This document shows, one piece after another, positions 1-64,000 of a DNA stretch of 64,000 bases. The position numbers and the translations under genes were made by a program. The notes beneath the pieces are model-generated. The model ran no database searches and was not told the DNA's origin. It saw nothing but the letters and a program-made list of their open reading frames with translations. The stretch comes from a virus, in IMG/VR virus record IMGVR_UViG_3300042291_001557, positions 36,257 to 100,256 of that record. One strand, 5' to 3'. Numbering within the stretch: position 1 is the stretch's first letter; each line of letters begins with the position of its first letter.

Positions 1-4
1 CGAT

Positions 5-1930
5 GTGCGTGTGAGAGCCATGAACGTAGCTCCAGGCGGAGGAACGCGCAGCGCCTTAATAAACGCTTACACTGCTGGAATCCCAGGAACCGTAACTGGC
101 GTTAGTGGAACATCCAACGCTAACGCAGCGTCCGTGGTTTCATGGACTGCGCCAGATGCAAACGGTGACGGGATAGATGACTACACGATTCAGTACTCAA
201 CTACTTCAGACTTTTCTTCTGATATAAATACTTTTGCCCATACGGCATCCGCTGCTACTTCACAATCTATTCCACTCACAAACGGAACGACTTATTATTT
301 TAGAGTTAAAGCAGTAAACGCAGTTGGTTCATCCCTTGACTGGTCAGCTATTTCGGGAGGTGCAAGACCAGCAATTATTGCAGGAATACCAACTTCGATT
401 ACTCAAAGCTCAGGAAATGGCTCTTACACAATCGGATGGACAGCCCCAACGGGCACTCCGCCATTCTCTTATGTTGTTCAAATAACCACCGCAAACGAGA
501 CCGCATGGGACACGGCAAAAGAAGTTACCGTAACGTCTCTTAGTAAAACCTTTACTGGCCTGTCTAACGGTTCTTCTTACCGAGCCAGAGTTTATGCTTA
601 CAACGCTGCGGGAGCAACTGCTCCGTATTGGGTTGAAAGCACGGCGCAAACGCCATCCACGGTTCCTGACAACGTCGCAACTCCTACATCGTCTGCAGGA
701 GATAGATTCTTTAAAATTGACTGGGTAGCACCAACAGGAACTGGAACTGGTGGCTCACCAATAACAACGTATTGGGCTCAATATTCTACTGACAATGTCA
801 ATTGGGTAGGGACTGTGGATGTTGGAAACGTTCTTACCAAAACATGGACCAGCAATGGTACCACTTTCAAAAATGACGGAACAACTTATTATGGACGTGT
901 TATAGCATTTAACGTCAGAGGCAATAGCGTTGCATGGTCGGCTGGGTCACCTGGAAGAGCGCCAGCAATGGTTATTCCAACAATGAACTGGGTTGATTCT
1001 TCAGCTACAAAATATTCAGACTGGAGCATGTCCTGGTCTGGAACAACTGGATATACGTACCAAACTCAGAAGTATTACACCTCATGGGCAGACTTCGGGG
1101 GCTCACAAAGCGGTTCTGGTGCAAAAACAAGCGACTCGTTTACTGTTGGGTATGGGGCGTCTGTTTATGGCAGAGTAAAAGTAACGGACCCTGATGGTGT
1201 TGTTGATTACACGAACCAAAGGTATGTTACCGCCGGAAGAGCTGCCGGTTCAGATACCGACACATATAGCTGGAATGACTGGGTGTACACAAACGGAACT
1301 GCTACCGGGAGTGTCATTGCTTCCAATCGGAGCTACGATACTGAGGAACAGTTTAACGGAGAATCCTCCACAAATGTCTATCCCATTTCGTACCCTCACG
1401 TTTTTGATGACAACACCGACGGAACGCTTGGCTCCACCAACGGTAACATAGTCTATGTTTATGCCGTAAGAATAAGAATGACCCGTGCCAACAGTGAGGT
1501 ATTTGACCTCACAGCCAATACTCAAACTAACACAACTGGAAGAAAAGTTTTCTTCTATGGTCCTGGAAGTCTCGGGATGCGCCTCTGGAAACAGACCGAT
1601 GGTACACCAGTGGGCCAAAGCTGGGGAACCCCAGACCAAACAGTCAACTCCTTCTGGACCGGAACGGCCCAAAAGGAGCACACATGGAATGTCGACAATA
1701 CCGTTACCGGTAACGTACTTGTTAATGGCGTGCGCTGTTTGCGAGCTCCCGGTAATGAATGGTTTATATCCGGGAGCAATGCCGCTGGAACTGTATACTC
1801 CACCAACTGGGGTACCGTTGTGAGCGGTGCAGCAACAACCGTAGCGCTCACCGTGTATTATTTCCGTGCCACCAGGACATTCACTACATACGCCAATGAT
1901 TACGGCGCAACAAATTCAACCTATGGCTGA
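5..1930 (+). CDS. Fibronectin type III repeat virion/tail protein (5' end probably lies upstream of the window)
   Basis: At least three FN3-type units (VSWTAP...YTIQYS...YYFRVKAVN; IGWTAP...YRARVYAYN; IDWVAP...YYGRVIAFN); reading frame is open to the window edge. Confidence 0.75.
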   Translation: MRVRAMNVAPGGGTRSALINAYTAGIPGTVTGVSGTSNANAASVVSWTAPDANGDGIDDYTIQYSTTSDFSSDINTFAHTASAATSQSIPLTNGTTYYFRVKAVNAVGSSLDWSAISGGARPAIIAGIPTSITQSSGNGSYTIGWTAPTGTPPFSYVVQITTANETAWDTAKEVTVTSLSKTFTGLSNGSSYRARVYAYNAAGATAPYWVESTAQTPSTVPDNVATPTSSAGDRFFKIDWVAPTGTGTGGSPITTYWAQYSTDNVNWVGTVDVGNVLTKTWTSNGTTFKNDGTTYYGRVIAFNVRGNSVAWSAGSPGRAPAMVIPTMNWVDSSATKYSDWSMSWSGTTGYTYQTQKYYTSWADFGGSQSGSGAKTSDSFTVGYGASVYGRVKVTDPDGVVDYTNQRYVTAGRAAGSDTDTYSWNDWVYTNGTATGSVIASNRSYDTEEQFNGESSTNVYPISYPHVFDDNTDGTLGSTNGNIVYVYAVRIRMTRANSEVFDLTANTQTNTTGRKVFFYGPGSLGMRLWKQTDGTPVGQSWGTPDQTVNSFWTGTAQKEHTWNVDNTVTGNVLVNGVRCLRAPGNEWFISGSNAAGTVYSTNWGTVVSGAATTVALTVYYFRATRTFTTYANDYGATNSTYG

Positions 1931-1942
1931 TAATGTTTTGTC

Positions 1943-2161
1943 ATGCGTGAACAAATAGGCAAAAACCAAAAATCTAGTCCTACTGACTTTTTAAAATCAG
2001 ATACAGAATTTGCGCCGACTACACTTCAACGCGAGCGTTACTCAATCTGCAAGGAATGCCCAGAACTTACGAAAGTTACAAAGCAATGCAAGCAATGTGG
2101 TTGTTTTATGAACTTAAAAGTGAAGCTTGGTCATGCAGTCTGCCCACTAGGTAAGTGGTGA
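1943..2161 (+). CDS. Small Cys-rich protein, DUF6171-like
   Basis: RYSICKECP...QCKQCGCFM..K..L....CPLGKW pattern common in phage small proteins. Confidence 0.65.
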   Translation: MREQIGKNQKSSPTDFLKSDTEFAPTTLQRERYSICKECPELTKVTKQCKQCGCFMNLKVKLGHAVCPLGKW

Positions 2162-3217
2162 TTTCAGCTCGTAGAAACCTTTGCCCCACAAAGTCATAAG
2201 GCGAGTGAAGTACTTTTCATAGAGAAGCGCATTTGTTTCCAAGCCGAACCTATCGACCGCATACTCACGAATGGCCTTGCGGTCCAAGCTCGGTGCCGCA
2301 ACTGCTGCGTCAATGAATTCCTGCAATGTCCTGCAGCGAAAGCCGTTGACCCCATGAACTACGTTTTCGGGAAAAGCGCCCCAATCGGTTGTGATAACCG
2401 GAGTGCCACAGGCCATCGCCTCAGCCACAACTAAACCAAAAGGCTCGGTGTAAATAGTTGGCACAAATGAGGCAATTGCCCCACCCATGAGCCTTGCTCG
2501 CTCTTCGGTTCCAACCACCCCAACATACTCTCCGTAAGCAGGCGGAGTTCCCTGTCCAGCGACCACCAGACGCTTCCCAAGGGCCTTACAGACGTCTGCG
2601 GCTATCTGATAGCCCTTTCGCTCTATAAGGCGTCCTATGAACAAATAGTAGTCATCTGGGGTTTCCCTGAATGGGAAGTCATTGATGTCCACATGGCCCG
2701 GAATTACGTCGTCATAGAACTGCCCGTCTACGTCATGTGGGTTGGTGACCGCTGCTCCGTAGCAGACATGCATCCATGCGTAGGACTCAAAAACCTTGTA
2801 TTTGGCAAAGATGCCACCATAGCCAACCTCAAACTCCACGGTCATATTGTTGGGAAAGGCGTCGGCTACTCCCTTGTGTGCCAGCCCGCCAATAACGCAA
2901 ATAAAGTCTTTTGGTTGGATTCTTTTACCTATCTCGGCAATGATGTTCTTATTCATATTCTGCCAATGGGGCAAGGAATAGTCAAAAGAGGCGAGAGTGT
3001 AGTGGTTCCCGTTTAAGGACTGAAGACGCTCTTCTTCGGTGATGCACATAACGTGCTCAGTGCAGGGGGCTTCATTAAACTCCCCGCTGTACAAGAAAAC
3101 TTCATGACTCAAAGACGTCATCATTATTGCAAACTTACGGACATTCTCCGTAAACGCACATGACGTAAATTCTTTTGTCGTATTTGTGTGGGGGAGGCTA
3201 ATTAGGTGAAATCTCAT
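2147..3217 (-). CDS. GT-B fold glycosyltransferase (GT4-like)
   Basis: YYLFIGRLIERKG and EPFGLVVAEAMACGTPVI motifs. Confidence 0.9.
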   Translation of the reverse strand: MRFHLISLPHTNTTKEFTSCAFTENVRKFAIMMTSLSHEVFLYSGEFNEAPCTEHVMCITEEERLQSLNGNHYTLASFDYSLPHWQNMNKNIIAEIGKRIQPKDFICVIGGLAHKGVADAFPNNMTVEFEVGYGGIFAKYKVFESYAWMHVCYGAAVTNPHDVDGQFYDDVIPGHVDINDFPFRETPDDYYLFIGRLIERKGYQIAADVCKALGKRLVVAGQGTPPAYGEYVGVVGTEERARLMGGAIASFVPTIYTEPFGLVVAEAMACGTPVITTDWGAFPENVVHGVNGFRCRTLQEFIDAAVAAPSLDRKAIREYAVDRFGLETNALLYEKYFTRLMTLWGKGFYELKSPLT

Positions 3218-3242
3218 TTATGACCTCGATTAAACATTTCTA

Positions 3243-3929
3243 TCACGGCATTAGAACTGATGATTTGAAATGCCCGACTTTAACCGCAGTGTCAACAACC
3301 GCATCAAAACCTGCATCTTTGGCTCTTTTAAACATTGCCGTATCTTCTGAAGTGACTATTCTCTTCATTACCCTTCCGTCGCTCGTTATGGTTTCTTCTT
3401 CTGCGTCGGCAAAATATGGGTTGTGGATGTTCTCGAAGACGCCCTGCTTGAAGCATACAAACCCAAAGCCGGCAGCATCTATGTTTACGTACTTTACGCT
3501 GGTGTTAAAATCTTCCATCTTTGCAAACCTGTAATCAAATATTGAGGCTTCCGAATCGTTGGCTGTTTCTTCCAAAATCTGCTGAGGGCTCTTCTTCACG
3601 ACAACAGACAGGCTTCCGTCGCCCCTAATTACATAAATTCCACTAGTAATCGTGTGTGGAGATTCAATAAGCGAACAAAAATCAGACACAGACCATTCGA
3701 TGTCGCTATCTATCCAGAACATGTGGGTGTAGTCAGGGTGCTCAGTGAGGGCGCGAAATGCCAACTTGTCACGCAGTTGACCAACATGGGCTCCGCTTTC
3801 GTGAAGAAAGCTTAGTTCTATATTGTTTTGCGAACAGTATTTAACCGTGTCAAAAAAAGACCTTACATAACATGGGGAAAATTCTCGGGCAGGAGTGACG
3901 ATAACGACATTCCTATTGCTCTGAATCAT
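3243..3929 (-). CDS. GT-A fold glycosyltransferase-like protein
   Basis: IVTP start, WIDSDI DxD motif, GFGFVCFK..VFE, SED..F...A...GF, VGH. Confidence 0.75.
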   Translation of the reverse strand: MIQSNRNVVIVTPAREFSPCYVRSFFDTVKYCSQNNIELSFLHESGAHVGQLRDKLAFRALTEHPDYTHMFWIDSDIEWSVSDFCSLIESPHTITSGIYVIRGDGSLSVVVKKSPQQILEETANDSEASIFDYRFAKMEDFNTSVKYVNIDAAGFGFVCFKQGVFENIHNPYFADAEEETITSDGRVMKRIVTSEDTAMFKRAKDAGFDAVVDTAVKVGHFKSSVLMP

Positions 3930-4698
3930 CTGTCAAATCTTTGCTTTGGGCTTCCGTCCATGTGAACTCGGTTTTTGGTTCCTCAAACACTTCGTGGTTA
4001 ATAGTATTTACTGGCGTGTCGTCAGTATTTTCCTCAAAGTCCAAACTCGTCGTGACAAAACAGCTAATTATCCACTTGTCCGAAGAATAAGGGACCAATC
4101 CCATGTGTGGGTGAGTCCAACTTGTAGGAAACAAAACAATTTTACCGATTTCCGCATCGACAGAACAATCATGAATTCTAAAACTTGTCCCCCCGCCATC
4201 GGTAACGGTATTTAGGTAGACGACGACAGCTAAAACTCTTGTGTGGTTTTTGCCGTTTTCGTCCGGCCTTGGATAGTCCCATGGTAAACCGTCGACATGC
4301 TCTCTATAGAAACCGTCATTTTTAAAGTACCTCTGAATTCTTAATCCAGTAATGTCCAGATTCGGGACAGACCAGAATTGTGGAAACATTTGGATGTAAT
4401 CATTTATGCACGACCATATGCGCGCATAGAGGTACTCACTGACTGCCGCATACTGGTGGTAATACTTGGTGGAATCAACCGTGTATATATTTGGGTCCAT
4501 CAACCCAGTGTCCATACAGCGTTTAATGCCTGTATTCACGCCACCTATAGTCGGCCCCTGAGTAAAAAAGCCAACGTTTAAAAAATCTTCCAAAAGGTTA
4601 GACACTAAAGATTCACATCTTTCTGCATCTAGAGCCTCCTTGTATTCGGCTATATATGAATATTTTCCAAGAGGAAAAGATGCTTTGGTTAATCCCAT
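3913..4698 (-). CDS. 2OG-Fe(II) oxygenase (prolyl-hydroxylase-like)
   Basis: EHVD (HxD), RVLAVVVYLN...GGGT.F, LFP..WTHPH...KW; start set at MGLTK to limit overlap. Confidence 0.85.
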   Translation of the reverse strand: MGLTKASFPLGKYSYIAEYKEALDAERCESLVSNLLEDFLNVGFFTQGPTIGGVNTGIKRCMDTGLMDPNIYTVDSTKYYHQYAAVSEYLYARIWSCINDYIQMFPQFWSVPNLDITGLRIQRYFKNDGFYREHVDGLPWDYPRPDENGKNHTRVLAVVVYLNTVTDGGGTSFRIHDCSVDAEIGKIVLFPTSWTHPHMGLVPYSSDKWIISCFVTTSLDFEENTDDTPVNTINHEVFEEPKTEFTWTEAQSKDLTDDSEQ

Positions 4699-5468
4699 TT
4701 GCGTTGTTCCTTTCTGTATTTGCCCCTGCGCCAACTAGGGAGAAGAGGAATTGGTCCACCAAAACCTCTTTCGTAAATAAGCTTAAATACGTTCTCGTCA
4801 CCAACGTGCATTTTTGAAACATTATCAGAACGTTTAAAAAAAGTCATTTGGGCAATAGGGGTCCCCTGAGGAATGTAGAACTCTTTGTCCGTCAACACGT
4901 TTAAAATTATATTGACCGTATGGTAATAATCCGTGTTTATTACTCCCGGGATTACGTCAAACTCGGGCCTTGGATTAAGAAGCGAACCAGTCAGAATGCT
5001 TGAATATCCTTTTGGCGTCATAAAGCAAAACGGATTCCCAAGCTTTATGTATTGCCCTTCGCCAACAGATGGGTTTCTTCTTTCCGTAAACGGACAGTCC
5101 CCTGTTTGTTTTCTTTCAAAATGCTGTATTGAGCCCATAATTTTTATGTTTTTTCTGTCGACATTAAACTCAGACTGAATGTCAATACCATTGGGATGAG
5201 GCCTTACTCGTAGGTCGGCCCACAATGGGATGGTCACACCGTTATGCATCAGGTCTTGTCCGCCAGGGCAATACCTATAACCGTCCTCTAGAGGGGTTTT
5301 GGTCGTCCAGTCGTCTTTGGAGAACTTGTTCATGTAGGGCATAATATCTTCATCGCCTAACAACCTATTGTCTTCTGCGGTTATTAATATTTCCCCTGGC
5401 TTCAACTTGGGTAACTGGTTTACCCTGGATACGCCATCTAGATAAACAACATTTTTAGAAGATTTCAT
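4689..5468 (-). CDS. DUF6065-like / dUTPase-like beta protein (module A)
   Basis: CPG..D...GVTIPLW.D, PGVINTDYYH, GTPIAQ..F.R; paralog of 14660..15454. Confidence 0.6.
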   Translation of the reverse strand: MKSSKNVVYLDGVSRVNQLPKLKPGEILITAEDNRLLGDEDIMPYMNKFSKDDWTTKTPLEDGYRYCPGGQDLMHNGVTIPLWADLRVRPHPNGIDIQSEFNVDRKNIKIMGSIQHFERKQTGDCPFTERRNPSVGEGQYIKLGNPFCFMTPKGYSSILTGSLLNPRPEFDVIPGVINTDYYHTVNIILNVLTDKEFYIPQGTPIAQMTFFKRSDNVSKMHVGDENVFKLIYERGFGGPIPLLPSWRRGKYRKEQRKWD

Positions 5469-6891
5469 GGTGGTATACGGTTTCAAGGTTCATGTTTGAT
5501 TGTCTTATTTCGGAGAGACTAGATGAAGCATAGTGCCGATTCTGATAATAATCAAGAGACCGAGAACATGATTCCTTTGTTATCAAACCCTGCCCTTGCG
5601 CCACATGCCAGAAGTGCGCTATCTGAAAAAGTTCATATCCACTCTGAGGGACGTCATTGGTGGAAGGGGGCCTTTCTGACCACAACTCTAAGAGCTCGGA
5701 AAGCAAAGGGGACCTTGGGGCACTTGCTGCGTCTTTCCAGAAACTGGTATCCCTTCTGTCCGATATGTAATGCATGCTCACCATGGCTATGAGGTTCTCG
5801 TGAAAACTTTCCATAATCGAATTGTACTTTCGGGAAAGAGACGTAGAGCCGGGTTTGAAAAATGGAATAAAACTAGATAGCGCCTTAGCCTGCTGAATTG
5901 CCGTAGAAATACTCGTAGCCTCAAGTGGCTCCATAAAAGAACTGCTCAACCCAATGGCAACACAGTTGTTTACCCACTGCTTACTGGTGTACCCAGGATT
6001 AAACTTTATAACTCTTGGCTTATCGAGAACATGACCAGTGACTTGTTCTATCTCTTTTATTGCTTGCTCTTCGTCTAGATGACCAGATGAGAAGACGTAA
6101 CCATTCCCACGTCTTTCCTGGGTAGGAATCTCCCACATCCAACCAGACGACATGGCGATAGCCCTGGTGTACTGCCTTATCAGACCGTTCGGGTCAGGTT
6201 TTGTCGGGAAAGGTATAGCCGTATCCGTAAGTAAATATCGTGATGCATCCACCCATTTGGCTTCGTCAAAATTCTTAATTAGGAACTTTGAAAACCCCGA
6301 AGCGTCTATCCAGAAATCAGAATAATATGTTTCTGAATTTGACGCAACCGACTGTATGTACCCGGTTTCATCAATCAAAGAAGAGACTAAGTCATCTATG
6401 AAAATCTTTATATTTTTCCTGGAACAAATTTTTTGAAGATAATGATTCAGCTTAAATGTGTCAAAATGATATTGATTTGTGTTTCTATGGATATGTTCTG
6501 ATTTGACTACTTTTGTTTCAATAAACCCAGGATGAGTTATTGTGTTGGTGAGCAGCTTGCCTTGCTCATGAATGTATTCATACAGAGGTATGTTTTCATT
6601 TTTAATAAAATAACCACTAATACTGTGAAAATAATCAGGAGTGTGATTGGTCCATTTCTCAAACCGAATACCAAGTTTGTGCGTAGCGGCAGTTTCCCTG
6701 ACCATCTCATCAATGTCTATTCCTGCTATTTCAACAAAGCTATGCCAATGCTCCGTACTACCTTCGCCAACTCCAATTATGCCAATAGTTTTTGACTCAA
6801 TAATTGAAACGTCAAGCAAGGGAAGCTTGCTTTTTAGAACTATCGCCGCAACAAGACCAGCAGTCCCTGCCCCTACAACCATAACCTTCAT
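5455..6891 (-). CDS. Flavin-dependent tryptophan-halogenase family protein (module A)
   Basis: GAGTAG FAD loop, GVGEGS, ATHKLGIRF (catalytic Lys position), WMWEIP, FMEPLEATS. Confidence 0.9.
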   Translation of the reverse strand: MKVMVVGAGTAGLVAAIVLKSKLPLLDVSIIESKTIGIIGVGEGSTEHWHSFVEIAGIDIDEMVRETAATHKLGIRFEKWTNHTPDYFHSISGYFIKNENIPLYEYIHEQGKLLTNTITHPGFIETKVVKSEHIHRNTNQYHFDTFKLNHYLQKICSRKNIKIFIDDLVSSLIDETGYIQSVASNSETYYSDFWIDASGFSKFLIKNFDEAKWVDASRYLLTDTAIPFPTKPDPNGLIRQYTRAIAMSSGWMWEIPTQERRGNGYVFSSGHLDEEQAIKEIEQVTGHVLDKPRVIKFNPGYTSKQWVNNCVAIGLSSSFMEPLEATSISTAIQQAKALSSFIPFFKPGSTSLSRKYNSIMESFHENLIAMVSMHYISDRRDTSFWKDAASAPRSPLLSELLELWSERPPSTNDVPQSGYELFQIAHFWHVAQGQGLITKESCSRSLDYYQNRHYASSSLSEIRQSNMNLETVYHHEIF

Positions 6892-6894
6892 GAG

Positions 6895-7521
6895 CTACCT
6901 AAGCCATGTTACGAAGGCATACTTGATGCCAAAATTGTTTTCCTCTACGGGGTGAGCTGTATGTCTATACAAATAGTTTGACGGAAACAAAACCATAGAA
7001 CCAGCAGAGGGAGAAACCTTTATGCCGAAATAATCAAACTCCAATTCGCCTCCGTTGAAGTCGTCATTAAACCACCCGACACAGCTAAGAATGCGACCAT
7101 TTTCCGAGCCGTAATCACAATGAGAACTGTATTCTCCACCGCTTGGGTATTTTAATACTCTGTATCCTTCGTCGGTAGACAGCTCAAGGCTGTACTTATC
7201 ACGATAATGATAAACCGCTGCGTCTATGTTCTTGAATATTTTTTTCCAGAGTACTGCTGCCGGTTTCATTCTTGGAATATTTTCTATTTTGTTAGCTTGC
7301 AGGGGGTTCAACTCCATTTGTACAGACATTCTGTACGATGAAATTTTACCGTTGTCAGTTTCTGAATTTTCCCACATCAAGTATGGCCAGTCTTCTTTTG
7401 ACTCAGATTCAATAAGTTCTATGATGTTTTCAGGTGAAAATATGTTTTTGTACATAATTACGCCAGGGGCCAACTCTACTATTTCTGAGCTTTCTATAAT
7501 TTCGTTAACAGACATCATCAT
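6895..7521 (-). CDS. 2OG-Fe(II) oxygenase (module A)
   Basis: LKY..GGEYSSHCD, GGELEF, LFPSNYLYRHTAHPV....KY. Confidence 0.88.
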   Translation of the reverse strand: MMMSVNEIIESSEIVELAPGVIMYKNIFSPENIIELIESESKEDWPYLMWENSETDNGKISSYRMSVQMELNPLQANKIENIPRMKPAAVLWKKIFKNIDAAVYHYRDKYSLELSTDEGYRVLKYPSGGEYSSHCDYGSENGRILSCVGWFNDDFNGGELEFDYFGIKVSPSAGSMVLFPSNYLYRHTAHPVEENNFGIKYAFVTWLR

Positions 7522-7948
7522 TTACCGTAAAATCAAAAGTGTGAATAATCTTATCTTTATACCAAACGCAAATAGCACAATCTCCCGGCGCACCAAAATT
7601 AAGCCCAAAATGAATAGAATGCCTATTTATTTTTTTTACATCTAGAAATCTGTGCCCATTTGGCTCTCCCACAATGTAGAGAAAAAGACTAATTTTTACA
7701 TCATCATCAAATACGAGAAATTCGTTTTTGTAATCAATCCGAATTAATTGATTTACCTTGACAGGAGAATGAGAAAACTTTATTGAATGCTCTGTTGGGA
7801 TAGAAATCGGACGAGGGGTGTCTCTGTCAAAAATCAAATCTTTGGTTCTCTCGTTGTCGCCGATAAGTATGGGGGCGACGTGGAGTCTAGATAATTCCTC
7901 TGCTGTGGGAAGCATTTCTTCTGTTGGACAAAAAATTACTGTATCCAT
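7505..7948 (-). CDS. Hypothetical protein (module A; positional counterpart of 17546..17962)
   Basis: Same position, similar size, weak similarity (A.EL, I..G.N..T.D, ID...EF..F..D). Confidence 0.6.
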   Translation of the reverse strand: MDTVIFCPTEEMLPTAEELSRLHVAPILIGDNERTKDLIFDRDTPRPISIPTEHSIKFSHSPVKVNQLIRIDYKNEFLVFDDDVKISLFLYIVGEPNGHRFLDVKKINRHSIHFGLNFGAPGDCAICVWYKDKIIHTFDFTVNDDVC

Positions 7949-7974
7949 AAATAGACACAATAGCAGTTAATTCT

Positions 7975-8223
7975 TTATTCCGCCTGAAGTCGAGCAAGGC
8001 TGGCCCGTGTAGTCTTTATTCCTACAACCAACATTCGGAAATGAGTTGAATACATATAAGACTCGCCGTCTTCAGGAACTTCAAAAGTATCCATGTCTAC
8101 GGTGAGAGGGTCTATCCCTGACTGTATGCAAGTTGTGAAAAAATTAGAGTACGCGGTCTCTAGCGCTTTGGTAAGGAGATTTACTGTTTCTTCTGTCGTT
8201 ATTTCGTCTCTTAGTTCTGGCAT
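7975..8223 (-). CDS. Small helical protein (module A; counterpart of 17959..18186), possible fibre chaperone
   Basis: LE..Y......GIDP.T.D motif shared with 17959..18186; SD AGAGGA upstream. Confidence 0.6.
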   Translation of the reverse strand: MPELRDEITTEETVNLLTKALETAYSNFFTTCIQSGIDPLTVDMDTFEVPEDGESYMYSTHFRMLVVGIKTTRASLARLQAE

Positions 8224-8232
8224 TTTTCCTCT

Positions 8233-10362
8233 TTAAGCGTTAATTATTATTTTTGTACTAGAAGACAAGGATTGAGTAAGCCCCCATGAATCAGTAACAA
8301 CAATTATACCGCCTTCTAGGCCGGTAGAACCAGCGTTACCCATGGTCCCCGCTAGACCATTGGTGCCAGCATTGGGTGCTCCATTGGTTCCGGGGTTCCC
8401 AGGGTTGCCTGCACCACCAACCGTTCCTGCGTTACCGGCAGCTCCAGGATTTCCTGCTGCGCCTCCGTGTCCAGTTCCGTTATTCCCATGATTACCTGCT
8501 ACGCCGGCGTTGCCGGCAGTTCCATGGTTCCCTGCTGTTCCTGCTGCGCCGTTATGCCCATGACCATTTGTACCAGAATTACCGGCTGCGCCACCATAAC
8601 TGGTCGCAACAGCATTCTGCCCGTAGTGGGTGTTATGGTTATGCCCTGCACCGTGTCCGTTGAATTCATTATGTCCTAAACCTATGAAAAAGTGGTTGAC
8701 GTTTGCTGGGTTTGCGCCACGAGGCCATGTTCTGTTTGCGGGTGCACCAGTATAGTGAAAAGCATGTTCGGTCGAGTTTCTCCATGAATGTCTAGGAAAA
8801 TGTGCACTGTTTGATTCGTTAGCAGGGCGACCACCGGAACCACCAAATGTTCTCATATGACTATAACCTGAGACATGGAACGCATGGGCGTTGGAAGCAG
8901 CATTGGGGTTTCCTGCCTGCGAGACATACTGGTAATAAGTGTCATTTACTCCCGCATTGCCAGCTGCACCTGCAGTGGCCCCAGTTCCGTTAGCGGCCCC
9001 CGTTCCTGCTGTTCCATTTGTTCCTGCGTTGGCTACTCCAGGGTTTGCTCCGCCTGCGGTGGCACCGCTTCCGCCGTGGCCTCCAGTTCCTACGTTTCCG
9101 GGGTTTCCTGCATTGCCTGGGACGAGAGTTCCCACAACTCCGGCCCCACCGGACGTAGCACCAGTCCCTGCAATCCCAGGATTACCTGACGCACCTGCAG
9201 TTCCATGAGAACCAACCCCGCCAGGTTGTCCAACATTAACAACAGAGCCAGAGCCAGAAATATATTTAGCCACAATCAAAACAACGGGTCCTCCTCTTCC
9301 TCCCGTGCCACTTACTCCAGGGTTTCCTGCGTTGCCTGCGGCTCCAACAGTTCCAGCGTTGCCCGCTAAACCTGCCGCACCAAAATGTCCTGCGTTGGGC
9401 GCACCACTGTTTCCTGGGTTACCTGCATTGCCTGCGTTTCCTGCCGTACCGGCATTTCCTGCTGCACCCGCGTGTCCAGTTCCGCCATGTCCTGTTCCGT
9501 TGGTTCCTGGATTGCCATGGTTTCCTGCAGTGCCTGCGTTCCCTGCTGCACCATTGTTGCCGTGGTTTCCGGCGTGCCCATAACCATAAAGACCATAAGA
9601 ATTGTGTGTGTTGCCGTGGTTCGAACCAGACGGAATGTGTATTCCACCAGCAGTAGCTCCCGTTCCTGCCGCTCCTGGGTTGGCCCCACCAGCACCTCCT
9701 GCGGTAGCTCCACTTCCTCCGTGCCCACCAGTACCGTTACTGCCACCTGTTCCTGGGTTTCCTGCATTTGCTACTCCAGCTCCTCCAGCACCACCAAGGT
9801 TTGCTCCAGTTCCAGCAATTCCAGGATTGCCTCCCGTGCCAGGATTTCCTGCAACCCCTGGAACTAGGGTTCCTGGATTTCCTAGCGTGCCACTGGTTGC
9901 ACCACTTCCATCTGCACCCTTGTCGCCACCAGAAAGCACACGAATCGAACCAGCATTATCTACAAAATAACCACGAATTGATTTTTCCAAATCATTCAGT
10001 GTTGCCAGGTCGATTGGATTAGCTGAAGTCTGACTCAAGCTGTAAGTAACAATAGAAGCAGCCCCACCAGCCACTGTTCCTGACGGGATTAAGGACGTAT
10101 GCGAAAGAGTGGCTCCGATGGTTCCGTTGTTGGTTAAGGTCCCTTTAACAAAGACTCGAAAGCCGTTTGTGATTACAGTGCAACCGCTGTTGACCGTTAG
10201 GTTTTCGTAGTACATGTCTCTGGACAAAACAGTTGGAGTTCCAGTGTTTGAAACAATTACAGTTCCGTCTGTCCCTTGTCCATACACAGAGTCGTTTCCA
10301 AGTCTCTGTGTGTACTCTTTAGATTCCGTACCAGGTCTAAACCTGACAACTCCAATTCCCAT
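8233..10362 (-). CDS. Gly-rich (GXX repeat) virion protein with His/aromatic-rich loops (module A)
   Basis: N-terminal QRLGND.VYGQGTDG...DMYY.NLTVNSG...TNGFRVFVK.TLT.NG.IG shared with 18195..19805; long GNA/GNP/GTA tracts flank non-repetitive inserts. Confidence 0.75.
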   Translation of the reverse strand: MGIGVVRFRPGTESKEYTQRLGNDSVYGQGTDGTVIVSNTGTPTVLSRDMYYENLTVNSGCTVITNGFRVFVKGTLTNNGTIGATLSHTSLIPSGTVAGGAASIVTYSLSQTSANPIDLATLNDLEKSIRGYFVDNAGSIRVLSGGDKGADGSGATSGTLGNPGTLVPGVAGNPGTGGNPGIAGTGANLGGAGGAGVANAGNPGTGGSNGTGGHGGSGATAGGAGGANPGAAGTGATAGGIHIPSGSNHGNTHNSYGLYGYGHAGNHGNNGAAGNAGTAGNHGNPGTNGTGHGGTGHAGAAGNAGTAGNAGNAGNPGNSGAPNAGHFGAAGLAGNAGTVGAAGNAGNPGVSGTGGRGGPVVLIVAKYISGSGSVVNVGQPGGVGSHGTAGASGNPGIAGTGATSGGAGVVGTLVPGNAGNPGNVGTGGHGGSGATAGGANPGVANAGTNGTAGTGAANGTGATAGAAGNAGVNDTYYQYVSQAGNPNAASNAHAFHVSGYSHMRTFGGSGGRPANESNSAHFPRHSWRNSTEHAFHYTGAPANRTWPRGANPANVNHFFIGLGHNEFNGHGAGHNHNTHYGQNAVATSYGGAAGNSGTNGHGHNGAAGTAGNHGTAGNAGVAGNHGNNGTGHGGAAGNPGAAGNAGTVGGAGNPGNPGTNGAPNAGTNGLAGTMGNAGSTGLEGGIIVVTDSWGLTQSLSSSTKIIINA

Positions 10363-10364
10363 TG

Positions 10365-11099
10365 TTATACCAACTGCATGTAGTTATAAGTACCAGTATT
10401 CGCTCCGGTTACATCTGTAGAGACATTGCTCGGCAAGGAAGAACCGCTAGAAATAACAAGAATTACTCCGCCGCCGCCAGGAGAGGTTGCTGGTGCCGCA
10501 ATTTTAGCATTCACGGATACTGCTGTAGAAACAATGTAGCGAGCAGCGATTATTACTACTCCTCCGCCTGCCTGCCCTGTTCCGCCTGCTCCACCGCGAA
10601 GAAAAGTTGGTCCACCAGACGCTGTAATCGAATATCCGCGAATTGCTTGAATTGGCTGTTTGTAGTACTCAACCCCACCCATGGCGGCAGTTGGTGGCGT
10701 AGCGGTGTAAGTAGCCAAAGCGTTCCCGCCGAGACTATGGGTTACTGAAGTAGCAGCGGCTCCGCCTTGCTCTATGGAGCCTGCAGTCGAAAACCCAGTC
10801 GTGTAACCGATTACTGAAGCCTCGCCAAGACTTAGCTGTCCCTTTACCAATATCCTGTAACCAGCCGGGTCTAGACGAATAGACGTATCGATAGATAATG
10901 AATCAAGAAACAAGTCTCTGGTCATTGTAAAAACAGAAGAAGAATAAGTTAACCCAAGAGAAGCAGAGTACGTTCCTCCACTCCCAGACGTTGTTGACAG
11001 AACTGCAGCACCATCGGCCCCTGTTCCGTAAATGGAATCAGGAGCGTCAATGAAAGCCGAGAAGGCCGTCAACACTGGATATCTTGATACTCCGGCCAT
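10365..11099 (-). CDS. Gly-rich virion structural protein (module A)
   Basis: MAGVSRYP.L.AF..FIDA.DS.YG.GADG, LRGGAGG.GQ.GGG.VI.AARYI; close paralog of 19807..20514. Confidence 0.75.
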   Translation of the reverse strand: MAGVSRYPVLTAFSAFIDAPDSIYGTGADGAAVLSTTSGSGGTYSASLGLTYSSSVFTMTRDLFLDSLSIDTSIRLDPAGYRILVKGQLSLGEASVIGYTTGFSTAGSIEQGGAAATSVTHSLGGNALATYTATPPTAAMGGVEYYKQPIQAIRGYSITASGGPTFLRGGAGGTGQAGGGVVIIAARYIVSTAVSVNAKIAAPATSPGGGGVILVISSGSSLPSNVSTDVTGANTGTYNYMQLV

Positions 11100-11101
11100 G
11101 A

Positions 11102-11437
11102 CTAAAGGGTGTAGCCGTTTACCGTTACCGTAATAGCGGCATTCTCACTGACAAAATAAATAATGTCGTCTAGGGCTAGAGAAGTGTTCGTGTTGTAAGT
11201 AATCGTCTCTTTAGGGGAAACGCTCATTTGTGACAAGATTCTTTGCGCAGCAACATCGCTGGATACGGTATTAGCGGCGACACCTACTGTTATCCAGTAT
11301 GCGGTACTTGCGCTTGTGTTGCAGATGATTATCTGCTTTACTACTCCGGCAGCCGTGGCTGTATAGGCACCTGTAGCCCCAGAACTAAAAGTTGTAACGG
11401 TGGCCTTGGGACCGAACCGATAAGGAACTACTGACAT
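11102..11437 (-). CDS. Small beta-rich virion protein (module A)
   Basis: YT....VVKQII.CNT motif shared with 20514..20888 and 23892..24197. Confidence 0.7.
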   Translation of the reverse strand: MSVVPYRFGPKATVTTFSSGATGAYTATAAGVVKQIIICNTSASTAYWITVGVAANTVSSDVAAQRILSQMSVSPKETITYNTNTSLALDDIIYFVSENAAITVTVNGYTL

Positions 11438-11677
11438 TTAGATGACCTCCATGAGAAATATTACTTCAGTATCGTCTGCACGCACGTTAGTCGGGCCACT
11501 TGCTCCGGGGACTCCAGACGAACCTACAGGACCAGTTGGGCCTGAAGGACCTTCAGGGCCCTGGGTCCCACCAATCCCAACATTGAGTGCCCACTTGCCG
11601 TCCGTGTACGACCAGGTTTTGCCGTCAACTGTAAAGTTGTCACCGGGAGCAGGGGAGTTGGGAAAATCGATAGCCAT
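11438..11677 (-). CDS. Short IDFPNSP-domain protein with collagen-like triplets (module A)
   Basis: [18 protein letters not shown]....W followed by GXY triplets; start 11677 supported by TATAAT 7 nt upstream. Confidence 0.7.
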   Translation of the reverse strand: MAIDFPNSPAPGDNFTVDGKTWSYTDGKWALNVGIGGTQGPEGPSGPTGPVGSSGVPGASGPTNVRADDTEVIFLMEVI

Positions 11678-11704
11678 GCCTGCAATTATACCCTGAACTG
11701 ATTG
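11678..11704 (-). promoter_or_regulatory. Leaderless promoter CAATCAGTTCAGGGTATAAT-N7-ATG (copy 1)
   Basis: TATAAT at 11690-11685, 7 nt before ATG; same upstream sequence at 13062-13088. Confidence 0.6.
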
Positions 11705-11768
11705 AGGGGAACCATAAGAAACAAGGTGGCAATATAATGCCAATTGAAGAAATCAAAAACTATGGTCG

Positions 11769-12035
11769 TTACGCTTCCAACGCTGCTTTAGCAGCTAGGT
11801 ATGCTGCTCTCTGCTCATTTTGGTCATACACGGGAGCGTCATAAGCATCTCCGTTGTCCTTTATTGCTTGAATGGTTTCTTCAGCCCATTGTTCAGCGTC
11901 TTCTTTTGTCCACGGCATCCAGTTGTGAGGGAAGTTAAATTGACTTATTGTGCGAGAAAAAGAAGAACCATTAATTTCCCCAGTCCATGTAATGGTTGCT
12001 TCATTTTTGTCGTTTACTTCATATGTGTATTCCAT
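11769..12035 (-). CDS. Small protein after collagen-like fibre, possible fibre assembly factor
   Basis: Q...P....PW...EDAEQWAEE motif; GGAG SD; position directly after fibre gene. Confidence 0.55.
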   Translation of the reverse strand: MEYTYEVNDKNEATITWTGEINGSSFSRTISQFNFPHNWMPWTKEDAEQWAEETIQAIKDNGDAYDAPVYDQNEQRAAYLAAKAALEA

Positions 12036-12044
12036 AATATCTCC

Positions 12045-13061
12045 CTAGACAACATACTCAATAATGACAGCGCCATTTGAACCCATGTTCGCAAGGGTGG
12101 TGCCTGTGTACCCATTAGCCATGCCCACGGTAAACGAGTAGACAGTTGACGGAACGGTAGTTACTTGAAAAACTTCCGTTACTCCATCCTGCCCACGACT
12201 CGCTTCTATTCTTCCCGAAACCCTAGTATAAACAAGGTCACCACTATCCTGCTCTCTAGTCTCCACAGCAACAGCAGTTGCGACACCACCAATTCCTCCA
12301 GAGCCAGGGTATCTATTTTCTGCGTCAAAATTGGATGTATTGTTACTTGAACTGCCACTAAGTTTAGTTCCGTAAATAATATCACCAGTAATAGTCTCGG
12401 TTTTAATCGGTCCCTGTTTGCCCCCAAGAGCGGTATATGTAGTCCCACCAGCAACAAAGGTTGTTGAGCCACCATCTTCGTAGCCCATCATGGAAGTCGC
12501 GGATACAGTAGCGTAGTTGGTTACTGTAAGTGTGGCAAATCCTTGCCCACCGCCTGCACCAATAAGTGTCAGTTTTATTTGCGTGACACCAGCAGGACAA
12601 GTCCATGTTCCGCTACCGTTTGTTGTGTACTTTGTAACATAGATTTTGGGGTCCACAGCACTGACTCCTGGGACTCCGCTAACCCCAGGCACGCCACTAA
12701 CCCCTTGCGGACCAGTTGCACCGGTCGGTCCTCCCGCAGGACCCGTGGCTCCCGTTAAGCCAGTCGGACCAGTCGGACCTGTCAGACCAGTGGGCCCAGC
12801 TATTCCTGTTGGTCCAGTAATTCCTGTTGGTCCAGCAATTCCTGTTGGCCCTGTTGCCCCAGTCAAACCTGTTGGTCCAGTTGCACCAGTAGGCCCAGTG
12901 GGACCCCCTGCAGGCCCTGTTGCTCCTGTTGGACCTGTCGGGCCAACAACGCCCATAGTGCTTACAAAAAGAGCCCATTTTCCGTCAGTGAATGTCCACG
13001 TTTTATTGTTTGTCGTAAACGATGCGCCCGGCGCAGGTGAGTTGGGGAAATCGATAGCCAT
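12045..13061 (-). CDS. Collagen-like tail fibre with C-terminal glycine-rich domain
   Basis: IDFPNSP N-terminus, about 30 GXY triplets (GPT/GAT/GVS), then [20 protein letters not shown]...YSFTVG...[10 protein letters not shown]. Confidence 0.8.
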
Positions 13062-13088
13062 AGGGCTAATTATACCCCGAACTGATTG
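13062..13088 (-). promoter_or_regulatory. Leaderless promoter CAATCAGTTCGGGGTATAAT-N7-ATG (copy 2)
   Basis: TATAAT at 13074-13069, 7 nt before ATG 13061. Confidence 0.6.
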
Positions 13089-13094
13089 TGAGGC

Positions 13095-13379
13095 TTAAAA
13101 CCACCAGAAGTGTTTAAGAATTGAAAGGCTAGCCAAAATCACCCACATAACATTGAAAAGGATAATCGTGGGGAGCGTCTTTTCGGTAGATGACCAAATT
13201 AGGGCGATACTCGAAGCGATGGCAAATATATAAACCCACCACCACTGGTACCCAAGAAGCAGGCCGGGAAAGATGATGGCGATTTTGGTAGCAAAGCCCC
13301 AAGCTTCTACGACGTTTGGTCTAGTCCAGTATCCCTTGTGGGACATTGTCTTTGTTGCCTGTATTACCTTTTTCAGCAT
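13095..13379 (-). CDS. Small membrane protein (about 3 TM)
   Basis: Three hydrophobic stretches. Confidence 0.65.
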   Translation of the reverse strand: MLKKVIQATKTMSHKGYWTRPNVVEAWGFATKIAIIFPGLLLGYQWWWVYIFAIASSIALIWSSTEKTLPTIILFNVMWVILASLSILKHFWWF

Positions 13380-13536
13380 TTTTCCTCGCTTTATATTCCA
13401 GTGTCAACAGGTGAAAAATTGTTAATATTGCACCGCCGGAAAAGTGTAACTTCCACCCTAACTTTTTCCAACCCTCTTCCGTATTGGGGAAGACTAAGTT
13501 ATCTGTTTGATAACGGTAATCGCCAAACTTGGACAT
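13321..13536 (-). CDS. Hypothetical protein
   Basis: ATG directly after stop of upstream gene, same strand. Confidence 0.45.
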   Translation of the reverse strand: MSKFGDYRYQTDNLVFPNTEEGWKKLGWKLHFSGGAILTIFHLLTLEYKARKNAEKGNTGNKDNVPQGILD

Positions 13537-13537
13537 T

Positions 13538-14656
13538 TTAGTTATAGGTCATATAAGAAAGAAGTGCTTTTTTTGCTGCTATTTCCTCGGCACCTGTTGG
13601 GCGCACTGTTGGAATAAGTAAGTTTTCGGACTTCTCAATAAACTCAAAAATTTCTTCTGCCGTCGTATTGCTGCTGTCTATCTTAAAATCCAAACAAGTT
13701 TTATATATAACGCCTTCTATTTTAGAATTCTCTACCGCTAAAACGTTTGAATCAATGGTTATATCCTGTGGGTAATTTGCAACGAGGGAATTCAGGGAAA
13801 TATAGCGCAGTTTTTTTCTAAGCCAGTCAAGAAATAGTGGGCTTATGTCTATCTGTTCAATAAAGTCTTGCCTCGGGTTATCTGTTTCTAGGAGGTATCT
13901 GTAAACCGGCATGTTTTCTTGATACTCGTTAATCTCGTCAATAACTTCTGGGGGCATTTTTATCGCCTCAAGATAACTCTTTGCATCAAGCGCTATTTCA
14001 TCCGTAACGTTAAAAGGTTCTTCGGCCAAAGAAGCCCACTCGATTACTAGTTTCATGCAGCCCATAAAAGTCTTTGACATGCCAACCACGGCAGGCCAGT
14101 CTCTATAGGAAGTTCCGATATCGGAAACCCGCATGTAGCTGACAGTAGATGTTCCAGCAACACTCAGCAAGCTTGCAACCCGTTTAATTGTGTTGTTGTT
14201 TATTTTATTTAGGTCAGCTATGAATGGTTTTATCCCATCTCCCACCGGATACGCCATCGCCATGAATAAATGTGTTTCGCACCTGTTCTTGTAGTCCCAA
14301 TACGCATTGACAAATTTTGACTCTACTTGCTGCTTCATTGACACTGAATTATAGAAAGAAAACGTATCACTTTCAAGATGACTGGACATAAATGCATATT
14401 CATAAAAATGCTCGTAAGGCATCCACTGGACGATTGATTCGCCCTCTTCGTTAACGAGAACATAATTGTAGTCAGTCTTTCCCAGGTCGAAATTACGAAA
14501 AGCAATTATCTGGTAGTTATCTGCAATAAAGATGTCATATTCCGTATATTCAACATCTCCGTTTGGGTGTCTTATGTAAAGTTTGAAGTCGTCCAAGGAT
14601 TCATGAACGTAGTAGCAACCATAAAGAGATGGGTCTATTTGAGACGTGTTATTCAC
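13538..14656 (-). CDS. Hypothetical protein (follows module B)
   Basis: 372-aa ORF with AAGGAAG SD, operon-like spacing; no motif recognised. Confidence 0.7.
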   Translation of the reverse strand: MNNTSQIDPSLYGCYYVHESLDDFKLYIRHPNGDVEYTEYDIFIADNYQIIAFRNFDLGKTDYNYVLVNEEGESIVQWMPYEHFYEYAFMSSHLESDTFSFYNSVSMKQQVESKFVNAYWDYKNRCETHLFMAMAYPVGDGIKPFIADLNKINNNTIKRVASLLSVAGTSTVSYMRVSDIGTSYRDWPAVVGMSKTFMGCMKLVIEWASLAEEPFNVTDEIALDAKSYLEAIKMPPEVIDEINEYQENMPVYRYLLETDNPRQDFIEQIDISPLFLDWLRKKLRYISLNSLVANYPQDITIDSNVLAVENSKIEGVIYKTCLDFKIDSSNTTAEEIFEFIEKSENLLIPTVRPTGAEEIAAKKALLSYMTYN

Positions 14657-14659
14657 TTT

Positions 14660-15454
14660 TTACTTCCTTTTGAGTATTTTTTTAATTATACCTTTTTGTT
14701 CAGACTGCTTATCTAAAGCATTATCAACAATTACCCTATTGCGACGATAAGGACCAGCAGTCCCATCGCTTGGGGCAACGTGCCCTGTCCCAAACCCTGT
14801 TGTAGCAACGTATTTAAAGTAAGACTCGTCGTTGAAGATTATTTCCCCAAAGTCGGAGTTGCGCTTAAACGGAACTACCTGACACATCGGTGTTCCGTAT
14901 TTTATGGAAAACGGCCTATCACCAATAGGGTTAATAACCATGTTTGCTAAGTGGTAGAAATCCGTATGAACGATTGACGGAACGAGCGTGTAGTCCTCGT
15001 TTGGTTCCCAGTACGGTGGGAGAATCATCGACGACCAGCCTGGGGCTGTTTCAAAGCGCCACGGATTAATTATCTTTGGGTATTGGCCCGTTGCTACTTT
15101 TCTGACAGCAGTCATTGGGCATTCACCGGTGGAGTGAGCAGAAAATCCTGATATTGAATTTATCCCAGCTTGTGGTGCAAAATCGTCCCCCGCCGTTTCC
15201 CATGTCTCGCCATTTGGGTCTAGACGGAATCTAAAATTTGTCCACATAGGAATAGTGACGCCAGCAGTAAGAAAATCTATTGTTCCAGCGCATTTGCGAA
15301 TGGAGCCCTGATGCTTACCAATTTTCTTAAACCACATAGGAGGATTCTGTACTGTGTTAACAAATGGAGGCATCTCCATCAATCTGTTATCCATCGGTGT
15401 GAATCTTATTTGTCCAGGTTTTACTGGCGGCATCTTGGTCATTATTGGTTCCAT
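14660..15454 (-). CDS. DUF6065-like / dUTPase-like beta protein (module B)
   Basis: P.WFK....SIRKCAG..D...GVTIPMW, PSIVHTDFYH, GTPMCQVVPFKR. Confidence 0.6.
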   Translation of the reverse strand: MEPIMTKMPPVKPGQIRFTPMDNRLMEMPPFVNTVQNPPMWFKKIGKHQGSIRKCAGTIDFLTAGVTIPMWTNFRFRLDPNGETWETAGDDFAPQAGINSISGFSAHSTGECPMTAVRKVATGQYPKIINPWRFETAPGWSSMILPPYWEPNEDYTLVPSIVHTDFYHLANMVINPIGDRPFSIKYGTPMCQVVPFKRNSDFGEIIFNDESYFKYVATTGFGTGHVAPSDGTAGPYRRNRVIVDNALDKQSEQKGIIKKILKRK

Positions 15455-16950
15455 TCTTTGTCAATCAACACAATTTCCCGCAAAGCAGTAGCGTGGTCGA
15501 CTTGTTCGCCACTATTCCGATTTGCTTTGTATTCTGCAATTTTTTTCTCAACGCTTTGCCGTATCCCAAGCCTATTGAGGGCAGTGGTGGCCGCATCTGG
15601 ATTGATGGCGTTTTGACCTTGAGCAACATGCCACAAGTGTGCCGACAAAAACATCTCGCCGTTTAATGCACTAAAATCAAATCTGGTTGGTGGACGCTCC
15701 GCCCATAACTCAATCATCTCCTGCAATTCTTCATTGAGTGGCGTTACTGACATTTCCCGCCAAAATGGAGTGTCCTGCCTATCCGAATAATAATGGAGAC
15801 GAACCATCGTAAGAATATTGCGCATCATCAGCTTCATGCTGGCGTTAAAGTGTTTCTGAGATGCTGTGTGCCCAGGTTGATACGAAGCAAGATAGGGGAC
15901 AATTTGTTTTACTTGCTGAATTGTTGAACCTATGCTAGAGGCCTCTAATGGCTCCACAAAAGAAGAAGCCAGCCCGATTGCACAACAGTTCTTTACCCAT
16001 GTGTTCTTTAGATAGCCCGCGTCAAAATTAATAACACGATGGGCTTCAATCTTGTAGCCGGACATCTCTTCGGCTTCACGTACCGCTTCTTCTTCGGTTA
16101 TAAATTTAGACGAAAATACGTATCCGTTTCCACGCCGTTCTTGAGTGGGGAGTTCCCAGAGCCACCCGGAAGAGGCAGCACGAGCACGTGTGTAGGGACG
16201 AATTCTTCCGTTGGGGTCAGATTCCGTAGGAAACGCAATTGCCGTATCGCACAAAAGATGGTCACTGAAAGAAGACCAATCATCTGCCCCAAGTTTTTTC
16301 ATCAATATTCTGCTAAAGCCACTAGCGTCAAACCAAAAGTCTGACGCAATGGTTTCATTTGATTTGGTTACTACGGATAGTATATTTCCGTTTTCGCTAT
16401 CAAGATTAATAGAATCTACTTCTGCCTCAATAAACTCAATCTGTCTCTTGAACGCCAGAGTAATTAGATAATTATTTAGCTTATGCGTATCAAAATGGTA
16501 TTGATTTGTAGACCGGTGCATTCCCGCTTTGCTGATTTTGTCTTTTACCAATGCAACGTTCGTAATCTGTGGGGTCAAAAGCTTCCCCTCTTCCAGATAT
16601 TGCATATAAGTTGCGTGTGCTCCAAAAGCATAAATATCATCTACGTCACCTACGCTATGAAAATAGTCAGGATTTTTTGTTGTCCAGTTTTCAAATCTAA
16701 TTCCGTACTTATGCGTACCAGCTGTCTCGACAAGCATTTCTTCAATAGGGATGTCACATAGGTCAGCAAACTGACGCCAGTGTTCCGTGCTTCCCTCCCC
16801 CACGCCAATAATCCCAATTTTTGAGGACGATACAACTTTTATTCCCGCTATGGGAAAGGCTTTGCGCAAAATCAAAGAAGCAAGTAGTCCTGCTGTTCCA
16901 GACCCGACGATGGTAATAATAAATGGTTTTTTTTCTTGTTTGTAATCCAT
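15442..16950 (-). CDS. Flavin-dependent tryptophan-halogenase family protein (module B)
   Basis: GSGTAG, GVGEGS, GTHKYGIRFENW, WLWELP, FVEPLEASS; TAAGAT 6 nt before ATG suggests an internal leaderless promoter. Confidence 0.9.
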   Translation of the reverse strand: MDYKQEKKPFIITIVGSGTAGLLASLILRKAFPIAGIKVVSSSKIGIIGVGEGSTEHWRQFADLCDIPIEEMLVETAGTHKYGIRFENWTTKNPDYFHSVGDVDDIYAFGAHATYMQYLEEGKLLTPQITNVALVKDKISKAGMHRSTNQYHFDTHKLNNYLITLAFKRQIEFIEAEVDSINLDSENGNILSVVTKSNETIASDFWFDASGFSRILMKKLGADDWSSFSDHLLCDTAIAFPTESDPNGRIRPYTRARAASSGWLWELPTQERRGNGYVFSSKFITEEEAVREAEEMSGYKIEAHRVINFDAGYLKNTWVKNCCAIGLASSFVEPLEASSIGSTIQQVKQIVPYLASYQPGHTASQKHFNASMKLMMRNILTMVRLHYYSDRQDTPFWREMSVTPLNEELQEMIELWAERPPTRFDFSALNGEMFLSAHLWHVAQGQNAINPDAATTALNRLGIRQSVEKKIAEYKANRNSGEQVDHATALREIVLIDKEWNQ

Positions 16951-16967
16951 AACTGAATCTTACTCTA

Positions 16968-17549
16968 CTAGCAAAACCATGTCACTAGAGAGTGCTTAAC
17001 GCCTTCAAGGACGGGATGGGCAACATGCAAGTAGGGGAAATTTGAAGGAAACATAAGAACCGAACCTGTTTTCAGCTTGACGGTCACATCAAAGGTGGGA
17101 AACTCTAATTCTCCGCCACTTTCGGCTTCCCCAAGGGATGCGACAATACTAAAAACACGCCTATTGTCTCTCCAGTGGTCATAGTGAGCACGATATTCTC
17201 CTCCTTGGTAGTATTTGAGGATTGCAAATTCTTCAGGGATGGCGTCCTCTATCATGAATTCTTGACGGTAATCTTCGGCGACCGCCATGCAGGGTAAAAA
17301 AATGTTTTTTTGGTAGAAATCAGATAATTCAGTTTTTTCATACGGAGGGAGCAAAGACGTAAGAACACAATTAATAGAAGTTCTAGTATCGGTCGTTGAC
17401 CCTGCTCCGGTTTTACCGTAGTCCCATTCGAGGCCGGACCACTCGTTCGCAGTTTCTTCTTCTACTTTAGCTAAGAACTCAATCGCTACTGATTCAGGGA
17501 ACACGTCTTCATACAGGGATACGCACGGTGCTATTTTTGTATTTTTCAT
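16968..17549 (-). CDS. 2OG-Fe(II) oxygenase (module B)
   Basis: LKY..GGEYRAHYD, GGELEF, MFPSNFPYLHVAHPV..G.K.S.VTW. Confidence 0.88.
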   Translation of the reverse strand: MKNTKIAPCVSLYEDVFPESVAIEFLAKVEEETANEWSGLEWDYGKTGAGSTTDTRTSINCVLTSLLPPYEKTELSDFYQKNIFLPCMAVAEDYRQEFMIEDAIPEEFAILKYYQGGEYRAHYDHWRDNRRVFSIVASLGEAESGGELEFPTFDVTVKLKTGSVLMFPSNFPYLHVAHPVLEGVKHSLVTWFC

Positions 17550-17962
17550 ATAACCCTAAATTCCCCAGAACAATAGTCTTCTGTTTCAGAAACAGTAATT
17601 TTATACTTCCAATTTCCCAGACTAACGTATCTTGAACGAAAACGCAAGCTATGAACCTGACGAACGGAAGGTTTTGTAATTACCGTTTCCCCGGTTTCTG
17701 AAGTAGCAATCAATCGAGCATCGCGTCCAAAAAAAACAAATTCGTCTGTCAGGTCAATGCAGAAAACGTATCCAGACTCAACGGTAGGCGGTATTTCTAC
17801 CACTTTTTTGTATGGGACACTAACGATGCAAATATCTGTGTATTTGTTGTCTTCCCCAACCTGTATGGACAGCATTGTTTTTTTTGCCAACTCTATGGCC
17901 TTTAAGGGGATTTCATTGTTTTCCAGAAGTAGGGATACTGGAACATGAATAAATCTTTTCAC
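17546..17962 (-). CDS. Hypothetical protein (module B)
   Basis: Overlapping start/stop with neighbours; counterpart of 7505..7948. Confidence 0.6.
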   Translation of the reverse strand: MKRFIHVPVSLLLENNEIPLKAIELAKKTMLSIQVGEDNKYTDICIVSVPYKKVVEIPPTVESGYVFCIDLTDEFVFFGRDARLIATSETGETVITKPSVRQVHSLRFRSRYVSLGNWKYKITVSETEDYCSGEFRVI

Positions 17963-18186
17963 GACAGTTCGGTGATTTTTACTTTTACCCGATTGAGAGC
18001 ATTTACTAACTCTTGAATACGAATGTACTCACCAGTGAAATTTGTTCCAGTAAAGCCAACTTCTTCATCAAAAGTTTCTGGGTCAACATTCAAACGAACA
18101 AGAAGCGTATACAGCTCTTTTTCTATTCCGGATTTTGAACTTTGACAAAGTTCAATTTTTTCTGCTTGCGTTAAGTTGAATTCCAT
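17959..18186 (-). CDS. Small helical protein (module B)
   Basis: AGGAG SD; IE..LY......VDPETFD similar to 7975..8223. Confidence 0.6.
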   Translation of the reverse strand: MEFNLTQAEKIELCQSSKSGIEKELYTLLVRLNVDPETFDEEVGFTGTNFTGEYIRIQELVNALNRVKVKITELS

Positions 18187-18194
18187 GATTTCTC

Positions 18195-19805
18195 CTACGA
18201 ATTAATTAATACGTACGCTGCACCCGCGGAGGCAACATAGTTGTCTGAGTCGACCGTTAGTCCTGCGCGAGTATCGTAAGTGATTGTGTTTGCTATTGAG
18301 TCCGTGACGATAAGGATAGCACCGCCGCCACCGGCCCCACCACGTTTTCCATTTGGACCAGCAATCGCTGGCCCTCCTGCTCCTCCTGCCCCTCCTGCTC
18401 CGCCTGGATATACTGTTGGCGCAACATGTGTTGAAACGCTATTGGGGTGATGAGAATGTCTTGCGGTAGTCCCTGAGGGTCCTGCATAAAAAACGGCCCC
18501 AACGCCAACTCCGTTATTGTGATGAGGGTGGTTATTGCCAAAGTGAATATGGTTGTCACTCCCTCCGGCATTACCTATCCAATCCATGTGGTGATTATGA
18601 CCCGTGGTCGCGCCGTGTGAATGGCCACCATGGCTGTTTGGTTTTTGATGATAGTGAGGAAATGGATAATGATGAGTTATCTGAAAATAAGCGTGCCACC
18701 AGTGCGGTTCCCAGTGGTGTGCTCCACCGTGGGGTCCATCGTTGTGGGGGGAATGGTGATGGCCATTGTGGTGGTGATGAGGGGTCGCGTGGTGATGCGG
18801 GGTTCCTCTATGAAAGTGGTGAGGGGTCGAGTGGGCACCATGAGCCCCATGCTTGGCGTCGGTAAGGGCATGAACATGCTCTTGAACGTTTTCGTGTTGC
18901 TGGACGTGCTGCCGAACGCCATGCTTATGCATGTTTGAGTGATTAGTGTAATAGTGATGATGGTCAGGGTTATGGGTTGCGGGATGCGCAACGTTAACGT
19001 TCGGATTGGGGTGTGAGTAAGCAGGGGCGGGTGTTCCCGTACCACCCGCAGTACCCGCAGTACCTGCGCCACCCGCCGTTCCTGCGACACCCGACATTCC
19101 CAGTGAAATTATTTTCCCTGTTCCTACAACCGTTTTAGCTACTACACAAACAACTGCTCCACCTGCTCCGCCAATTCCACTGACTCCGGAAGTTCCAGGC
19201 GTCCCAGCATTTCCAGTTCCACCAGTCCCCCCTCTGCCTCCGACTGCACCAACAGTGTGTGCGTTTGGAGCGTACGAACCAGCCGCTCCTGCTGTGCCTG
19301 GACTTCCTGGAGACGGTGCGGCTCCTGCGGTTGGAGCACCAGCAGTACCTCCAACTCCTCCACCTATGTTTTGAAAACCTGACGGGGTTGGAACTAAGCC
19401 ACCAGCCATCGCATCGATTGACTTAAATAAATACAGCGGGAGCGGATTGCCGCCTGGGTTTGTTCCGCCTCCGCCCACTCCACCAGCGTTGTAGGTAATA
19501 GGAACGGTGTTTGTTCCCACAGTAGTTTTAGTTGTTACTGCGGTCGGCTCTCCAACTACACCTGCAGTAACAGAACCGGAACCAATATAGCCATTTAGCG
19601 TTAGTGTGTTTTTAACAAAAACTCTGTAGCCGTTTGTCTTTAACAAAACTCCCGAGTTTACAGTGAGGTTGTTGTAGTACATATCGCTCGTTATGGAAGT
19701 ATCTGACGAAACAGTAACGTTTCCATCAGTACCCTGACCATAGATGTCGTCGTTACCTAGTCTTTGCGAAAAGCTTTGAGTCCTAAACTTCTCTATGCCA
19801 GCCAT
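18195..19805 (-). CDS. Gly-rich virion protein with an approx. 200-aa His-rich insert (module B)
   Basis: Paralogous N-terminus to 8233..10362; about 50 His in the insert at roughly 18420-19020. Confidence 0.75.
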   Translation of the reverse strand: MAGIEKFRTQSFSQRLGNDDIYGQGTDGNVTVSSDTSITSDMYYNNLTVNSGVLLKTNGYRVFVKNTLTLNGYIGSGSVTAGVVGEPTAVTTKTTVGTNTVPITYNAGGVGGGGTNPGGNPLPLYLFKSIDAMAGGLVPTPSGFQNIGGGVGGTAGAPTAGAAPSPGSPGTAGAAGSYAPNAHTVGAVGGRGGTGGTGNAGTPGTSGVSGIGGAGGAVVCVVAKTVVGTGKIISLGMSGVAGTAGGAGTAGTAGGTGTPAPAYSHPNPNVNVAHPATHNPDHHHYYTNHSNMHKHGVRQHVQQHENVQEHVHALTDAKHGAHGAHSTPHHFHRGTPHHHATPHHHHNGHHHSPHNDGPHGGAHHWEPHWWHAYFQITHHYPFPHYHQKPNSHGGHSHGATTGHNHHMDWIGNAGGSDNHIHFGNNHPHHNNGVGVGAVFYAGPSGTTARHSHHPNSVSTHVAPTVYPGGAGGAGGAGGPAIAGPNGKRGGAGGGGAILIVTDSIANTITYDTRAGLTVDSDNYVASAGAAYVLINS

Positions 19806-19806
19806 T

Positions 19807-20514
19807 TTAAACCAACTGCATGTAATTTACAGTGCCAGGATTCTGTCCAGTTACATCTGTTGTGACGTTTGCAGGAAGACCGGCTGCCGACGAAACCACA
19901 AGGACAACTCCCCCGCCAGCAGGGGCAGTTGCTTTTGCTGAAATCTCGGCCGTGCCGCTTAGTGGACCCGAGATATACCTTGCGGCGACTATTACTATTC
20001 CGCCACCTTTTTGTCCAGCGCCACCGGCTCCACCACGAAGATATGTTGGGCCACCCGAAGCAGTAAGAGAATATCCTAGAACCGCATTTCTTGGTTGCTG
20101 GAAATACTTAGCTCCTCCCAAGGAGTCTAATGGGGCAGTTGCCGTATAGCCAGTTGCTGAACCACCAAGAGAATGAGCAACAGCCAAGGAAGCTACCTGT
20201 CCCTGGAGTATTGAGCCACTGTCCGAATACCCAGTTATGTATCCAATACGGGAAGATGTTCCTAGTGTGAGTATGTTTTTGACAAACAAACGATATCCGT
20301 TTGGTTTTAAATGAATGTTGTCATTAATCGTTAGGTTGAACAGATACAAGTCCGCAACCATGGAATAAACGTTTGATGCCGGAATCATCCCCAAAACAGT
20401 GGATGAGCCATTAAGGGTCGCTGAACCATCAGCCCCAGAACCGTAAACAGAATCGGCAGCATCAATGAATTGCCCAAAAGCATTCAAGGCTGGATAGCGG
20501 GCCACGCCAGCCAT
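19807..20514 (-). CDS. Gly-rich virion structural protein (module B)
   Basis: Close paralog of 10365..11099, identical C-terminal NYMQLV. Confidence 0.75.
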   Translation of the reverse strand: MAGVARYPALNAFGQFIDAADSVYGSGADGSATLNGSSTVLGMIPASNVYSMVADLYLFNLTINDNIHLKPNGYRLFVKNILTLGTSSRIGYITGYSDSGSILQGQVASLAVAHSLGGSATGYTATAPLDSLGGAKYFQQPRNAVLGYSLTASGGPTYLRGGAGGAGQKGGGIVIVAARYISGPLSGTAEISAKATAPAGGGVVLVVSSAAGLPANVTTDVTGQNPGTVNYMQLV

Positions 20515-20888
20515 TATGTCTCTTCTATGCCGACGATTGTGATGTTTACCGAAGTGGCAACACTGGCAAACGCAGTCAGCTGGTCACTGTTTGTAGCATT
20601 TGCTGTCGAACCGTTATTGTTTAAAACCAACGAACAATTGAAAGCCATCGTCTCATTTGCTGCAATTGCAACAGAACTAAGAATGTCATGCGTTGCTACT
20701 TCTGCTACACCTAGCGGTTTGAGTCGCACGGTAACGGTCTTTGCTGCGGACGTAGTATTAGTGAGAATGATTTGCTTTACGACGGTCGTTGTGTCGAGCG
20801 GAACTGTGTAGTAGACAACAGACGTTGCCGACAGTTGCTGTGGCGACGGAGCCCCACTAACATAAAGACGTTTTTGAACTATGGCCAT
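20514..20888 (-). CDS. Small beta-rich virion protein (module B)
   Basis: YTVP..TTTVVKQIILTNT motif. Confidence 0.7.
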   Translation of the reverse strand: MAIVQKRLYVSGAPSPQQLSATSVVYYTVPLDTTTVVKQIILTNTTSAAKTVTVRLKPLGVAEVATHDILSSVAIAANETMAFNCSLVLNNNGSTANATNSDQLTAFASVATSVNITIVGIEET

Positions 20889-21145
20889 TAGAAAACCTCC
20901 ATGGATAAGCGGATGTAGTTATCCCTAACAAGAGAGCTAGGTACATACTGACTTCCGTCATAAGCAACTACCTGGTCAACCGCGGCACCGGCAGTATCTA
21001 TTTGAGCAAGGGTAATAGAACCGTTAACCACGGCTGTTGGAATAGTTATAACCGTCCATGCGTATCCGGTATATTTCCACGTTTTACCAGAGTCTGTAAA
21101 AGTGTCTCCCGTAGTGGGCGAGTTGGGAAAGTCAATAAGAGGCAT
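20888..21145 (-). CDS. Short IDFPNSP-domain protein (module B)
   Basis: MPLIDFPNSP..GD.FT..GKTW.Y....W; ends MEVF versus MEVI in the module A copy. Confidence 0.7.
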   Translation of the reverse strand: MPLIDFPNSPTTGDTFTDSGKTWKYTGYAWTVITIPTAVVNGSITLAQIDTAGAAVDQVVAYDGSQYVPSSLVRDNYIRLSMEVF

Positions 21146-21147
21146 GA

Positions 21148-23892
21148 TTAAGCCTGCGCTTCCGTCCAAGAAAGACGACTAAATACGGTGGCCGACAAAC
21201 TTCCCAAGTTGGTTACCGAGATTATCAACACGTCAGGACCATCCGGATAAATGCCGCTCGATGTGTCAGAACCACCTCCGCCAAGAACGCAGTTTCCCAA
21301 GTCTCGTACCGGGTTTAGGTCGATTGAGTTTGCTCCCGTGCTAACGAAAAACCCACCCGTTACCTCACCGCCAGTAACGGTTGCTCCAGATGTAAAGTTG
21401 GCTACCTGAGCAAGACTTGATGTTGACACAGAAGGCTTAGTCCAGGTTCTTGTCTGGCTTGGCGTTCCATTCAATGTTGCAGTTACTAGCAGGTTGGCGT
21501 TACTAGTAGTTGTTGTTAAGTCAAGAGCACGCAAAATTAACTGCATTCTATTTATCAACTCACGGCTACCAAAAACACCTGAGGTTCCGTTGTCCACCGA
21601 CGGGGACACTCTAATTGCAAGAATTGCGTTAGTTGCTCCTGCGGCTACGGACACACCAGTTGACTGGCCATAGGTAAAAACCAAAGACTTATCATCGTCG
21701 AATCTGCCGTCCATGATGATTGATGTACCCCAGTGGGAGATGGATGGGGCATATGTAGGATAAGCAAGCTCTACGTTGACAGGGTTGGTTGATGAATAGT
21801 TAAACGTAACTGGAGCACCGGCCATGGGAATGGCTGCAACAGTAGGACTTGATGCCGTTACTGCTTGGCTTAGCTCGATTGTTGTCGAGTTAGTAATTTT
21901 GGAGATAAACGTTCCTTCGGGAATGTTTAGACCAGAAAGACGCTGACCAACTTGTAAGTTTGCAATCGACGCCACGGTACACACGTTACTTCCAGTTGAA
22001 ACAGTCAGAGCAAGGCTGGGGTTTCCGGTTTGTGCACGGGTAATCCCAGTAAATGTCGTTTCTGTTTTTCCTGTGTAGTTGATAAATTCCCAACCATACA
22101 GGTTGTTCGACACCACTAATGTTCCAGCAGACGGGAAACCGTTAGTACTCGTAACATAAAGCGTTGTTGCTGACGAAGAAAATGTTTGAGTTATTTCCGT
22201 ATCAGGCGGCTGAGTCATTGATTCGTATCGTCCAGGCAAGTTTCCTGAGCGCATAAACGATTCACTGTTGGTGTTGTTGTTCAACATTTTGTGACAATAC
22301 GTTACGTTTCCATCTGCGGCACGAAGCCCCCATCTGACAGAACCTGCTCCATACCATGAATAGTCAATGTAAAACATTTGCATTTTACTTAAATCAAGAT
22401 TGTATCCGCTAGGGCCTGTGCCGTCGAATTTATCTACGTTCCAATTTGCTTGGGCAATTTTCGTATCTATGGTTTTAGATACGATAACCATGTCAGCAGT
22501 TGCACCTCTATATGCGGGGTTGATTGTCATGTTGGTGTCGCTGGATATGTCCATAACTCTGTATGACTGACCGCGCAAAACAATATAGTCACCTGTTTTT
22601 AACTGTTTAGCAAACCTTGTGGGAAAAGATGCATCGGTTTGGTTTATGTCGCAACTTCCGTTAGTCGCACTAACTTTTCCGGATATCTGAAAAGTTGACG
22701 AGCGCCTTACAGCCCATAGTGTCACTCCGTCGAACTCAAAGAACATTCCGTTTTGTTGGTCAAAAATACCAATTCTGTTTACGCAGCCGTACCACGTGGA
22801 AACCGTAATGTAATACTGCCCGGAAGCCGTTGAAGCACTTGGAACACTTAGTGCTATGTAGGTCAAGGTGTTGTAACCAGTAACCGTATAAACAGTAAAT
22901 GTTCCGTTGTATGCGGTTTCGTTAGCGTCGTGAACGAAAATAGTAGAGCCGGGCTGAAGGTTGTGTTTTTCTTTTGTTTGTACAGTTACTGTTGTTCCGA
23001 CTGAAGTTAGTGAATCCAACTGAAGGTCGGGTTTCAGCAACGTTCCTGAACTCATCTGCACACCCTTACCGGACTGGTATCGGAAGTAACGACGTGTTTG
23101 ACGAATTGCTGATTCGAAGTTTGATGTTCCGTTGGATGAGAAAATTACACCACCATCAAACGGCCTGTGCAAGAACTGAGCCTGCGGCCGTGTGAAAACT
23201 TTTCCAACCGAGAAACCAATTGTGCCTGTTGGAGCTGTAATAACGTTGTATCTAAACGTCACCGCATCTACGATTCCCGTAACGGCAAAAGAACCGTTAG
23301 GTGCGTTGGTTGACGCAGTCAGACCCATTACGGCTATTTCGTTTCCGAGTGACAGTCCGTGAGGAACCGTAGTCACGACAAGAATCGTTGTCCCGGAATA
23401 AGTAACGCTAGATGGGGCGGCACCTATTTGGGCACCGGTATATATTGCCCCAGTAGAGAAGATTGTTTTGTTGGCATCAAAGATGTTGATGACAGTGCTC
23501 GTGTTAACCGCTTTTGCGGTATACGTGAATGAAGTAGAACCGTTCGATGTTTCCACAAGGTAGTTTCCGTTGGCGATAGCAAGAAAGGTGTCCTGAACAG
23601 ACACTGCAGTATTGACTGCAGGCGCTCCACTTGAGCAAGTTACGGTTACTGTTCGTGAACCAGTTGGCTGACTGACTGCTGTTACCGTAGTAATAGGAAC
23701 CTGGGTGTTATAAACAAATGGACGGTTGTTGGTTAAACCAAGGTTTTCCCATTTTGAGATTTGTGTACCGTACTCAAAGTCAGTGTCGATAAGTGCCTGA
23801 GGCTGAGATACACGAAACCTGTTAACTGGGTCAACAAGAACAGGCGTTCCATTGACAATTGTGTCACTAGGCGGAAACTGAGATACACCCAT
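21148..23892 (-). CDS. Large virion structural protein with repeated small beta-sandwich domains
   Basis: RVSQPQALIDTDFEYG.Q..KWE N-terminus; repeated VTT..PHGL..G..I.V.G....NG.F.V....TF.Y units; QMFYIDYSWYGAG lectin-like segment. Confidence 0.7.
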   Translation of the reverse strand: MGVSQFPPSDTIVNGTPVLVDPVNRFRVSQPQALIDTDFEYGTQISKWENLGLTNNRPFVYNTQVPITTVTAVSQPTGSRTVTVTCSSGAPAVNTAVSVQDTFLAIANGNYLVETSNGSTSFTYTAKAVNTSTVINIFDANKTIFSTGAIYTGAQIGAAPSSVTYSGTTILVVTTVPHGLSLGNEIAVMGLTASTNAPNGSFAVTGIVDAVTFRYNVITAPTGTIGFSVGKVFTRPQAQFLHRPFDGGVIFSSNGTSNFESAIRQTRRYFRYQSGKGVQMSSGTLLKPDLQLDSLTSVGTTVTVQTKEKHNLQPGSTIFVHDANETAYNGTFTVYTVTGYNTLTYIALSVPSASTASGQYYITVSTWYGCVNRIGIFDQQNGMFFEFDGVTLWAVRRSSTFQISGKVSATNGSCDINQTDASFPTRFAKQLKTGDYIVLRGQSYRVMDISSDTNMTINPAYRGATADMVIVSKTIDTKIAQANWNVDKFDGTGPSGYNLDLSKMQMFYIDYSWYGAGSVRWGLRAADGNVTYCHKMLNNNTNSESFMRSGNLPGRYESMTQPPDTEITQTFSSSATTLYVTSTNGFPSAGTLVVSNNLYGWEFINYTGKTETTFTGITRAQTGNPSLALTVSTGSNVCTVASIANLQVGQRLSGLNIPEGTFISKITNSTTIELSQAVTASSPTVAAIPMAGAPVTFNYSSTNPVNVELAYPTYAPSISHWGTSIIMDGRFDDDKSLVFTYGQSTGVSVAAGATNAILAIRVSPSVDNGTSGVFGSRELINRMQLILRALDLTTTTSNANLLVTATLNGTPSQTRTWTKPSVSTSSLAQVANFTSGATVTGGEVTGGFFVSTGANSIDLNPVRDLGNCVLGGGGSDTSSGIYPDGPDVLIISVTNLGSLSATVFSRLSWTEAQA

Positions 23893-24197
23893 TACGCTAT
23901 TTCCATTCCACTTATATGAAAGTTTACTGCGACGGAGGAAGCTCCGCCTTTGATTGTTTCGCCGGCTTCAATGACCTGCTTGACGTCAAAAACGGCCATG
24001 GAGTTACCTGCAATTACGATGTTTGGAGACATGACGATGTTGTTCAAAGTCAGGGTGTAGGTAGCCGGAGCACCTGCCGTATTAGCGATGACGATGCTGG
24101 TTACAACTGCCGTCGTGCTAGCGGGGGCAGTATATAGAACCGTAGAAAGCGTGGTCGATGCCACTCCACGAAAAAGAGGTTTTGCGGTGTTAGCCAT
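23892..24197 (-). CDS. Small beta-rich virion protein
   Basis: LYTAPASTTAVVTSIVIANT...VNFHISG.EI. Confidence 0.7.
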   Translation of the reverse strand: MANTAKPLFRGVASTTLSTVLYTAPASTTAVVTSIVIANTAGAPATYTLTLNNIVMSPNIVIAGNSMAVFDVKQVIEAGETIKGGASSVAVNFHISGMEIA

Positions 24198-24215
24198 TAT
24201 TGTCTTTCATAATTA

Positions 24216-25985
24216 CTAGAATGCTCCCATTATAACCGCTATGGCGGCATTGTTGCTTACCGAGTCGGCGCTTACCCACTTGAGACCCGTTGCCTGTGAT
24301 GAATCGGACTGCAAAACATACCCATTCTGAATTGTTGATAAAGCAGCAACGGCACCGCTGCCTATTCCGACAACAATATCACCCTTGACAGCAAGGGGGA
24401 GCGACCCTGCAAGCGTTGCCGCACCCACTTGAACCCACGCACCGCCGTAATAAACAGACAATGTCTGACTGGTTGAGTTGTACCACGCTTGACCATTGGC
24501 AGGGTTTGGTGGAGCACTGCTTCCAGTCACCACGCCGATTCCCGAAGTTCCTATTTCAATCCAGAAACTGTCGTATCTAACGAAAGTCAAACCACTGTCA
24601 GACTCAAACCACAAGTCCCCCTCATATGGGTCCGCAGGAGGCGTAGTGGACACGGTCATCAGCGCCGAGCCAATTCTGTAGTAGTAGGTACCGTCGTTGG
24701 TGTACTCCCAGAGGTCTAGGGTTTCATTCCATCGAAGTCTTACGTCGGCGCTTGAACCGCGGTTAATCTCAATTTCACCCGTAGAAGTAGGGGCCCCTGT
24801 CACGTTTGCGTTAAGGGTGATTTTGTTGTTGGCTACGTCAAGTGTTGCCGTGGTTTGGTTGACAGTGCTACCGGTTACGGTCAGGTTTCCCCCGACCGTA
24901 ACGTTGTTGAAAATTACGTTGTCGTTAGGAGAGACTGCTTGCCCAATGCTTATGGTTGGGCTAGCCGTTTCACCAGTGTTGTTGATAATCGTTACGCCGG
25001 TTCCCTCAGTTAAAGAGGCTACGTAATCTCCTGTTGTATCTGTTCCGAGGTTGATGACATCGTTAACCCAGGCTGTTCCATCCCACTTTAAGTAGTCTCC
25101 AGATGAAGGAGTAGGAACGGTCGTATCTGACAAGTTGTCTAAAGTTGCATTAAGCGCAACCTCGGCCGATGAACCCTCACCAGGCGTATGAGTGACCGTT
25201 ATTCCTGTTCCTTGCGTAACGCCAGAAACATAGTTGCCTGTGGTCTGTGTTCCCAGTGCTACAGAATCGTTGGCGATTAACGTAGCAATAGATACGTTGC
25301 CGCTGAGGTCTGTATTGACCGTTCCGGTAACACTGCCTGTGAGGGCTATTGTTCTTGTGTAGAAAAGCGCTGAAGCAGTATCGGCGTTACCAATTAATGC
25401 TCCACGGAAGTTGGTTGCCTGAATATCTCCCGCAGCTCCCGATATAACGTTTGCCGTATTTACTGCCTGAGGGATAAAGGTGAAATATCCTGTCGAGTCG
25501 TCAAACCCAAAAAATCCTGTTTTAGCTGCTGCTCCAGTGTGCCAACGAAACTCAACACCTCTGTCTTTATTGTCATCGGAAACAAGGGTTGCCATGCCGC
25601 CGATGGTGATGATTTTGTCAGCAGTGAAGTCTGGGTCATTAACCCAACCGGTTCCGTTCCATTTAAGAATGTCACCGGTGGCGATGTTTGTTACGACTAC
25701 GTCTTTGAGAGCTTCGAGGTTTGTCTCAGAGTATTGAGCCATCACAAACGCAGTTGTGGCTACCTGTGTGGAGTTGGTATTTACGGCCGCTGTAGGGGCC
25801 GTAGGGGTGCCTGAGATGCCTTGGGGCATGGTAACGGCCCCACTGCTGTGAATCGTGAATAAAGCGGAACCATCGTGGTCTTTAACTTCAAACAGGGATA
25901 CGTCAGAACCTTGTACTTTTTGAACAACTATTGACTGGTCGTCAATGTTGAATACCGGAGCGGTGTCAAACCTTTTACGAGCCAT
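24216..25985 (-). CDS. Tail fibre protein
   Basis: GTPTAPTA..NST.VATTAFV repeat, L..L.DV......GD.LKW.GT.WVN repeats, GDLWFESD. Confidence 0.8.
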   Translation of the reverse strand: MARKRFDTAPVFNIDDQSIVVQKVQGSDVSLFEVKDHDGSALFTIHSSGAVTMPQGISGTPTAPTAAVNTNSTQVATTAFVMAQYSETNLEALKDVVVTNIATGDILKWNGTGWVNDPDFTADKIITIGGMATLVSDDNKDRGVEFRWHTGAAAKTGFFGFDDSTGYFTFIPQAVNTANVISGAAGDIQATNFRGALIGNADTASALFYTRTIALTGSVTGTVNTDLSGNVSIATLIANDSVALGTQTTGNYVSGVTQGTGITVTHTPGEGSSAEVALNATLDNLSDTTVPTPSSGDYLKWDGTAWVNDVINLGTDTTGDYVASLTEGTGVTIINNTGETASPTISIGQAVSPNDNVIFNNVTVGGNLTVTGSTVNQTTATLDVANNKITLNANVTGAPTSTGEIEINRGSSADVRLRWNETLDLWEYTNDGTYYYRIGSALMTVSTTPPADPYEGDLWFESDSGLTFVRYDSFWIEIGTSGIGVVTGSSAPPNPANGQAWYNSTSQTLSVYYGGAWVQVGAATLAGSLPLAVKGDIVVGIGSGAVAALSTIQNGYVLQSDSSQATGLKWVSADSVSNNAAIAVIMGAF

Positions 25986-26036
25986 TATGTTCTCCTAGTT
26001 GGCTTTCTAGCCAGATTGCGTATTCTTTGTAAGCCA

Positions 26037-26894
26037 TCAGAACGTAACCGTTCCTGTTCCTGCTGTAAAACTATAAACTTTATAACCTGCTGGAGTGGTT
26101 TTTGTGTAAGTTAAACCGGCACTGACAGAAGTCAAGTCAGCATAGGAGTTTGGGTAAGAAATAATAACAACCCCGCTACCACCAGCGCCACCTCCAGCAG
26201 TTTGAAAACCTGTATGTGGGTTTGATTCGCCACCTCCACCTCCACCGCCGCCAAGGTTGGTCCCTCCGGCTGTAGGCATATCTGAGTAAGCGGTACCATT
26301 GCCCCCACCACCTGTACCGCCAAAGCCAAAAGTTGTATAACCGCCTGCACCGCCACCGCCAGCGTAAGTAATAGATGTTCCTGTAATGGAACTTGCAAGT
26401 CCGTTACCACCATTAAGAACTGAACCAGCAGCGCCTGCGCCACCGCCTCCACCACCACGGTTATTATGAATTCCTATTGCGCCGCTATTGCCTTGACCCA
26501 CTGTTCCAGCCCCAGCATTTTGCTGAGAAGGCTGGTTGGTTCCACCTCCACCTCCGCCTCCTGAACCACCGCCTGTTGCAACATCGTTTTGACCACCGCT
26601 ACTACCGCCGCCGATAGAAGTAATGGAACTGAAAACAGAATTTTGACCAGCACCGGAAGCAGAATAACCACCAGCAGGCCATGAGCCCCCACCGATACCA
26701 CCAGCACCGACAGTTACGGTAATTGGAACACCTGTGCTAACACTAAATCCTGTTGCGGTGCGGTATCCGCCTCCGCCTCCGCCTCCGCCTGCACCGCCAG
26801 ATGCTCCTCCTCCTCCCGCTACAACAAGATATTCGACAGTAGATGGAGGAATTCTTTTCATGACTCCGATTAGTCCAGAGATAACGCCAGCCAT
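26037..26894 (-). CDS. Glycine-rich domain protein (fibre tip/adhesin-like)
   Basis: VEYLVVAGGGG...VTVGAGG...GGSGVVIISY...YSFT.GTGTVTF. Confidence 0.75.
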   Translation of the reverse strand: MAGVISGLIGVMKRIPPSTVEYLVVAGGGGASGGAGGGGGGGGYRTATGFSVSTGVPITVTVGAGGIGGGSWPAGGYSASGAGQNSVFSSITSIGGGSSGGQNDVATGGGSGGGGGGGTNQPSQQNAGAGTVGQGNSGAIGIHNNRGGGGGGAGAAGSVLNGGNGLASSITGTSITYAGGGGAGGYTTFGFGGTGGGGNGTAYSDMPTAGGTNLGGGGGGGGESNPHTGFQTAGGGAGGSGVVIISYPNSYADLTSVSAGLTYTKTTPAGYKVYSFTAGTGTVTF

Positions 26895-29800
26895 TAGGTC
26901 AACCCATTTCCGCTAATCATCCATGATGTTGAGGTTATTTTTACAGCAGTTGCCATTCCAAAAGGAGCAAGAGTTCTAGAGCCAGTCGTTCCTGGGCCAG
27001 CAAGATACAGGTCGTCCGATGTGATTGCGATAGTTACCGTTGCACCCGTGCCAGCAATAAATACAATAGTTGCGCCAATAGGCATAGCAACTGTTGCGTT
27101 GGCAGGGATAGTTACCGTACGGGTTGCAGTTGAGTAAATGTGTGTCCCAGCGTCGGCAGCAACGACCCCGTAAGCGCCTGTAGTAGTAGTGTTTTGTGGT
27201 AATCCCATATAACCAAAACCGCTAGTGCCAGTTGAAGTTGTTCCAGCGGCAGGACTGCCGGTAACCGTTCCGGTAAATATTGGGCTCGCTAAGTTGGCTT
27301 TTAAGTTATCTGCAGTTGTTACAAAAGCCGTTGTAGCAATGGCGGTTGTACTATCCGCAGCAGTCTGTGTGGTGGCGATTGTTCCGGTAGGGAGAGTCGG
27401 GGTGCCCGTAAAGGTCGGCGAGTCGGCCTTTGCCATAACATACCAAGCTCCACCATGGGCATAGTACATAAGACCCGTTGCGTTGACGTGGGCAACCATT
27501 CCGTGCCTAGTGCTAGCTATTGGCAGGTCCCCAAAGACGTCATAGACGTTCCATGCCAAATCAGCACTTGCTACTGTCCCAGAAGGGAGAACAACCGTGC
27601 CTGTAAAAGTTGGAGAGGCCAGTGGCGCTTTGGCGTCAATTTGTGTTTGGATTGAAGAAGTAACGCCATTTAGGTAGCCAATTTCGGTATCAGAAACATC
27701 AGCAACTCTTGCTTGAATCGTTGTCGTATCAACCGAAAGCACATTAGATACAAGATTGATTCCGCTGCCGTTAGTAAGCGTTTGTGCAGCATTAAAAACA
27801 GTGTAAGTAATGTTGTCGGTTCCAATAACAATTGGATTCGTTGGACTGTTATTTATAAAACCATACCCAGCATTGGTATTTCCACCCATAACAAAGCAGA
27901 AGTCTCCAGGAGCCAATTCTCCAGATGGGTTATTATCAGTATCTGTTGCTCTTGTGACTACCCAAGGGGCGCTTACGCTACCGACTGCCGTAATGGTGTA
28001 AATACCATTTTGTTTTGAATCAGTTTGCGACTTAACAAGGATTCTGCTTCCAACAACTACCGAGGCTCCATCAATAGTACCAATTGAACCATTTGTTGCT
28101 TTTGTTAGAGTTGCACCAACGCCAGCAGTTCCGTTGTTGTATGTTCCAGCGAGGTTACCACTTGTTGCAGCAACCACTGATGCATGGAAATGGACACCAG
28201 AAGCAATGTTATCAACATACTGTTTTGTTGCTGCTTGCAATGCCGATGCCGGGTCTGCGGCAAGTGTTACTGAACCAGTAAATGTTGGAGAAGCGAGTGG
28301 GGCTTTTGCTGCTAATAGTGTCGAGTCGTTTACCCAAGCGGTTCCGTTCCACTTCAGGATGTCGTCACTAGCAGCAGACGTAATTGTTACATCCGTAAGG
28401 TCGTCAATTGCTCCAACACTGGATGAAACTCCGTTTATCCATGCACTACCGCTCCATTTAACTACATCGTCTACTTGTACGTCTGACATCGTGACGTTTG
28501 TTAAAACGTTTAGGGATGGAACCGTTACGTTCTCTCCGAGAGTTGATGAGTAGATTACTATACGCACTGAGTCTGCAGCAGGGATAACGCTGAAGTTAAC
28601 TGTTACCGAGCTTGTTGTCGTGGCTTCCCATTGAACTTCGATTACTTCGTACGGACTAGCAACATTGCGCGCCACAACAATAACGTCCCTAGTTGATAAC
28701 GTGTGATTTATTACAAAAGTAGTATTGGTTCCATCGCCGATAGTTCCTACATGAGTTGAGCCCAACGCTCCGTTTGGAGGACCAGAAGGGCCTACTACTC
28801 CAGAAACGCCAGAAGGTCCTGTCGGTCCTGTCGGTCCTGTTGCACCAGAGATACCAATAAAAGAAATAGTTACTGGGTTAAGTAAACCTGAACCAGTTTC
28901 AAAGTCTGAAGTTAAATCAAACCCAGAATCTTGAGTTAAGTTCGCAATTGTGCCTCGAATGTAATTGCTTGAGTTAATTGAAATTTTTACATAATCGCCA
29001 TTAGCAAATGCTCCAGTATTGGAACACGTAATCATGTACGTAAATCCAAGACCAGAAATCGAATCGCCGCTGGCATTTCCGGTAATTCCTGCGTATCCAC
29101 GACCCGTTGCACCAGTTGGTCCAGTTGGACCCGTAGGACCAACTATCGATGAAGGCGTTCCAGATACACCCGACACTCCAGATACACCAGAAACTCCGCT
29201 AACACCACTTACGCCTTGAGGGCCGGTTGGTCCAGTTGGGCCTACAGGTCCAATACCACCAGTTTCAACCCATTGAATATTGTCAGTACCGATTTTGATG
29301 GCGTTGTTTGCGGCAGTACCTGTAACGGTTTGAATATATGTTCTGCCTGCTTTATCGCCTGCTTCAACAAGACAGAAGTCTCCGTTTTCAACTTCGCCAG
29401 CAAGGCTGTTATCAAAGTCGGTTGCGCGAGTAAACCTGTGCTTTGAACCACCGGAGCCAAGACTTGTTACGGTATAAATACCATTTTCAATCGGATTAGT
29501 TCTCCCCGAAAAAAGAACACGGTCACCAACAACAATTGTTGCTCCGCCTGCTGTAGAAATAGCACCATTGGCATCTGCTTCAATGTAGGCACCAACACCG
29601 TAGCCTTCACTTGCATCTGCAGTTCCAGCAAAGTAAGTACTTGCGCCTTGCGTGTCAACAACCGTAGTTACAGTGGCGTGAGCATTTTGTGCTCCAGGAA
29701 CACCACTTACACCCGAAACACCGCTGACTCCCGAAACACCTTGTGGACCAGAAGGACCGGTCGGACCAGAAGGACCAGCTACGGACGAAGGTGTTCCGCT

Positions 29801-30436
29801 TACGCCGGAAACGCCAGAAACACCACTTACGCCAGATACGCCTTGTGGACCAGAAGGACCAGAAGGACCAGACGGACCCGAAGGACCAAGAGGCTGTGGT
29901 CCAACTTCAACCCAATGAGAGTCGTAGTAAATAAAAGTTTTACCAGTATCGGACTCAAACCAAATCTGACCAGAAACAGGAGTGCTCGGAGCGGTGTCGG
30001 AGATTGTTGCTCCACCTGCAGCGTTGGCGTTCACCCAAGCAGTGCCGTTCCATTGCAAAACCTGATTAGTTGTAATGCTTGTTATTGTTACGTCGGTTAA
30101 GTCATCAATGGATGCGACAGTCGATGCAGTGCCTGGAACAAACTTGGTTCCGTTAAATTTGAGAACCTGGTCACCGCTTGCGCCAGTCGTGTCTACTTCT
30201 ATTCCGTCAATGAAAAGGGCGGGGACCTTAAAGGTGTCGTCTGTTTTTAAAACGTTTGCTTCGTCGCGATACAGGTTTACATCGCCGGCAGTTTCTCCAT
30301 CACCCCAAACAAGACGTCCGCCACCTTGAATTTGAAGTCTTGCGAAAGTATCTTGGTCTACAAAAATTGTCAACCCATCAGAGCCAGCAGACGACAGCTG
30401 CTTAATAGCAATAGGGGTTATAAATTTTTGAGCCAT
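26894..30436 (-). CDS. Long tail fibre protein with collagen-like segments
   Basis: GPS/GVS/GPT triplet blocks, two ENGIY.VT...RATD.D domains, KAPLASPTFTG repeats. Confidence 0.8.
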   Translation of the reverse strand: MAQKFITPIAIKQLSSAGSDGLTIFVDQDTFARLQIQGGGRLVWGDGETAGDVNLYRDEANVLKTDDTFKVPALFIDGIEVDTTGASGDQVLKFNGTKFVPGTASTVASIDDLTDVTITSITTNQVLQWNGTAWVNANAAGGATISDTAPSTPVSGQIWFESDTGKTFIYYDSHWVEVGPQPLGPSGPSGPSGPSGPQGVSGVSGVSGVSGVSGTPSSVAGPSGPTGPSGPQGVSGVSGVSGVSGVPGAQNAHATVTTVVDTQGASTYFAGTADASEGYGVGAYIEADANGAISTAGGATIVVGDRVLFSGRTNPIENGIYTVTSLGSGGSKHRFTRATDFDNSLAGEVENGDFCLVEAGDKAGRTYIQTVTGTAANNAIKIGTDNIQWVETGGIGPVGPTGPTGPQGVSGVSGVSGVSGVSGVSGTPSSIVGPTGPTGPTGATGRGYAGITGNASGDSISGLGFTYMITCSNTGAFANGDYVKISINSSNYIRGTIANLTQDSGFDLTSDFETGSGLLNPVTISFIGISGATGPTGPTGPSGVSGVVGPSGPPNGALGSTHVGTIGDGTNTTFVINHTLSTRDVIVVARNVASPYEVIEVQWEATTTSSVTVNFSVIPAADSVRIVIYSSTLGENVTVPSLNVLTNVTMSDVQVDDVVKWSGSAWINGVSSSVGAIDDLTDVTITSAASDDILKWNGTAWVNDSTLLAAKAPLASPTFTGSVTLAADPASALQAATKQYVDNIASGVHFHASVVAATSGNLAGTYNNGTAGVGATLTKATNGSIGTIDGASVVVGSRILVKSQTDSKQNGIYTITAVGSVSAPWVVTRATDTDNNPSGELAPGDFCFVMGGNTNAGYGFINNSPTNPIVIGTDNITYTVFNAAQTLTNGSGINLVSNVLSVDTTTIQARVADVSDTEIGYLNGVTSSIQTQIDAKAPLASPTFTGTVVLPSGTVASADLAWNVYDVFGDLPIASTRHGMVAHVNATGLMYYAHGGAWYVMAKADSPTFTGTPTLPTGTIATTQTAADSTTAIATTAFVTTADNLKANLASPIFTGTVTGSPAAGTTSTGTSGFGYMGLPQNTTTTGAYGVVAADAGTHIYSTATRTVTIPANATVAMPIGATIVFIAGTGATVTIAITSDDLYLAGPGTTGSRTLAPFGMATAVKITSTSWMISGNGLT

Positions 30437-30479
30437 GACCTCAGTCGTTTCTCTTGTTAATGCCCCTCAGGGCTAAGCG

Positions 30480-30668
30480 TTAAGCTTTCTTGCCGAAAGC
30501 TGTATCTTTTGGATTCAGATAACGAAGGATAACAGGTAGTGCTGCTGCCCAGAGAGCGTTAGCAGTAAGTTTTAAATCGTTAGTTGCTACATATGTTGCG
30601 ACTGCTGCACCAAGGACGCTTCTTGCGTACGATGCTGCCATTGCTTTTTGTTCTGCTGTAATTTTCAT
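30480..30668 (-). CDS. Small membrane protein, holin-like
   Basis: SYARS..GA......AA.LPVILR.LNP.D.AFG, two hydrophobic helices. Confidence 0.55.
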   Translation of the reverse strand: MKITAEQKAMAASYARSVLGAAVATYVATNDLKLTANALWAAALPVILRYLNPKDTAFGKKA

Positions 30669-30674
30669 GGTTTC

Positions 30675-31979
30675 CTATCCGGTGACTATGATTTTGTAAT
30701 CACCTAGAGCAATTGTTCCTTGCAGTACAACCGTGACGGAGTCATTGGTTCCACGGTTTATGTCACCATAAACGGTATTTCCGGTAGATACTTCATAGAT
30801 TTGAACAATAACATCCTGGGTATCAAAGCTGTGAGTCACAACGGTTGTTGAAACCGAGGAGACGCTAGCAGCACAGCCCTGGGAAGCAACACGAGCAAGC
30901 TTCGAGACACCTGTTGTAACCGTGGTAGCGCTTGTCTTTATACCAAGAGCAGTACGAGCATCTGCGGCAGTTGAGGAACCAGTACCACCGTGCAGTACGG
31001 CAACGTCCGTCGCCTCCCAAGTTCCCGCTGCAATTATTCCGAGGGTTGTAATCGATGTTTGACCAACATAGGTTGACGCAATATCTACCGCGTCCCCCGT
31101 AATTGCGGTTCTGTCATTAACTACGTTGACATTGATTGTGTTGCCGTTTTGAGAAATACCGTCACCGGCAGTAAACGAACCAGCACCAGAGAACTGTGTC
31201 CATACGATTGCCGTTGAACCGATAGTGATTGTTCCGTTTGTGGAAACAACGAATCCCTTATCTGAGTGGGTAGAACCTTCCTCAACAAAAGCGAACGTTC
31301 CGGCTTTTAGTTCTCCGGTATCAACGGTTCCGTTAGCGTCAGACGAACGAGATGCTGCGCCTGCTTCTGCTGCAACCACGACATAAATACCGTTCTCTGT
31401 TGCTGTGCTTTGGTCTTTTACAAGAACGCGGTCACCAGCAACAAGGGTTACTCCGTCAATCGTGTCCCCGGCCTCAAGGTCGGTGGCAATGTTAATTGGA
31501 GCTGTTGTAGCAAGTCTTACGGACTGCTTAACATCAAGACCTTGGCGAGCAGCGTCTACATAACCCTTGGTGGCAGCATGGTTAGCGTCAGTTGGGGTTG
31601 CAACTTTTATATTTGACTGAGCGTCTCTTTTAACCAACTTAGAAGCAGTTGCTTCGTCGGTTGCGTCGGTGAGCATTTGCCACATTGCTGCTGGAATCAG
31701 ACCAGCACTGTTGGTATCGGCTACCTTTAGGGTGAGCGTTACAATGCCGTTTTCGTCGGATACCTCAAGAGCTTCAGCAATTCCTACACCGCCACCAGAG
31801 GTAATAGAATGGACTGACTTCTTCCATGCACCATTCGCATACACCCGAACTATATTTAGCTGGGTGTCATAGTACATCCGGCCTTCAAAGCCAGTTGGGG
31901 CTGTAGCTAGCTTCTCAAGGGAGCTATTAAGCAGCTGATTGCCATTTAGGTCAATATTTGTTAGAAATTTTTGTGCCAT
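30675..31979 (-). CDS. Tail fibre/virion structural protein
   Basis: HAATKGYVD...GLDVKQSVR.ATT...IDGVTL..GDRVLVKDQ...ENGIY domain. Confidence 0.8.
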   Translation of the reverse strand: MAQKFLTNIDLNGNQLLNSSLEKLATAPTGFEGRMYYDTQLNIVRVYANGAWKKSVHSITSGGGVGIAEALEVSDENGIVTLTLKVADTNSAGLIPAAMWQMLTDATDEATASKLVKRDAQSNIKVATPTDANHAATKGYVDAARQGLDVKQSVRLATTAPINIATDLEAGDTIDGVTLVAGDRVLVKDQSTATENGIYVVVAAEAGAASRSSDANGTVDTGELKAGTFAFVEEGSTHSDKGFVVSTNGTITIGSTAIVWTQFSGAGSFTAGDGISQNGNTINVNVVNDRTAITGDAVDIASTYVGQTSITTLGIIAAGTWEATDVAVLHGGTGSSTAADARTALGIKTSATTVTTGVSKLARVASQGCAASVSSVSTTVVTHSFDTQDVIVQIYEVSTGNTVYGDINRGTNDSVTVVLQGTIALGDYKIIVTG

Positions 31980-31991
31980 TTTTCCTCTACC

Positions 31992-32309
31992 TTACGTGAG
32001 ATATGCTTTCCCAGAGAACGCCGCAGAGAACGTCACCGTAACCTGAGTATTACTATTGTATTGTACCTCACCAAATACATGCGTATCTGCAGAGTCAACA
32101 ATGGTTACGGACGGCTTGCCCCCCAAAGTATGGGTTATTACCCAAGTTGTTGAAGCGACCTCTTGGTTGAATATGTACCTTCTGGTGTTTGCTGAGCTTC
32201 CACCAATTCCTCCGCCTCGAACTACTACTTGGTTTGGCGAATCCTGATTGACTAAAACCTGGTTTGGCGTATCCTGATTAATTAAAACCTGGTTTGGGAC
32301 ATTACTCAT
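31992..32309 (-). CDS. Small virion structural protein
   Basis: Y.F.Q...STTW.ITH.LG..PSVT.VD.......G...Y...N.V...FS..FSGKAYL. Confidence 0.7.
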   Translation of the reverse strand: MSNVPNQVLINQDTPNQVLVNQDSPNQVVVRGGGIGGSSANTRRYIFNQEVASTTWVITHTLGGKPSVTIVDSADTHVFGEVQYNSNTQVTVTFSAAFSGKAYLT

Positions 32310-32674
32310 CTAGTCACTTCCTCGGACACTGTAAATGTTCCTTGTATAACCCTAGACACCACGCCCTCAAAACTTTCTATTTCTAGGTCGTAAACACCAC
32401 TAGACAAATCGGAAGTAACTTCTGGTTCCATAAGTAGAATAATTCTTCCTTCTACTTCAACTATTTCTATGCGACCATTTGCCGTACTCAGTTCAACGAT
32501 TACCGTAGAACTAGTGACTGTTCTTCTTACCTGCATTCTCGCAGTAAAACCCTCAAGGTCGTATTTGTGGAAAATGGTTGGGTCGGTAGGGTCAGGGTAC
32601 TGAAGGTCGATAATTCTAGTGAAGGTCGCACCTTGCTGACAAAATATATTGTAGACGCCTGCAATCATGGCCAA
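32306..32674 (-). CDS. BppU/LtfC-like baseplate or fibre attachment protein
   Basis: QGATF.R, DL.G.TARMQVR, GVYDLEI...G.V.R..QG.F.V..EVTR. Confidence 0.65.
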   Translation of the reverse strand: MAMIAGVYNIFCQQGATFTRIIDLQYPDPTDPTIFHKYDLEGFTARMQVRRTVTSSTVIVELSTANGRIEIVEVEGRIILLMEPEVTSDLSSGVYDLEIESFEGVVSRVIQGTFTVSEEVTR

Positions 32675-32851
32675 CTCCTAGAGATTCTCCAGTATTTATT
32701 GTAGTTGAGAGAAAACTCTGAAATAGCAAGTAAATAATGGTCTTGACGCAAAACTAGCACAAACAATTCAAAGTCCGTGATTTTTGTTGTTTGTCAAAAT
32801 GGTAAAATTGTTTTGTCTTTGGGGCAACGACTATCGCATTTGGGGAAATAG

Positions 32852-35800
32852 GTGTCATTTTTGGGGAACACTAGAATAAAAATTAGAAAATCGGCTTGGA
32901 TAAACATGCCGGTGATTCTTCTATCTTTATTCACTTCTGTTTTTAGTGTTGGAGCTTCTGCGTCAACAGTTATTACGAATGGCGGATTCGACGGTTCTGA
33001 CGGCTGGACGATAGTTCAGAATGGCGGAAGCGGGATGGTATTCAATGGAGCCCTTAGGTTTTCTTATGCAACGGGAGAAGTCAGTCAGTCTTTCACAGTA
33101 AGCCCAAACGAAACTGTAGAAATCTCGTTTACTGTTGACAACTCAACCACCAATAGTGTTGGTCAGGGGGCGATTGCCGATACATGGAATGCCACACTTA
33201 CTGCTGGTGCGACCGTTGACAGTGTGGGAAGGTCGACGGCCCACAACCAAGAAACTTTCACATTGACACTAAGTGTCCCAACCGGAGTGTCTTCTGCGAC
33301 CTTGAACTTCAGTGGAATGGATAATGGGTTCTGGTCAGGGGTCTACGGACCAATAGTCGACAGCGTTTCGGCCAACATAACGCCGGCCCCCTTTGTTGCA
33401 ACAGGATACCCATCAGACCAGCAGTGGGAAGCTGTTACTTACGGCGCTGGAAAGTTTGTGGCTGTTGCTTCTTCTGGTGACGGCAACCGTGTCATGACTT
33501 CAACAAACGGTGATTATTGGACCTCAAGAACGTCTGCTTCCGACAGTAACTGGCAAGGAATAACTTATGCGGATAACCAGTTTGTTGCAGTTGGCTCAAA
33601 TGCAGTAATGACATCTCCTGACGGAATTACATGGACTTCACGAACTGTACCAAACGGAGAATGGCAAGCAATCACAAACTGCGGTGGCCTTTATGTTGCT
33701 ACTGCAACTTGGGGAAGCAACTATATTATGTCTTCGCCCGACGGAATTGATTGGACCGTTCGAACCCCTTCTACGGCATGGTCACATGATGCAGTTGCTT
33801 GTAGCGCAGAAGTCCCACGGTTTGTTTCTGTATCAATGTTTGGTAGAGGCTGGTCTTCTGCTAATGGTACTACTGGTTGGTCTACACAAAACCCAGGCGC
33901 AATAGTTGACATCCGAACAATTGCGTTTGGTGCTGGTCGTTTCTCGTGGCTTGAATACAGCACAAATTCAGGAAATAGATACGGTGCGTACTCCACAAAC
34001 GGAGTCAACTGGACAAACACGGCTAGCGCCCCAGCCAACCAGTGGAAATATATTACATATGGTGGAAACAAGTTTATTGCCGTAGCAGAAGGTGGAGTAA
34101 ATTCTCGCTCTGCTTATTCAACCGATGGTGCAAACTGGACGCTTGGTTCTGGCGTACCAAACAACTCATGGCAAGGTGTTGCTTATGGGGCGGGAAAATA
34201 CGTTGCTGTAGCAAACTCTGGCACAGGAAACAGAGTAATGACATCCACTAATGGGCAGTCATGGGAAAGTCTTTCTGTCAGTTACTTCAACGCGGTAAGT
34301 AACTTAACTGCGACGGCAAACAATGACGGAAGCGTAACTCTCAACTGGGATGCACCAGAAGCAAGCAACACAGAAATATATGGATACTCGGTCAATTTTG
34401 TGGACTACGACGATGGCGTAGAGCGTGGCGGGTGGGGTGTTTGGACAGCTGCTGTAAATACCTCTTATTTACTTAGTGATTCCATGTTTAACGGAAGTGC
34501 CCCAGTTACTACTGGGTATGGCCCTGTCCGCTTCAAGGTTTACGCAATGAATGGTCCATGTGCAGGTGTTGGTACTGGTTCCTGCATGTACGGCCCAAGC
34601 ACCAGCGCGGATGCAGATGTTGTTGAACCTGTTTCATCTACAACTACTAGTAGTACTAGTACCACCAGTACATCAATAGTGCCCACAACGACCACAAGCA
34701 CAACAATAGTTTCACCTATTAATGATACAACAACTACCGAACCAGATATTGTCCCTCCTCCCATTGAAACACTTCCAACAGATAACACCACTGTTTCAAT
34801 TCCAGAAACAGAAACACCAATTTCCCCAACTACTACAACTCTTGTTGAAACAATAATTGACACACCAGTGGAGGTAACCCCAGTTGAGACACCCGCGAGC
34901 GAAGGTAACTCCGAAGGTGATGGACCCGCCGCCTCGGTACCACAATATGCCCCAGAACAAGAGACAACAACACAAACGGATGAACCGGCGATAGTTGTTC
35001 CAGCAGATACCCAAGATGCAGCTGATGCTGCAGTTGCGGATATTTTTGACGGCCCCATGTCTGACGCAGGACTTGCAAATGCAGTTGACGATTTGGTTAC
35101 AGATGCCGGAACTCCTGAAGAACTTACAGCCGTAGTTAATTCCCTTCTCGACCAAGAACTAACAGACACGCAGTTTTCTACAGTTATTGATTCAGTGTTT
35201 GATGGACCTATGTCTGACGAAAACTTTTCTGCTGCAGTTGATGCTGTCTTTACAGATACTTCTGCATTAAGCGACGAACAGTTTGACACTGCAGTTCAAG
35301 CAGTGTTTGATGGTCCTTTGTCAACCGAACAGTTTGGCGATGCTCTTGAGGCGGTTTTTGACGAACCGATTTCTGATGAAAAGTTCGATGCCATTATTGA
35401 TGCAGTTTTGGATGAACCACTTTCTGACGAACAGTTTGAAGAACTTGTTGGTGTCCTGGAATCAGACGCAGTTACAGAAGAACAAGTAGCTGCTGCAGTT
35501 GACTCAGTTATTGAAGGCGGCGTTACAGAAGACCAAGCTACAGAACTTGCTACCAGCGAAAAGGTTTTGGAGAGTATCGACGGCGAACAGGCTGCGGAAA
35601 TCTTTGACGCTGTGGATATCTCAAACGTAACGGCAGAAGAAGCTGCGGCTCTGGTTGAGGCTGTTCAGGACGCACCAACCGAGGTTAGAGAATCGATGGA
35701 ATCGGAAATTAACGTATTCGATGGCGCTATTGACACGTATGTGCCACTTGGTTCTGCTGTTGACGTTGGAACACGAAGAGTGGTTGTAGCAGCAGCGACT

Positions 35801-35947
35801 GCTGCAATGGGTATAACTATGGCAGGCGGAGCCCCATCTGCGCCGTCTGCACCAAGCGGACCAAACGGTAGTGGTGGAGGCGGCGGCGAAGGCGGCGGCG
35901 GACCATCTGAAAACAAAAAAACTTCTAATAGGAGGAGAATAAAGTGA
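32852..35947 (+). CDS. Large exported surface protein (signal peptide, carbohydrate-binding-like domain, BNR propeller repeats, FN3, S/T linker, acidic helical repeats)
   Basis: Hydrophobic N-terminus ending ASA; W..V.YG.G.FVAV...MTS.DG..W repeats; VTLNWDAP FN3; poly-T; approx. 17-aa D.VFDGP.SDE.F..AV repeats. Confidence 0.75.
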   Translation: MSFLGNTRIKIRKSAWINMPVILLSLFTSVFSVGASASTVITNGGFDGSDGWTIVQNGGSGMVFNGALRFSYATGEVSQSFTVSPNETVEISFTVDNSTTNSVGQGAIADTWNATLTAGATVDSVGRSTAHNQETFTLTLSVPTGVSSATLNFSGMDNGFWSGVYGPIVDSVSANITPAPFVATGYPSDQQWEAVTYGAGKFVAVASSGDGNRVMTSTNGDYWTSRTSASDSNWQGITYADNQFVAVGSNAVMTSPDGITWTSRTVPNGEWQAITNCGGLYVATATWGSNYIMSSPDGIDWTVRTPSTAWSHDAVACSAEVPRFVSVSMFGRGWSSANGTTGWSTQNPGAIVDIRTIAFGAGRFSWLEYSTNSGNRYGAYSTNGVNWTNTASAPANQWKYITYGGNKFIAVAEGGVNSRSAYSTDGANWTLGSGVPNNSWQGVAYGAGKYVAVANSGTGNRVMTSTNGQSWESLSVSYFNAVSNLTATANNDGSVTLNWDAPEASNTEIYGYSVNFVDYDDGVERGGWGVWTAAVNTSYLLSDSMFNGSAPVTTGYGPVRFKVYAMNGPCAGVGTGSCMYGPSTSADADVVEPVSSTTTSSTSTTSTSIVPTTTTSTTIVSPINDTTTTEPDIVPPPIETLPTDNTTVSIPETETPISPTTTTLVETIIDTPVEVTPVETPASEGNSEGDGPAASVPQYAPEQETTTQTDEPAIVVPADTQDAADAAVADIFDGPMSDAGLANAVDDLVTDAGTPEELTAVVNSLLDQELTDTQFSTVIDSVFDGPMSDENFSAAVDAVFTDTSALSDEQFDTAVQAVFDGPLSTEQFGDALEAVFDEPISDEKFDAIIDAVLDEPLSDEQFEELVGVLESDAVTEEQVAAAVDSVIEGGVTEDQATELATSEKVLESIDGEQAAEIFDAVDISNVTAEEAAALVEAVQDAPTEVRESMESEINVFDGAIDTYVPLGSAVDVGTRRVVVAAATAAMGITMAGGAPSAPSAPSGPNGSGGGGGEGGGGPSENKKTSNRRRIK

Positions 35948-36117
35948 AAGCTTTAAAAAAAATAGCAAAAGAGTTCCATTCACTTGCATGGACGCTCGCA
36001 GGTGCGGTAACGGTTTTAATAACCCTTTCCGGCGATACAAGAACGATGGGTGTATGGATTTCAGGCATTGCCTTAACTGTTCACTTGCTTGGAATTGTAT
36101 TTAAAAAGGAAGATTAA
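35944..36117 (+). CDS. 57-aa two-TM membrane protein (not in supplied ORF track)
   Basis: GTG overlaps upstream stop, GGAGGAG SD; MKALKKIAKEFHSLAWTLAGAVTVLITLSGDTRTMGVWISGIALTVHLLGIVFKKED; TAATG coupling to next gene. Confidence 0.7.
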   Translation: MKALKKIAKEFHSLAWTLAGAVTVLITLSGDTRTMGVWISGIALTVHLLGIVFKKED

Positions 36118-37637
36118 TGATTACAGATAAGTTTATAAAAAAACTTACCCAAGGAGTAGCATTTTTCTTAATTGCTGTTGGCGTAAGCGCGTTACCTATT
36201 AATTATTCTTCCGACAGTGGGGTTTTGATTTCAGGAAGCGCAGCTCGTGCAACAACTGGCGGCGGACCAATCGTTCTTGATGGTATGGACCCCGTTTGCC
36301 ACTCTGGCGGAGAAAATACCGGCTTATATATTGCTCGTGTACTAAAGAAAGTTCACGATGGTGCAACAAACCCAAATAATGGCCGCATTGCAATCCTTGG
36401 TTCTAACGGAGCAAATAACTCATGTGGTTCATCATGGGCGACAAAAATTACCCAATACGTATCAGAGTTTACAACAGCCCCTGGTGTTGATTTCTATACA
36501 ACAAATACTCAAATAGAGGCATTTTTTGCTTCAACAATTACTTCCGCACAGCCAGTATTAATCTGGATTCCAGACAACTGGTCTCGCTCTTCAGTAATTG
36601 AAGCAACGTTCACAACAAACGCTGAAAAAATTGCCGACTTCGTTAACTCCGGTGGTGGTTTATTTGCCAACATGGGTTCATACGGTTGGCTTAGCGCACT
36701 ACTTCCAAGCGCCACCTACAACAACGGTGGTTGTAACGGCGGCCCTGATGCAACGGCTGACGGTATTTCAGACTTTGCATTAAGTAACTCAATAGTTGCA
36801 GCCTGTTGGCACGGGTACTTTACCGGAAACGTAGGGACACTAAAGACTCTTGTTGATTATCCATACCCGTCAGTTTCGAGCACTAGAAAAGCAGTTTCTA
36901 TTGGTGGCGGGTCTGTGTCTTTGCCTAGTTCTTTCACTCTTGCCATCAGTCCAGCTACTCCAAATGCTGGAGAAGACCTAACTATTACTGCTACTGCCCA
37001 GACACTTGCTGGAGTCCCTCAGTCCGGAGTAACGGTTACGGTTACTGTCAGTAGTGGCCCAGATGCCGGGCAAACACTAACTGCCACCACTAACGCAAGT
37101 GGCGTAGCTACATTAACGGTTAGGACAAATTCAACTGGAACAGCCGTCTACACAGCTACGGCTACAGTCAACGGCGTAGCCAAAACGGTCTCGGCAACAG
37201 TTTCTTGGAATCCTCCAACTACAACAACAGCTGCTCCTACTACCAGTACAACCAGTACTACCAGTACAACCAGTACTACCAGTACTACTAGTACCACTAG
37301 TACTACCAGTACAACAACCAGCACTCTTGCCCCGAGCACTACTACCAGTATTACTCCAAGCACTACCGTCGCTGTTGTTCCAAGCACCACAATAAAGGCT
37401 GTGCCTAGTACGACTGTTGCCGATACCACGGCCCCAACTACCTCGGTTGTAGAAACAACAGTTCCGATAGTCGCTAAAGTTACGACAACTACGGTTCACG
37501 ACCACAGCACACATAGTCATGATTTGCCTAAAACAGGTGGAGCGTTTACCAAGAGCTTGCTTCTCGGTTTGTCGTCAATACTTTTTGGGATGTTTACACT
37601 TATATATATAAGGCGCAGAGAGTCACAGAATAAATAG
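36117..37637 (+). CDS. LPXTG cell-wall-anchored protein with Ig-like (Big_1-type) domain
   Basis: N-terminal hydrophobic signal; PQSGVTVTVTVSSGP.AG.....TTNASGVA Ig segment; S/T stalk; LPKTG, TM helix and RRRESQNK tail. Confidence 0.85.
   Translation: MITDKFIKKLTQGVAFFLIAVGVSALPINYSSDSGVLISGSAARATTGGGPIVLDGMDPVCHSGGENTGLYIARVLKKVHDGATNPNNGRIAILGSNGANNSCGSSWATKITQYVSEFTTAPGVDFYTTNTQIEAFFASTITSAQPVLIWIPDNWSRSSVIEATFTTNAEKIADFVNSGGGLFANMGSYGWLSALLPSATYNNGGCNGGPDATADGISDFALSNSIVAACWHGYFTGNVGTLKTLVDYPYPSVSSTRKAVSIGGGSVSLPSSFTLAISPATPNAGEDLTITATAQTLAGVPQSGVTVTVTVSSGPDAGQTLTATTNASGVATLTVRTNSTGTAVYTATATVNGVAKTVSATVSWNPPTTTTAAPTTSTTSTTSTTSTTSTTSTTSTTSTTTSTLAPSTTTSITPSTTVAVVPSTTIKAVPSTTVADTTAPTTSVVETTVPIVAKVTTTTVHDHSTHSHDLPKTGGAFTKSLLLGLSSILFGMFTLIYIRRRESQNK
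37240..37322 (+). repeat. 9-bp tandem repeat (ACCAGTACT-like) encoding the TST stalk
   Basis: Direct reading of sequence. Confidence 0.8.
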
Positions 37638-37752
37638 TTTCTCCTATTTGTGTTCCTTTATTTAAGGGCACATTTTAATGAGGTACAATGTAAAAGCGTT
37701 TTTGTAATACAAAAGCGGTCGCGGAAAACTATTCATGCAACGGAGACCACTC

Positions 37753-38289
37753 ATGGCAAGAAAATATTCTTATTACCCCAGTTTTGATGGAAAAGGCGCA
37801 CAAGCAGGAACCCAAAAACTCGTTGAACTTGCGGGCAAGAGATGGAAAGCCACTAATTTGGGGATTTATTCCCCACGATTGATGCGTAACTCCCATACTG
37901 AGGGAAAAAAGATTGGCGACCCAGGCATGGAGAAATTCCTCAGCGTTCACGCTACTGGAGCAGCATGTGACCTCGGCTACACAGACCGTAAGGTTGGTCT
38001 TGAAATGTGGAACTGGTTCTTAGCACATACTCTTGAACTCGGTATCGAAGAAATTCACGACTACGCTTTTGATGCGACCGCGAAAGACGGTAAGCCTGGA
38101 TACGGTCGTGGATATAGATGTTCCCGCGGCGAAGGCACAGACCCTAAGTCGGTCAAGATTTATGACGCAAAAGACAATGCTGGTTCATTCGGGGGCAAGT
38201 GGTTGCATTTAGAGCTTTCTCCTGCAATGGCTAAAGACCCAGCAAAATTTGAAGCTGCATGGCGCGCCCTTCCTAAGCCTGGTGCATGA
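37753..38289 (+). CDS. M15-like zinc peptidase, probable endolysin
   Basis: SVHATGAACD (H-x6-D) and KWLHLE motifs; followed by small membrane proteins. Confidence 0.65.
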   Translation: MARKYSYYPSFDGKGAQAGTQKLVELAGKRWKATNLGIYSPRLMRNSHTEGKKIGDPGMEKFLSVHATGAACDLGYTDRKVGLEMWNWFLAHTLELGIEEIHDYAFDATAKDGKPGYGRGYRCSRGEGTDPKSVKIYDAKDNAGSFGGKWLHLELSPAMAKDPAKFEAAWRALPKPGA

Positions 38290-38295
38290 TTCCGA

Positions 38296-38523
38296 ATGGA
38301 AGCAATCACAGTTGCTCTCATCACGGTAGTCGGTGCCGTACTAGTTGCCCTTGTTGAAAAAGGACGACGTGAAAACAAGTCTGACCACGGAGTCGTATCC
38401 GACAAGCTAGATATTATAGGTAAAAGTCTTGGCCGGTCTATCGACCGTGTTGAGGAAACCGTTGTCCGTAATGAAGTAAAGCTTGACCAGCACATTCGTG
38501 ACCATGTAAAGGGAGACGCCTGA
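38296..38523 (+). CDS. Single-TM coiled-coil protein, holin/lysis-associated candidate
   Basis: N-terminal TM, then coiled coil ending KLDQHIRDH. Confidence 0.6.
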   Translation: MEAITVALITVVGAVLVALVEKGRRENKSDHGVVSDKLDIIGKSLGRSIDRVEETVVRNEVKLDQHIRDHVKGDA

Positions 38524-38771
38524 TGGCCGGCAAGAAGCCAGCAAAGGTAATGGCCGGCACGACAAAACAGGTCGTCCTGGACCCTGCCATATATGGAATC
38601 TCTGTCAAGTATTACGGAACAAAGAACTCGCCAATGATTTGCCCATCTTGCAAGAAACCCTCCGTAAGAGGGATGGTTAGACTCCGTGGAGAAGAAACGT
38701 TTTGTTCCCTGAGATGTGCCGAGCAATCATCTAAAATGAGTACACACGATTCGGGAGATGAAACACAATGA
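38523..38771 (+). CDS. Small zinc-finger protein
   Basis: CPSC...FCSLRC. Confidence 0.6.
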   Translation: MAGKKPAKVMAGTTKQVVLDPAIYGISVKYYGTKNSPMICPSCKKPSVRGMVRLRGEETFCSLRCAEQSSKMSTHDSGDETQ

Positions 38772-39091
38772 GTGACAGTCCACTATTTAAAGCACGTCAA
38801 GCCGAAATGGCAAAGCGCGGCGTAAGCGCTGCCAATATTCCGAGTATTCCAAGTCCGAGCAGGCCTAATCCTTCTAGCCAAGAAGAAATTGACACATATC
38901 GCGCCGAACTAAATGCCAAATACATTGAAGCTGACCTAAAGGTTGAGCAAGAAGAAGCAAAGAAAACCAAAAAGAAGCCTGAACCAGTTATTGCGGCACC
39001 AAAAGAAACTTTTCCTCCAGTGCTAGAGAACAAAGCAATTCAGCCTGACGAAGTTAAAGAAGAAACCAAGGAAGACGAGGAAACGCTGTGA
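38768..39091 (+). CDS. Hypothetical charged protein
   Basis: ATGA overlap, operon context. Confidence 0.55.
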   Translation: MSDSPLFKARQAEMAKRGVSAANIPSIPSPSRPNPSSQEEIDTYRAELNAKYIEADLKVEQEEAKKTKKKPEPVIAAPKETFPPVLENKAIQPDEVKEETKEDEETL

Positions 39092-39327
39092 AAAAGCTAA
39101 GCCCAGAAGAAAGAGCAGCCAAGAAAGAAGGAGCAGCAAACGCTCCTGTTTCCAAATCTGTTAAAGCCAAGCCTGCAAAGAAGAAGCAGGAAGAAGCGCC
39201 AGTTGTTGAAGAGGCTAAAGCCGAAGAACCAGCCGCTGAAGAGACAAAGGTAGAAGAAGCACCTGCAGAAGTAGAAGCTGTCATCGAGCCTGAAGCAGAG
39301 AAAGCCGCAGAAGCTCCTGAGGCGTAA
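39088..39327 (+). CDS. Low-complexity Lys/Glu/Ala-rich protein
   Basis: GTGA overlap and TAATG coupling to next gene. Confidence 0.55.
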   Translation: MKKLSPEERAAKKEGAANAPVSKSVKAKPAKKKQEEAPVVEEAKAEEPAAEETKVEEAPAEVEAVIEPEAEKAAEAPEA

Positions 39328-39641
39328 TGAAGAAGGAACTGTTTCTTAACGTTCTTCTTCGAATATTCGCAACCTTTGCGGCCTCCGGTCTCGGAGTTGT
39401 AGGTGCTGGCGCTATTGCGGGCGTAAGCATGACTAAAGCCATATTGATGGCCGGTATCGCCGGCGTTGCCACCGTTATTGAAGGACTCTCTCGCGCCTTC
39501 CTGGATGACGGAAAACTAACTCTTACGGAGATTAACTCTGTATTCACTCGTTTTGACAAAAAGAGCGCAGTCGCCGACTCTGAAGTTGAAAAAGAGACAA
39601 CCCGTAGAACCCCCAAAACTACAACAACACCTAACGCCTAA
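39327..39641 (+). CDS. Two-TM membrane protein, holin candidate
   Basis: RI.ATFAAS.LGV.GAGAI.G...AG..GVATV.E.L.RAFLDDGKL...EIN..F. Confidence 0.6.
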   Translation: MKKELFLNVLLRIFATFAASGLGVVGAGAIAGVSMTKAILMAGIAGVATVIEGLSRAFLDDGKLTLTEINSVFTRFDKKSAVADSEVEKETTRRTPKTTTTPNA

Positions 39642-39732
39642 AAAACCCGTATTGGTGCTATTTTGTAGTTAGCTCATGGCTGATGTTAAGAGCTGAGCTA
39701 AAAAATTCAAATTTATCCAAACGAGAGTATCT

Positions 39733-40092
39733 ATGGCCCTTGAAGAAATGATGTGGCATAACGACGGCCACAAATTAATACTCAAAATTGTCAAGTCGGA
39801 AATAGAAATAGAGTCCGTCTATTGCCCTCATGGCAACGAAGGCGAATGTTTCATAGACGAGTACGGATGTGCGGTCCGCTGGTTTGCTGACAGGTTCGGC
39901 ATGGAGTGTAATGTTGGTTCTTGCTATGTAGACAAGTCCCTAGATGTCTGCTGGACCCTAGTTGGGAACACAAGAGACATGGAGTCATGCCAAGTTTGGT
40001 TTATGCCTCTTGCTGACGAGGTATTTAGTGCCTGGCTTGTCAGTCTCGGAGTTCAGGCTTCCCCACCTGACTCTGCCGGCCAATTGACATAA
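39733..40092 (+). CDS. Hypothetical Cys-containing protein
   Basis: 119-aa ORF, normal composition. Confidence 0.55.
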   Translation: MALEEMMWHNDGHKLILKIVKSEIEIESVYCPHGNEGECFIDEYGCAVRWFADRFGMECNVGSCYVDKSLDVCWTLVGNTRDMESCQVWFMPLADEVFSAWLVSLGVQASPPDSAGQLT

Positions 40093-40333
40093 TCACTTCC
40101 ATGCCTTTTCTGGTCAATCTGTAAGTATCTCCAGAGACGTTAGATATGCATCCATCTCTAGCAAGAATCTCTGCTGACTTTCTTGCCTTGTTCTTGTCTT
40201 GAATCTTTCCCCTAAAGAGACTTGAGGCCAACGTTACGTCGGCCAGGCCACCCTTGAACTTGACGTATTTAAGAACGAAATGTGTTCCGGAGTTCTCTTT
40301 AAAGCTAACCGAGATGTTGCTATCTAGTTTCAT
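40040..40333 (-). CDS. Winged-helix-like protein
   Basis: LARDGCI......YRLTRKG wing motif; TAGAAT 6 nt before ATG. Confidence 0.55.
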   Translation of the reverse strand: MKLDSNISVSFKENSGTHFVLKYVKFKGGLADVTLASSLFRGKIQDKNKARKSAEILARDGCISNVSGDTYRLTRKGMEVIMSIGRQSQVGKPELRD

Positions 40334-40346
40334 CCCGAAATTCTAT

Positions 40347-40799
40347 CTAGAAAACTGATTCTTCCGTGTTTTTTCCGCCAGATTTGACAACAGTCACACC
40401 AAATAGGCCGGAGATGGCTTCTTTTAGGTGCTGTATATCAGGGTGATTTTTGACTTCTTCGACGTTTACTTTGTAAATATTTTGTCGTTGTGTTTTTGTC
40501 TTTGTAATGAGGCCATTTTGTATCAATAATTTGACTGTTTTATCAATCATTGTCTCACTTAAATCCAAATAAACAGATAAAGCACGCTGAGTCATCGTCG
40601 GGTCTTCCATTAAAGCAATCAAAACCCTCCCAGATGTAGATATTAGGTTTATCGCGTTTTCGTTATGGTACCGAAAGACTTTTTGCTTATCGAGCGTCTT
40701 TAAGACCGCGTTGACCAAGAAGTCAGCATCCTTTGATTCGGAAGAACTAAGGGCTTCTTCTAATGCTCTTTTGACTTCTACTGACCTGTCGACCTTCAT
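40347..40799 (-). CDS. MarR-type winged-helix DNA-binding protein
   Basis: L..DP.MTQRALS..L.LSE..I...VK.L...GLI.K......N.Y. Confidence 0.75.
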   Translation of the reverse strand: MKVDRSVEVKRALEEALSSSESKDADFLVNAVLKTLDKQKVFRYHNENAINLISTSGRVLIALMEDPTMTQRALSVYLDLSETMIDKTVKLLIQNGLITKTKTQRQNIYKVNVEEVKNHPDIQHLKEAISGLFGVTVVKSGGKNTEESVF

Positions 40800-40889
40800 G
40801 AGGTAATACTACATCAACCTGTGGACATAGTGTAGTATTCGTGTTGACATACATGACGCCTTTGGTGTCGTAACCAAGTTGGAGGAAAC

Positions 40890-41174
40890 GTGCTTAAAGA
40901 TGCACTAAGAGCTGTAGCCCAAGGTGAAAGCAAAAAAGCCTGTAAATTTGGCTCCATAACCACATCGCTGGATAAGGAAACAAAAGAGGCGCTTATTCTT
41001 GCTATGGCAAGCGAAGCCTCAACTATGGATATCACAAGGGCACTATGTTCCGACGGTCACTCTATAGGAAGAGATGTCGTAGGTGTAAAAAGAGCATGTT
41101 TCAAGGACCCTTCCTTTAACTGTTGTATACGTGAAACTATCGATAGCTGCATAGCTAAGAACGAGGGTAAATAA
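40890..41174 (+). CDS. Hypothetical protein
   Basis: GGAGG SD; TAATG coupling to phosphoesterase gene. Confidence 0.6.
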   Translation: MLKDALRAVAQGESKKACKFGSITTSLDKETKEALILAMASEASTMDITRALCSDGHSIGRDVVGVKRACFKDPSFNCCIRETIDSCIAKNEGK

Positions 41175-42364
41175 TGTCCGCAAAGAAAGAAACACTTTCT
41201 TCAGCTCTCGGGTCGATGGCCAAAGAAAAGAAGAAATCTGAAGAAAACAAGAAGGTCCTTGAGTCAATTGCAGAAATGCTGAAACTCAAAGATATTAGTC
41301 TCGACGATGTGGGGGACATTAAGAAGATAACAATCAACCAATCTTCCACCCAAAACCCAGATAACCCTTCCGAGACAAGGGATTCAGCCCGAGTAGCAAT
41401 CCAGTTTTCACCCAAATGGGACAACGGTCCGGACTGGCCGATAGTCCAACAAAGCAAGCCCATACAACTACAAAAGACAACGACAAAACCTAAAGCCTCA
41501 ACAGGGTTCAAAACCTGTGTTGTGGTGCCTGATATACAGATAGGTTTCTTCCGAAATAAAGACGGAGAGCTAGAGCCTTCACACGATGACAAGGCTATGG
41601 ATATCGTTTTGGCAATGATAAAGAAGCTCCAACCGGATTTAGTTGCTTGTGTTGGCGACAACCTCGACCTTCCGGAGATGGGAAAGTACGTAACGTACCC
41701 TTCATACGCCCAAACCACCCAGGCTTCAATCGACAGAGCCGCAATGTTCTGCGCTCAAATGCGAGCAGCAGCCCCAAATGCCAAGATTGTCTGGCTGGCT
41801 GGAAACCATGAAGAGAGAATGCCAAAGTATCTAGTTCAGAATGCTGGAGCAGCCTATGGACTACGCAAAGGCAATACCCCAGAATCATGGCCAGTACTGT
41901 CAGTTCCGTATCTCTGCCGAATGGAAGACTACGGAGTCGAGTACAGACCTGGATATCCGGCCGCAGACCTGTGGATAAATAAGAAACTACGTATTATTCA
42001 CGGCGACCGCGTTAAGTCTTCTGGCTCAACAGCCCATGTATATCTAAATAACGAGAAGCATTCTGTTATCTACGGACATATTCACCGTATTGAGACAGCC
42101 TTCAAGACCAGAGAAGACTTTGACGGTGCCCGCACTATCATGGCTGCATCTCCTGGATGCCTTTGCCGTACCGATGGGGCGATTCCGTCCACTCGTGGAG
42201 GCGTAGACCTTGACGGCCGCCCATTAACAAGGCACGAAAACTGGCAACAAGGCGTCGGAGTGGTCACTTACGAAGATACCGGCAAGCACAAGTTCTCCTA
42301 TGAAGTAGCACCGATATACAACGGTTGGTGCATGTTCCGTGGCGTGGAATATATTGCTGAGTAA
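41174..42364 (+). CDS. Calcineurin-like metallophosphoesterase
   Basis: PDIQ.G, GDNLD, GNHE, IHGD, GHIHR motifs. Confidence 0.88.
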   Translation: MSAKKETLSSALGSMAKEKKKSEENKKVLESIAEMLKLKDISLDDVGDIKKITINQSSTQNPDNPSETRDSARVAIQFSPKWDNGPDWPIVQQSKPIQLQKTTTKPKASTGFKTCVVVPDIQIGFFRNKDGELEPSHDDKAMDIVLAMIKKLQPDLVACVGDNLDLPEMGKYVTYPSYAQTTQASIDRAAMFCAQMRAAAPNAKIVWLAGNHEERMPKYLVQNAGAAYGLRKGNTPESWPVLSVPYLCRMEDYGVEYRPGYPAADLWINKKLRIIHGDRVKSSGSTAHVYLNNEKHSVIYGHIHRIETAFKTREDFDGARTIMAASPGCLCRTDGAIPSTRGGVDLDGRPLTRHENWQQGVGVVTYEDTGKHKFSYEVAPIYNGWCMFRGVEYIAE

Positions 42365-43005
42365 TGACAACAATCGTCGGAATTCAGGGAGACGGCTTTG
42401 CCGTAGTGGGGTGCGATACACGCATCTCCTCTTTTAACGAGTCCGGTGACGCCTATCAGATATCTACTCTAGGTAATGGCTCATCCAAAATCGCCGTAAA
42501 TGGCAAATATTTGCTTGGTGCAGCTGGCGAAATGCGAGCAATTAACATATTGCACCATGTATTTCAACCTCCTCCTCCTACCCCAGGACTAAGGGGAAAG
42601 AAGCTTGACTCCTTTATTACGGGTAAATTTATCCCAAGTTTACGAGCTTGCTTTGATTCCCAGGGGTATTCACCCCCTGACTCCGGAGACTCTAAAGAGC
42701 ATAGAGCGGAACAAGGTTCTTCGATTATTGTCGTCACAAACGGCACTATCTACATTATTGAGTCTGACTACAGTTGGACAACAGAGGCTAACTACCTTTA
42801 CTCCATAGGGACTGGCTCTTCTTACGCTCTAGGTGCTTTGCATTCCCTACTAGGGAACAAACGCCCAACCCCAACTCAAGCCAGGTCTGCCTGTACAAAG
42901 GCTTTAACCGTCGCTTCCAAGTTTGACCCTTATACGGGTGCTCCTTTACAGACATTCGTTCAAGAGGCAACCAACCGGAAGTCTTCAAATAAAGACCCTG
43001 AATAA
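42364..43005 (+). CDS. HslV/proteasome-beta-like Ntn peptidase
   Basis: N-terminal (M)TTIVG, D.R.S, KI, GAAG, IGTGSSYALGAL, A...D.YT. Confidence 0.8.
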   Translation: MTTIVGIQGDGFAVVGCDTRISSFNESGDAYQISTLGNGSSKIAVNGKYLLGAAGEMRAINILHHVFQPPPPTPGLRGKKLDSFITGKFIPSLRACFDSQGYSPPDSGDSKEHRAEQGSSIIVVTNGTIYIIESDYSWTTEANYLYSIGTGSSYALGALHSLLGNKRPTPTQARSACTKALTVASKFDPYTGAPLQTFVQEATNRKSSNKDPE

Positions 43006-43075
43006 CAAACGGCCGCTTATTCAAGAGGCTATGTAGTTTCGAAAACCCTAAGAATCCCCATAAGGGTTAAACAAC

Positions 43076-43321
43076 TTACCTAGTAGAAGTACGTATGTCT
43101 GAGTAACAAGCATGGAGTGCTTCAGAGACTGTTTTTTTCGTCCCCGAACCAGAGACTAATACTGAGTTCTTCTCTCGTGACCATGCGTTACACATCCAGC
43201 TATGACCGATATGGAGTAGCTCAAAGTCCATATTCATTAGCTCAAACCACTTTGTGTACTGCTCTAGGTCATGAGACGTGTGAGTTGGCTGTTCGTGTGA
43301 GTGTCCGTATGTAACTGGCAT
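43076..43321 (-). CDS. Hypothetical protein
   Basis: TAGTAT 7 nt before ATG 43321 (leaderless). Confidence 0.45.
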   Translation of the reverse strand: MPVTYGHSHEQPTHTSHDLEQYTKWFELMNMDFELLHIGHSWMCNAWSREKNSVLVSGSGTKKTVSEALHACYSDIRTSTR

Positions 43322-43421
43322 AACTCTAATACTACACAATTGAGTTTACTAATATCGTGTCAGGGTTAGGTATTTATATGTGCTGTAATTAATACGAACC
43401 TATATAAAAGGACGTACAAAA

Positions 43422-43754
43422 GTGCCCAAAGAAAAATCTACTAATAATAATAGTCAACCGTTAGAGGGATTGTATATTGGCAGAAAAGACTGGTTTGGAC
43501 ACGCATCTTGTAAAGGATTGACCAACCTAATGTTCCCCAAAGAACATAAGGACATTACCTATATAGCCGAGGCTAGAAGGATATGTAGTAACTGCCCTGT
43601 TAAGCCGCAGTGCTTGGAGTATGCACTCGAGTTTCCGGCAGCAGATATGCACGGAGTATGGGCCGGATTGACCAGTAGACAGTTAGCCGCAGAGCAGAGA
43701 CGCAGGGGAGTCAAGCCGATTAGACCAACACTTGCTCAGATGTGGAGTCACTAA
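43422..43754 (+). CDS. whiB: WhiB family transcriptional regulator
   Basis: W...ASCKG, ICSNCPV..QCLEYAL, GVWAGLT..Q plus basic tail. Confidence 0.9.
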   Translation: MPKEKSTNNNSQPLEGLYIGRKDWFGHASCKGLTNLMFPKEHKDITYIAEARRICSNCPVKPQCLEYALEFPAADMHGVWAGLTSRQLAAEQRRRGVKPIRPTLAQMWSH

Positions 43755-43831
43755 TGAAGAAGTTCATCATGACGGTTGTTGGGGTTGCGTTAGTTATTAT
43801 TGCGATAGACAGCTGGTTCTGGGGAGGATAG
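43754..43831 (+). CDS. 25-aa single-TM peptide (not in ORF track)
   Basis: TAATG coupling to whiB; MKKFIMTVVGVALVIIAIDSWFWGG. Confidence 0.5.
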   Translation: MKKFIMTVVGVALVIIAIDSWFWGG

Positions 43832-43916
43832 GGATTATCCCTAAAAGCTTCTTAAAAAGAGTCCAAAAAGCTAGGCCTTGCGGCAGAATTTCAAATTCCA
43901 AAATTACAAACGCAAA

Positions 43917-44258
43917 TTACAAAATGCGAATGTTGCAAGTGTTGCAGAACGTCATGCCATCCAACTCGGTTAGTTGCATCGTACAACTAACTTGTCCACA
44001 GGGCTGCAGCAGGGTCTCGCCCTTCATGTATGCGACAATAGACTCCTCCATCGTGGGGAGAGAGTACTGGGCCGTGCCGGGGGTGGGGATTCCTTTGTCT
44101 TCCTGCAGCAGTAGGAAAATCGCGTAGTTCACTACCTGACCTACCGACAGGTCGTGCCGGCGAGAATAGTCAATCAGCTCGTTCTTTAGTGAGCCCTTCA
44201 GGCGTATGTGTACTTCAGACCACTTGTCAGGTTGACGGGACTTCTGAGGCTTACGCAC
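43917..44258 (-). CDS. Ribbon-helix-helix protein with C-terminal Cys cluster
   Basis: VHIRL...LK.EL..YS....LSV..VV; PCG...C...FCNTC. Confidence 0.6.
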   Translation of the reverse strand: MRKPQKSRQPDKWSEVHIRLKGSLKNELIDYSRRHDLSVGQVVNYAIFLLLQEDKGIPTPGTAQYSLPTMEESIVAYMKGETLLQPCGQVSCTMQLTELDGMTFCNTCNIRIL

Positions 44259-44418
44259 TGTCTCTCTCTACGAGAGCTGTTATGTAATCAGTAAGGGTTA
44301 AATCGACAGCATCAGCTTGCTGGATTAATTTTTCTTTAAACTCTTTACTTACCCGGATTGTTACCGTACTAAAGGGTTTGGTTGGAATTATGGTTGGTCG
44401 TCCTGGGTTACGCTTCAT
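44251..44418 (-). CDS. 55-aa ribbon-helix-helix protein (not in ORF track)
   Basis: MKRNPGRPTIIPTKPFSTVTIRVSKEFKEKLIQQADAVDLTLTDYITALVERDSA. Confidence 0.65.
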   Translation of the reverse strand: MKRNPGRPTIIPTKPFSTVTIRVSKEFKEKLIQQADAVDLTLTDYITALVERDSA

Positions 44419-44537
44419 TAAGGAAGATAGTACACGATTGCCGCGACCAATGCGTAGAGCAGTGATTTGCTAAGCGGGTCAATACGTCTTGACCTGTACG
44501 TCCACAATATAAGTGCCGAACCAATAATATACCTCAT
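44418..44537 (-). CDS. 39-aa membrane peptide (not in ORF track)
   Basis: AAGGAG SD 8 nt before ATG; TAATG coupling to next gene; hydrophobic. Confidence 0.5.
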   Translation of the reverse strand: MRYIIGSALILWTYRSRRIDPLSKSLLYALVAAIVYYLP

Positions 44538-44570
44538 CCGATATACTCCTTTTTGTGTGGGTATTCTAGT

Positions 44571-45059
44571 TTAGGCATTATCATCCATCACCGTCAGGTT
44601 ACTAACCTTCTTGTACTTCTTTTGTTCCAACTTTTCTACCACCTTATTATATACCCGTACAAAAGTTTCCCTATCTCCGTTGGTATGCAGGTCGTTGGCT
44701 GATGCTCCCAAAAGGGACATGGTCTCAATCATTGCTTCTGGTCTCTCCCCCTGGTAGAACTGACCACCCTCTGTTGCTTTACGCATGGACTGGAGTATGC
44801 CCCAGCTTGTTGCAGCATCTGGATGCTTTTCGCCGCCCGTCGTCATGTCGATGGCTCGCCGGCGCACTTCACCCGGACGTGGTAGGAAATTGGCATAAAT
44901 CGCTAAATCGTTAAAAGCTTCGCTAGCTACGTCGTACTCGATATCGCTAAGCATGGCGAACCAGGAACGAAAGATGTGTTTCTCGTCAGATAGGAGTATC
45001 TGGAGGTTATACATCGCGTAAGCAATTCTGGTGAGTTCTTCACATTCGAACTTATTCAC
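44571..45059 (-). CDS. Replicative helicase loader/inhibitor-like protein
   Basis: W...L.D..Y.....A.........F.PRPGEVR pattern; near initiator-like gene. Confidence 0.6.
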   Translation of the reverse strand: MNKFECEELTRIAYAMYNLQILLSDEKHIFRSWFAMLSDIEYDVASEAFNDLAIYANFLPRPGEVRRRAIDMTTGGEKHPDAATSWGILQSMRKATEGGQFYQGERPEAMIETMSLLGASANDLHTNGDRETFVRVYNKVVEKLEQKKYKKVSNLTVMDDNA

Positions 45060-45321
45060 CTGTTAGCTCGCGAATCCATTTTAATCCTTTATAGGCCAAG
45101 CTGTCCCAGTCGCCGGCATCAAGCAAAGAAGTTATTTCTTTGTGGATTTCTTCCTCGCTCACGGTCATTGGGTAATTGGCCGAAGTGAACAAAGCGATTA
45201 AAAGAAGAAGACCTACCTCGTCTAAATCTTTGGCTAGATTTATCCGAACGTTGTTCATATTTCCTCGATTCTCGATTAATCCCGGAACGTACCGGTACTC
45301 ATTTTCTTTTTCAAATTGCAT
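45052..45321 (-). CDS. Hypothetical protein (start 45321 or 45258)
   Basis: Fills gap in a same-strand operon. Confidence 0.5.
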   Translation of the reverse strand: MQFEKENEYRYVPGLIENRGNMNNVRINLAKDLDEVGLLLLIALFTSANYPMTVSEEEIHKEITSLLDAGDWDSLAYKGLKWIRELTGE

Positions 45322-45745
45322 GGAGGTTCTCATCCACCACCGTCGGGTTATTACGGTATTTTGCACGGTTCCTCTGGACCATAATCCAGGAGTTCTTTGC
45401 TACTGCGTACACGTCACTGTCAGGCTCTGCCATAGCTATCTCTACTAGGACGAAGTCTTCGTGGGTGTAGTTTCTGAATTCTTGCGGCGGACGTGGCGTA
45501 TTGAAGTCCGGGTAACCCGCGCAGTCATACAGGGAGATAACGCCATACCCGATTGTAGATACCATGGGTTCTATAAAGTCCCCGCGCTGCTGCCAGCCGA
45601 CAATTGTAAGTCTGTCGATATTAAATTCATATTCGACAATATTCTGGAAGTCGTCGTCGAAGACCGGCTCGACCCACATGCCCCATGCGTACAGCGGGTA
45701 AGGCTGGGAGGTGAAGACTGGGTGTTTCTTTTTGCTTTTACTCAT
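45311..45745 (-). CDS. Hypothetical protein
   Basis: AGGA SD; 144-aa ORF. Confidence 0.6.
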   Translation of the reverse strand: MSKSKKKHPVFTSQPYPLYAWGMWVEPVFDDDFQNIVEYEFNIDRLTIVGWQQRGDFIEPMVSTIGYGVISLYDCAGYPDFNTPRPPQEFRNYTHEDFVLVEIAMAEPDSDVYAVAKNSWIMVQRNRAKYRNNPTVVDENLHAI

Positions 45746-45793
45746 TTTGTGTTTTTCCTGTTTATTCGCAGCCGGCGGCGGCCAGCTTGTTTA

Positions 45794-46168
45794 TTACCAA
45801 TTTGGTTCATTCTTGTCATTATCGTCTCGAGGGAGCTTGTCTAACATTGCCTCAATACGTGCATTGTCTCTGAAGATGTGCTCTATTCCCGTGTATTTCT
45901 TGTTTTGCTTATTGCGGCCCATATGGAAGTCAGACATTGTGCACCCAGTAATTGCATCCTTCGCGACGTCTACTCCATAGTGGTGAATAGCGCTGCCGAT
46001 TAATACTTTTCTGGCATGGTCCAGAACCGCCAAGCTGCGGCCTTTAAACGTTAGCTTCCAGAATTCAAAAACTTCGAGAATTTGTTCTTCTGAAACTTTT
46101 TTAGCTGCAGCATTTTTCTCAAGCGTTTTCTTAGCTGGACCTCGAGATTTTTTTGGTTTTTCTAGCAT
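45794..46168 (-). CDS. Phage replication-initiator C-terminal-like domain protein
   Basis: VFEFWK...AI.GC..SDFHMG.N....Y..IE.IFRD; TAGAAT 6 nt before ATG. Confidence 0.55.
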   Translation of the reverse strand: MLEKPKKSRGPAKKTLEKNAAAKKVSEEQILEVFEFWKLTFKGRSLAVLDHARKVLIGSAIHHYGVDVAKDAITGCTMSDFHMGRNKQNKKYTGIEHIFRDNARIEAMLDKLPRDDNDKNEPNW

Positions 46169-46666
46169 CTTATTATTCTAATCCCCGTGAAAGGTTTTGT
46201 CAAGTCTAGTTGAGAATTAAATTCTCAAGCTGAATTGATAAAAGTTAGTAGGCAATGTCAATTTAGTTAATCTAAAACAGTCAGTAAGGAAAACCCCTTT
46301 GGAGGGGGTCCGGGGGAACCTTTGCTTTTTGTTAACCAGTTTTTGGCAAACTCAAAGTAGGCCCTCGGAATTTTCCGCGAACTTGAATCAGGTGGTTGTA
46401 GATGTGACGTCAATCTTATGTTTGGTCTAACGACCAAGCGAGGAGAACTGTAGCAGCTTCATCCACCACCGTCAACTCGAAAGGCCAAGTTTTTTAAAGT
46501 TTCTTTTCCACAGCCTGTGGATGTGGTATCGTTTCTCTGCTGCATAGCGAGACCCTTTCCTTTGCGTGCAGCATCGCGGGGCTCCCCGGGGTTGAGTGAA
46601 GTTGCTTGTCTGTAACGGGTACGTAGGTGGCGGACTCTTATCATTCCCCTGGGGACCTTCGTATTT

Positions 46667-47230
46667 CTAAGCTTCTTTTAGCGGAAGAGTAAACCATCCG
46701 CGCTCGAACATCATCGCGACTATGCAGTAACCAATTACATCTAGGTAATTATCCACAATTGATTCATTGTTGGGGACCGTGCCGCGCGCTGTTAAATTCT
46801 CTAATCTTGCGATTTTGTCATGAACCCGAACCAGGAGGCCGAGTCTTCCGAATCGCATAATATTGTCACAGCCGTAATCTCTTTGTTTGCGCGTTACTAG
46901 GCCGGCGACATTATTAATCATTTTTTCCATATTTTCCGCGTCGAGTGCACGTTCTGGATTAATTCCGAAAAACTCAATTTTTGCATCGCCGGCCGCAGCA
47001 CGTGTAACCGCTGCCAGTATTTTCCAAAAATCCGACATTTCTTCAGGGCCCATCCAGGCCTCTGGGGAAATTCCTACATTTTTAGAAATCATGTAGTCGA
47101 GCTGCGTGCGCATATCTTCTAGCTTGTTCATGGCCACGAGATTAAATGCGAAAATCTGAAAAACAACCGCGGCCGCAGCTTCATCCCAGGTAATTGGCTC
47201 TTCGTAATAGGTCTCTTCCACCACCGTCAT
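46667..47230 (-). CDS. DUF1599 / nucleotide-modification-associated domain protein
   Basis: KQRDYG.DNI..FG..G..VR..DK..RL.NL......NESI.D...D..GY. Confidence 0.75.
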   Translation of the reverse strand: MTVVEETYYEEPITWDEAAAAVVFQIFAFNLVAMNKLEDMRTQLDYMISKNVGISPEAWMGPEEMSDFWKILAAVTRAAAGDAKIEFFGINPERALDAENMEKMINNVAGLVTRKQRDYGCDNIMRFGRLGLLVRVHDKIARLENLTARGTVPNNESIVDNYLDVIGYCIVAMMFERGWFTLPLKEA

Positions 47231-47752
47231 TTAAATACCCTCCTCGGGGATAAAGTCTGGAATTTCCAGAACAGGGCCGCTGCCACTATCGGCTAATTCT
47301 AACGTTTTTTCGAAAAAGAACTCAAGCAGCTGCTCCCATTTTTCCTGAGCCCCGTCCTGGTCTTCCTCGTTTTGACATTTAACGGCACATTTTTCAATAA
47401 ACTCTTTAGACACCATGGCAACAATGCGGCCCTTGTCTGAGGATGGAATCAATACCGGTCCTTTACTACCGACAACTACCTGAGGAGCAATAACAATTGT
47501 TACTGTCCTTTCCCCTTCAGTGCCGACTACTAGGATATTGTCCGAACCTCGAAGAGCTTGGGTCAGCTCGGCCTGCATGTTTTTTGCTAATTCCGGAGAA
47601 ATGCCATCGAAGTTATTCAGCTCATCCATGAGCTCTTCACCTTGTTCGAAATTGAAGTTTTTCTTATAATCGTCGTCACCCACTGGGGCCTCGGTCTTCC
47701 TGCCAAATAGGCAATATCTATTTATTGGATTGTATCTGGATTCGTCATTCAT
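47231..47752 (-). CDS. Hypothetical protein
   Basis: Acidic ORF adjacent to next gene; start uncertain. Confidence 0.55.
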   Translation of the reverse strand: MNDESRYNPINRYCLFGRKTEAPVGDDDYKKNFNFEQGEELMDELNNFDGISPELAKNMQAELTQALRGSDNILVVGTEGERTVTIVIAPQVVVGSKGPVLIPSSDKGRIVAMVSKEFIEKCAVKCQNEEDQDGAQEKWEQLLEFFFEKTLELADSGSGPVLEIPDFIPEEGI

Positions 47753-47804
47753 TGTGAAAGCGTGCTCCCATCTAAAAGGCCATTCTTGTATTAATATCTC
47801 GACT

Positions 47805-48182
47805 ATGGACAACACCACTCGTTTTAAAACTTATATCGGAGCACTTAAACAGTTCTCTAATCGGGAAGGCCACACGCACGTGCCGGCAGCTCATGTTGAA
47901 AAATTCGAAGATTCCGGAATTAATCTGGGAGCTTGGGTTGGATACACCAGACAGAGATATCGAAAAAATCAACTTTCTGAAGAAAGAGCGCGGGAGCTCT
48001 CGAGCGTCGCGGGATGGATTTGGGGACCTCTTCGTCCTGGACCGGCCACTGACGTTAATCGGAATAAACAGATTCTTGAGATGCGAGCTTCCGGTAAATC
48101 CCTCCGCCAAATCGCAGACGAGTTTGACCTGAGCCGTCAGCGTGTTCATCAGATAGTTCGAGATATCGATGCGCAAGGATGA
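47805..48182 (+). CDS. Helicase-associated (HA) domain fused to sigma-region-4-like HTH
   Basis: L..F..REGH..VP...LG.WV...RQ.Y....LS.ER...L....W.W; then GKSLRQIADEFDLSRQRVHQI; TAATAT 7 nt before ATG. Confidence 0.75.
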   Translation: MDNTTRFKTYIGALKQFSNREGHTHVPAAHVEKFEDSGINLGAWVGYTRQRYRKNQLSEERARELSSVAGWIWGPLRPGPATDVNRNKQILEMRASGKSLRQIADEFDLSRQRVHQIVRDIDAQG

Positions 48183-48474
48183 CCGCCTAAGAAGGTCGGA
48201 GCTTTTTCTTCCACCACCGTCGATTAATAAACACCGGGTGATACCAGACACCGACGAGAAACTCGAAGAAAAACAGATAACTGGATTTCTACTGGGAGTT
48301 GCCATCGCCGGCGTGCTGGGTTTCATCCTGGCATCGGCCGTGTACGGCTCGATACTTTGGGTGGTTATACAACTGCTGGAGAGAGACGTGCCTTTGGTGA
48401 ACTGCATAGCGGTCACCGGTATCGCCGGCTTTGTGAGAGCCCTTGATAGGGCATCTAGAAAGCGTCCTGCGTAG
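48169..48474 (+). CDS. Membrane protein
   Basis: Two hydrophobic segments. Confidence 0.55.
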   Translation: MRKDDRLRRSELFLPPPSINKHRVIPDTDEKLEEKQITGFLLGVAIAGVLGFILASAVYGSILWVVIQLLERDVPLVNCIAVTGIAGFVRALDRASRKRPA

Positions 48475-48745
48475 CCTCTTCAGTATCCCAGCAGAGAATG
48501 TAAGGCTCTGTCAGGTCAAGCCAGTGACCATCAGGAACGCTCACTTTGTCTACCAGTGCGTCACAGGCAAATGCAATCCTGTCCATCATCTCTCGGTCCA
48601 AGAAGACTATGGTGTCCTCGTTGTCCTCTTTCACCTCGTTGACAATATGCTCAGGAGCATCGTTGGCAATGATGGTGTATCCGTTGAGACCATCAGGTGA
48701 ATCCTGATGTGTTGCGTCTCCCATGAAAGCGTAAAGCTTGTCCAT
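48455..48745 (-). CDS. Acidic hypothetical protein
   Basis: ACTAGAAAAGGA leader/SD. Confidence 0.6.
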   Translation of the reverse strand: MDKLYAFMGDATHQDSPDGLNGYTIIANDAPEHIVNEVKEDNEDTIVFLDREMMDRIAFACDALVDKVSVPDGHWLDLTEPYILCWDTEEATQDAF

Positions 48746-48909
48746 TGTTTTTTTCCTTTTCTAGTAAGTAGTTATTTATTGTATCGACATCATGATGAGT
48801 CACCAACCTTGGGGGGAAGGAACTTAACCCGGAGGGTTGCGGTGACCCATCACAATGCGAAGTTGCCACGGCCAGTGGAGAGAAAGAAACCCCACTGGCC
48901 GTGAATCCT

Positions 48910-50406
48910 TTATCCCCGTAACGGAAGTTCCGTTCCGATTGATTCTTGCCAAGCGTTGCGAAGCATCTGAGGGTAACGAGACTCAGGCTTGCCACCATTC
49001 TTCATCTTGCGAAGTTCGGTGATTGCTTCTTCTACGAACGGCACGACAACGATGTTGTGCTTCTTGCAGAAGTTGATGCACTGCATCGCAAGCGAGTTAT
49101 GGAATCCACTGTTCGTTCCGCACACGCCACCATCGGTCACCCAAATGATTGGCGAGTTGGAGCGTTGGCGATTCTTCACTGCCCATTCAAGCGCAGGGAA
49201 GTCAACACCGTTGCCGTTGCCCTGAGTCGGTAGGTCTTTGACCATACGACCCTTGTCAGCGAGAATGTAAGCGTTGGGAGTGTCCTTGCCACTCATCTCT
49301 GAGTACGAGATGACAGTTGCTCCGGGAGCGTTCTCAACAATCTTACGAATCTGCTCGTGATTGAAGTTCATTGAACCCGATGCGTCAATCACGACAACAC
49401 CACCACTGCCTCGTGTCACCTTGTCAAAGACTCGCATCTGTGGGTCGGTGATGAGACGGTGCATACGGCGTGGAGAGCGACCGATGTTAGAAGCAGTGCG
49501 CTTCTTACCGATGTTGCCCTTTGTCGCCAGTGGCATTGTTGGGCGTTCAATAATCAATTCAGCCCACTGAGGAATCCGGTGAGTAATTTCACCCGGTGTG
49601 ATTCCGGTGAGTCGCTTGCCAGTTCCTTTTTTAGGACGACCACGACCCTTGTTGGAGTGTGATGCTTTTACTGGCTCGCCTTCCTTGCCTTCTTCTGATT
49701 CGCCTTCTGCGCTTTCCTGCGATTCGCCTTCTTCTTCCTCGTGGAGTTCCTCGGGGGAGATTGATGCGAGACGGTCAACCCATTCAGCAATGCGCTCAGT
49801 GTGAGAGAATCCAAATGGGAAGAGTCCGGTGCGCTGGTCAACTTCTGTTGATGCGAGCGTTCCGTACTTGTAAGCCTTCTGCATTTCTTTCACTGCTCGC
49901 TTGGAGATATCGGCAAGCGATTCTCCCCACATGCGATTGTGTCGGCGTACGCCATTCAGGAATAATTTACTGCTCGCAGTTCCGGCAGTTGCGATTGCCG
50001 TGTGAACGGCACTCTGCCAATCGTTGGTATTCGCAATGCGCTCACCATCTGCAGTTTCGCCACCATCAGCAAGGTGAGTCTTTGCGTCAAAGCCTCTTTG
50101 CTGAATAAGAAAGTTCACTCGCAGTTCTTCAACTACTGTCATTGCTTTCTCGGTTGCAATTCCACGCTGAATCCATTGCTGAAACGAATCACCAAGTGGT
50201 GAGACCTTTGCATGCATCATCTCGTGCGCACGAATCACACGAGCAAGTTCGGTGTTCATCACCGGAACTTTCATGATGCGTTCAGCGATTGCTGTGAATG
50301 GTTCTCCACGGCGTGGGTTGCATTCTGTTACAACCCACCTTCCGTTATCAGAGTCCTTGCGTCCAAGCCATTCAGGCTCGGCGTAAATTGTCGCTTGCTG
50401 TTGCAT
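48910..50406 (-). CDS. Metallopeptidase-like plus VWA domain protein (CobT-like AAA partner)
   Basis: AHEMMH (HExxH), acidic linker, VIDASGSM MIDAS, WVTDG; start placed just after AAA stop. Confidence 0.8.
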   Translation of the reverse strand: MQQQATIYAEPEWLGRKDSDNGRWVVTECNPRRGEPFTAIAERIMKVPVMNTELARVIRAHEMMHAKVSPLGDSFQQWIQRGIATEKAMTVVEELRVNFLIQQRGFDAKTHLADGGETADGERIANTNDWQSAVHTAIATAGTASSKLFLNGVRRHNRMWGESLADISKRAVKEMQKAYKYGTLASTEVDQRTGLFPFGFSHTERIAEWVDRLASISPEELHEEEEGESQESAEGESEEGKEGEPVKASHSNKGRGRPKKGTGKRLTGITPGEITHRIPQWAELIIERPTMPLATKGNIGKKRTASNIGRSPRRMHRLITDPQMRVFDKVTRGSGGVVVIDASGSMNFNHEQIRKIVENAPGATVISYSEMSGKDTPNAYILADKGRMVKDLPTQGNGNGVDFPALEWAVKNRQRSNSPIIWVTDGGVCGTNSGFHNSLAMQCINFCKKHNIVVVPFVEEAITELRKMKNGGKPESRYPQMLRNAWQESIGTELPLRG

Positions 50407-50407
50407 C

Positions 50408-51139
50408 TCAGGACACCTTATCGATTGCGATTGCGTCAAGGATTGCTTCTGAGCGTGAGCCAAAGACAATCTGTGATGCACGAGCGTCACCGAGACCTTT
50501 GCGCAACTTGTCAAATGATGCGAATGCTCGGAGTGAGATTCGGCGGTCACCAGCATCAGCCATACGGACTGCGAAGTTGCGAAGGTCATGAGACAGTGCA
50601 AGCAGTGCAGTTGGGTGCGGAGTGTTGATGCGAATGCGTACAGGGAAGCGGTCAGCCAACGCTGTTGGTAATTCTTCCATGTTCTCAACATTGGTGGTCA
50701 TGATTGCAGTGAAGCCTTCACGAGGACGAACGATGCGACCAGTCTCAGGGTGTTCCCAAGTTGCAGATTCCGGTGAGTCAAGCATTGCGAGCAGTGTTGC
50801 GAACACATCGCCCGATGCCTTGTCAACTTCATCAACGATGAGTCGCCCACCAGTGATGCCGTTGCCTTCCCAAGCCTTGATAGCCGAGCCGTTCATCCAT
50901 TGGAATCCCTTGTCTGCGCTTGGCATGAATGCACCAGTCACATCCATGTTGGTCATGTCCTCTGTGCAGACGAGACGGAAGGCTCCACCAGTGGTGTCGC
51001 CCATATTTAGACCAGCGTAGGTCTTGCCAATGCCTGATGGTCCGTAAAGCACTACACGGTCAATGCCGTTAGTGATTGCGTCCTCAAACATCTGCCAGCA
51101 CTCAGGGAGTGTGGTTGTTGTATCGGGTGTAGTTGTCAT
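50408..51139 (-). CDS. MoxR/CbbQ/CobS-like AAA+ ATPase
   Basis: GPSGIGKT Walker A, LIVDEVD Walker B, MTTN, ALADRF; AAAAGGA SD before ATG 51139. Confidence 0.88.
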   Translation of the reverse strand: MTTTPDTTTTLPECWQMFEDAITNGIDRVVLYGPSGIGKTYAGLNMGDTTGGAFRLVCTEDMTNMDVTGAFMPSADKGFQWMNGSAIKAWEGNGITGGRLIVDEVDKASGDVFATLLAMLDSPESATWEHPETGRIVRPREGFTAIMTTNVENMEELPTALADRFPVRIRINTPHPTALLALSHDLRNFAVRMADAGDRRISLRAFASFDKLRKGLGDARASQIVFGSRSEAILDAIAIDKVS

Positions 51140-51174
51140 GTCTAGTTCCTTTTCTAGTAGTGGTGACATTCATC

Positions 51175-51204
51175 AACTTAGTTCCACCTACGGACGACTT
51201 ACAA
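51175..51204 (-). promoter_or_regulatory. Cassette promoter 1
   Basis: TTGTAA gtcgtccgtaggtggaac TAAGTT. Confidence 0.85.
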
Positions 51205-51247
51205 GTTTCCCTGTCTGTCACCCGGTGGCGTATCGGCTGATAGGGAA

Positions 51248-51277
51248 AGATTAACCTTCCCTACGGACGACTTACAA
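51248..51277 (-). promoter_or_regulatory. Cassette promoter 2 (tandem with 1)
   Basis: TTGTAA gtcgtccgtagggaaggt TAATCT. Confidence 0.8.
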
Positions 51278-51281
51278 GCTT

Positions 51282-51785
51282 TTACTTGCTGGCCTCTCTA
51301 TCGGCCTTTGCATCACGGATTTCCCACAATCCCTTCTTAATCTTCCGGAAGGCCGGCGATTCCTGAATGAACTTCAAGGTAGTGGGATAGGAGAACCCGG
51401 AGATTTCTACGAGTTGCTCAGTGGTGTACTGCTCAAATATGTGAGCCTTTGACCAGTCGATGAAAGCGTCGTATTTATCAGAACGCTTCTCGGTCTTGGC
51501 CGTTACTTCTTCCATAGATTCGATTTCTATAGCGCAGTAGCCCCGTACCACTTCTATCAAAACTTCCGGATGAACAGAGTAAGAGGATAGGAACTTGGCA
51601 GGATTGCCGGAACTACCCATGCGTTGCCACACTTGCAGTGTGTACATAGCACGGAGCGTTTCACTAATACGAGAAACAGTTTCACTGGGGACACTGAAGG
51701 CGTTGCCGTATTCAGATACGGCATTGTCCCACATCTCTTTGTGGTTGCTCTTAATGAGTTCATCTGTAATGAATGGTGTTGTCAT
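51282..51785 (-). CDS. Hypothetical protein with C-terminal HTH-like segment
   Basis: Own promoter; YTTEQL.EI.GFSYPT..K.I.....F.K.KKG.WE. Confidence 0.7.
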   Translation of the reverse strand: MTTPFITDELIKSNHKEMWDNAVSEYGNAFSVPSETVSRISETLRAMYTLQVWQRMGSSGNPAKFLSSYSVHPEVLIEVVRGYCAIEIESMEEVTAKTEKRSDKYDAFIDWSKAHIFEQYTTEQLVEISGFSYPTTLKFIQESPAFRKIKKGLWEIRDAKADREASK

Positions 51786-51816
51786 TTGTTACTTCTTTCT
51801 AGTAGTTCTTGTTTGG

Positions 51817-51846
51817 ATTCTACCTGGCCCTACGGACGGCTTACAG
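51817..51846 (-). promoter_or_regulatory. Cassette promoter 3
   Basis: CTGTAA gccgtccgtagggccagg TAGAAT. Confidence 0.8.
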
Positions 51847-52086
51847 AATTTATTCGAATATTACATAATTCTCGAGGGGTGTGTCATAGTTTCTGGGGTC
51901 ATCCACCACCGTCAGTTAAATTCGGACTCTGAGTCAGGGCCTATTCGAGAAATATTCGGAAATTTGATTTTTTTACTGGGCCGGCCGCTGCTACGTAGTG
52001 AATTTTATTCACCGTCTAGACAATCACTTCGGCCCGAGCCCCGCCCTCTACCCGGGAACCGGGGCTCAGGAGAGGAAAAGTGCCGG

Positions 52087-52341
52087 TCACCTTTTCTTGT
52101 GGTAATCAATTGCCCGGGTATCCATCTTTCCATCTTCCAACCAGGCGTCGAACATCTCGTTGATGACCTGCAGTAGTCGACTTGATGAGATATTCCATTC
52201 AACTAGGTTCTCTGCGAACCTTCCGCTGGAGTAATCATCAAGAATTACTACCATTGCCTCAGCTCCCGTTGTTGCCAAGGTGTAATAGTTTTCCTCTAGG
52301 AGCCCCATTAATTCCTTTTTCTTGATTTTCTTTTCAAGCAT
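52087..52341 (-). CDS. Hypothetical protein
   Basis: Overlaps upstream gene, same strand. Confidence 0.6.
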   Translation of the reverse strand: MLEKKIKKKELMGLLEENYYTLATTGAEAMVVILDDYSSGRFAENLVEWNISSSRLLQVINEMFDAWLEDGKMDTRAIDYHKKR

Positions 52342-52576
52342 CTGGCTCTTCTTTCACTAGTTCTGCATATTCTAGAGCAGAATCCATAATCCACTGGTTG
52401 ACATCGTTACCAGCATTTTCCCACTCATCAAACTCCTTACAGACTAGAGCCCACCCTTCTTGGGTGAGTTCTAGCCCGTCCATGTTTTCGAACTGTGGTT
52501 TATCCCACCACAGAATGCACAGTTCTTCATCAGGGGAATAGCGACTTAGCATCTCGATGATTTGTTTGATAATCAC
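52334..52576 (-). CDS. Hypothetical protein (paralog of 54106..54366)
   Basis: PDEEL...W..K...W..V...F shared. Confidence 0.6.
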   Translation of the reverse strand: MIIKQIIEMLSRYSPDEELCILWWDKPQFENMDGLELTQEGWALVCKEFDEWENAGNDVNQWIMDSALEYAELVKEEPDA

Positions 52577-53190
52577 AACAACGACGCTTCTTTCAGGAAT
52601 TCACAGTATTGGGTAAAAATTGCGTCGCTTTGCGCTTCTTTCCATGCTTCGTACTTGTCAATGGACTCATAGTCGTCGTAATCAACTTCTCCCTCGTATT
52701 CGCATGGCTCATACATAGACTGAAAGACCGTGTCGCCTTTGAGGTACGCCTCAGTGCCTGCAAAGAAGCCAGCCTCTTCGTCATAGTCAAAGGTGAAGAG
52801 CAGTTCAGGAAAGAGCGTAGAGACCTTTAGGAAGCCTGCATCGGCTGGACCCCATGCAGTTTGGTAGCGCATGACAACTTCCCACGAGCCGTTAGCAAGT
52901 TGCATCGGGTGTCCGATGTCAGTGTCGCAATCGCCCCACTTGGTACCCCAATTATCGTATGACCAGTCATACCAATCCTTGTAGCCGTACTTGGCAGTGT
53001 TGGACTCTTGCTGTTTGCGATGTTCATCGGCTTTGTCGTCTCCGACATAGCCAGCAACTGTCTCGTGCAGTTCTGCAGGGCAAGGTACATAGGACTCGAG
53101 AATTCGGGAATCCTTGATTCCGTCAATGAATCGCTGTACTTCTGCTGGCGAGCCTTTTACGCTCAGTGTGGTTGATACCCAATTTGGCAT
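52573..53190 (-). CDS. YubB/DUF1281-like ferredoxin-fold protein
   Basis: MPNW..T.L...G, WYDW...NWGTKW, TAWGP, Y.EE..FF.G. Confidence 0.75.
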   Translation of the reverse strand: MPNWVSTTLSVKGSPAEVQRFIDGIKDSRILESYVPCPAELHETVAGYVGDDKADEHRKQQESNTAKYGYKDWYDWSYDNWGTKWGDCDTDIGHPMQLANGSWEVVMRYQTAWGPADAGFLKVSTLFPELLFTFDYDEEAGFFAGTEAYLKGDTVFQSMYEPCEYEGEVDYDDYESIDKYEAWKEAQSDAIFTQYCEFLKEASLL

Positions 53191-53224
53191 GCTGTGTTCT
53201 TTCTAGTAGTGGTGAACAATGTTT

Positions 53225-53254
53225 AGATTAGTTGGTCCTACGGATGGCTTACAA
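53225..53254 (-). promoter_or_regulatory. Cassette promoter 4
   Basis: TTGTAA gccatccgtaggaccaac TAATCT. Confidence 0.85.
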
Positions 53255-53255
53255 G

Positions 53256-53534
53256 TTAGATGAAAGCAACTTCTATTGCGATTTCATCCTGCATTCCACA
53301 CTTGTCATCATTGGCTTCAAGCCAATCCTGAATCTCGTCGGTGATTTCTTGCCAGCCCTTGTCCCAGAAGCCGTTGTTGTTGAGAAAGTCGTACAACTCG
53401 TTCGGGTCAGGCAACTCTCGGAACTCCACAGGGAACTTCTCATCAGGGATGGAGAAGTAGTCCCACTTGGCGTAGGTCGGACCTTCGGGGTACGAGACCT
53501 CGGTAAGGATTCTTATGTAGTGGTCAACGCTCAT
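53256..53534 (-). CDS. Acidic hypothetical protein
   Basis: ATGA overlap with upstream gene, GAGGAG SD. Confidence 0.6.
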   Translation of the reverse strand: MSVDHYIRILTEVSYPEGPTYAKWDYFSIPDEKFPVEFRELPDPNELYDFLNNNGFWDKGWQEITDEIQDWLEANDDKCGMQDEIAIEVAFI

Positions 53535-53719
53535 TCTGACTCCTCTGTTGTGATGTCCCATGGGTGTGTGTCCCATTCTGATTGACCGTCAAGGTCTAAT
53601 GACTTGAGTTGGTCGTTGTTGAACGAGTAGTAGATAGAGAGAGCCTCTTCTTCGGTCTCTGCCTCAATCTCATAGTCGTGGTTGATGGATTCTGTTACTC
53701 GGAGTGTAAATTTCTTCAT
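53531..53719 (-). CDS. Small acidic protein (leaderless)
   Basis: MKKF.L.V.E.....YEIEAETEEEA pattern; ATG 6 nt after -10. Confidence 0.65.
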   Translation of the reverse strand: MKKFTLRVTESINHDYEIEAETEEEALSIYYSFNNDQLKSLDLDGQSEWDTHPWDITTEESE

Positions 53720-53725
53720 GCCTTC

Positions 53726-53755
53726 ACCTTACTTTTACCTACGGGCGACTTACAA
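53726..53755 (-). promoter_or_regulatory. Cassette promoter 5
   Basis: TTGTAA gtcgcccgtaggtaaaag TAAGGT. Confidence 0.85.
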
Positions 53756-53849
53756 ATTGTCATCCACCACCGTTGAATAAAAAAGGGCTAGGGCTAAGTC
53801 GTAAATACAGAAAGCTGGATTTCTGACTAAACGCGCAGCGTGGTCAGAA

Positions 53850-54119
53850 TCACTCTTCGTGGTGAGGGGCGTCTTGAGCCCCGTCCCGGTTGGCCTGCAG
53901 ATATGTCGAATAGTTCATTTCGAACAATTGGTCAATTATTTCGGCCAGTTCGCCGCCGGACCGCCGGACGAATGGGTCCCATACCAAGATGCGCTTGTCC
54001 ACATACTCAACCAGTGTGGGGATATCCATGATGTCAACATCCGTTGGGTATGCAGAGAGCACGAACGAGACCGCATTTGTCATGAATGCTTTCTTTATTT
54101 CGTCTTCAGACCAAGGCAC
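53850..54119 (-). CDS. Hypothetical protein
   Basis: AGGAG SD; operon context. Confidence 0.55.
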   Translation of the reverse strand: MPWSEDEIKKAFMTNAVSFVLSAYPTDVDIMDIPTLVEYVDKRILVWDPFVRRSGGELAEIIDQLFEMNYSTYLQANRDGAQDAPHHEE

Positions 54120-54366
54120 CGAGTTTTTCTCCTACTAGTTTATAAATCTCTTGATGGACATCAGCCCATGAACTGGTTAGGGCATTAGCCCACTTTTCGT
54201 TCTCAAATATAGAGACTACATCATTCCACTCCATCGGAGCAAGCGTGTCATAGTCGCCATCGTCTCTGATTCCCAGCGGAAAGTCGTCTTTTGTGAACCA
54301 CACACAGACGAGCTCTTCGTCGGGGTCCATATCGGACATGTGTCTAGCAATGTCTTTTGCCTTCAT
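54106..54366 (-). CDS. Hypothetical protein (paralog of 52334..52576)
   Basis: TAATG coupling; PDEEL...W..K. Confidence 0.6.
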   Translation of the reverse strand: MKAKDIARHMSDMDPDEELVCVWFTKDDFPLGIRDDGDYDTLAPMEWNDVVSIFENEKWANALTSSWADVHQEIYKLVGEKLGALV

Positions 54367-54677
54367 TAGAAGACCTGGTCCACTGTGTAGTGCTTCATAC
54401 TAAGAACCCAAGCGAGAACATCGCTCTGCCAGCCTGAATAGGCTTTCAGTGGGAGGGTGACGTCACTACTATCGTGACCAACAATGTATGAAAGTGCCAT
54501 TGAATAGTTTCCACGAGGGTTGTAATGGAGTGTGTAATAGACCTGACCATTGTTGCCAGCGGTTGCTAGCAGTTGGTAGTGCTTTTGTGTCCTGTTCGCA
54601 TGAAAGCGGACTTCTAGTGGTGTGGAATCGCCAAAGTTTGCTAAGGCGTCCCAGTGGAGTTGATAATCGTTGCTCAT
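54366..54677 (-). CDS. Hypothetical protein (leaderless)
   Basis: ATG 54677 is 7 nt after -10. Confidence 0.6.
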   Translation of the reverse strand: MSNDYQLHWDALANFGDSTPLEVRFHANRTQKHYQLLATAGNNGQVYYTLHYNPRGNYSMALSYIVGHDSSDVTLPLKAYSGWQSDVLAWVLSMKHYTVDQVF

Positions 54678-54684
54678 GTGGTCC

Positions 54685-54714
54685 ATCTTATTTCACCCTA
54701 CGTGCGGCTTACAA
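54685..54714 (-). promoter_or_regulatory. Cassette promoter 6
   Basis: TTGTAA gccgcacgtagggtgaaa TAAGAT. Confidence 0.85.
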
Positions 54715-54743
54715 GTTCCAGAGGACCCGTACCGGGGCTCGGC

Positions 54744-54773
54744 AAAGAGAAAGGGCAGGATTTCTCCTGCCCT
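54744..54773 (-). terminator. Intrinsic terminator
   Basis: AGGGCAGGA-4 nt-TCCTGCCCT hairpin followed by TTCTCTTT on minus. Confidence 0.7.
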
Positions 54774-54808
54774 GACCTTCGGTGTTGGGGGCTTGCGCCC
54801 CCTCAACC

Positions 54809-55231
54809 TCATTTGATAAAGCGAGCCACGCCCTTGTAGGTGCTTGTGTTGATAGTTTCCTCGTCAGTCATTTTCAGGACTGCGATAGCGTTTTCCAGTT
54901 CCTCAATGTCTGATTTGAGTGACCAGTCGGCAGAGGAGATTTCAGGCTCTTTTGGTGACTTCACAGAAGCAGGGAACTCAACGGTGATTTCGTATTTGTT
55001 GTGTTCCTCGTTGTAACGGAAGTTGTGAGCCTTACTGACGGAAGTTACTTTTCCTTTGCCTGAACGAAACATCTCGGCAAGAGTGTCACGAAAGTCTGAT
55101 ACAGCCTTTTCGTGGTCTTTCCGAGCCTTTTCGTTACTGGCTACTTCTTTCTGACGCTCTGCGAGAGCCTTTGATAATGCGTCAATCACTTTCTTAGTGC
55201 TGACCTTTACGCTTATTGGTTTTTGTGCCAT
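54809..55231 (-). CDS. Lys-rich coiled-coil hypothetical protein
   Basis: Start MAQKP after ACTAGAAA leader. Confidence 0.65.
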   Translation of the reverse strand: MAQKPISVKVSTKKVIDALSKALAERQKEVASNEKARKDHEKAVSDFRDTLAEMFRSGKGKVTSVSKAHNFRYNEEHNKYEITVEFPASVKSPKEPEISSADWSLKSDIEELENAIAVLKMTDEETINTSTYKGVARFIK

Positions 55232-55271
55232 TTCCCTATTTCTTTCTAGTAGTGGTGGGTTGGTAATTACC

Positions 55272-55301
55272 ACCTTAGTTTGCCCTACGGAGGGCTTACA
55301 A
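55272..55301 (-). promoter_or_regulatory. Cassette promoter 7
   Basis: TTGTAA gccctccgtagggcaaac TAAGGT. Confidence 0.85.
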
Positions 55302-55338
55302 GTTTGGTCGGGGGCTCAGGCGAGCCCCGCCCCGGGAG

Positions 55339-55542
55339 CTAGCCGGCAACCTCTTCCATTGTGTCTTGGTTGTAAATCGAGTTACATCGCCCACACACAT
55401 AGTGGAGACCATCCCATTCGTCGGGTGTTGGTTCAACAATTGTTCCGTCTTTCAAGCATGTCTCAAATCCGTCTAGGTGTGGGTTGTTCCCACAATCACA
55501 GACGAACCAATCAAAGGTGCTTTCTTTCAAGTTCAGAGCCAC
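55339..55542 (-). CDS. Small Cys-rich protein
   Basis: CDCGN.P..DGF..C...G...EP....W....YVC.RC. Confidence 0.65.
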   Translation of the reverse strand: MALNLKESTFDWFVCDCGNNPHLDGFETCLKDGTIVEPTPDEWDGLHYVCGRCNSIYNQDTMEEVAG

Positions 55543-55545
55543 GAA

Positions 55546-56013
55546 TTACCACGAACTCTGATAGGCGAAAGTCCACTCATCGGAAATCTTGGAAAGAGCG
55601 TTGTCAATAATTTCCACGGTGGATTCCAAGTCCTTGTAATACCATTCGTCATAGTCGGTGCTACCAAAGAAGAAGCCCGATGATGTCGGAAGGTGTTCGC
55701 TAGCGAGAGCATGGTTACCTAGAACCATCTTGCAAATAGTGCGCAGTTCTTCCAGTTTCTCAATGGGGACATAAGCCTCACGACAATCGTCATTACCGTC
55801 TTGACAGTTCTGCACGAACCAGTCATGAATGGCGTTCGCCTTTCTCCAGTAGCCAATCTTCACTTGACATTGGATAGAGGGAGTGTCTTTCTCCATGAAG
55901 TTAGTAACTCCAATTGCGTTAGCAACCGTGTGAAACCGTTTGTTCATTTCTTCCCCTCTCCATTCCATAGGTGAGAGGTAATTTTTTGCGTATAAGTATT
56001 GGTCTAATCCCAT
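55546..56013 (-). CDS. Conserved phage protein (MGLDQY...YWRKANAIH.WF type)
   Basis: MGLDQYL, YWRKANAIHDWF, LPT..GFFFG...YD.WY, YQSSW; ATG 7 nt after -10. Confidence 0.75.
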   Translation of the reverse strand: MGLDQYLYAKNYLSPMEWRGEEMNKRFHTVANAIGVTNFMEKDTPSIQCQVKIGYWRKANAIHDWFVQNCQDGNDDCREAYVPIEKLEELRTICKMVLGNHALASEHLPTSSGFFFGSTDYDEWYYKDLESTVEIIDNALSKISDEWTFAYQSSW

Positions 56014-56020
56014 GTCTGCC

Positions 56021-56050
56021 ACCTTACTAGTGCCTACGGACGGCTTACAA
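56021..56050 (-). promoter_or_regulatory. Cassette promoter 8
   Basis: TTGTAA gccgtccgtaggcactag TAAGGT. Confidence 0.85.
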
Positions 56051-56175
56051 ATTCTCTTCCACCACCGTCAGATAAGGGAGAGCCCTCATGGCCGGCTATC
56101 GCGTGCGTGGATAGATTTATCCGTTTTCTTGCGATACTTTCCCAGCTCAGATTCGAGTCGGGGCTCAGGGGCCGA

Positions 56176-56424
56176 TTAGAAGCCGGCACGCCGAGAGTCT
56201 CTTGCCAACCTAAGACGGTCTGTCTCACCAAGTCCGCCCCAGACTCCAAAGTTCAGTGCGTTGTCAGTTGCGTACTGCAGGCAGTCGGCAGAGACAGGGC
56301 AAGTCGAGCAAACTTTCTTGGCTTGCTTGAGTTCCGTATTTGACGAAGGGAAAAACACAGACTTATCCATGTCTTTACAGTTTGCCTGCTCAACCCAATT
56401 ACGTTCGTACAGTGCCATACTCAT
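56176..56424 (-). CDS. whiB: WhiB family transcriptional regulator (second copy)
   Basis: W.EQANC...D..VFFP, AK.VC..CPV..DCL.YA, GVWGG..E..R. Confidence 0.92.
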   Translation of the reverse strand: MSMALYERNWVEQANCKDMDKSVFFPSSNTELKQAKKVCSTCPVSADCLQYATDNALNFGVWGGLGETDRLRLARDSRRAGF

Positions 56425-56849
56425 TAGTAGAGCCCCAATTCTTCACGCTCATCGTCCGAGACGGTGCGCAAGGTGCTTGCGCTACCCATTGCATCGTGGT
56501 GACTGAGGGAATACTCAACACGGTCACTAAATACCTTGTAGGTCATACGCCAGTCACTGCGGACTGTCATGCCTTCAATTAGGTCAGCGACATTCTTGGC
56601 GTGAAAATACCCAGAGACATTGCGATTCCATAGTCTCAAGTCCTCAACCTTCCACCAGTTGGTCTCATTGGAGTCACGAAGTTCCTCGGTAATCATCGCA
56701 AAGTCCTCAACAGCGAAGTCCCAACAGTCTCCGTAGCAGGTAGAACCGTACTCGGTGTCAATTGACATTGTTTCGCCGTCTTCCTCGTAGGTGAGGCAGG
56801 TGCATGAATTGGTAATTTCGCCAGTGGCGATAGGTGTATCTAGTTCCAT
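56424..56849 (-). CDS. Hypothetical protein (leaderless)
   Basis: ATG 7 nt after -10; SHHD motif. Confidence 0.65.
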   Translation of the reverse strand: MELDTPIATGEITNSCTCLTYEEDGETMSIDTEYGSTCYGDCWDFAVEDFAMITEELRDSNETNWWKVEDLRLWNRNVSGYFHAKNVADLIEGMTVRSDWRMTYKVFSDRVEYSLSHHDAMGSASTLRTVSDDEREELGLY

Positions 56850-56854
56850 GTCTT

Positions 56855-57091
56855 TCACCCTACTTGCTCATACGGACGGCTTACAAATTGGTCAAGCGTG
56901 GCGGAGCCCCGGGGGCTTATCTCGCCACGCTTCATTAGTTCTTCGTGAGCAAGGTCAGCAATGGCAGTTGACAGGTCGGTGTCGTCAGTCTCGTAATACA
57001 TTCCAGTAACTGCCTTGTACAGGTCGGTAGTGGGGAGAGTTGGCACTCTCCCCATCCATACCGACTTATAGAAACGGTAGTAATTGTTCAT
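56855..57091 (-). CDS. Hypothetical protein
   Basis: TAATG coupling; C-terminus reads through promoter 9. Confidence 0.5.
   Translation of the reverse strand: MNNYYRFYKSVWMGRVPTLPTTDLYKAVTGMYYETDDTDLSTAIADLAHEELMKRGEISPRGSATLDQFVSRPYEQVG
56857..56886 (-). promoter_or_regulatory. Cassette promoter 9
   Basis: TTGTAA gccgtccgtatgagcaag TAGGGT. Confidence 0.75.
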
Positions 57092-57561
57092 TACTTTCCT
57101 GCGTCACCAAGTGAGAGCATTGCCTCGGCAAGTGAGCCAGTTGCGTTTCCTTCGTCAATGCTTACTTCGTCAGTATCTCCGAAACGGATAATGCTGGTCA
57201 TGGTGAGGTCACTACGGCGGATGAACGCACAAAGACGCACACGGCGACGCTGGGCGTGTTCCGAAGGGCGACCCTCAACCGAACCGTCAGCATTGAGTGG
57301 GGCAGCCCATCCAGAAGTGACTACGGCAAGAATGTCAGAAGAACGAACAGAGAACGGTGTCTCGGCAATCGCTTCGTCAATCAGTTCGTAAACATCAGGA
57401 TTAGAGAGAACAGGCTCAACCGTCACTCCGTCATTCTCGGCACGGACAACAAGTAGGTGAGCCTCGCTCATGTACAGGCTGTCTTGTTCGTTGGTGAACG
57501 CACCCAAGAAGTCATGAACAAAGAGTTCCGCCTCGGTTGCGATATTGGTAAGTGTTGTCAT
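57091..57561 (-). CDS. Hypothetical protein (paralog of 59458..59889)
   Basis: DVY.L.D, T.GWAAPLN.DG....PS.H..RRRV.L, G.A.G.LA.AM; AAAGGGA SD. Confidence 0.7.
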   Translation of the reverse strand: MTTLTNIATEAELFVHDFLGAFTNEQDSLYMSEAHLLVVRAENDGVTVEPVLSNPDVYELIDEAIAETPFSVRSSDILAVVTSGWAAPLNADGSVEGRPSEHAQRRRVRLCAFIRRSDLTMTSIIRFGDTDEVSIDEGNATGSLAEAMLSLGDAGK

Positions 57562-57597
57562 TAGTTTCCCTTTCATGGGGTCGTTGTTACAAATACC

Positions 57598-57627
57598 AAC
57601 TTACTTGCCCCTACGCGCGACCTACAA
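57598..57627 (-). promoter_or_regulatory. Cassette promoter 10
   Basis: TTGTAG gtcgcgcgtaggggcaag TAAGTT. Confidence 0.8.
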
Positions 57628-57693
57628 GTTTGCCCCGAGGCCCCGTTGTCCGGCACAGTAAGTACGAGTGCCGGGGCTCAAAAAGAAAAAGAG

Positions 57694-57831
57694 CTACTCA
57701 ACTTCTAATGGTTGAATGTTGTATCTACTGCGCATGAGTTCATAGCAGTCGTCACAGAGAAAACTATCGCTCTCTTCTATGCGTTCAGACAGGTAAGAAG
57801 GTTCATTGCCACACTTGCGGCAAGTACCCAC
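57694..57831 (-). CDS. 45-aa zinc-finger peptide (not in ORF track)
   Basis: GTG overlaps upstream TAG; CRKCG...LCDDCY. Confidence 0.55.
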   Translation of the reverse strand: MGTCRKCGNEPSYLSERIEESDSFLCDDCYELMRSRYNIQPLEVE

Positions 57832-58109
57832 TACTCACCCCCACGCTTCTTGTAGACGACTAGTGCTTCCTCTAGGGTTGAGCAGTAATCGCCTGTCTCG
57901 GCGTAGAAGCCCTCAGGGCGAGCCACGACATTCCAAATTGCGTACGGGTGAAACGCTGTCTCGTCTACGCAAACTGCTACCCAAGTGGCGTAGCAGTCAC
58001 CTACGACACGCTCATGGAGTTTCGTGTAGGCGATAACCATTCGCTGTGTGTCTCCGACCTTGTCGCCAATTCGGATTTCGCTGTATTCGTTTAGTGTGTT
58101 TGTTTCCAT
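57831..58109 (-). CDS. Hypothetical protein (leaderless)
   Basis: ATG 6 nt after -10; HPYA.W...G.Y..TLEEA...Y..R. Confidence 0.65.
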   Translation of the reverse strand: METNTLNEYSEIRIGDKVGDTQRMVIAYTKLHERVVGDCYATWVAVCVDETAFHPYAIWNVVARPEGFYAETGDYCSTLEEALVVYKKRGGE

Positions 58110-58115
58110 GTCTCC

Positions 58116-58145
58116 ACCTTACTGCTCCCTACGGAGCACTTACAA
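58116..58145 (-). promoter_or_regulatory. Cassette promoter 11
   Basis: TTGTAA gtgctccgtagggagcag TAAGGT. Confidence 0.85.
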
Positions 58146-58173
58146 GTCAGGGGTTTAGCCCCGGCTTCCTTCT

Positions 58174-58374
58174 CTACATACATACGTAGTCGAGAAAACC
58201 CGGGCCATTTCCTTCGGGGTCTGCCATTACAACAACAGTAGAACCATCGGTGAACTCAATCACTGTCGTTTCTACTGGGTCGCAATACCACATGAACTCT
58301 TTGATTTCATCGGCAGTGAGGCTCGTGACCTTTGCGATGGTCTTTCCGACAATGTCATCCACATAGTGTTTCAT
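58174..58374 (-). CDS. Small conserved phage protein
   Basis: VGKTI..V..LT..E.....W......VIEF.DG......DPEGNGPG.L. Confidence 0.65.
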   Translation of the reverse strand: MKHYVDDIVGKTIAKVTSLTADEIKEFMWYCDPVETTVIEFTDGSTVVVMADPEGNGPGFLDYVCM

Positions 58375-58721
58375 TACTGCTCCTTCAAGAAGTCTGAGAT
58401 TTCAGAGACAAGAGCCTTCTTGCCCTGCTTGTACGCTTCTTCAAGCATTGCGCTTTCAAGTTCCGCAATCCGAGCAAAACCCGCCACGAACAACATCATC
58501 ATCTCGTTTATTGCTTCTTTATCCTCATCGGTCATCTTCTTGACAGGTACTTCAAGGTCGTCAATGTCGTCAATCTCGTCAAGCGCATCAGGGTCAATGT
58601 TGTCAAGGTCAGGTCGGACTCCGCTACTGCGGAAAAGTATCAACGCTTCAATGATTACGGACAATTCCAACCTAGTGAACTCTCGGTCAAGTTGGGCGAT
58701 GGGTTCAATGTCGTCAAACAT
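58374..58721 (-). CDS. Acidic hypothetical protein
   Basis: TGATG coupling to upstream gene. Confidence 0.6.
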   Translation of the reverse strand: MFDDIEPIAQLDREFTRLELSVIIEALILFRSSGVRPDLDNIDPDALDEIDDIDDLEVPVKKMTDEDKEAINEMMMLFVAGFARIAELESAMLEEAYKQGKKALVSEISDFLKEQ

Positions 58722-59170
58722 CACTTGACCCCCAACCATGCGTTGAAGTCGTCATCTGTCATCGGCACAATCTTTGGAGTGAAGTCCATTTTGCTAATCA
58801 TGTTGGTGAGCATTGCTCGGTTCGCTTCTTCATTGTTCACAACTACCGTTCGTGCGAAGAAGTCAGCAGAGAAGAACAAGTCAGGCAGGTCGTAGTCGTA
58901 GCCGTCACTCTCGCCCTTGTCGTTGAGTGTGCCGACTAGCAACACATCTCCTGCGATGGGGTTGCCGTAGAGAACGGTAGCCGTGACATTGGGTTCAAGC
59001 CCAATGAGCAGACCCTCGTCATGGACATACATGGTCACTGCTCCGTGAGCCAATGAGACACAATCAAACCACCCACCGATTAGGTCGTTGATGACCGTGT
59101 GTGCGTTCTCCTTGGGGAGAATAATGGTGCGTGGTTCGCCTGTCGCTGGAATGAAAAGTGCTTTCGTCAT
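58721..59170 (-). CDS. DUF3846-like protein (leaderless)
   Basis: LIGGWFD.V....MYV.DEG....LEPN..AT......I.GDV.L.G. Confidence 0.7.
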   Translation of the reverse strand: MTKALFIPATGEPRTIILPKENAHTVINDLIGGWFDCVSLAHGAVTMYVHDEGLLIGLEPNVTATVLYGNPIAGDVLLVGTLNDKGESDGYDYDLPDLFFSADFFARTVVVNNEEANRAMLTNMISKMDFTPKIVPMTDDDFNAWLGVK

Positions 59171-59176
59171 GAGAAC

Positions 59177-59206
59177 AATTTACATCAGCCTACGCACGAC
59201 TTACAA
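59177..59206 (-). promoter_or_regulatory. Cassette promoter 12
   Basis: TTGTAA gtcgtgcgtaggctgatg TAAATT. Confidence 0.85.
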
Positions 59207-59457
59207 ATTAGCCTCATCCACCACCGTCACTAAAAAACCGTTGCCCTTCAGCCCTGTCACCTCAAAGAAAAACGGAATAAACGCATTAGTAATAGTTGTA
59301 CTGTGCAACTATCGGAACAGGGGTAGCCCCGCACCCCTGTCAGCCCACCGGGGCTCAGCTCAGATAATTCTGAATAGTAGGTCTAGGAGATACCAAAAGA
59401 TGGTGACTGCGCTCACCGTGACGAGCGAGAGTAACAAGATTTCTAGCGTTGTGCGTT

Positions 59458-59889
59458 TCATACGAACAGCCTAGACCGAAGCCAGCAGTCTGCCATTGCA
59501 TCTGCGAGCGCACCCGAAGCAGAGCCCGGGTCGGTAACGATTTCTTCCTCGTCTGTGAAAGCGAGAGCCGAGCCAGTACTTTCGGCAGTAATTGTCGTAA
59601 TGAGAGAGACACGCCTACGCTCTGGGTGGTCAGACGGTGCGCTATCTATGTCACCATCTTCGTTGAGTGGGGCTGCCCACCCTGTCGTGTGGATAGACAT
59701 ACCTACGAAGTTCTCAAAGTTGTAGGAAGCGTCAAGCAGGTCGTACACATCTAACGCCCAAGCAATTTTTACAAACTGCTCTTGTTCCGTGACTCCGTAG
59801 AGTTCTGCTCTTTTTTTATTGAAGCAGTCTGGGTCGTTGTCTAATGCGAATTGGAGTTGGTCGTGGGCGAGGAGTTCTGCTGATTTCAT
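59458..59889 (-). CDS. Hypothetical protein (paralog of 57091..57561; leaderless)
   Basis: ATG 59889 is 6 nt after -10; GWAAPLN.DG motif. Confidence 0.7.
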   Translation of the reverse strand: MKSAELLAHDQLQFALDNDPDCFNKKRAELYGVTEQEQFVKIAWALDVYDLLDASYNFENFVGMSIHTTGWAAPLNEDGDIDSAPSDHPERRRVSLITTITAESTGSALAFTDEEEIVTDPGSASGALADAMADCWLRSRLFV

Positions 59890-59895
59890 AACCCC

Positions 59896-59925
59896 AGAGT
59901 ACTTCACCCTACGGGTGGCATACAA
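59896..59925 (-). promoter_or_regulatory. Cassette promoter 13
   Basis: TTGTAT gccacccgtagggtgaag TACTCT. Confidence 0.75.
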
Positions 59926-59996
59926 GTTTCTAAACTTGCGAAACTTAGCCCCGTTCCCCTTCCTCGTTGTGATTCCTTGACTTTTTTTGTGACCCA

Positions 59997-60239
59997 TCAG
60001 ATTCCTTCCAACGCCATTGCTGCGCCTCGGAGAGTGTGGGCCCGTTCGGCTGCTTTGAGCAGTTGTACCGCTTGCTGAGCAAGGTAGGTGGCTGTGAACT
60101 CATTGACCTGCGGGTCGAAACTCGCTAAGGACCGCTTGATGTCCTCGTAGGTCGCTTGCGCTCCTAGTTGGGCTTCGTGTGCCAGTTGGTTCAGGTAGTC
60201 GGATGTTGTCTTGGGTTGCGTGGTCGCTGTTGTTTCCAT
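59997..60239 (-). CDS. Small helical protein (leaderless)
   Basis: ATG 60239 is 6 nt after -10. Confidence 0.65.
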   Translation of the reverse strand: METTATTQPKTTSDYLNQLAHEAQLGAQATYEDIKRSLASFDPQVNEFTATYLAQQAVQLLKAAERAHTLRGAAMALEGI

Positions 60240-60245
60240 ACACAC

Positions 60246-60275
60246 AACCTATCAAACCCTACGAACGACTTACAA
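60246..60275 (-). promoter_or_regulatory. Cassette promoter 14
   Basis: TTGTAA gtcgttcgtagggtttga TAGGTT. Confidence 0.85.
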
Positions 60276-60281
60276 CCCCAA

Positions 60282-60297
60282 TGTTTCACGTGAAACA
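60282..60297. promoter_or_regulatory. parS: parS-type palindrome TGTTTCACGTGAAACA
   Basis: Exact match to the canonical bacterial chromosomal parS consensus; palindrome extends to 20 bp (60280-60299); intergenic. Confidence 0.8.
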
Positions 60298-60328
60298 TTC
60301 TGTACCGGCCACTCGGGGCTCAGGGACG

Positions 60329-60368
60329 AAAAACCCCACTCGCCTGTCGTGTCCGAGGGCGAGTGGGG
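60329..60368 (-). terminator. Terminator-like hairpin after KTSC gene 1
   Basis: 11-bp stem CCCCACTCGCC/GGCGAGTGGGG, 13-nt loop, TTTTT on minus. Confidence 0.7.
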
Positions 60369-60382
60369 AATCCGTTGGGGTC

Positions 60383-60679
60383 TTAGTTCTTGGTGAACTC
60401 GTAGTGAGGCTTGATGTGTTCGTTCACGAACTTACCGAAACTCTCGGCAACCATCAGGTTGAATGCCACAAAGGCAGGAACGCCTTGGTAGTAATACTTT
60501 GCCCCACCTTTGTAGGTGATGACCATTACTGATTCGTCAGTGAGGTAGTGAGCCTCGGTGATGGCTGATGATTCTGCTGGCAGGAAGATAACGCTTCCAA
60601 ACCTGCTGATGTGGAATGTACCCTTGCCCGAAGGAAGTGGGTTATTGACTGTTGTTTCAAATGTCGCTGTTGTGTTCAT
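60383..60679 (-). CDS. KTSC domain protein 1 (leaderless)
   Basis: SSAI....Y......ITYKGG..Y.Y.GVP......L..AESFGKFVN.HIKP.Y. Confidence 0.8.
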   Translation of the reverse strand: MNTTATFETTVNNPLPSGKGTFHISRFGSVIFLPAESSAITEAHYLTDESVMVITYKGGAKYYYQGVPAFVAFNLMVAESFGKFVNEHIKPHYEFTKN

Positions 60680-60685
60680 GTCTCC

Positions 60686-60715
60686 ACCTTATCCCAACCT
60701 ACGGAAGGCTTACAA
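60686..60715 (-). promoter_or_regulatory. Cassette promoter 15
   Basis: TTGTAA gccttccgtaggttggga TAAGGT. Confidence 0.85.
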
Positions 60716-60791
60716 ATCAGGAAACCCTTACTGGCGAGCCCCGGCCCCCCAGTAAAAGGGCCACCAGCATTGCTGCCAGTGGCCCCAGTGG

Positions 60792-60968
60792 TTAGTCGTT
60801 CTGGTACTTGTCGTCTTCTTCGATGAACTCATTCATCTTTACAACCAGTTCCTCTGCGTAGGGGCGTTCCCCTGTGTAGAAGGTCTGGGGGTCATCGTAG
60901 GCCCTGTAGGTGGCTGCCTCGTAGGCCTCCAGTAGCAGGGTGTATGGGATTGTCACTGTTTTGCTCAT
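60792..60968 (-). CDS. 58-aa hypothetical protein (not in ORF track; leaderless)
   Basis: ATG 6 nt after -10; MSKTVTIPYTLLLEAYEAATYRAYDDPQ...; GGGCCAC/GTGGCCC hairpin plus TTTT downstream. Confidence 0.65.
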   Translation of the reverse strand: MSKTVTIPYTLLLEAYEAATYRAYDDPQTFYTGERPYAEELVVKMNEFIEEDDKYQND

Positions 60969-60974
60969 ACGGAC

Positions 60975-61004
60975 ATCTTACCCCAGACTCCGGAGGGCTT
61001 ACAA
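60975..61004 (-). promoter_or_regulatory. Cassette promoter 16
   Basis: TTGTAA gccctccggagtctgggg TAAGAT. Confidence 0.8.
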
Positions 61005-61080
61005 GCTCGGTTTGTAGCCCCGTACGTATGTTCGTACCGTTGCTTGTTGATACGGACTCCCGGGGCTCGGTAGCCCAAAG

Positions 61081-61115
61081 CCCCACCAACCTGTCGTGTC
61101 CGAGGGTTGGTGGGG
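61081..61115 (-). terminator. Hairpin after KTSC gene 2
   Basis: 11-bp stem CCCCACCAACC/GGTTGGTGGGG with the same 13-nt loop as 60334-60368. Confidence 0.6.
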
Positions 61116-61131
61116 TCTCCGTGGAGGAGGG

Positions 61132-61422
61132 TTAGGAACCTTGCCAGAACTCGTAGTTCGGCTTGATGTGGGTGTTGATGAACTTCCCGAAACTTTCGGT
61201 AACCAGCAAGTGGAACACCACGGTGGTAGGAACTTCACGGTAGTAGTAGGTCTTTCCACCCGTGTAGGTGACCGAGAGAGTTTCGTCTTGGTATTGAGCC
61301 ATCTCAATTGCTGATGACTCAGGGTAGATAATTAGCGCACCGTTTTTCAGAACGCTGAATTTTCCGTTTCCTGCTGGGAGTTGTGTTTTGTGTGTGTGGG
61401 GGAATGTCGCTGTTGATGTCAT
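61132..61422 (-). CDS. KTSC domain protein 2 (leaderless)
   Basis: SSAI..A.Y..ETL.VTY.GG..Y.Y..VP......L...ESFGKFIN.HIKP.Y. Confidence 0.8.
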   Translation of the reverse strand: MTSTATFPHTHKTQLPAGNGKFSVLKNGALIIYPESSAIEMAQYQDETLSVTYTGGKTYYYREVPTTVVFHLLVTESFGKFINTHIKPNYEFWQGS

Positions 61423-61428
61423 ACCCAA

Positions 61429-61458
61429 ACTTTACCACCCCCTACGGAGGGCTTACAA
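61429..61458 (-). promoter_or_regulatory. Cassette promoter 17
   Basis: TTGTAA gccctccgtagggggtgg TAAAGT. Confidence 0.85.
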
Positions 61459-61500
61459 ACCTGCCCCTATCACAGCGGGGCTGTAGGGGCAGGCCGGAAG

Positions 61501-61530
61501 TTGTAGGCCGTGCGTAGTATTTGATAAAGT
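61501..61530 (+). promoter_or_regulatory. Cassette promoter 18 (only plus-strand copy)
   Basis: TTGTAG gccgtgcgtagtatttga TAAAGT. Confidence 0.75.
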
Positions 61531-61536
61531 GGACTT

Positions 61537-61725
61537 ATCGGCAAAGGACACCGAGTGGAAACCAAAGACTGAGGCAACTCGGCGACTGGGAGTGCCACAA
61601 ATATGCAGGCAAGCCCTATCTGTCGGATTGGTTCACGACCGGAAACCTCCCTCATCTCTCTGAGGGTCAATGGTGAATCACAGAGAACTAGAACCCTAGC
61701 CCTCAGCAGGCTGGGGTTCTTTTTT
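61537..61725 (+). ncRNA. Candidate approx. 190-nt structured non-coding RNA
   Basis: Bounded by promoter 18 and an intrinsic terminator; no start codon at the expected TSS; several stems seen by eye. Confidence 0.55.
61691..61725 (+). terminator. Intrinsic terminator
   Basis: GAACCCTAGCC-7 nt-GGCTGGGGTTC then TTTTTT. Confidence 0.8.
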
Positions 61726-61748
61726 GCCACCGGAGCCCCGGCACGGGT

Positions 61749-61787
61749 AAAAGAAAAAGCCACCCGAAGGTGACTCTTTCTTTCTTT
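61749..61787 (-). terminator. Intrinsic terminator (possibly bidirectional)
   Basis: AGTCACC-TTCG-GGTGGCT then TTTTCTTTT on minus. Confidence 0.75.
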
Positions 61788-61851
61788 GCTCAACCAGTAC
61801 AGCGACTAACTGGGAGCAAGAACTTTCTCGCTGTCGCTGTTCTACGAATTG

Positions 61852-62031
61852 TTATCCGTAGTGTTTGCTCACCCATTCAGGTGAATTGGTATCTTCTTCT
61901 TCGTAAGTGAAGAAGGCGATATTTTTTCTAAGCCATTGAACCGTGGTGTATGCGCCGACTGTGAATATTCCCACGCCTGCGCACTTGACCAAGAACCAAG
62001 TGACGATAATAAATGCTTTTGCTGTTTCCAT
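61852..62031 (-). CDS. 59-aa membrane protein (not in ORF track; leaderless)
   Basis: ATG 6 nt after -10; METAKAFIIVTWFLVKCAGVGIFTVGAYTTVQWLRK... Confidence 0.65.
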   Translation of the reverse strand: METAKAFIIVTWFLVKCAGVGIFTVGAYTTVQWLRKNIAFFTYEEEDTNSPEWVSKHYG

Positions 62032-62037
62032 GTCTTT

Positions 62038-62067
62038 ACCTTAGTTCAGCCTACGAACGGCTTACAA
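62038..62067 (-). promoter_or_regulatory. Cassette promoter 19
   Basis: TTGTAA gccgttcgtaggctgaac TAAGGT. Confidence 0.85.
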
Positions 62068-62338
62068 GTTTCCGTTCGTCTACTTGCGTGTAGAAGGGAA
62101 CAAGTGGCTCTCTGTCCGTAGGTTGTGGGTAGTTGTTGTTGAAGTAGTTGGTAGCGAACTCGCCCTCGTGGAGAGTGACCTCAGGGGTATCCTGTGTCAT
62201 GTCCACGATGAGTAAAGCGTCTGCTTCCTTCATGTAAGCCTGCCCACCGTTGAAATGGTAAAGCCTTCCTTCTTGTGTTGCTGTGTCTATGACCTGAGCC
62301 CACTCGGTGTGGGTGGTCGCTGTGTGTGTTGTTTTCAT
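62051..62338 (-). CDS. Hypothetical protein (leaderless)
   Basis: ATG 6 nt after -10. Confidence 0.65.
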   Translation of the reverse strand: MKTTHTATTHTEWAQVIDTATQEGRLYHFNGGQAYMKEADALLIVDMTQDTPEVTLHEGEFATNYFNNNYPQPTDREPLVPFYTQVDERKLVSRS

Positions 62339-62344
62339 ACCTTC

Positions 62345-62374
62345 AACTTAGCCGAGACTACGGGCGACTTACAA
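62345..62374 (-). promoter_or_regulatory. Cassette promoter 20
   Basis: TTGTAA gtcgcccgtagtctcggc TAAGTT. Confidence 0.85.
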
Positions 62375-62409
62375 ATTTGCCCCAATGGAGAGCGGGGCTC
62401 ATTTGGGGC

Positions 62410-62616
62410 AAAAAGAAAGACCTACCGCCCCACCTCCGACACTAGGGCTAGCACCCACTTAAACTAGAGCAGTAATCGCGCGTAGAGGACGGATGGACTG
62501 TGGCGGATGCGTGATGGTCGTACGCCCATCAGAGGCTTGCTGTCCAGAGCCTTATCCTGCGGAGGGACTGGTGCGGTTAAGTTGTATCGGAGGGGAGGCG
62601 GTAAGCCTCTCTCACA
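62410..62616 (-). ncRNA. Candidate approx. 205-nt structured non-coding RNA with 27-bp closing stem
   Basis: Promoter 21 upstream; 62611-62585 pairs with 62441-62415 at 26 of 27 positions including 5 G-U pairs valid only on minus; U-tract follows; only a 12-codon ORF at the TSS. Confidence 0.7.
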
Positions 62617-62622
62617 AAGACC

Positions 62623-62652
62623 AACTTACTACCCCCTACGGACGACCTACAA
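62623..62652 (-). promoter_or_regulatory. Cassette promoter 21
   Basis: TTGTAG gtcgtccgtagggggtag TAAGTT. Confidence 0.85.
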
Positions 62653-62688
62653 GTTGGCAAAGTAGCCCCGCAGCTCTATGCTTGCCGC

Positions 62689-62883
62689 ATGAGTTCAGAA
62701 GATTACACCAAAGATGATTTAGGTCGAGACTTGTTCTTGATGGTCAAGGCCGGACTACTTGATGTCTCCATGAGAGAAGATGGCGAGTGGGTCTATAACG
62801 TCAGTGAGTCTTCATTGCTGCTCTCGGAAGAAGAGAAGGCAGACATTATTAGCCGGCTGGACGATTACGACGACATCTATTAG
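62689..62883 (+). CDS. Small acidic protein (leaderless, divergent)
   Basis: TTGGCA-17-TATGCT then 6 nt to ATG; L..MVKAGLLDV..REDGEWVY. Confidence 0.6.
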   Translation: MSSEDYTKDDLGRDLFLMVKAGLLDVSMREDGEWVYNVSESSLLLSEEEKADIISRLDDYDDIY

Positions 62884-62906
62884 CCGGTCGGGGCTCAGGG
62901 GTGTTG

Positions 62907-63149
62907 TTACACTTCTTCCCCACAGGCAGGACACCCACCAACTGCGTACATCTCTCCACAGTTACGGCAGGCGTTCGGGTGTTCTTCATAGAACGAGAAC
63001 GCTGGTTTCCGATAGACGATTCCGTTGATTTGGTATCCACCCTTTGAGGCGTTATACGCATAGTGAGTACCGAGCTTTTCAGCCCACTTGATTATTTCGT
63101 CAAGTTCTTCTTGTGTCACTTCTTCTATTGTCGCTGTTCTCTTTGGCAT
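62907..63149 (-). CDS. Small protein with C-terminal Cys4 finger (leaderless)
   Basis: CRNCG......CPACG; ATG 63149 is 6 nt after -10. Confidence 0.65.
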   Translation of the reverse strand: MPKRTATIEEVTQEELDEIIKWAEKLGTHYAYNASKGGYQINGIVYRKPAFSFYEEHPNACRNCGEMYAVGGCPACGEEV

Positions 63150-63155
63150 ACCCAT

Positions 63156-63185
63156 ACCTTACTTCACCCTACGCACGGCTAACAA
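63156..63185 (-). promoter_or_regulatory. Cassette promoter 22
   Basis: TTGTTA gccgtgcgtagggtgaag TAAGGT. Confidence 0.8.
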
Positions 63186-63231
63186 ATCAGTGGCAAGCCC
63201 CGGCCTTCCACTGATTCCGGAGCGTGTCGTG

Positions 63232-63459
63232 TTAGTCGTCCTTTCTTTCTTCGTTCATCATCTTCAGGTGACGACTCATTTGTTCCGATAGTTCGTCTTC
63301 GTTATCGACGTACTCACCGTCTCCAAGATAAGCAGAGACCCACTTACCTGTCTCTTCGTCAAAGCAGGTTCCTTCAGTAAGAGATTCCTCTTCTTGTTCG
63401 GTGTCCCACTCCCAAGAGTTGGTTGCTGCGTCAAATGAAATAATAAAGTAGTGCTTCAT
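63232..63459 (-). CDS. Acidic hypothetical protein (leaderless)
   Basis: ATG 63459 is 7 nt after -10. Confidence 0.65.
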   Translation of the reverse strand: MKHYFIISFDAATNSWEWDTEQEEESLTEGTCFDEETGKWVSAYLGDGEYVDNEDELSEQMSRHLKMMNEERKDD

Positions 63460-63466
63460 ACGCCCC

Positions 63467-63496
63467 ACCTTACTTTGGACTACGCACGACCTACAA
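63467..63496 (-). promoter_or_regulatory. Cassette promoter 23
   Basis: TTGTAG gtcgtgcgtagtccaaag TAAGGT. Confidence 0.8.
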
Positions 63497-63522
63497 GCCA
63501 TACCTAGCCCCGTCGTACCCGG

Positions 63523-63567
63523 TAGAAAGTATCCGGACACTGGGGGAAGCGTCCGGATACTTTTCTA
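63523..63567 (-). terminator. Long inverted repeat after 44-aa gene
   Basis: TAGAAAGTATCCGGAC ... GTCCGGATACTTTTCTA. Confidence 0.6.
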
Positions 63568-63568
63568 G

Positions 63569-63703
63569 CTACCGTGAGTAACGGAAGCGTAGATAGCGAA
63601 GGTGTGCCTTCGCCTGAATGAGACGGAAGTAGGTGTAACCCTCGTTCTGTCCGGTCTTGATGATGAATGGATTACGCATATGTTTCCCTTTCGCTGTTTC
63701 CAT
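63569..63703 (-). CDS. 44-aa basic peptide (not in ORF track; leaderless)
   Basis: ATG 6 nt after -10; METAKGKHMRNPFIIKTGQNEGYTYFRLIQAKAHLRYLRFRYSR. Confidence 0.5.
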   Translation of the reverse strand: METAKGKHMRNPFIIKTGQNEGYTYFRLIQAKAHLRYLRFRYSR

Positions 63704-63709
63704 GAACAC

Positions 63710-63739
63710 ACCTTATCTCAACCTCCGGACGGCTAACAA
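63710..63739 (-). promoter_or_regulatory. Cassette promoter 24
   Basis: TTGTTA gccgtccggaggttgaga TAAGGT. Confidence 0.75.
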
Positions 63740-63782
63740 GTTGTGCCGGAGCAGCGTACGGGGCTCGCTGCTGAGTAAACGG

Positions 63783-63998
63783 TTACGACTCGCTTCTTAT
63801 TTTCTTGACGTGCTTCTTGATTTGCTTTATCGCTTCGGAATCCATTGACGAACCAAGGTCAAACTCGTAACGTACTTCTAGACGTTGTAAGAACTCGTGC
63901 CAATCTATTTTTTCTTCGTCGGCAAAGTAACCGTCAAAGATTTCCTCAACCGATTCTAGAACCGTCGGAGTTACTTGTTCTGCTGTCTGAACTACTGT
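63783..63998 (-). CDS. Hypothetical protein, 3' part (start beyond window)
   Basis: Open frame TVVQTAEQVTPTVLESVEEIFDGYF...IDWHEFLQRLE...DLG..MDS.AIK.IKK.V to TAA at 63785-63783. Confidence 0.6.
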   Translation of the reverse strand, partial: TVVQTAEQVTPTVLESVEEIFDGYFADEEKIDWHEFLQRLEVRYEFDLGSSMDSEAIKQIKKHVKKIRSES

Positions 63999-64000
63999 CC

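Follow-up and report, generated by a model that had tools for sequence, protein, structure and literature searches.

The window analysed here, a 64,000-nucleotide stretch of the uncultured lake phage record IMGVR_UViG_3300042291_001557 (positions 36,257 to 100,256), carries a nine-gene cassette twice, as module A (11677-4689) and module B (21145-14660), in which Gly-rich fibre-type proteins are encoded together with a prolyl-4-hydroxylase (P4H)-like 2OG-Fe(II) oxygenase, a flavin-dependent halogenase and a dUTPase-fold protein. Comparison with uncultured phage contigs supports the cassette as a conserved unit, the enzymes and the Gly/His protein of which are inherited together. Post-translational tailoring of the cassette's fibre-type protein is the best reading of this arrangement; we hold it tentatively, at somewhat less than an even chance, and the chemistry set out below is stated conditionally.

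The minus-strand ORFs of both modules were found where a preliminary description of this DNA had placed them, and the genes between the cassettes and in the downstream extension of cassette A lie on that strand too. Homology between A and B extends to 9/9 positions, seven pairs being recognized by BLASTP and the weakest two by profile comparison, while similarity at the DNA level is almost nil, which indicates that the copies are old. The cassette lies inside a co-directional block of about 30 kb of fibre and virion genes, with ORFs that overlap or nearly abut, and its genes would be expressed alongside late structural genes. The same gene order in two diverged but intact copies, as described earlier, is thus borne out, with homology at all nine positions and the catalytic residues kept.

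Positions 1 and 2 encode small proteins. B1 (20888..21145, ~85 aa) starts with MPLIDFPNSP, a fibre N-terminal attachment-type motif in a stand-alone ORF, and A1 (11438..11677) is an IDFPNSP mini-protein with a short collagen-like tract; the ATGs at 21145 and 11677 are internal starts, the latter giving MAIDFPNSP, and the two proteins share 62% identity over 29 aa. Homologues of B1 with 92 aa occupy the equivalent place in three further loci (L013, L018, L094). A2 (11102..11437, 111 aa) and B2 (20514..20888, 124 aa; phrog_20100, phrog_1276) share 31% identity and have no assigned function; a B2 paralogue lies at 23892-24197, and B2 is found upstream of B3 in most loci.

Positions 3 and 4 encode the Gly-rich proteins. 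A3 (10365..11099, 244 aa) and B3 (19807..20514, 235 aa), predicted beta-helix proteins and conserved partners of position 4, share 57% identity over the full length; AF2 models B3 as a beta-solenoid, similar to bactofilin, adhesins and tailspike (VIA Z 7.6), and B3-type proteins occur in 41 IMG/VR loci. The position-4 proteins share 29% identity. B4 (18195..19805, 536 aa) has a scaffold in common with B3, the solenoid apparently being interrupted by a hypervariable insert of 227 aa that contains 54 His (24%) and all four Trp of the protein. A4 (8233..10362, 709 aa) is rich in Gly and Asn and has His-bearing zones, 11 GNPG motifs and a conserved domain of aromatic and His residues that it shares with locus L045; with 7% His in a His-bearing zone of 399 aa, it is far poorer in His than B4, and it matches Pfam Collagen at 23.7 bits, under that family's cut-off. 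A localized His-rich insert was present in 66/66 position-4 proteins, with almost no His outside it and a median His content of 20% across every homologue examined, and Pro-Gly is 1.5 times enriched in these proteins. The earlier statement that the inserts differ completely is right for A4 versus B4, but within each clade the inserts keep conserved islands. No homologue of position 3 or 4 was found in cultured phages. Gene position, the beta-helix model and the fibre-type neighbours suggest that both proteins are probably located in the virion.

As for the small proteins at positions 5 and 6, A5 (7975..8223, 82 aa) and B5 (17959..18186, 75 aa) gave no match by BLASTP, whereas comparison of A5 with the B5 family by hhalign gave 95% probability (E 2e-8); this family, with a G-x-DP-x-T-F-D motif, is present in 84 loci. 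A6 (7505..7960, ~147 aa) and B6 (17546..17962, 138 aa), without assigned function, are related at E 0.005 by BLASTP and at 99.5% (E 3e-22) by hhalign, and family searches with B6 returned no match.

As read from the sequences, the catalytic residues are intact in both P4H-like oxygenases and both halogenases. The oxygenases A7 (6895..7521; PF13640, 51.8 bits) and B7 (16968..17549; PF13640, 44.5 bits) share 34% identity; the HxD...H triad is intact in A7, and B7 has H122, D124 and H175 as invariant residues, with K185 almost invariant. Among solved structures in the PDB, the nearest relatives of this enzyme are all peptidyl-prolyl 4-hydroxylases, best among them those of Bacillus anthracis (5hv0, 3itq; E 8e-11) and chlorovirus PBCV-1 (5c5t; E 5e-8), collagen-type enzymes that act on collagen-like or Pro-rich repeats and have the triad and the Lys for 2-oxoglutarate in common with it. 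Since this kinship, in an alignment limited to the catalytic core, counts for an enzyme that acts on protein, such a role is supported as the probable one. The halogenases A8 (5455..6891; PF04820, 9e-99) and B8 (15442..16950; PF04820, 1e-100) share 47% identity and match RebH, PrnA, BrvH and VirX1 (PDB 2e4g, 2apg, 6frl, 6qgm) at E 1e-42 to 1e-54, with which they have the FAD motif, the catalytic Lys, WxWxIP and the Glu of FxEPLE in common. B8 possesses GxGxxG, K81 (aligned to RebH K79), WLWELP and E336 (aligned to RebH E357), and A8 the catalytic Lys, the Glu and WMWEIP. They differ from RebH in that the alignment to it extends no further than residue 416 of 502, and from all four in having a dUTPase-fold protein as partner. 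The cassette showed no gene for a flavin reductase.

The position-9 proteins A9 (4689..5486; PF00692, 28.9 bits, 1e-6) and B9 (14660..15454; phrog_7084), at 33% identity, carry a conserved Cys pair that is invariant in B9 and its family. The AF2 model of B9 (pLDDT 79) matched dUTPases in Foldseek at E 1e-4 with a TM of 0.6-0.74 on the target. The label 'DUF6065-like' given earlier to this protein is recovered in part, as 10/24 family members match Pfam DUF6065 weakly (best E 0.0024), but B9 does not, and the fold is dUTPase-like. The end of B8 and the start of B9 overlap by 13 nt, and the two genes may be translationally coupled.

Beyond the nine genes, cassette A has a downstream extension of three genes (2147..4734), comprising a second 2OG oxygenase (3913-4734; PF13640), a protein that resembles glycosyltransferases (3243-3929) and a glycosyltransferase of the GT4 type (2147-3217), the glycosyltransferase matches being PF13692, PF00534, phrog_3408 and phrog_1574. 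This trio also lies downstream of the cassette in L045, and an extra 2OG gene does so in 34 loci. Next to B9 lies a gene for a 372-aa protein (13538..14656), without assigned function or match in family searches, which is a roaming member of the extended cassette; in about 30 loci it either separates the halogenase from the 2OG gene or follows B9. A collagen-like tail-fibre gene (12045..13061; PF01391 at 1.5e-11, tail-fibre PHROGs), the product of which combines an N-terminal IDFPNSP with GPT repeats and a C-terminal domain rich in Gly, separates the two cassettes.

More than 60 non-redundant uncultured phage contigs served as relatives, and only loci with enough flank were counted. With the halogenase as anchor, both Gly-rich proteins were found in 68/68 loci, the P4H-like gene in 64/68, and the dUTPase-fold gene, within 300 nt and adjoining the halogenase, in 75/76; conversely, all 41 loci that were anchored on the Gly-rich protein and had enough downstream DNA contained the genes for the 2OG enzyme, the halogenase and the dUTPase-fold protein. 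This linkage is kept through an inversion (L115-L118), and also where position 6 or the 2OG gene has moved, where the 372-aa gene has been inserted and where the flanks differ. In the sole locus without the dUTPase-fold gene (L112), the halogenase still lies directly behind the Gly-rich fibre-tip genes. Unlinked enzymes in relatives, which the preliminary description had counted against its own reading, were seen in the more distant halogenases of S-PM2, P-SSM2 and S-H38 (28-37% identity), which do not adjoin fibre genes, but not among the 68 loci.

In the enzyme trees, A and B belong to separate clades with good support, and A+B as a single clade was rejected by the AU test. The copies do not stem from a recent duplication, so that 'duplicated', as first described, applies only in the sense of two paralogous cassettes residing together. 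The halogenase, dUTPase-fold protein and position-4 scaffold have matching nearest neighbours and correlated patristic distances (Spearman 0.81-0.90), and copy A is sister to L045 with support of 99-100 in all three trees. Position 3, which adjoins position 4, correlates more weakly (0.63-0.71) and places copy A elsewhere than the A enzymes. The congruence with the Gly/His protein that had been looked for in both enzymes was therefore found for the halogenase, but the 2OG tree agrees only weakly with the remaining ones (0.36-0.54). Congruence is expected of tightly linked genes irrespective of function.

We propose that the window holds two versions, diverged long ago, of a mobile cassette for fibre tips that belongs to uncultured lake phages. 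The P4H-like enzyme would hydroxylate X-Pro-Gly-type prolines in the cassette's Gly-rich proteins, and perhaps in adjacent collagen-like fibres too, and the halogenase with its dUTPase-fold partner would halogenate electron-rich side chains in the His-rich insert, where Tyr or His would be a likelier general target than Trp. Trp is absent from 21/66 inserts, and one insert (L033) has neither Trp nor Tyr, so Trp is not a general target and a universal aromatic target would have to be His. To our knowledge, there is no precedent for a flavin-dependent halogenase acting on His. In cassette A, the decoration may be carried further by the second 2OG enzyme and the pair of glycosyltransferases. Every enzyme set would be matched to its own position-4 protein, which could account for the persistence of both full sets in one genome. 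The original proposal that the enzymes modify the variable loop of the adjacent protein accordingly gains from linkage, co-inheritance and prolyl-hydroxylase kinship, but loses from the weak 2OG congruence and from Trp not being a general target.

The enzyme trio is already known from cyanophage Syn9. According to Iyer, Abhiman, de Souza and Aravind (2010, PMC2938197), Syn9/Syn10-type cyanophages encode tandem dioxygenases next to two Trp-halogenase homologues and a dUTPase-fold protein that has a conserved Cys; this cluster was interpreted in terms of secondary metabolism and not of fibre tailoring. The three enzyme families and the local order from halogenase to dUTPase-fold protein are identical to those found here; Syn9 gp43 matches position 9 at E 1e-7, gp41/42 match the halogenases with 26% identity, and the cluster lies directly behind the Gly-rich fibre-type genes gp36, gp38 and gp39, with gp38/gp39 mildly His-bearing. 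Where Syn9 has two halogenases and ten oxygenases, a single halogenase is accompanied here by one or two oxygenases per cassette. The cassette is also tied to a distinct pair of beta-helical proteins with an insert of 20% His, and it occurs twice. By composition only, and without homology, position 4 resembles the Nereis jaw protein Nvjp-1 and its relatives, which are described, where PMC13120676 cites Birkedal 2006 and Broomell 2008, as Gly/His-rich, Zn-binding proteins in a halogenated, cross-linked matrix; the halogenating enzyme of the worm is not a known flavin halogenase. As in the T4 gp37 fibre tip with its HxH iron sites, His is concentrated in the variable region of a fibre-type protein, but there is no sequence similarity and HxH is barely enriched in the inserts (1.11 times expectation). 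MibH and SrpI are peptide halogenases in RiPP tailoring, and the idea of a flavin halogenase acting on a ribosomal product encoded alongside is common to both; here, the candidate substrate is a structural-type protein of 500-700 aa without leader peptide, protease or exporter, and the earlier term 'RiPP-like' survives as an analogy only.

Other readings must be weighed against tailoring of the position-4 protein. The enzymes might instead serve, during infection, to make small molecules that are both halogenated and hydroxylated, or metabolites derived from peptides, the fibre genes being mere neighbours in a recombination-prone region. The cyanophage halogenase VirX1 reportedly iodinates varied small molecules, and the unlinked halogenases of S-PM2, P-SSM2 and S-H38, like the published reading of the Syn9 array (Iyer et al. 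2010), point the same way; we consider this unlikely, as Pfam/PHROG annotation revealed no peptide synthetase, precursor or carrier-protein gene in the cassette, the solved relatives of the 2OG enzyme are protein prolyl hydroxylases, linkage to the Gly-rich proteins is kept through rearrangements, and the enzymes co-diverge with the position-4 scaffold. Proteins other than the insert could also be the targets, namely envelope proteins of the host or the flanking collagen-like tail fibres, the latter undergoing prolyl hydroxylation followed by glycosylation, with the insert an unmodified metal-binding or adhesive loop. The His-rich fibre tips of T4 gp37 bind metal, P4H relatives act on collagen-like repeats, glycosyltransferases follow cassette A, and genes for collagen-like fibres adjoin the cassette both here and at many of the loci. 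Such genes are not constant neighbours as positions 3 and 4 are, the HxH frequency speaks against a gp37-type array, and the tracking of the position-4 scaffold by halogenase and dUTPase-fold protein would be left unexplained, so that we regard this reading, too, as rather improbable.

An action of the halogenase and dUTPase-fold pair on nucleotides, either to make a halogenated base or to clear halogen-damaged dNTPs, is suggested by the fold, by residues reminiscent of dUTPase motifs (TD-x-Y, GFG) and by distant position-9 homologues in S-RIM4 and haloarchaeal virus HRTV-5, the ribonucleotide reductase neighbours of which hint at a nucleotide role. It seems very improbable, given about 10% identity to true dUTPases with large insertions, and a location in fibre operons rather than among replication genes; moreover, an enzyme for clearing nucleotides would not be expected to diverge as far as 33% identity, be retained twice or track a fibre scaffold. 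Finally, the two-cassette state could be an assembly chimera in which two related phages, each with one cassette, were fused within the repeat-rich gene for the collagen-like fibre. Of the Logan contigs listed, none spans 11693-12898 on its own; contigs from lake metagenomes end inside this gene, which shows elevated depth and variants, and five near-complete relatives have one halogenase each. A chimera is nevertheless improbable, because in each of four lake metagenomes the contigs of A and B have matching depths (~13/13, 62/63, 14/13 and 11/10.5), while absolute depths vary about six-fold, small contigs tile the gap, and almost no A/B DNA similarity exists to mislead an assembler. The matched depths support the placement of both cassettes within one genome.

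What the window contributes is two cognate sets within one genome. Because the cassette pairs them with a halogenase, a P4H-like enzyme and a dUTPase-shaped partner, its Gly-rich proteins are concrete, as yet unproven, candidate substrates of viral halogenases.

Two copies of a nine-gene cassette are present in the window, cassette A at 11677-4689 and cassette B at 21145-14660, both on the minus strand. Each carries, in order, an IDFPNSP mini-protein (position 1), a small protein (position 2), a Gly-rich beta-helix protein (position 3), a Gly-rich protein with a His-rich insert (position 4), proteins of about 80 and 140 aa (positions 5 and 6), an oxygenase (position 7), a halogenase (position 8), and a Cys protein of predicted dUTPase fold (position 9). 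The repeated gene order and its coordinates agree with the preliminary description, which had regarded the two as copies of a duplicated module. Seven of the nine A/B pairs are significant by BLASTP (29-62% identity), and the pairs at positions 5 and 6 were recovered by profile comparison with hhalign (probability 95%, E = 2e-8, and 99.5%, E = 3e-22, respectively); at the DNA level, similarity between the modules is almost absent. The cassette genes overlap or abut, and the halogenase overlaps the next gene in both copies, suggesting that the two are translationally coupled. Scans for sigma-70-type promoters and terminators between 2 and 22 kb gave fewer sites than in shuffles and nothing above chance, so the argument for co-transcription of the cassette genes comes solely from their tight co-directional packing. 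The window has four instances of the T4-type late motif TATAAATA, where 1.5 would be expected, all of them outside the cassettes.

Position 8 encodes a predicted flavin-dependent halogenase, which matches PF04820 with 332 bits in A8 (E = 1e-99) and 338 bits in B8 (E = 1e-100) against a curated cut-off of 21. Both copies possess the GxGxxG FAD motif, the WxWxIP motif (GWLWELP and GWMWEIP in the window), and the catalytic Lys and Glu; K81 and E336, which align to K79 and E357 of RebH, do not vary among 17 sequences. Neither cassette showed a flavin reductase gene. Position 7, a predicted prolyl-4-hydroxylase-type 2OG-Fe(II) oxygenase, matches PF13640 with 51.8 (A7) and 44.5 bits (B7) against a cut-off of 27, and every one of its best relatives of solved structure is a peptidyl-prolyl 4-hydroxylase, namely those of B. 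anthracis, chlorovirus PBCV-1, Chlamydomonas, and human (C-P4H). In 17 sequences, H122, D124, and H175, which form the HxD...H iron triad, are invariant, and K185, the 2-oxoglutarate Lys, is nearly so. The halogenase Lys and Glu are kept in A and B and the oxygenase triad is unchanged; the copies are diverged but intact, as had been noted.

Position 9 had been called DUF6065-like. This holds, weakly, for part of the family, as PF19541 was detected in 10 of 24 relatives (best E = 0.0024), and it does not hold for the window copies, neither of which matches at an E-value of 0.1 or better. The AF2 model (pLDDT 79) shows a dUTPase-type beta-barrel with insertions, and Foldseek returned many dUTPases for it (E = 1e-4, target TM 0.58-0.74), so the model predicts a dUTPase-like beta-barrel fold for this protein. 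Of the five dUTPase (PF00692) motifs, the motif 3-4 region alone aligns (E = 8.5e-4); identity to true dUTPases is about 10%, with large insertions, and by eye TD-x-Y, G-W-S, and GFG resemble dUTPase motifs 3, 2, and 5, respectively. B9 falls below the Pfam reporting level for dUTPase, which is seen in six of the 24 family members; C55 and C112 are invariant, and one relative (P0026) is 90% identical to B9. Distant homologues stand alone beside ribonucleotide reductase genes in the marine cyanophage S-RIM4 (L046:5917-6711) and in HRTV-5 (L047:4827-5669), the HRTV-5 type coming from haloarchaeal tailed viruses. The wider position-9 family may have a nucleotide-related role. A scan of bacterial genomes with the dUTPase-fold profile returned just three MAG contigs of phage-like DNA, so no bacterial context was gained for this protein.

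The position-3 protein is modelled, with moderate confidence, as a beta-solenoid with generic structural matches (bactofilin, adhesins, tailspike); Foldseek with B3 gave nothing better than E = 0.4, and matches came solely from the VIA wide search, as generic beta-solenoids at a middling Z of 7.6. Position 4 possesses the same N- and C-terminal scaffold, which is broken by Gly-rich tracts and an insert. In B4, 54 His and every one of the protein's four Trp lie in an insert of 227 aa. A4 is rich in Gly and Asn, contains 11 GNPG motifs, and reaches only 7% His over a 399-aa His-bearing zone. Each of 66 non-redundant position-4 proteins has a localised His-rich insert; the median His content of the inserts is 20%, and the remainder of each protein has 0-8 His. 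Trp was rejected as a universal target, as 21 of the 66 inserts lack it and one lacks both Trp and Tyr. Should the insert be the general target, modification therefore cannot fall on Trp and would most often fall on Tyr or His; to our knowledge, a flavin-dependent halogenase acting on His has no precedent. The Gly/His proteins are also not PF01391 collagen triple-helix repeat proteins, since A4 scores 23.7 bits, under the cut-off of 27.2, and B4 has no match; the separate 338-aa collagen-like fibre between the cassettes (12045-13061) passes. No recognisable family match was found for positions 2, 5, and 6 or for a 372-aa protein (13538-14656, minus strand), and ESM Atlas provided no usable match for the latter or for B6. 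The 372-aa gene accompanies the cassette in about 30 loci, inside it or alongside, frequently separating the oxygenase from the halogenase; it acts like an optional member.

The cassette is a real unit, both conserved and mobile. With position 3 as anchor, 41 loci were found in IMG/VR, and positions 4, 7, 8, and 9 are present in all those with enough downstream DNA. With the halogenase as anchor, for which at least 549 relatives exist in IMG/VR and the best 80 (45-69% identity) were taken, positions 3 and 4 both occur in every one of the 68 loci that extend 5.5 kb or more upstream, and a P4H-like gene in 64 of these 68; position 9 lies within 300 nt of the halogenase in 75 of 76. The sole exception, L112 (1-4968), has a halogenase of the same clade without position 9, directly behind Gly-rich fibre-tip genes. 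Upstream of this halogenase lie Gly-rich fibre-tip genes resembling PF21722, an ORF like a tail-fibre chaperone, and a 2OG-like ORF; an endolysin-like and a terminase-like gene come after it. Linkage persists through inversion, shifts of position 6 and of position 7, entry of the 372-aa gene between positions 7 and 8, and differing flanks. For instance, in the four inverted loci (L115-L118, e.g., L115:8195-15404), positions 6, 7, 9, and 8 share one strand, the last two in swapped order, and positions 4, 3, and 2 lie downstream on the other strand. In the more distant halogenases of S-PM2, P-SSM2, and S-H38, no adjoining fibre genes were found. As well, one marine 'Gammaproteobacteria' MAG bin contains contigs of 73 and 62 kb with a complete cassette each (L130:2180-8696 and L131:2413-8693, 35-47% identity), which probably represent mis-binned viral DNA from a second two-cassette phage or from two phages.

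Congruence of the gene trees, expressed as the Spearman correlation of patristic distances, is highest for halogenase versus position 9 (0.90), followed by position 9 versus the position-4 scaffold (0.82) and halogenase versus this scaffold (0.81). Position 3, though it immediately adjoins position 4, correlates with the scaffold at 0.71, with the halogenase at 0.65, and with position 9 at 0.63, and its tree places copy A away from L045, the locus with which the other A genes group. These sequence comparisons suggest, indirectly, that the His-rich protein, the halogenase, and the dUTPase-fold protein have been co-inherited more tightly than the closer neighbour position 3, slightly beyond what adjacency predicts; the trees were built with FastTree, and position 3 evolves more slowly. 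The oxygenase correlates with the halogenase at 0.54, with position 9 at 0.48, with position 3 at 0.36, and with the position-4 scaffold at 0.39. The expectation that both enzymes share the history of the Gly/His protein was thus borne out for the halogenase but only weakly for the oxygenase.

In FastTree phylogenies built from 65 non-redundant cassettes, L045 is the sister of copy A (support 99-100) in the trees of halogenase, oxygenase, position 9, and position-4 scaffold alike, within one clade, and the B copies fall in a separate clade with L008, L050-L052, L072, and L081. A recent duplication within the genome is rejected, as constraining the two halogenases to one clade lowers the log-likelihood by 140 units (AU p = 3e-51). 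Five relatives possess one halogenase each, four of them being at least 96% complete, including three with terminal repeats, and no second halogenase was found within 10 kb in 79 loci. Given the different clades and the single-halogenase relatives, the genome carries two old cassette types, through either ancient duplication with loss elsewhere or acquisition via recombination. The contig depths of A and B match in each of four lake metagenomes, through a six-fold variation in absolute depth, which argues for both cassettes residing in one genome; among the Logan pieces listed, no single contig crosses the repeat-rich collagen-like gene between them. In the same four metagenomes, contigs break in this fibre gene (window 11690-13270), where depth is 1.5 to 3 times that of the flanks and several variants and skipped repeat units occur, indicating strain-level repeat variation or gene sharing among phages.

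The cassettes belong to one block of the minus strand, between about 32.7 and 2.1 kb of the window, in which virion and fibre-type genes all point the same way and which also encodes several collagen-like or Gly-rich fibre proteins. A 914-aa protein in this block is 45% identical to a virion structural protein of the T4-like cyanophages S-PM2 and S-RSM4, and a cassette follows directly downstream of it. A third paralogue of the position-2 small protein (23892-24197, minus strand) is found directly upstream of the 914-aa gene, and small proteins of this type seem to stand ahead of several large structural genes. At the left window edge, an open-ended ORF on the opposite strand (5-1930, plus) encodes a product with fibronectin type III repeats. 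DNA search with module B and tblastn of B3 and B4 found no match in cultured phages, and it is from their context only that positions 3 and 4 are presumed to be particle proteins. The N-terminal domain common to both weakly matches (E about 6e-4 in a small search) the N-terminus of gene 33 of the haloarchaeal virus HRTV-5 (L047:7606-7779), three genes from a baseplate J gene. The 100-kb IMG/VR record, of which the window is the right-hand 64 kb and which is judged about 63% complete, yielded no psbA and so lends no support to a cyanobacterial host. A 9-kb contig from an Actinomycetota MAG bin (L129, RHAS01000028.1) carries a cassette 61-64% identical to cassette B; together with the missing psbA, this makes a freshwater actinobacterium, rather than a cyanobacterium, a possible host.

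As to function, post-translational tailoring of the phage's own Gly-rich appendage proteins is the most likely reading, to which we give somewhat less than an even chance. The preliminary description had termed such a system RiPP-like, a comparison that is no more than an analogy, as the cassettes encode no leader/core precursor, leader protease, exporter, or recognition element, and the proteins that would be modified measure 536 and 709 aa. A fuller proposal, put forward tentatively as doubtful, is that a His-rich loop of a virion appendage would be halogenated and hydroxylated by phage enzymes, that enzyme and substrate would be swapped jointly as a host-range cassette, and that position 9 would serve the halogenase as a novel type of partner, which either brings in the substrate or pairs it with the right enzyme.

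The related gene cluster of cyanophage Syn9 was proposed to be a source of halogenated secondary metabolites (Iyer et al. 2010, PMC2938197), and the window cassettes, like the Syn9-type neighbourhood, combine halogenase, dioxygenase, and dUTPase-fold Cys protein in one co-directional cluster; Syn9 gp43 is a homologue of position 9 (E = 1e-7). The Syn9 halogenases stand directly behind the Gly-rich fibre-type genes gp36, gp38, and gp39, with mildly His-rich tails in gp38 and gp39. Small-molecule synthesis by the cassette enzymes is considered unlikely. Slightly less probable is that the enzymes act on other proteins, the insert being an unmodified metal-binding loop: the inserts are rich in His, but the HxH spacing is enriched only 1.11 times over expectation in the 66 inserts, so a gp37-type HxH iron-site array does not fit and was rejected. 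A nucleotide role, to which the dUTPase-like fold of position 9 might point, is very improbable. The window cassettes represent a compact and diverged form of the Syn9 neighbourhood, with a different and much more His-rich family of partner protein. The Gly/His-rich, halogen-bearing jaw proteins of Nereis are alike in composition only.

In the literature found, no natural substrate has been established for phage halogenases or for the many phage 2OG oxygenases; searches returned no proposal of fibre tailoring or of a halogenase/2OG link to a fibre protein, and nothing on DUF6065 or on a phage halogenase with a histidine-rich protein. The contribution of the window is two anciently diverged, fully intact sets of enzymes and candidate substrate in one genome, each enzyme set having one defined candidate substrate protein, so that the pairing hypothesis is directly testable, cognate versus non-cognate, side by side. 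Even should the tailoring reading prove wrong, halogenase and dUTPase-fold protein, being so constantly paired, would still form a two-component system worth biochemistry. On the fuller, doubtful proposal, the two non-interchangeable sets would be a natural experiment in enzyme-substrate cognacy, viral halogenases such as VirX1 would gain a natural substrate class, and the modified appendage would be the first halogenated viral structural protein. If the tailoring reading is true, peptide- or protein-directed halogenases would become available for biocatalysis, and enzymatic halogenation would join the known chemistry of virus particles.

Follow-up and report, generated by a model that had tools for sequence, protein, structure and literature searches.

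We analysed a 64,000-nt stretch of phage DNA, here called the window, which carries an array of small genes headed by near-identical promoter-like elements. Scanning with the pattern TTGTWDGYCNNNCGTAGGN6TANNNT (up to 2 mismatches, chance level from dinucleotide shuffles) returned exactly 24 matches at 51175-63739 against 0.02 expected, the number that a first-pass annotation of this DNA had counted in 12.6 kb. Allowing 3 mismatches added just one match, an overlapping reverse-strand artefact. All copies but one (23/24) lay on the minus strand, the exception being at 61501-61530, and a scan of the whole 100,256-bp contig found no copy beyond the 24. Because the window stops 261 bp past the last copy, the array is truncated by the contig end. 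As the first-pass annotation had described, what followed each promoter was either a non-coding unit or between one and three small genes.

51175..63739, minus strand: promoter array, distal part of a predicted early-gene array, cut at the contig end (64000); 'leaderless' in the rows below is a prediction from the ATG position
51175..51204, minus: promoter 1, proximal of a tandem pair; 35-nt leader with a CACCACTACTAGAAAAGG box, then ATG 51139 of an AAA_5 ATPase gene
51248..51277, minus: promoter 2, distal member of that pair; orthologues with other box types retain the -10 TAATCT
51817..51846, minus: promoter 3, CTGT variant; 31-nt leader with ACTACTAGAAAGAA, then ATG 51785 of a 167-aa winged-helix protein
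53225..53254, minus: promoter 4; 34-nt leader with CACCACTACTAGAAAGAA, then ATG 53190 (205 aa)
53726..53755, minus: promoter 5, leaderless, ATG 53719; ACGGTGGTGGATGA upstream
54685..54714, minus: promoter 6, leaderless, ATG 54677; strong terminator hairpin upstream
55272..55301, minus: promoter 7; ~40-nt leader with CCACCACTACTAGAAAGAA
56021..56050, minus: promoter 8, leaderless, ATG 56013; orthologues in L044, L048 and L049 have the same flanks and other boxes
56857..56886, minus: promoter 9, leaderless, ATG 56849; CGTATG variant
57598..57627, minus: promoter 10; 21-nt leader, then ATG 57576 (161 aa)
58116..58145, minus: promoter 11, leaderless, ATG 58109
59177..59206, minus: promoter 12, leaderless, ATG 59170 of a DUF3846 protein; -10 TAAATT
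59896..59925, minus: promoter 13, leaderless, ATG 59889; -10 TACTCT
60246..60275, minus: promoter 14, leaderless, ATG 60239; parS-like palindrome just upstream
60686..60715, minus: promoter 15, leaderless, ATG 60679
60975..61004, minus: promoter 16, leaderless, ATG 60968; CGGAGT variant, cassette located elsewhere in the relative G001
61429..61458, minus: promoter 17, leaderless, ATG 61422
61501..61530, plus: promoter 18, sole reversed copy; heads a ~190-nt non-coding unit ending in a terminator (stem 61690-61720)
62038..62067, minus: promoter 19, leaderless, ATG 62031
62345..62374, minus: promoter 20, leaderless, ATG 62338
62623..62652, minus: promoter 21; heads a ~200-nt non-coding unit
63156..63185, minus: promoter 22, leaderless, ATG 63149
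63467..63496, minus: promoter 23, leaderless, ATG 63459
63710..63739, minus: promoter 24, leaderless, ATG 63703

The motif fits the actinobacterial sigma-A promoter frame TTG-N21-TAnnnT. The constant 18-bp spacer reported earlier was present in 24/24 copies, within the 16-19 bp of sigma-70/sigma-A promoters, together with a -10 TAnnnT in 24/24 and a -35 TTG in 23/24. Our recount of CGTAG agreed with the earlier 21/24; it was missing at 56857, 60975 and 63710. Conservation was also seen where the pattern fixes nothing, namely AA at -2/-1, G10 T11 C12, A27 G28 and G31. The ~15 bp that begin with the second half of the -35 hexamer and reach as far as -19, hereafter the box, are not needed by a housekeeping sigma factor. 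The boxes had no common internal symmetry hinting at any known binding-protein class.

An ATG stood 7-8 nt past the -10 in 16/24 copies in the window, exactly at the expected transcription start, which implies that the predicted mRNAs of these units are leaderless; in G001, ATG or GTG occupied this position in 38/47 copies. The remaining window copies were followed by a conserved CTACTAG-GAAAG leader.

The phage is an uncultured freshwater myovirus of ~150 kb infecting Actinobacteria, a host assignment based on its WhiB genes, its actinophage-like portal and the lake-water origin of every sequencing run containing contig sequence; no RNA run was among these. WhiB genes were found in 5/5 genomes of relatives (the Pfam control matched in Corynebacterium only), and one lies within the array. 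The best relatives of the portal were Gordonia and Brevibacterium phage portals (~43% identity across half its length). The first-pass annotation had framed the array by T4-type phages; as to membership this was rejected in favour of an actinophage, given the portal, the WhiB genes and searches of four complete relatives that gave no hit to sigma-70 region 2 or, with profiles that lacked a positive control, to MotA or AsiA. Resemblance to cyanophages was limited to one fibre-like virion protein.

56176..56424, minus strand: gene of a WhiB-like protein, encoded within the array

Comparison with relatives separated the box from the rest of the promoter. The complete relative G001 contained 49 such promoters, all inside one 38-kb region and 45/49 in the same orientation. 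Nine box types were found on one frame among related lineages, and each lineage had its own box (~-33 to -19) in every copy. At orthologous promoters, the frame, the -10 and the flanks were retained and the box was different; for example, the orthologue of promoter 21 at G001:125997 had the same N6 (GGGTAG) and the other type of box. Between the window and the close relative L044, orthologous boxes were 0.73 identical, versus 0.83-0.88 among paralogues, and orthologous -10 elements were 0.95 identical, versus 0.78-0.83 among paralogues. We compared 17 orthologous promoter pairs of G002 and G003, whose median protein identity is 92%. Box position 4 differed in 17/17, position 12 in 16/17 and position 9 in 13/17, while of the other thirteen box positions twelve were the same in all pairs and one differed once; each of the free spacer positions 17-24 differed in 5-9 of the 17 pairs. 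Judged from these comparisons, the box follows the genome, and the remainder of the promoter follows orthology.

More distant relatives were of two kinds. One had arrays of the canonical TTGACA-N17-TGnTAnnnT with free spacers; the other had a box plus TACACT without any TTG. Six window-type promoters were also present in L022, an unrelated 7-kb phage fragment with zero protein homology to the contig, and phages with different boxes co-occurred in the same lake samples. None of 185,579 prokaryotic species representatives scanned had more than a single chance copy of the motif.

The order of the cassettes was not fixed: order and promoter number varied among relatives, and the window at 62.0-60.0 kb and G001 at 127.0-131.1 kb differed in order and copy number. 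One block that had moved between these two began ~37 nt ahead of a -35 and ended with the stop codon of its gene. L044 had an extra promoter identical to the adjacent one at 30/30 positions, including the free N6. Joints at or near promoters in Logan contigs (59905 to 60280, and others) had sides of only 21-30 nt and were flagged unreliable. The earlier proposal that the repeats serve as recombination points is thus moderately supported by the differing order and the extra promoter, with no reliable excision junction among these joints.

The 67 nt upstream of the promoters were more strongly structured than control windows drawn at random from this region (mean -20.1 versus -14.6 kcal/mol; Mann-Whitney p = 0.001). 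The units had been described as often closed by a hairpin, which applies to about half of them; textbook terminators of a hairpin plus T-run were few. The 7-mer CGGGGCT/AGCCCCG occurred on both strands, mostly in intergenic DNA preceding a promoter, and all of its contig copies fell in one span. The first-pass annotation had overlooked this array-restricted motif, the leaderless arrangement and the conserved leader box.

46577..63765, both strands: CGGGGCT/AGCCCCG span, with 27/27 contig copies

We searched for a protein that may read the box. MotA and AsiA (PF09114, PF09010) had no match in four complete relatives, and neither profile matched any control genome; the same four genomes gave no match to a T7-type polymerase, in a search without a positive control, or to sigma-70 region 2. 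Two DNA-binding proteins are encoded in or beside the array.

47805..48182, plus strand, opposite to the array: gene of a ~125-aa protein with a C-terminal sigma-70 region-4-type HTH
51282..51785, minus strand: gene of the 167-aa protein with a C-terminal winged helix, found in all lineages

The N-terminal part of the ~125-aa protein resembles, by eye, a helicase-associated domain. It was rejected as the box reader because its recognition helix is the same across all box types, and it is a candidate reader of some conserved element. The recognition helix of the winged-helix protein was likewise conserved and did not vary with the box type, so that neither of the two tracked the box. Every lineage also had one fast-evolving protein family without a recognisable fold.

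These results suggest, with a probability of about 0.6, that the box is an embedded recognition site for a candidate phage factor co-evolving with it, in an early or middle regulon of ~50 promoters. The window would hold the distal half of this regulon, whose genes are small ORFans and a few enzymes. Each unit is built on the actinobacterial sigma-A frame (TTG, -36 to -34; TAnnnT, -12 to -7) and would be transcribed by host RNA polymerase; in two thirds of the window copies the first transcribed base would be the A of the ATG. The ~15-bp box would be recognised, as an asymmetric site, by a sequence-specific factor that the phage encodes or carries, and co-evolution of the two would give each phage lineage a private promoter type. 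Gain, loss and reordering of cassettes would take place at borders formed by the promoter repeat and the structured GC-rich stretch ahead of it. We infer the existence of a reader from the comparisons above; by its sign it could be an activator or sigma-appropriating factor, or a shut-off repressor. A phage factor is favoured over a host factor because the box is lineage-specific and switched in all copies while the orthologous -10 and flanks are inherited. The dedicated regulon proposed earlier, read by a phage or a host factor, therefore gained strong comparative support, and the host half of the proposal is disfavoured. A further step, which we regard as possible and hold tentatively, is that the box is paired with a fast co-evolving protein lacking detectable similarity to sigma factors, polymerases, MotA or AsiA, an orthogonal system making host RNA polymerase private to each lineage.

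An explanation without any reader is unlikely, although several observations agree with it. These would be ordinary host-type early promoters, with spacers homogenised by recombination or gene conversion in the manner of the T4-type PeSL elements (promoter plus stem-loop), and the lineage differences would be drift of whole families. The identical neighbouring promoters of L044 and the variable cassette order and number are as it predicts, and the PeSL stem-loops and promoters of T4-type phages likewise vary from one phage pair to the next (PMC4122927). Between the window and L048, neutral sites were saturated (orthologous upstream flanks 0.34 identical), so the speed of box change alone needs no selection. 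However, C13, G14 and A16 were the same in 24/24 copies while the neighbouring positions 10-12 and 19-24 varied freely, and conversion tracts would homogenise both. The -10, just 6 bp off, follows orthology rather than the genome, and an in-place swap of a box requires homology on two sides, of which only 4 and 6 bp are common once the boxes differ. Moreover, the arrays of the same kind in distant relatives have unconstrained spacers, indicating that an array alone does not homogenise the spacer.

It is less probable still, and in our judgement distinctly improbable, that all 30 bp together form the promoter used by a polymerase which the phage encodes or brings in with the virion, or by a cryptic sigma-like factor replacing host sigma-A, and hence that sigma-A does not read the motif. 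The TTG-less distant relatives and a -35 hexamer far from TTGACA in all box lineages would suit such an enzyme, and the sigma-displacing proteins reported for mycobacteriophage D29, which have no recognisable sigma domain, are a precedent (bioRxiv 10.64898/2026.10.05.756390). Against it, searches of the four complete relatives for sigma-70 region 2 and, without a positive control, for a T7-type polymerase came back empty, and nine lineages retained TTG and TAnnnT at sigma-70 spacing while the remainder changed.

An RNA-level explanation would make TAAGGT a Shine-Dalgarno sequence and place the box in the 5' UTR of transcripts from further upstream, as the operator of a translational regulator or of an antisense RNA. 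This is very improbable: TAAGGTG, in most copies 6-7 nt ahead of the ATG, does resemble the complement of the 16S rRNA 3' end, and read-through transcripts of such closely spaced cassettes would include the box, but T25, A26 and T30 of TAnnnT are invariant and the AGG core is not, the TAAATT (with its following 6 nt), TACTCT and TAATCT copies have no Shine-Dalgarno character, the variable positions show by eye no consistent base-pairing covariation, the constant 21 nt between TTG and TAnnnT is a promoter signature, and in G002-G004 the same frame lies upstream of 25-40-nt leaders with a separate GAAAGGGG ribosome site.

A phage-read box has likenesses in several known systems. T4 middle promoters combine a MotA box, centred near -30 and taking the place of the -35, with a sigma-70-type -10 and AsiA sigma appropriation. 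The window shares the specific box near -30 with a sigma-70-type -10 in a putative early/middle regulon; in contrast to T4, a TTG still occupies -36 to -34, and the box is longer, reaches -19 and is lineage-specific. A box that seemingly replaces the -35 occurs not in the window but in the TTG-less distant relatives. In the T7 group, the promoters are those of a single-subunit phage polymerase, and a genome-wide specificity region co-evolves with its reader. Here too, one specificity region is common to every promoter of a genome and changes from one related phage to another, but the frame is that of the host sigma-A holoenzyme, and the search without a positive control gave no phage polymerase match. 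The private promoters may perhaps be a T7-like specificity system placed on host sigma-A promoters, driven by competition among co-occurring related phages.

T4-type PeSLs are many near-identical units, each with a structured stretch, a sigma-70-type promoter and the start of a small gene (PMC2839356, PMC4122927). The window array is similar in the stem-loop-type stretch before promoters repeated through a region of small variable ORFs, in the recurrence of AGCCCCG/CGGGGCT in that stretch, in a consensus that differs between phage groups, and in indels and reordering at unit borders among relatives. It differs in belonging to a phage that is not T4-like, in having mostly units predicted to be leaderless whereas PeSLs have a Shine-Dalgarno sequence, and in a 15-bp spacer box that switches array-wide between close relatives, whereas in published PeSLs conservation falls on the hexamers and on the stem. 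Gene cassettes bounded by promoters would thereby be an arrangement that extends past T4-type phages.

In Cluster A mycobacteriophages, the distance between stoperator motifs correlates with that between immunity repressors (PMC6550527, PMC9283540). Like the window promoters, stoperators are asymmetric sites of actinophages, present by the dozen in each genome and pointing one way with respect to transcription (here 23/24, and 45/49 in G001), with a genome-specific consensus that drifts between related phages. Cluster A sites lie mostly inside transcription units and stop elongation, whereas the box is fixed between -35 and -10; Cluster A phages are also temperate siphoviruses of ~50 kb (PMC6550527, PMC9283540).

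How phages of the abundant freshwater Actinobacteria control transcription has hardly been studied. The present family forms a natural series from host-type arrays through a private 15-bp box to a box that seemingly replaces the -35, and close genome pairs in which three box positions differ at nearly every orthologous promoter make the question of the reader directly testable. Orthogonal promoter/factor pairs for actinobacterial genetics are a possible yield. The array also adds many phage mRNAs that are predicted to be leaderless. In Cluster O mycobacteriophages, the predicted leaderless SigA-like promoters number only 8-9 per genome, with no lineage-specific spacer box described (PMC4351075). 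In Streptomyces, the -10 is TANNNT and 21% of mRNAs are leaderless, with a preference for AUG (PMC4895711), and the -10 and leaderless ATG geometry of the window promoters agree with those reported there.

Scanning the window with the pattern proposed in the first-pass annotation, at up to two mismatches, recovered all 24 copies between 51175 and 63739, compared with 0.02 in dinucleotide shuffles; a third permitted mismatch added one match only, which was an overlapping artefact. Twenty-three copies lie on the minus strand and one (61501-61530) is in the opposite orientation. The 18-nt spacing was found in 24 of 24 copies and CGTAG in 21, as annotated. A position-by-position count showed that several positions left open by the pattern are also conserved (an upstream AA, G10 T11 C12, A27 G28 and G31) and that positions 19-24 are free. 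The observed promoter array is real and belongs to a larger regulon of promoters in a freshwater actinophage. The window is the final 64 kb of a 100,256-bp IMG/VR contig with a CheckV completeness of 63%. No further copy occurred in the remaining 87 kb of the contig, and the array is cut off, because the contig ends 261 bp past the last copy. The window contained no tRNA genes, Rfam gave no match for 51000-64000 at E values up to 1, and megablast of the array found no match in GenBank phages.

The invariant letters of each copy are TTG and, 21 nt downstream, the TA and T of a hexamer, a layout that is the sigma-70 frame. The actinobacterial -10 consensus is TANNNT, the same as the array hexamer (PMC4895711). 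An ATG lies exactly 7 or 8 nt past the hexamer, at the expected transcription start, in 16 of the 24 window copies, and G001, a complete genome of a relative, has ATG or GTG there in 38 of 47 copies. We infer that transcription starts at these units, which are predicted to be promoters, mostly of leaderless mRNAs. In Streptomyces, roughly one transcript in five is leaderless, with AUG preferred (PMC4895711), and leaderless mRNAs have been predicted for Cluster O mycobacteriophage promoters as well (PMC4351075). A ribosome-binding-site role for the hexamer, which is often TAAGGT, is argued against by the position of the ATG, by the unconserved AGG core (TAATCT, TAAATT, TACTCT and TAGAAT are among the hexamers) and by three further complete relatives, G002-G004, where this frame precedes a leader of 25-40 nt that has its own CTACTAC...GAAAGGGG ribosome site. 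The ancestral leader, CACCACTACTAGAAAGAA, is retained in four window copies (51175, 51817, 53225 and 55272). GTA-N8-GTA was also considered as an NtcA site or a Pho box, and both readings were rejected by eye for unsuited geometry; an RNA hairpin in the spacer box was rejected for showing no consistent covariation by eye. Many leaderless ORFs (e.g. 60679, 61422, 63703 and 62338) open with ATG-(G/A)AA-ACA-ACA-GCG-AC, encoding M-x-T-T-A-T, and positions +4 to +12 were A-rich in a position count; such starts could be a leaderless-translation signal or a common N-terminus. Two of the units headed by a promoter lack an ATG where the start is expected, finish in a T-rich terminator and are small-RNA candidates:

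62410-62622, minus strand: non-coding unit, 82% conserved in G001 (126004-126264)
61531-61725, plus strand: non-coding unit

Membership of the T4 group was not borne out, and T4 labels hold by analogy only. A T4-like cyanophage had been suggested by a virion protein of 914 aa that shares about 45% identity with cyanomyovirus proteins (S-RSM4, S-PM2); the portal and WhiB results ruled this out. The closest portals are those of Brevibacterium, Gordonia and Mycobacterium phages. WhiB genes numbered two to four in each of the five related genomes examined, and among the control genomes for this family only Corynebacterium gave a match. One WhiB gene lies within the array of the window:

Window 56176-56424: WhiB gene

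WhiB is a marker for freshwater actinophages, and phages with multiple WhiB genes are known (PMC10914622). All sequencing runs holding the stretch came from lake water or freshwater, except one labelled just 'metagenome', and the complete relatives are 148-173 kb long. A PAPS-reductase (CysH-like) gene, of a class noted for lake phages (PMC10914622), lies upstream of the window in the structural region (contig positions 13089-14228). At 42364-43005 and 41174-42364 (plus strand), a weak proteasome-subunit match adjoins a metallophosphoesterase gene, and both are kept in all relatives.

Among 185,579 species representatives, no prokaryote carried more than one chance copy of the motif, and the nine matches were each single, chance-like and in unrelated taxa. 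The long exact pattern had no match in IMG/VR. An 18-mer gave 33 matches there, all single and chance-like except those in L022, a 7-kb fragment of another phage with six window-type promoters and no protein in common with this contig. The complete G001 genome (148,355 bp) carries its own version of the motif 49 times, all at 103-141 kb and none elsewhere; 45 copies point one way and four, at the upstream array end (109.7-114.8 kb), are on the other strand. G002, G003 and G004 have 28, 27 and 14 copies, each set within a single 25-29-kb region. The upstream array end of G001 encodes ThyX, a phosphoesterase, an SNF2-type helicase and a transglycosylase; therefore, the regulon is an early or middle one and comprises more than ORFans.

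We collected 79 relatives in IMG/VR through a 593-aa gene adjoining the array, and a clear promoter family was present at 20 loci. These share the frame TTG-N21-TAnnnT and carry nine different boxes between -35 and -10:

Boxes of the promoter arrays (G, complete genomes; L, IMG/VR loci)
This window: TTGTAAGYCGTCCGTAGG
L044: TTGTTAGTCGTCCGTAAC
G001 and L048: TTGTCGGTNAGGGGTGGG
L049: TTGTTGGGTTNGGTAAGC
L050: TTGTTANCCANTCCACCA
G002: TTGGAAATTTGGTATC
G003: TTGTAAATCTGATATCGG
L075: TTGGCNAGTCTGTACC
G004: TTGGGAAGNCTGTCC

The arrays of the relatives are syntenic and most of their genes are shared, at 40-95% identity, so that orthologous promoters could be paired. Between the window and L044, the -10 hexamers of orthologues were 0.95 identical, compared with 0.78-0.83 for paralogues, and the downstream flanks 0.87 compared with 0.35; for the boxes, orthologues were 0.73 identical and paralogues 0.83-0.88. 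The box types of the window and L044 are distinguished by three positions. The unusual -10 of promoter 2, TAATCT, was found at the equivalent site in four lineages, each with a different box. G002 and G003, whose proteins have a median identity of 92%, give the clearest comparison, with 17 orthologous promoter pairs. Their boxes differ at position 4 in 17 of 17 pairs, at position 12 in 16 and at position 9 in 13; of the other thirteen box positions, 12 never differ and one differs once, and the free positions 17-24 each differ in 5-9 pairs. These counts show that the box is rewritten across all copies jointly, while its surroundings descend vertically. Among more distant relatives, the arrays of L115-L117 consist of canonical TCGATTTGACA-N17-TGATAGGTT promoters whose spacers are free, the motif of L107 and L111 is TGTCACACCC-N6-TACACT without any TTG, and in L106 an extended -10 follows TGTCCGACCCC; these relatives likely represent the ancestral state and a further step. 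In contigs from the same lake samples, L044-type and G001-type boxes occur at ends abutting sequence that matches the window (loose ends at 53550 and 60278), and phages with different boxes therefore co-occur.

Positions -33 to -19 are not read by a housekeeping sigma factor. Invariant positions stand beside free letters, and a few positions change in concert, as expected if a sequence-specific reader and its sites co-evolve. The T7 group, with its promoters and polymerases, and Cluster A mycobacteriophages, with their stoperators and repressors, offer known parallels; in the latter, the distance between motifs is correlated with that between repressors (PMC6550527). The dedicated regulon with its own reader, proposed in the first-pass annotation, is well supported by comparison, through the box switch in all copies, and is as yet unproven. 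The main rival is concerted evolution, in which conversion among the repeats would homogenise them without any reader. It accounts for the identical neighbouring promoters in L044, but is a poor fit for a unit with free positions in it and for a -10 that tracks orthology just 6 bp away. A host-specific explanation is at odds with close relatives living in the same water.

Several proteins were considered as the putative reader, which may be an activator or a repressor. Sigma-70 region 2 was not found in the four complete relatives, and searches for a T7-type polymerase, MotA and AsiA, each run without a positive control, gave no match. The plus-strand protein at 47805-48182, in which an HTH accompanies a helicase-associated-like domain, was rejected since its recognition helix is invariant across all box types; its gene (47730-48182, plus strand) is real, and of the two longer minus-strand ORFs that overlap it, 47772-48416 and 47231-47818, the former (214 aa) is probably spurious. 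Also rejected were a MarR-like winged-helix protein (40347-40799), 81-94% conserved across box types; a 215-aa protein of the relatives with a sigma-70 region-4 match, which resembles a small terminase; and a 167-aa winged-helix protein with a conserved recognition helix and weak fold matches. A 161-aa family, present in every lineage and evolving above the average rate, gave a confident structure model that matched no known fold in the PDB (Foldseek E >0.007, VIA-align Z <5). A 205-aa family had no PDB sequence match, and Pfam returned a single HNH match for ten fast-evolving G002/G003 proteins. A preprint reports actinophage proteins that displace sigma and have no recognisable sigma domain (bioRxiv 10.64898/2026.10.05.756390), so a cryptic factor is a plausible reader.

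The suggestion that cassettes recombine has moderate support, in that their order and number vary among relatives; the metagenome junctions were too short-sided to count, as Logan contigs, being short unitigs, break at the repeats and leave joints with short sides. Window 62.0-60.0 kb and G001 127.0-131.1 kb hold the same cassettes in another order and number. A paralogous gene family (~98 aa) has two copies in each; those of the window flank the 58-aa gene of promoter 16, which in G001 follows both copies. There are two parS-like sites in G001 and one in the window; the latter is a perfect palindrome, TGTTTCACGTGAAACA, at 60280-60299, just upstream of the -35 of promoter 14, and the G001 copies are at 127909-127927 and 130454-130473. 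One block that has moved starts about 37 nt ahead of the -35 and reaches as far as its gene's stop codon, and L044 and L048 have a promoter ahead of a gene that has none in the window. Most promoters have a structured stretch upstream. PeSL elements show the same architecture and behaviour (PMC2839356, PMC4122927), although the phage carrying this array is not T4-like.

Another repeated element, CGGGGCT with its complement AGCCCCG, occurs only within the array regions, where the two strands carry about equal numbers, with no copy in the remainder of any of these genomes:

Copies and location of CGGGGCT
Contig (G000): 27, window 46577-63765
G001: 60, 101.5-144.9 kb
G002: 57, 78.8-113.0 kb
G003: 56, 92.6-126.1 kb
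G004: 39, 95.2-131.4 kb

Base composition predicts just 9-19 copies, spread genome-wide. Unlike the box, CGGGGCT is identical in all lineages. The forward copies of G002 and G003 stop 8-11 or 19-21 nt ahead of TTG, a distance of one or two helical turns. The element may form the stem of an inter-cassette hairpin or be a site for one of the conserved DNA-binding proteins; two such proteins are the first candidate binders for CGGGGCT and ACGGTGGTGGAAG. The element (G)ACGGTGGTGGA(A/T)GA lies just upstream of some promoters in all lineages, L048 included:

Window 53756-53780: upstream of promoter 5
Window 56051-56075: upstream of promoter 8
Window 59207-59235: upstream of promoter 12

In the more distant L101, L102 and L108, it directly precedes start codons, like a ribosome-binding region. 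Further dense repeats were seen in L103 (IMG/VR 3300043395_003024), with 23 copies of GGTGTAGGTAAGT in 19 kb, and in G004, where GTAGATAAG occurs 77 times at 92-131 kb, often as GGGGGAGTRGTAGATAAGT directly upstream of the -35.

Follow-up and report, generated by a model that had tools for sequence, protein, structure and literature searches.

In this work, we present a comparative analysis of a short word located near the predicted 5′ ends of early transcripts in a lake phage of actinobacteria, and of its complement, carried in a hairpin loop of a 3′ untranslated region (3′ UTR). In the window, by which we mean the whole analysed stretch of 64,000 nucleotides, and in relatives of the phage, which have the tag in common, the comparative data favour pairing of RNA with RNA, from 3′-UTR loop to 5′ tag, as the sequence-only reading had proposed; we give this interpretation a probability of about 0.57. 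If it is true, the phage would possess a switch for messages devoid of a ribosome-binding site, in which RNA acts on RNA.

Tag word in the window

The word ACAGCGAC occurs eight times in the window against 1.7 copies expected (none of 100 shuffles reached eight) and ten times in the whole 100-kb contig, with seven copies inside 3 kb. All five copies reported earlier at 5′ ends, each read as ACA GCG AC, were found at their coordinates, together with the partial copies ACAGCGAA (at 63703) and ACAGCAAA (at 62031); the conserved core, corrected here, is the 7-mer ACAGCGA and not the 8-mer. The 5′-proximal words are as follows:

60223–60230, minus strand: word ACAGCGAC, +10 from the ATG at 60239; predicted leaderless gene 59997–60239 (80 aa, no family)
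60663–60670, minus strand: word ACAGCGAC, +10 from the ATG at 60679; predicted leaderless gene 60383–60679 (KTSC-domain protein, paralog 1)
60952–60959, minus strand: wobble-compatible variant ACAGUGAC, +10 of gene 60792–60968
61406–61413, minus strand: word ACAGCGAC, +10 from the ATG at 61422; predicted leaderless gene 61132–61422 (KTSC-domain protein, paralog 2)
62316–62323, minus strand: word ACAGCGAC, +16 from the ATG at 62338; predicted leaderless gene 62051–62338 (95 aa)
63130–63137, minus strand: word ACAGCGAC, +13 from the ATG at 63149; predicted leaderless gene 62907–63149 (80 aa, Cys-rich C-terminus)
63691–63697, minus strand: 7-mer ACAGCGA, +7 of gene 63569–63703, followed directly by SD-like AAAGGGAAAC and a second in-frame ATG

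Two of the five 8-mer-bearing genes are indeed paralogs, the KTSC-domain genes 60383–60679 and 61132–61422. The L001 ortholog of the first retained the word despite a 3-nt deletion, and that of the second lost it via a synonymous GCG>GCA change. A strain variant of gene 62051–62338 has a synonymous change at 62324, adjoining the intact word. In gene 62907–63149, ACAGCGACAA matches 10 of 10 nt of the loop variant UUGUCGCUGU seen in relatives, and the word of gene 63569–63703 sits in a true 5′ leader in L007. Variant ACAGUGAC, replaced by the exact word in the L001 ortholog of gene 60792–60968, pairs with the complementary seed via one G-U (computed −12.8 versus −14.7 kcal/mol).

Promoter units and predicted transcript starts

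51188–63739, minus strand: promoter-like array of about 23 units, each TTGTAAGnCnnnCGTAGG-N6-TAAGGT, 17 of them with an ATG 5–7 nt further on

We infer the leaderless status of the tagged genes from the repeated promoter-like unit TTGTAAGnCnnnCGTAGG-N6-TAAGGT-N6-ATG, and their transcription starts are predicted ones. The six word-bearing genes have units starting at 60275, 60715, 61458, 62374, 63185 and 63739. None of the promoter-like sites of the array was called by a generic sigma-70 scan. Promoters are clearly homogenised within each phage; the flanking stretches, from the −10 element to the ATG and on to the word, vary from gene to gene.

Selection on nucleotides

The word is selected as a nucleotide sequence, because it occurs in each of the three reading frames (28, 10 and 2 cases), is also found in 5′ leaders and contains GCG, the rarest Ala codon (13%); in gene bodies ACA-GCG encodes 7 of 263 Thr-Ala pairs. 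In two ortholog pairs the word was kept across a frame shift (MKTNSEQ versus MTTAKSTQ and MNSE versus METNSE). Homologues thus retain the word where an indel has shifted the frame or where it falls in a 5′ leader, rather than keeping Thr-Ala-Thr with free codon choice, and the N-terminal peptide signal previously offered as an alternative is ruled out by frame, leader and codon evidence.

The tag in related phages

ACAGCGA is 5′-proximal in six phage lineages (Fisher p from 1e-5 to 4e-20 per lineage), where about a third of the early transcripts are tagged, the tag starting +2 to +22 nt from the predicted transcript 5′ end with a mode at +7. It is always read the same way as the transcript, even where the promoter lies on the opposite genome strand. 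It follows the predicted transcript 5′ end and not the start codon; in some leadered transcripts it lies 20–30 nt upstream of the SD. By these comparisons, the tag is tied to predicted transcript 5′ ends. The six lineages use six different promoter boxes, with word and loop constant throughout, and the word is identical in lineages having unrelated promoters and 50%-diverged proteins. Orthologs show tag turnover, as in the L001 change described above, and ACAGCAA variants are common. The complement of the word was absent from 97 mostly actinobacterial 16S rRNAs.

It is improbable that the word has no specific partner and is a by-product of selection for an unstructured C/A-rich start that aids leaderless translation, spread among cassettes with promoters by duplication or gene conversion, the UTR complement being just one arm of a stabilising stem. 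Promoter homogenisation and tag turnover would agree with such an origin, as would A/C-rich starts, in which ATGGAAACA recurs (ATGGAAA occurs 17 times in 5′ windows versus 2 elsewhere); leaderless translation is enhanced by CA-rich downstream sequence (PMC9031893). However, the G-C-G core, using the rarest Ala codon, is not of the C/A type, and the word stays identical despite the unrelated promoters and diverged proteins. The variation of the flanks among genes leaves no conversion tracts, and in L047/L050 the exact complement recurs in loops, not in stems.

The 3′ UTR element of the 59-aa gene

61852–62031, minus strand: gene for a 59-aa predicted membrane protein, whose 3′ UTR bears the element; ACAGCAA, which does not match, stands at the gene's own 5′ end
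61828–61840, minus strand: tandem cis copies ACAGCG-ACAGCG-A, starting 11 nt past the stop codon; predicted mask of the seed
61799–61806, minus strand: seed GUCGCUGU, complement of the 5′ word; columns 15–22, invariant across 8 hairpins
61785–61822, minus strand: open-form hairpin UUGCUC-CCAGU / loop UAGUCGCUGU / ACUGG-UU-GAGCAA, which would display the seed
61799–61840, minus strand: closed form, a helix of ACAGCGAC with GUCGCUGU that encloses the inner hairpin AGCGAGA/UCUUGCU; predicted minimum-free-energy structure
61745–61785, minus strand: intrinsic terminator (stem of 16 bp, loop UUCG, U-tract) that closes the transcript of the 59-aa gene and would form the 3′ end of the candidate RNA

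The tail of this gene contains, as had been noticed, both the word (61833–61840) and its complement (61799–61806). The complement is conserved in this 3′ UTR, and the tandem cis copies in L001, L002 and L007/L008. Both of the alternative foldings described earlier exist, but the seed is predicted to be exposed practically never: the closed form, at −22.4 kcal/mol versus −16.7 for the open one, is favoured by 5.7 kcal/mol in predicted folding; the unpaired probability of the window seed is about 0, and the closed state is predicted for over 99% of the time. The open-form hairpin corresponds to terminator hairpins of L047/L050.

Loop display of the complement in relatives

All intergenic sense-strand copies of the complement lie in the hairpin loop of a 3′ UTR. 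The hairpins of the window, L001, L002 and L008 have a common short CCAGU stem. In the distant L047/L050 group the complement is displayed in a 10-nt loop, UUGUCGCUGU, capping strong terminator hairpins whose stems are unrelated and show compensating changes (5–6 terminator loops with no sense copy nearby); three such complement-bearing hairpins belong to L047 and two to L050, and L104 has one variant. The closing helix is 100% paired, with compensatory changes at three of five pairs and an invariant loop; the complementary loop is conserved on covarying stems. Loop placement has p = 8e-6 in L103 and 1.6e-4 in L104, statistics which overstate independence because hairpin copies inside a phage group are paralogs and orthologs; in the window group, whose closing stem has just 5 bp, loop placement alone is not significant (p about 0.17). 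Of five mRNAs that carry such a hairpin, not one is itself tagged at the 5′ end with the exact word. In the L013 lineage, with 9 tagged transcripts, no displayed complement was found in the 50-kb fragment (31% complete).

The seed is invariant among tagged lineages and therefore offers no base-by-base covariation, only a system-level swap to other word–loop pairs. L029, L033 and L034 combine CUACUAC (11–15 copies per locus) with one copy of GGUAGUAG, displayed in a hairpin loop, and L049/L105, from which ACAGCGA is absent altogether, combine the SD GAAAGGGG with the loop CCCCCCUUUC at an orthologous terminator.

The main rival to RNA pairing is the DNA operator suggested earlier, in which a conserved phage or host protein would bind the asymmetric ACAGCGAC past early starts and block initiation or early elongation, inverted gene-end copies being further sites. 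The word is indeed set by distance from the transcription start, not from the start codon, has a single orientation relative to transcription and is conserved while promoter boxes change, as a conserved factor would predict; these phages also contain other repeated DNA boxes in both orientations and encode WhiB-type regulators. We nevertheless regard an operator as unlikely, weakened by the hairpin-loop rule of the inverted copies: these are not scattered, all intergenic ones being in RNA-type hairpin loops on at least four unrelated stems with compensatory changes, and two further word–complement pairs obey the rule, each needing its own DNA-binding protein. Moreover, the word position varies over about 20 nt, and a candidate repressor is not identified.

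A protein could instead recognise the word as RNA, being a translational repressor, an RNase or a ribosome-associated factor, possibly a KTSC paralog encoded in the same sub-block, with the 3′-UTR tandem as an autoregulatory site or decoy and the complement as nothing more than its mask. T4 RegA, a phage translational repressor, would be the model. The word does act like a single-stranded RNA element (one strand, tied to the 5′ end, any frame), the window UTR has two tandem sense copies, and among the tagged genes are 2–3 KTSC paralogs, a domain for which Pfam presumably indicates RNA binding. The proposal is quite unlikely, since it leaves unexplained both the complement-only terminator loops of L047/L050 and the parallel CUACUAC/GGUAGUAG pair; in the closed form, base pairing makes the tandem copies unavailable, and solved KTSC structures come without a demonstrated RNA-binding function.

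Very improbable is a crossover function, the word being an integron-like core site and the complement hairpin its recombination partner. The region is a single-gene cassette array with content shuffled between relatives, and the arrangement of a word at cassette 5′ ends and a complementary 3′ hairpin recalls the core and inverse-core sites of integrons. However, each phage has 1–3 hairpins against 6–14 tagged transcripts, while every integron cassette has its own attC, and the word lies inside the coding sequence, downstream of promoter and ATG.

Proposed mechanism

Pairing of two RNAs is favoured because word and loop persist together while promoter boxes are replaced wholesale, and because the distant group displays the loop GUCGCUGU on different, compensating terminator stems. 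The numerical relation of few putative regulators (1–3 hairpins per phage) to many targets (6–14 tagged transcripts) also speaks for it, as do the other word–loop pairs and the lack of an exact tag on the hairpin-bearing mRNAs themselves. ACAGCGA(C) would then be a phage-private address tag in the first 2–22 nt of a subset of early transcripts, mostly predicted leaderless and hence offering a regulator no Shine-Dalgarno sequence to target. Its complement (G)UCGCUGU would belong to a different early mRNA, lying in the 3′ UTR in a hairpin loop just before or within the terminator. This 3′ RNA, whether still within the mRNA or released by processing, may pair loop-to-tag with the 5′ ends, blocking ribosome loading on the 5′-terminal AUG and/or changing 5′-end-dependent decay, so that one RNA would control the tagged genes as a set.

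The earlier antisense idea is supported in part: it gains from the comparative data and loses from the closed state predicted for the window seed. In the window lineage the tandem cis copy of the tag would mask the seed, and the regulator would therefore need unmasking, e.g. by processing that removes this copy. The putative RNA species, its pairing, the direction of its effect and the unmasking are inferred. The predicted pairing is short: it spans 7–8 bp, or 7 bp in the case of most L008 targets, and in the window it is not extended. Because the tag tracks the 5′ end, a block of 70S loading would fit leaderless targets and not all leadered ones; with the tag 20–30 nt upstream of the SD in some transcripts, simple occlusion of the ribosome site would not serve for all targets.

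Comparison with known systems

The s-SodF RNA of Streptomyces coelicolor is processed from the sodF 3′ UTR and pairs with the 5′ end of its target, a single host mRNA with a leader, through a 19-nt match; northern blots and mutations have proven this RNA (PMC3919588). It is a precedent for our candidate in being actinobacterial, in following a stop codon and lacking a separate promoter, and in being directed at the 5′-end region of another mRNA; here, in contrast, a loop seed of 7–8 nt is predicted, for 6–14 mostly leaderless phage targets with the tag inside the coding sequence.

In phages P1 and P7, the c4 antisense RNA has short complementary sequences thought to lie in loops and to block translation starts (reviewed in PMC12197685). 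It is likewise phage-encoded, and its regulator and complementary sites are cotranscribed, in parallel to the cis copy in the window UTR. However, c4 acts on a single operon, icd-ant, at its ribosome-binding site and serves immunity in an enterobacterial phage, while the candidate RNA, in a 3′ UTR, would address an early-gene regulon devoid of ribosome-binding sites.

Multi-target small RNAs of Gram-positive bacteria with loop seeds include 6C of Actinobacteria, RNAIII, RsaE and LhrC, whose C-rich seeds target Shine-Dalgarno sequences; to our knowledge, no requirement of the Hfq type exists in actinobacteria. They have in common with our system a seed in hairpin loops and many targets, and the L049 loop CCCCCCUUUC is of their anti-SD type, whereas the seed GUCGCUGU would target a private word in codons 2–6 of leaderless mRNAs.

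Leaderless translation is also enhanced by short elements just past a 5′-terminal AUG, namely the downstream box and CA-rich enhancers (Martin-Farmer and Janssen 1999, as cited in PMC9031893). The tag differs in being one specific sequence, not a composition, and its complement occurs in hairpin loops that the phage itself encodes but not in the 97 16S rRNAs.

Stoperators of mycobacteriophage L5 are asymmetric, orientation-dependent DNA sites in intergenic spaces, bound by the repressor gp71. The likeness is close, since here too an actinophage has a short asymmetric word in many copies, all oriented one way relative to transcription, but our word belongs to the 5′ part of the transcript, where it occurs in any frame, and its reverse copies are found only in RNA hairpin loops. 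With PeSL cassettes of T4-type phages and with phage morons the likeness is of architecture only, i.e. single small genes having their own early promoter and terminator hairpin; we know of no tag–loop complementarity described for PeSL cassettes.

Genome setting and likely host

The window covers the right 64 kb of a linear 100,256-bp record of 47% GC, which CheckV rates as 63% complete, and it encodes virion and tail-fibre proteins. Its DNA was recovered in lake-water metagenomes of 18 studies, and a DNA similarity search returned no deposited phage. Two WhiB-family genes are present:

56206-56397, minus strand: WhiB-family gene 1, within the early cassette array
43491-43682, plus strand: WhiB-family gene 2

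Since this family was found solely in Corynebacterium among the 14 control genomes compared, the host is likely an actinobacterium. No tRNAs were detected in the window and no Rfam matches in the window or in L047/L050, a distant group of related phage contigs. Pfam and PHROGs gave no match for the 59-aa protein discussed below, for most proteins of the tagged genes or for the hairpin-bearing ORFs, and a protein search of viral contigs gave no relatives of gene 62051..62338.

Putative cassette promoters and predicted leaderless starts

About 23 minus-strand copies of a promoter-like unit, TTGTAAGnCnnnCGTAGG-N6-TAAGGT, are spread over 51.2-63.7 kb (51188-63739). In 17 of them an ATG lies 5-7 nt past the -10-like hexamer, and from this promoter-ATG geometry the mRNAs are predicted to be leaderless. 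Leaderless mRNAs are abundant in Actinobacteria, mycobacteria included. As a generic sigma-70 consensus scan calls none of these promoters, their assignment rests on repetition and geometry; a pattern scan of viral contigs gave no match to the cassette promoter. Relatives were collected via phage-protein and short-pattern searches, and their lineages share the cassette design but differ in the box that separates the -35-like TTGT from the -10-like element.

Promoter boxes of related phage lineages
L001/L002: TTGTTAGTCGTGCGTAAC
L007/L008: TTGTCGGnnnGGGGTGGG
L013: TTGTyGGGTTGGGTAAG
L047 (distant contig, box unrelated to that of L050): TGTAGCATGGGCTAGG
L050 (distant contig, box unrelated to that of L047): TAGGAAACTCCAGCC

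Each lineage uses one private box across all of its 15-38 early promoters (six variants among the window, L001, L008, L013, L047, L050 and L105), and the boxes differ even where coding sequences are nearly identical, as between the window and L001. This pattern suggests either that a lineage-specific factor co-evolves with the boxes or that the promoters evolve in concert.

Several other repeated elements were noticed. A 16-nt box recurs at gene junctions across the phage superfamily, in many of the loci L001-L051, and lies in the window at the following positions:

44581, 45330, 46459, 47214, 48207, 51899, 56055 and 59214, plus strand: box TCWTCCRCCACCGTCA

Here it stands directly upstream of promoters, as the reverse complement on the coding strand, and in L047/L050 it follows stop codons immediately, turned the other way with respect to transcription. 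The box is probably a site at the level of DNA. The sequence GAGCCCCG and its complement CGGGGCTC occur about ten times between a terminator and the next promoter in the intergenic regions of 51-64 kb, and in all related loci, often as small hairpins with C-rich loops (e.g. AGC-CCC-GCU). A perfect 16-bp, parS-like palindrome, TGTTTCACGTGAAACA (60283-60298), is intergenic in the window and in L001 and L008 falls within the coding sequence of the gene for ...QNVSRETFE. On the minus strand, 62400-62652 holds a non-coding unit of ~205 nt driven by a promoter; it starts with GUGAGAGAGGC...CGCCUC and matches no Rfam family; similar 5' ends are present in both phage groups, after cassette promoters of L008 (1058 and 2693), L047 (3671) and L050 (1064).

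A word at transcript 5' ends selected as nucleotides

The window holds 8 copies of the octamer ACAGCGAC where 1.7 are expected, and none of 100 shuffles yielded as many. All positions reported for it and for its complement by the earlier sequence-only reading proved correct on the window sequence, and the whole contig holds 10 copies, 7 of them between 60223 and 63137. Predicted leaderless genes carry five of the copies, at +10 to +16, and two more genes have shorter or variant forms:

63569..63703, minus strand: gene 63703, with the 7-mer ACAGCGA at +7
60792..60968, minus strand: gene 60968, with the variant ACAGUGAC at +10

Within the first 30 nt of transcripts ACAGCGA, hereafter the word, ranks in the top three 7-mers by recurrence in six of six lineages, and first in four of these; per lineage, its 5' enrichment has a p value between 1e-5 and 4e-20. 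Together these lineages have 49 5'-proximal copies, every one of them sense-oriented, those of opposite-strand promoters included.

Such a word might reflect an N-terminal Thr-Ala-Thr peptide, the alternative that the sequence-only reading had itself raised. This explanation fails on codon choice, which is not free: GCG is the rarest Ala codon (12.8%), ACA-GCG is the codon pair of just 7 among 263 Thr-Ala dipeptides (2.7%) outside gene starts, and a Thr-Ala-Thr kept with free codons was not what the homologues revealed. Moreover, leaderless starts contain the word in all three reading frames (28, 10 and 2 cases), the other frames encoding Asn-Ser-Glu/Asp or Gln-Arg, and two ortholog pairs retain it through frame-changing indels (MKTNSEQNVSRETFE vs MTTAKSTQNVSRETFE; MNSE vs METNSE). 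It is found as well in untranslated 5' leaders of L007, L013, L047 and L050, at about +6, where it stays even when the Shine-Dalgarno sequence (SD) and ATG lie 20-35 nt downstream. In the L001 ortholog of gene 61422 (61132..61422, minus strand, a KTSC paralog) the word was lost through the synonymous change GCG>GCA, and in the family of gene 60968 GCG and GUG alternate. The flanks of the word vary between genes, which argues against simple spread by gene conversion. Rare codon use, occurrence in all frames and in leaders, and the single orientation mean that, on this comparative evidence, the word is selected as nucleotides; it is tied to the transcript 5' end.

A DNA operator or stoperator-type site would also account for two of these features, the constant orientation with respect to transcription and the link to where transcription starts. 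It is the main rival, of low probability; no cognate DNA-binding protein for the word was identified. A downstream box pairing with 16S rRNA was rejected, as UCGCUGU was missing in a set of 97 full-length 16S sequences, mostly from actinobacteria, from which the host's own may differ, and its sole carrier was a Hymenobacter sequence. The KTSC-domain paralogs, which sit among the tagged genes, could be imagined as RNA binders of the word, yet nothing known supports RNA binding by them; TALE-repeat PDB matches of the KTSC protein are summed weak repeats with no significant stretch. The terminators of both paralogs share an identical 13-nt loop, CUCGGACACGACA (60346-60358 and 61093-61105, minus strand), which is found also in L012, although their stems, CCCCACUCGCC and CCCCACCAACC, differ.

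The complement in the 3' untranslated region

The sequence-only reading had further proposed that a complement of the word, exposed in a 3'-UTR loop, acts as antisense RNA on the tagged leaderless mRNAs. The region concerned is organized as follows:

61852..62031, minus strand: gene for the 59-aa protein
61841-61851: spacer between its stop codon and the cis copy of the word
61792: 2-nt bulge
61745-61785: predicted 16-bp terminator with U-tract, following the 3'-UTR element

The element begins 11 nt past the stop codon, with no cassette promoter box in between, and consists of a tandem ACAGCG-ACAGCG-A followed 26 nt further by the complement GUCGCUGU, the seed. It is near-invariant in the window, L001, L002 and L007/L008, and always stands after the 59-aa gene. 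Both folds envisaged for it are predicted, but the exposed state is not the main one: in the predicted minimum-free-energy fold, the closed form, ACAGCGAC is paired to GUCGCUGU (-22.4 kcal/mol vs -16.7 kcal/mol with the seed forced open), so that an exposed seed in the window occurs solely in an alternative fold. The predicted probability of an unpaired seed is ~0, and the closed form is favoured likewise in all four lineages. In the open form the loop reads UUGUCGCUGU in L002 and L008 and UAGUCGCUGU in the window and L001. In the window's group, where the stem has 5 bp, such loop placement has a chance of about 0.17; the window alone is insufficient for the argument. Seed-target pairing would be short, 7-8 bp, with a computed energy of -14.7 kcal/mol for the 8-bp duplex.

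Natural strains represented by metagenome contigs delete exactly the spacer 61841-61851 and vary the bulge at 61792, and among the strain differences listed word and loop are untouched. A pattern scan for a hairpin with a free loop on the same scaffold returned four known contigs only and none of the metagenome contigs; the fixed-loop matches in L004-L006, L097, L098 and L101 lie within coding sequence and were dismissed as chance.

Two further observations concern other structures. L041, a distant relative that lacks the 5' tag system, has a stem of 11 bp (13070-13110) built from GUGGUCGCUGU and ACAGCGACCAC, which pairs the word with its complement as in the closed form of the window. The only reversed cassette promoter drives a plus-strand non-coding unit of ~190 nt (61501-61725, terminator at 61690-61720), which is absent from L001, L002 and L008. 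As a sponge for the seed this RNA (61537-61725) was rejected, its duplex energy being no better than that of 20% of shuffles, and its complementarity to the adjoining UTR hairpin is not above chance.

Complement loops in distant relatives

Comparison with the L047/L050 group alters the weight given to the masked seed of the window. There, strong GC-rich hairpins of terminator type, which begin right behind the stops of three different ORFs, hold the complement in their apical loop. The loops measure 10-16 nt on stems of 9-14 bp, and the seed hairpin itself, which has a U-rich tail, is predicted to resemble a terminator. Three such hairpins occur in L047, a tandem pair among them; L050 carries two, to which L104 adds a third with loop AGUCGCUG. 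The exact 10-nt loop UUGUCGCUGU recurs in four hairpins of this group; ordinary GAAA or UUCG loops cap most of the phages' other terminators. The five pairs that close the loop are formed in all eight hairpins compared (100% paired), three of them with changes on both sides, and GUCGCUGU is invariant; hairpin copies within one group are related by descent. The probability that sense-strand complement copies fall in loops by chance is 8e-6 in L103 and 1.6e-4 in L104. It is this loop placement that the DNA operator leaves unexplained.

Base-by-base covariation of seed with tag is absent, because the seed never varies; replacement of the system as a whole, by different word-loop pairs, is all that is seen. 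Among 73 loci with an ortholog of a 187-aa gene, just 3 have the terminator module behind it, so there is little material for loop covariation. The L013 contig (31% complete) has nine tagged transcripts and no displayed complement was found in it, its near-complements lying within coding sequence or in weak structures. An integron-like arrangement of cassettes was rejected, as 1-3 complement hairpins per phage are too few for 6-14 words.

Other word-loop pairs

L049/L105, one contig, lacks ACAGCGA; most of its early transcripts have leaders, and the word that dominates among these transcripts is the SD sequence GAAAGGG(G). The orthologous terminator after its 187-aa gene (L105:10557) displays the loop CCCCCCUUUC, which may, on weak evidence (p 0.07), be an anti-Shine-Dalgarno mimic matching GAAAGGGG of the L049/L105 early transcripts. 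The leaders of L029, L033 and L034 are dominated by the word CUACUAC, present per locus in 11-15 sense copies vs 1 antisense, and the single sense-strand GUAGUAG of each locus is held in the 8-nt loop of a strong hairpin:

L029:8430, L033:19390 and L034:15077: hairpins with loop GGUAGUAG, on two unrelated stems

In L033 and L034 this hairpin follows the stop codon directly, and the chance of its loop placement is about 0.006-0.01 per locus. The 3'-UTR position was checked for the complements of ACAGCGA and of the SD word, and for that of CUACUAC in L033/L034. Three different words thus each have their complement on a hairpin loop; a single principle of RNA pairing accounts for this more simply than three separate DNA- or RNA-binding proteins would. 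The window's leadered cassettes at 51161, 51806, 53210 and 55253 (minus strand) share the leader CCACUACUAGAAAGRA before the ATG; a loop complementary to its CUACUAG was not found in the 63%-complete contig.

Discussion

The interpretation of tag and loop as target and antisense RNA is partly supported, and we give it a probability of roughly 0.57. Selection on the word and the conserved complementary loops speak for it, but the exposed seed envisaged for the window is available solely in the alternative fold. The element resembles base-pairing small RNAs derived from 3' UTRs, of the s-SodF or CpxQ type, in having no promoter of its own, a predicted parental terminator and a conserved seed amid varying surroundings.

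A fuller model, which we hold tentatively and at somewhat less than even odds, can be drawn from these sequences. Leaderless mRNAs offer a regulator no Shine-Dalgarno sequence, and a private 7-nt tag in codons 2-6 could serve as address instead. A single hairpin loop, carried 3'-terminally on another early mRNA, would then silence or stabilise the tagged mRNAs together, and related phages would have other tag-loop pairs in its place. The window's version, masked by the cis copy of the tag, would have to be unmasked to act.

If true, it would be the first case of RNA-based control described for leaderless mRNAs, and freshwater actinophages would have in it a general timing device; its confirmation would mean that a phage coordinates a regulon of host-takeover genes by one RNA. 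It would also supply synthetic biology with a small portable handle for leaderless-gene control; the 7-nt tag and 10-nt loop form a defined pair, directly testable in model actinobacteria. Should the DNA operator be correct instead, the word would be a conserved early-gene repressor site in an uncultured, ecologically dominant phage group.

Control of leaderless translation by sRNAs, riboswitches or proteins is listed as unknown in a 2022 review (PMC9031893), and a 2025 review of phage sRNAs leaves leaderless mRNAs unmentioned (PMC12197685). The parts of the proposed antisense pairing have precedents. In Streptomyces, s-SodF is a proven case of an RNA processed from a 3' UTR and pairing to its target's 5' end (PMC3919588), and loop-displayed antisense control is classical in phages, as in c4 of P1/P7 (PMC12197685). 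L047/L050, with the seed in a hairpin loop, resemble the c4 type of display, whereas in the window the seed is unpaired only in the alternative fold.
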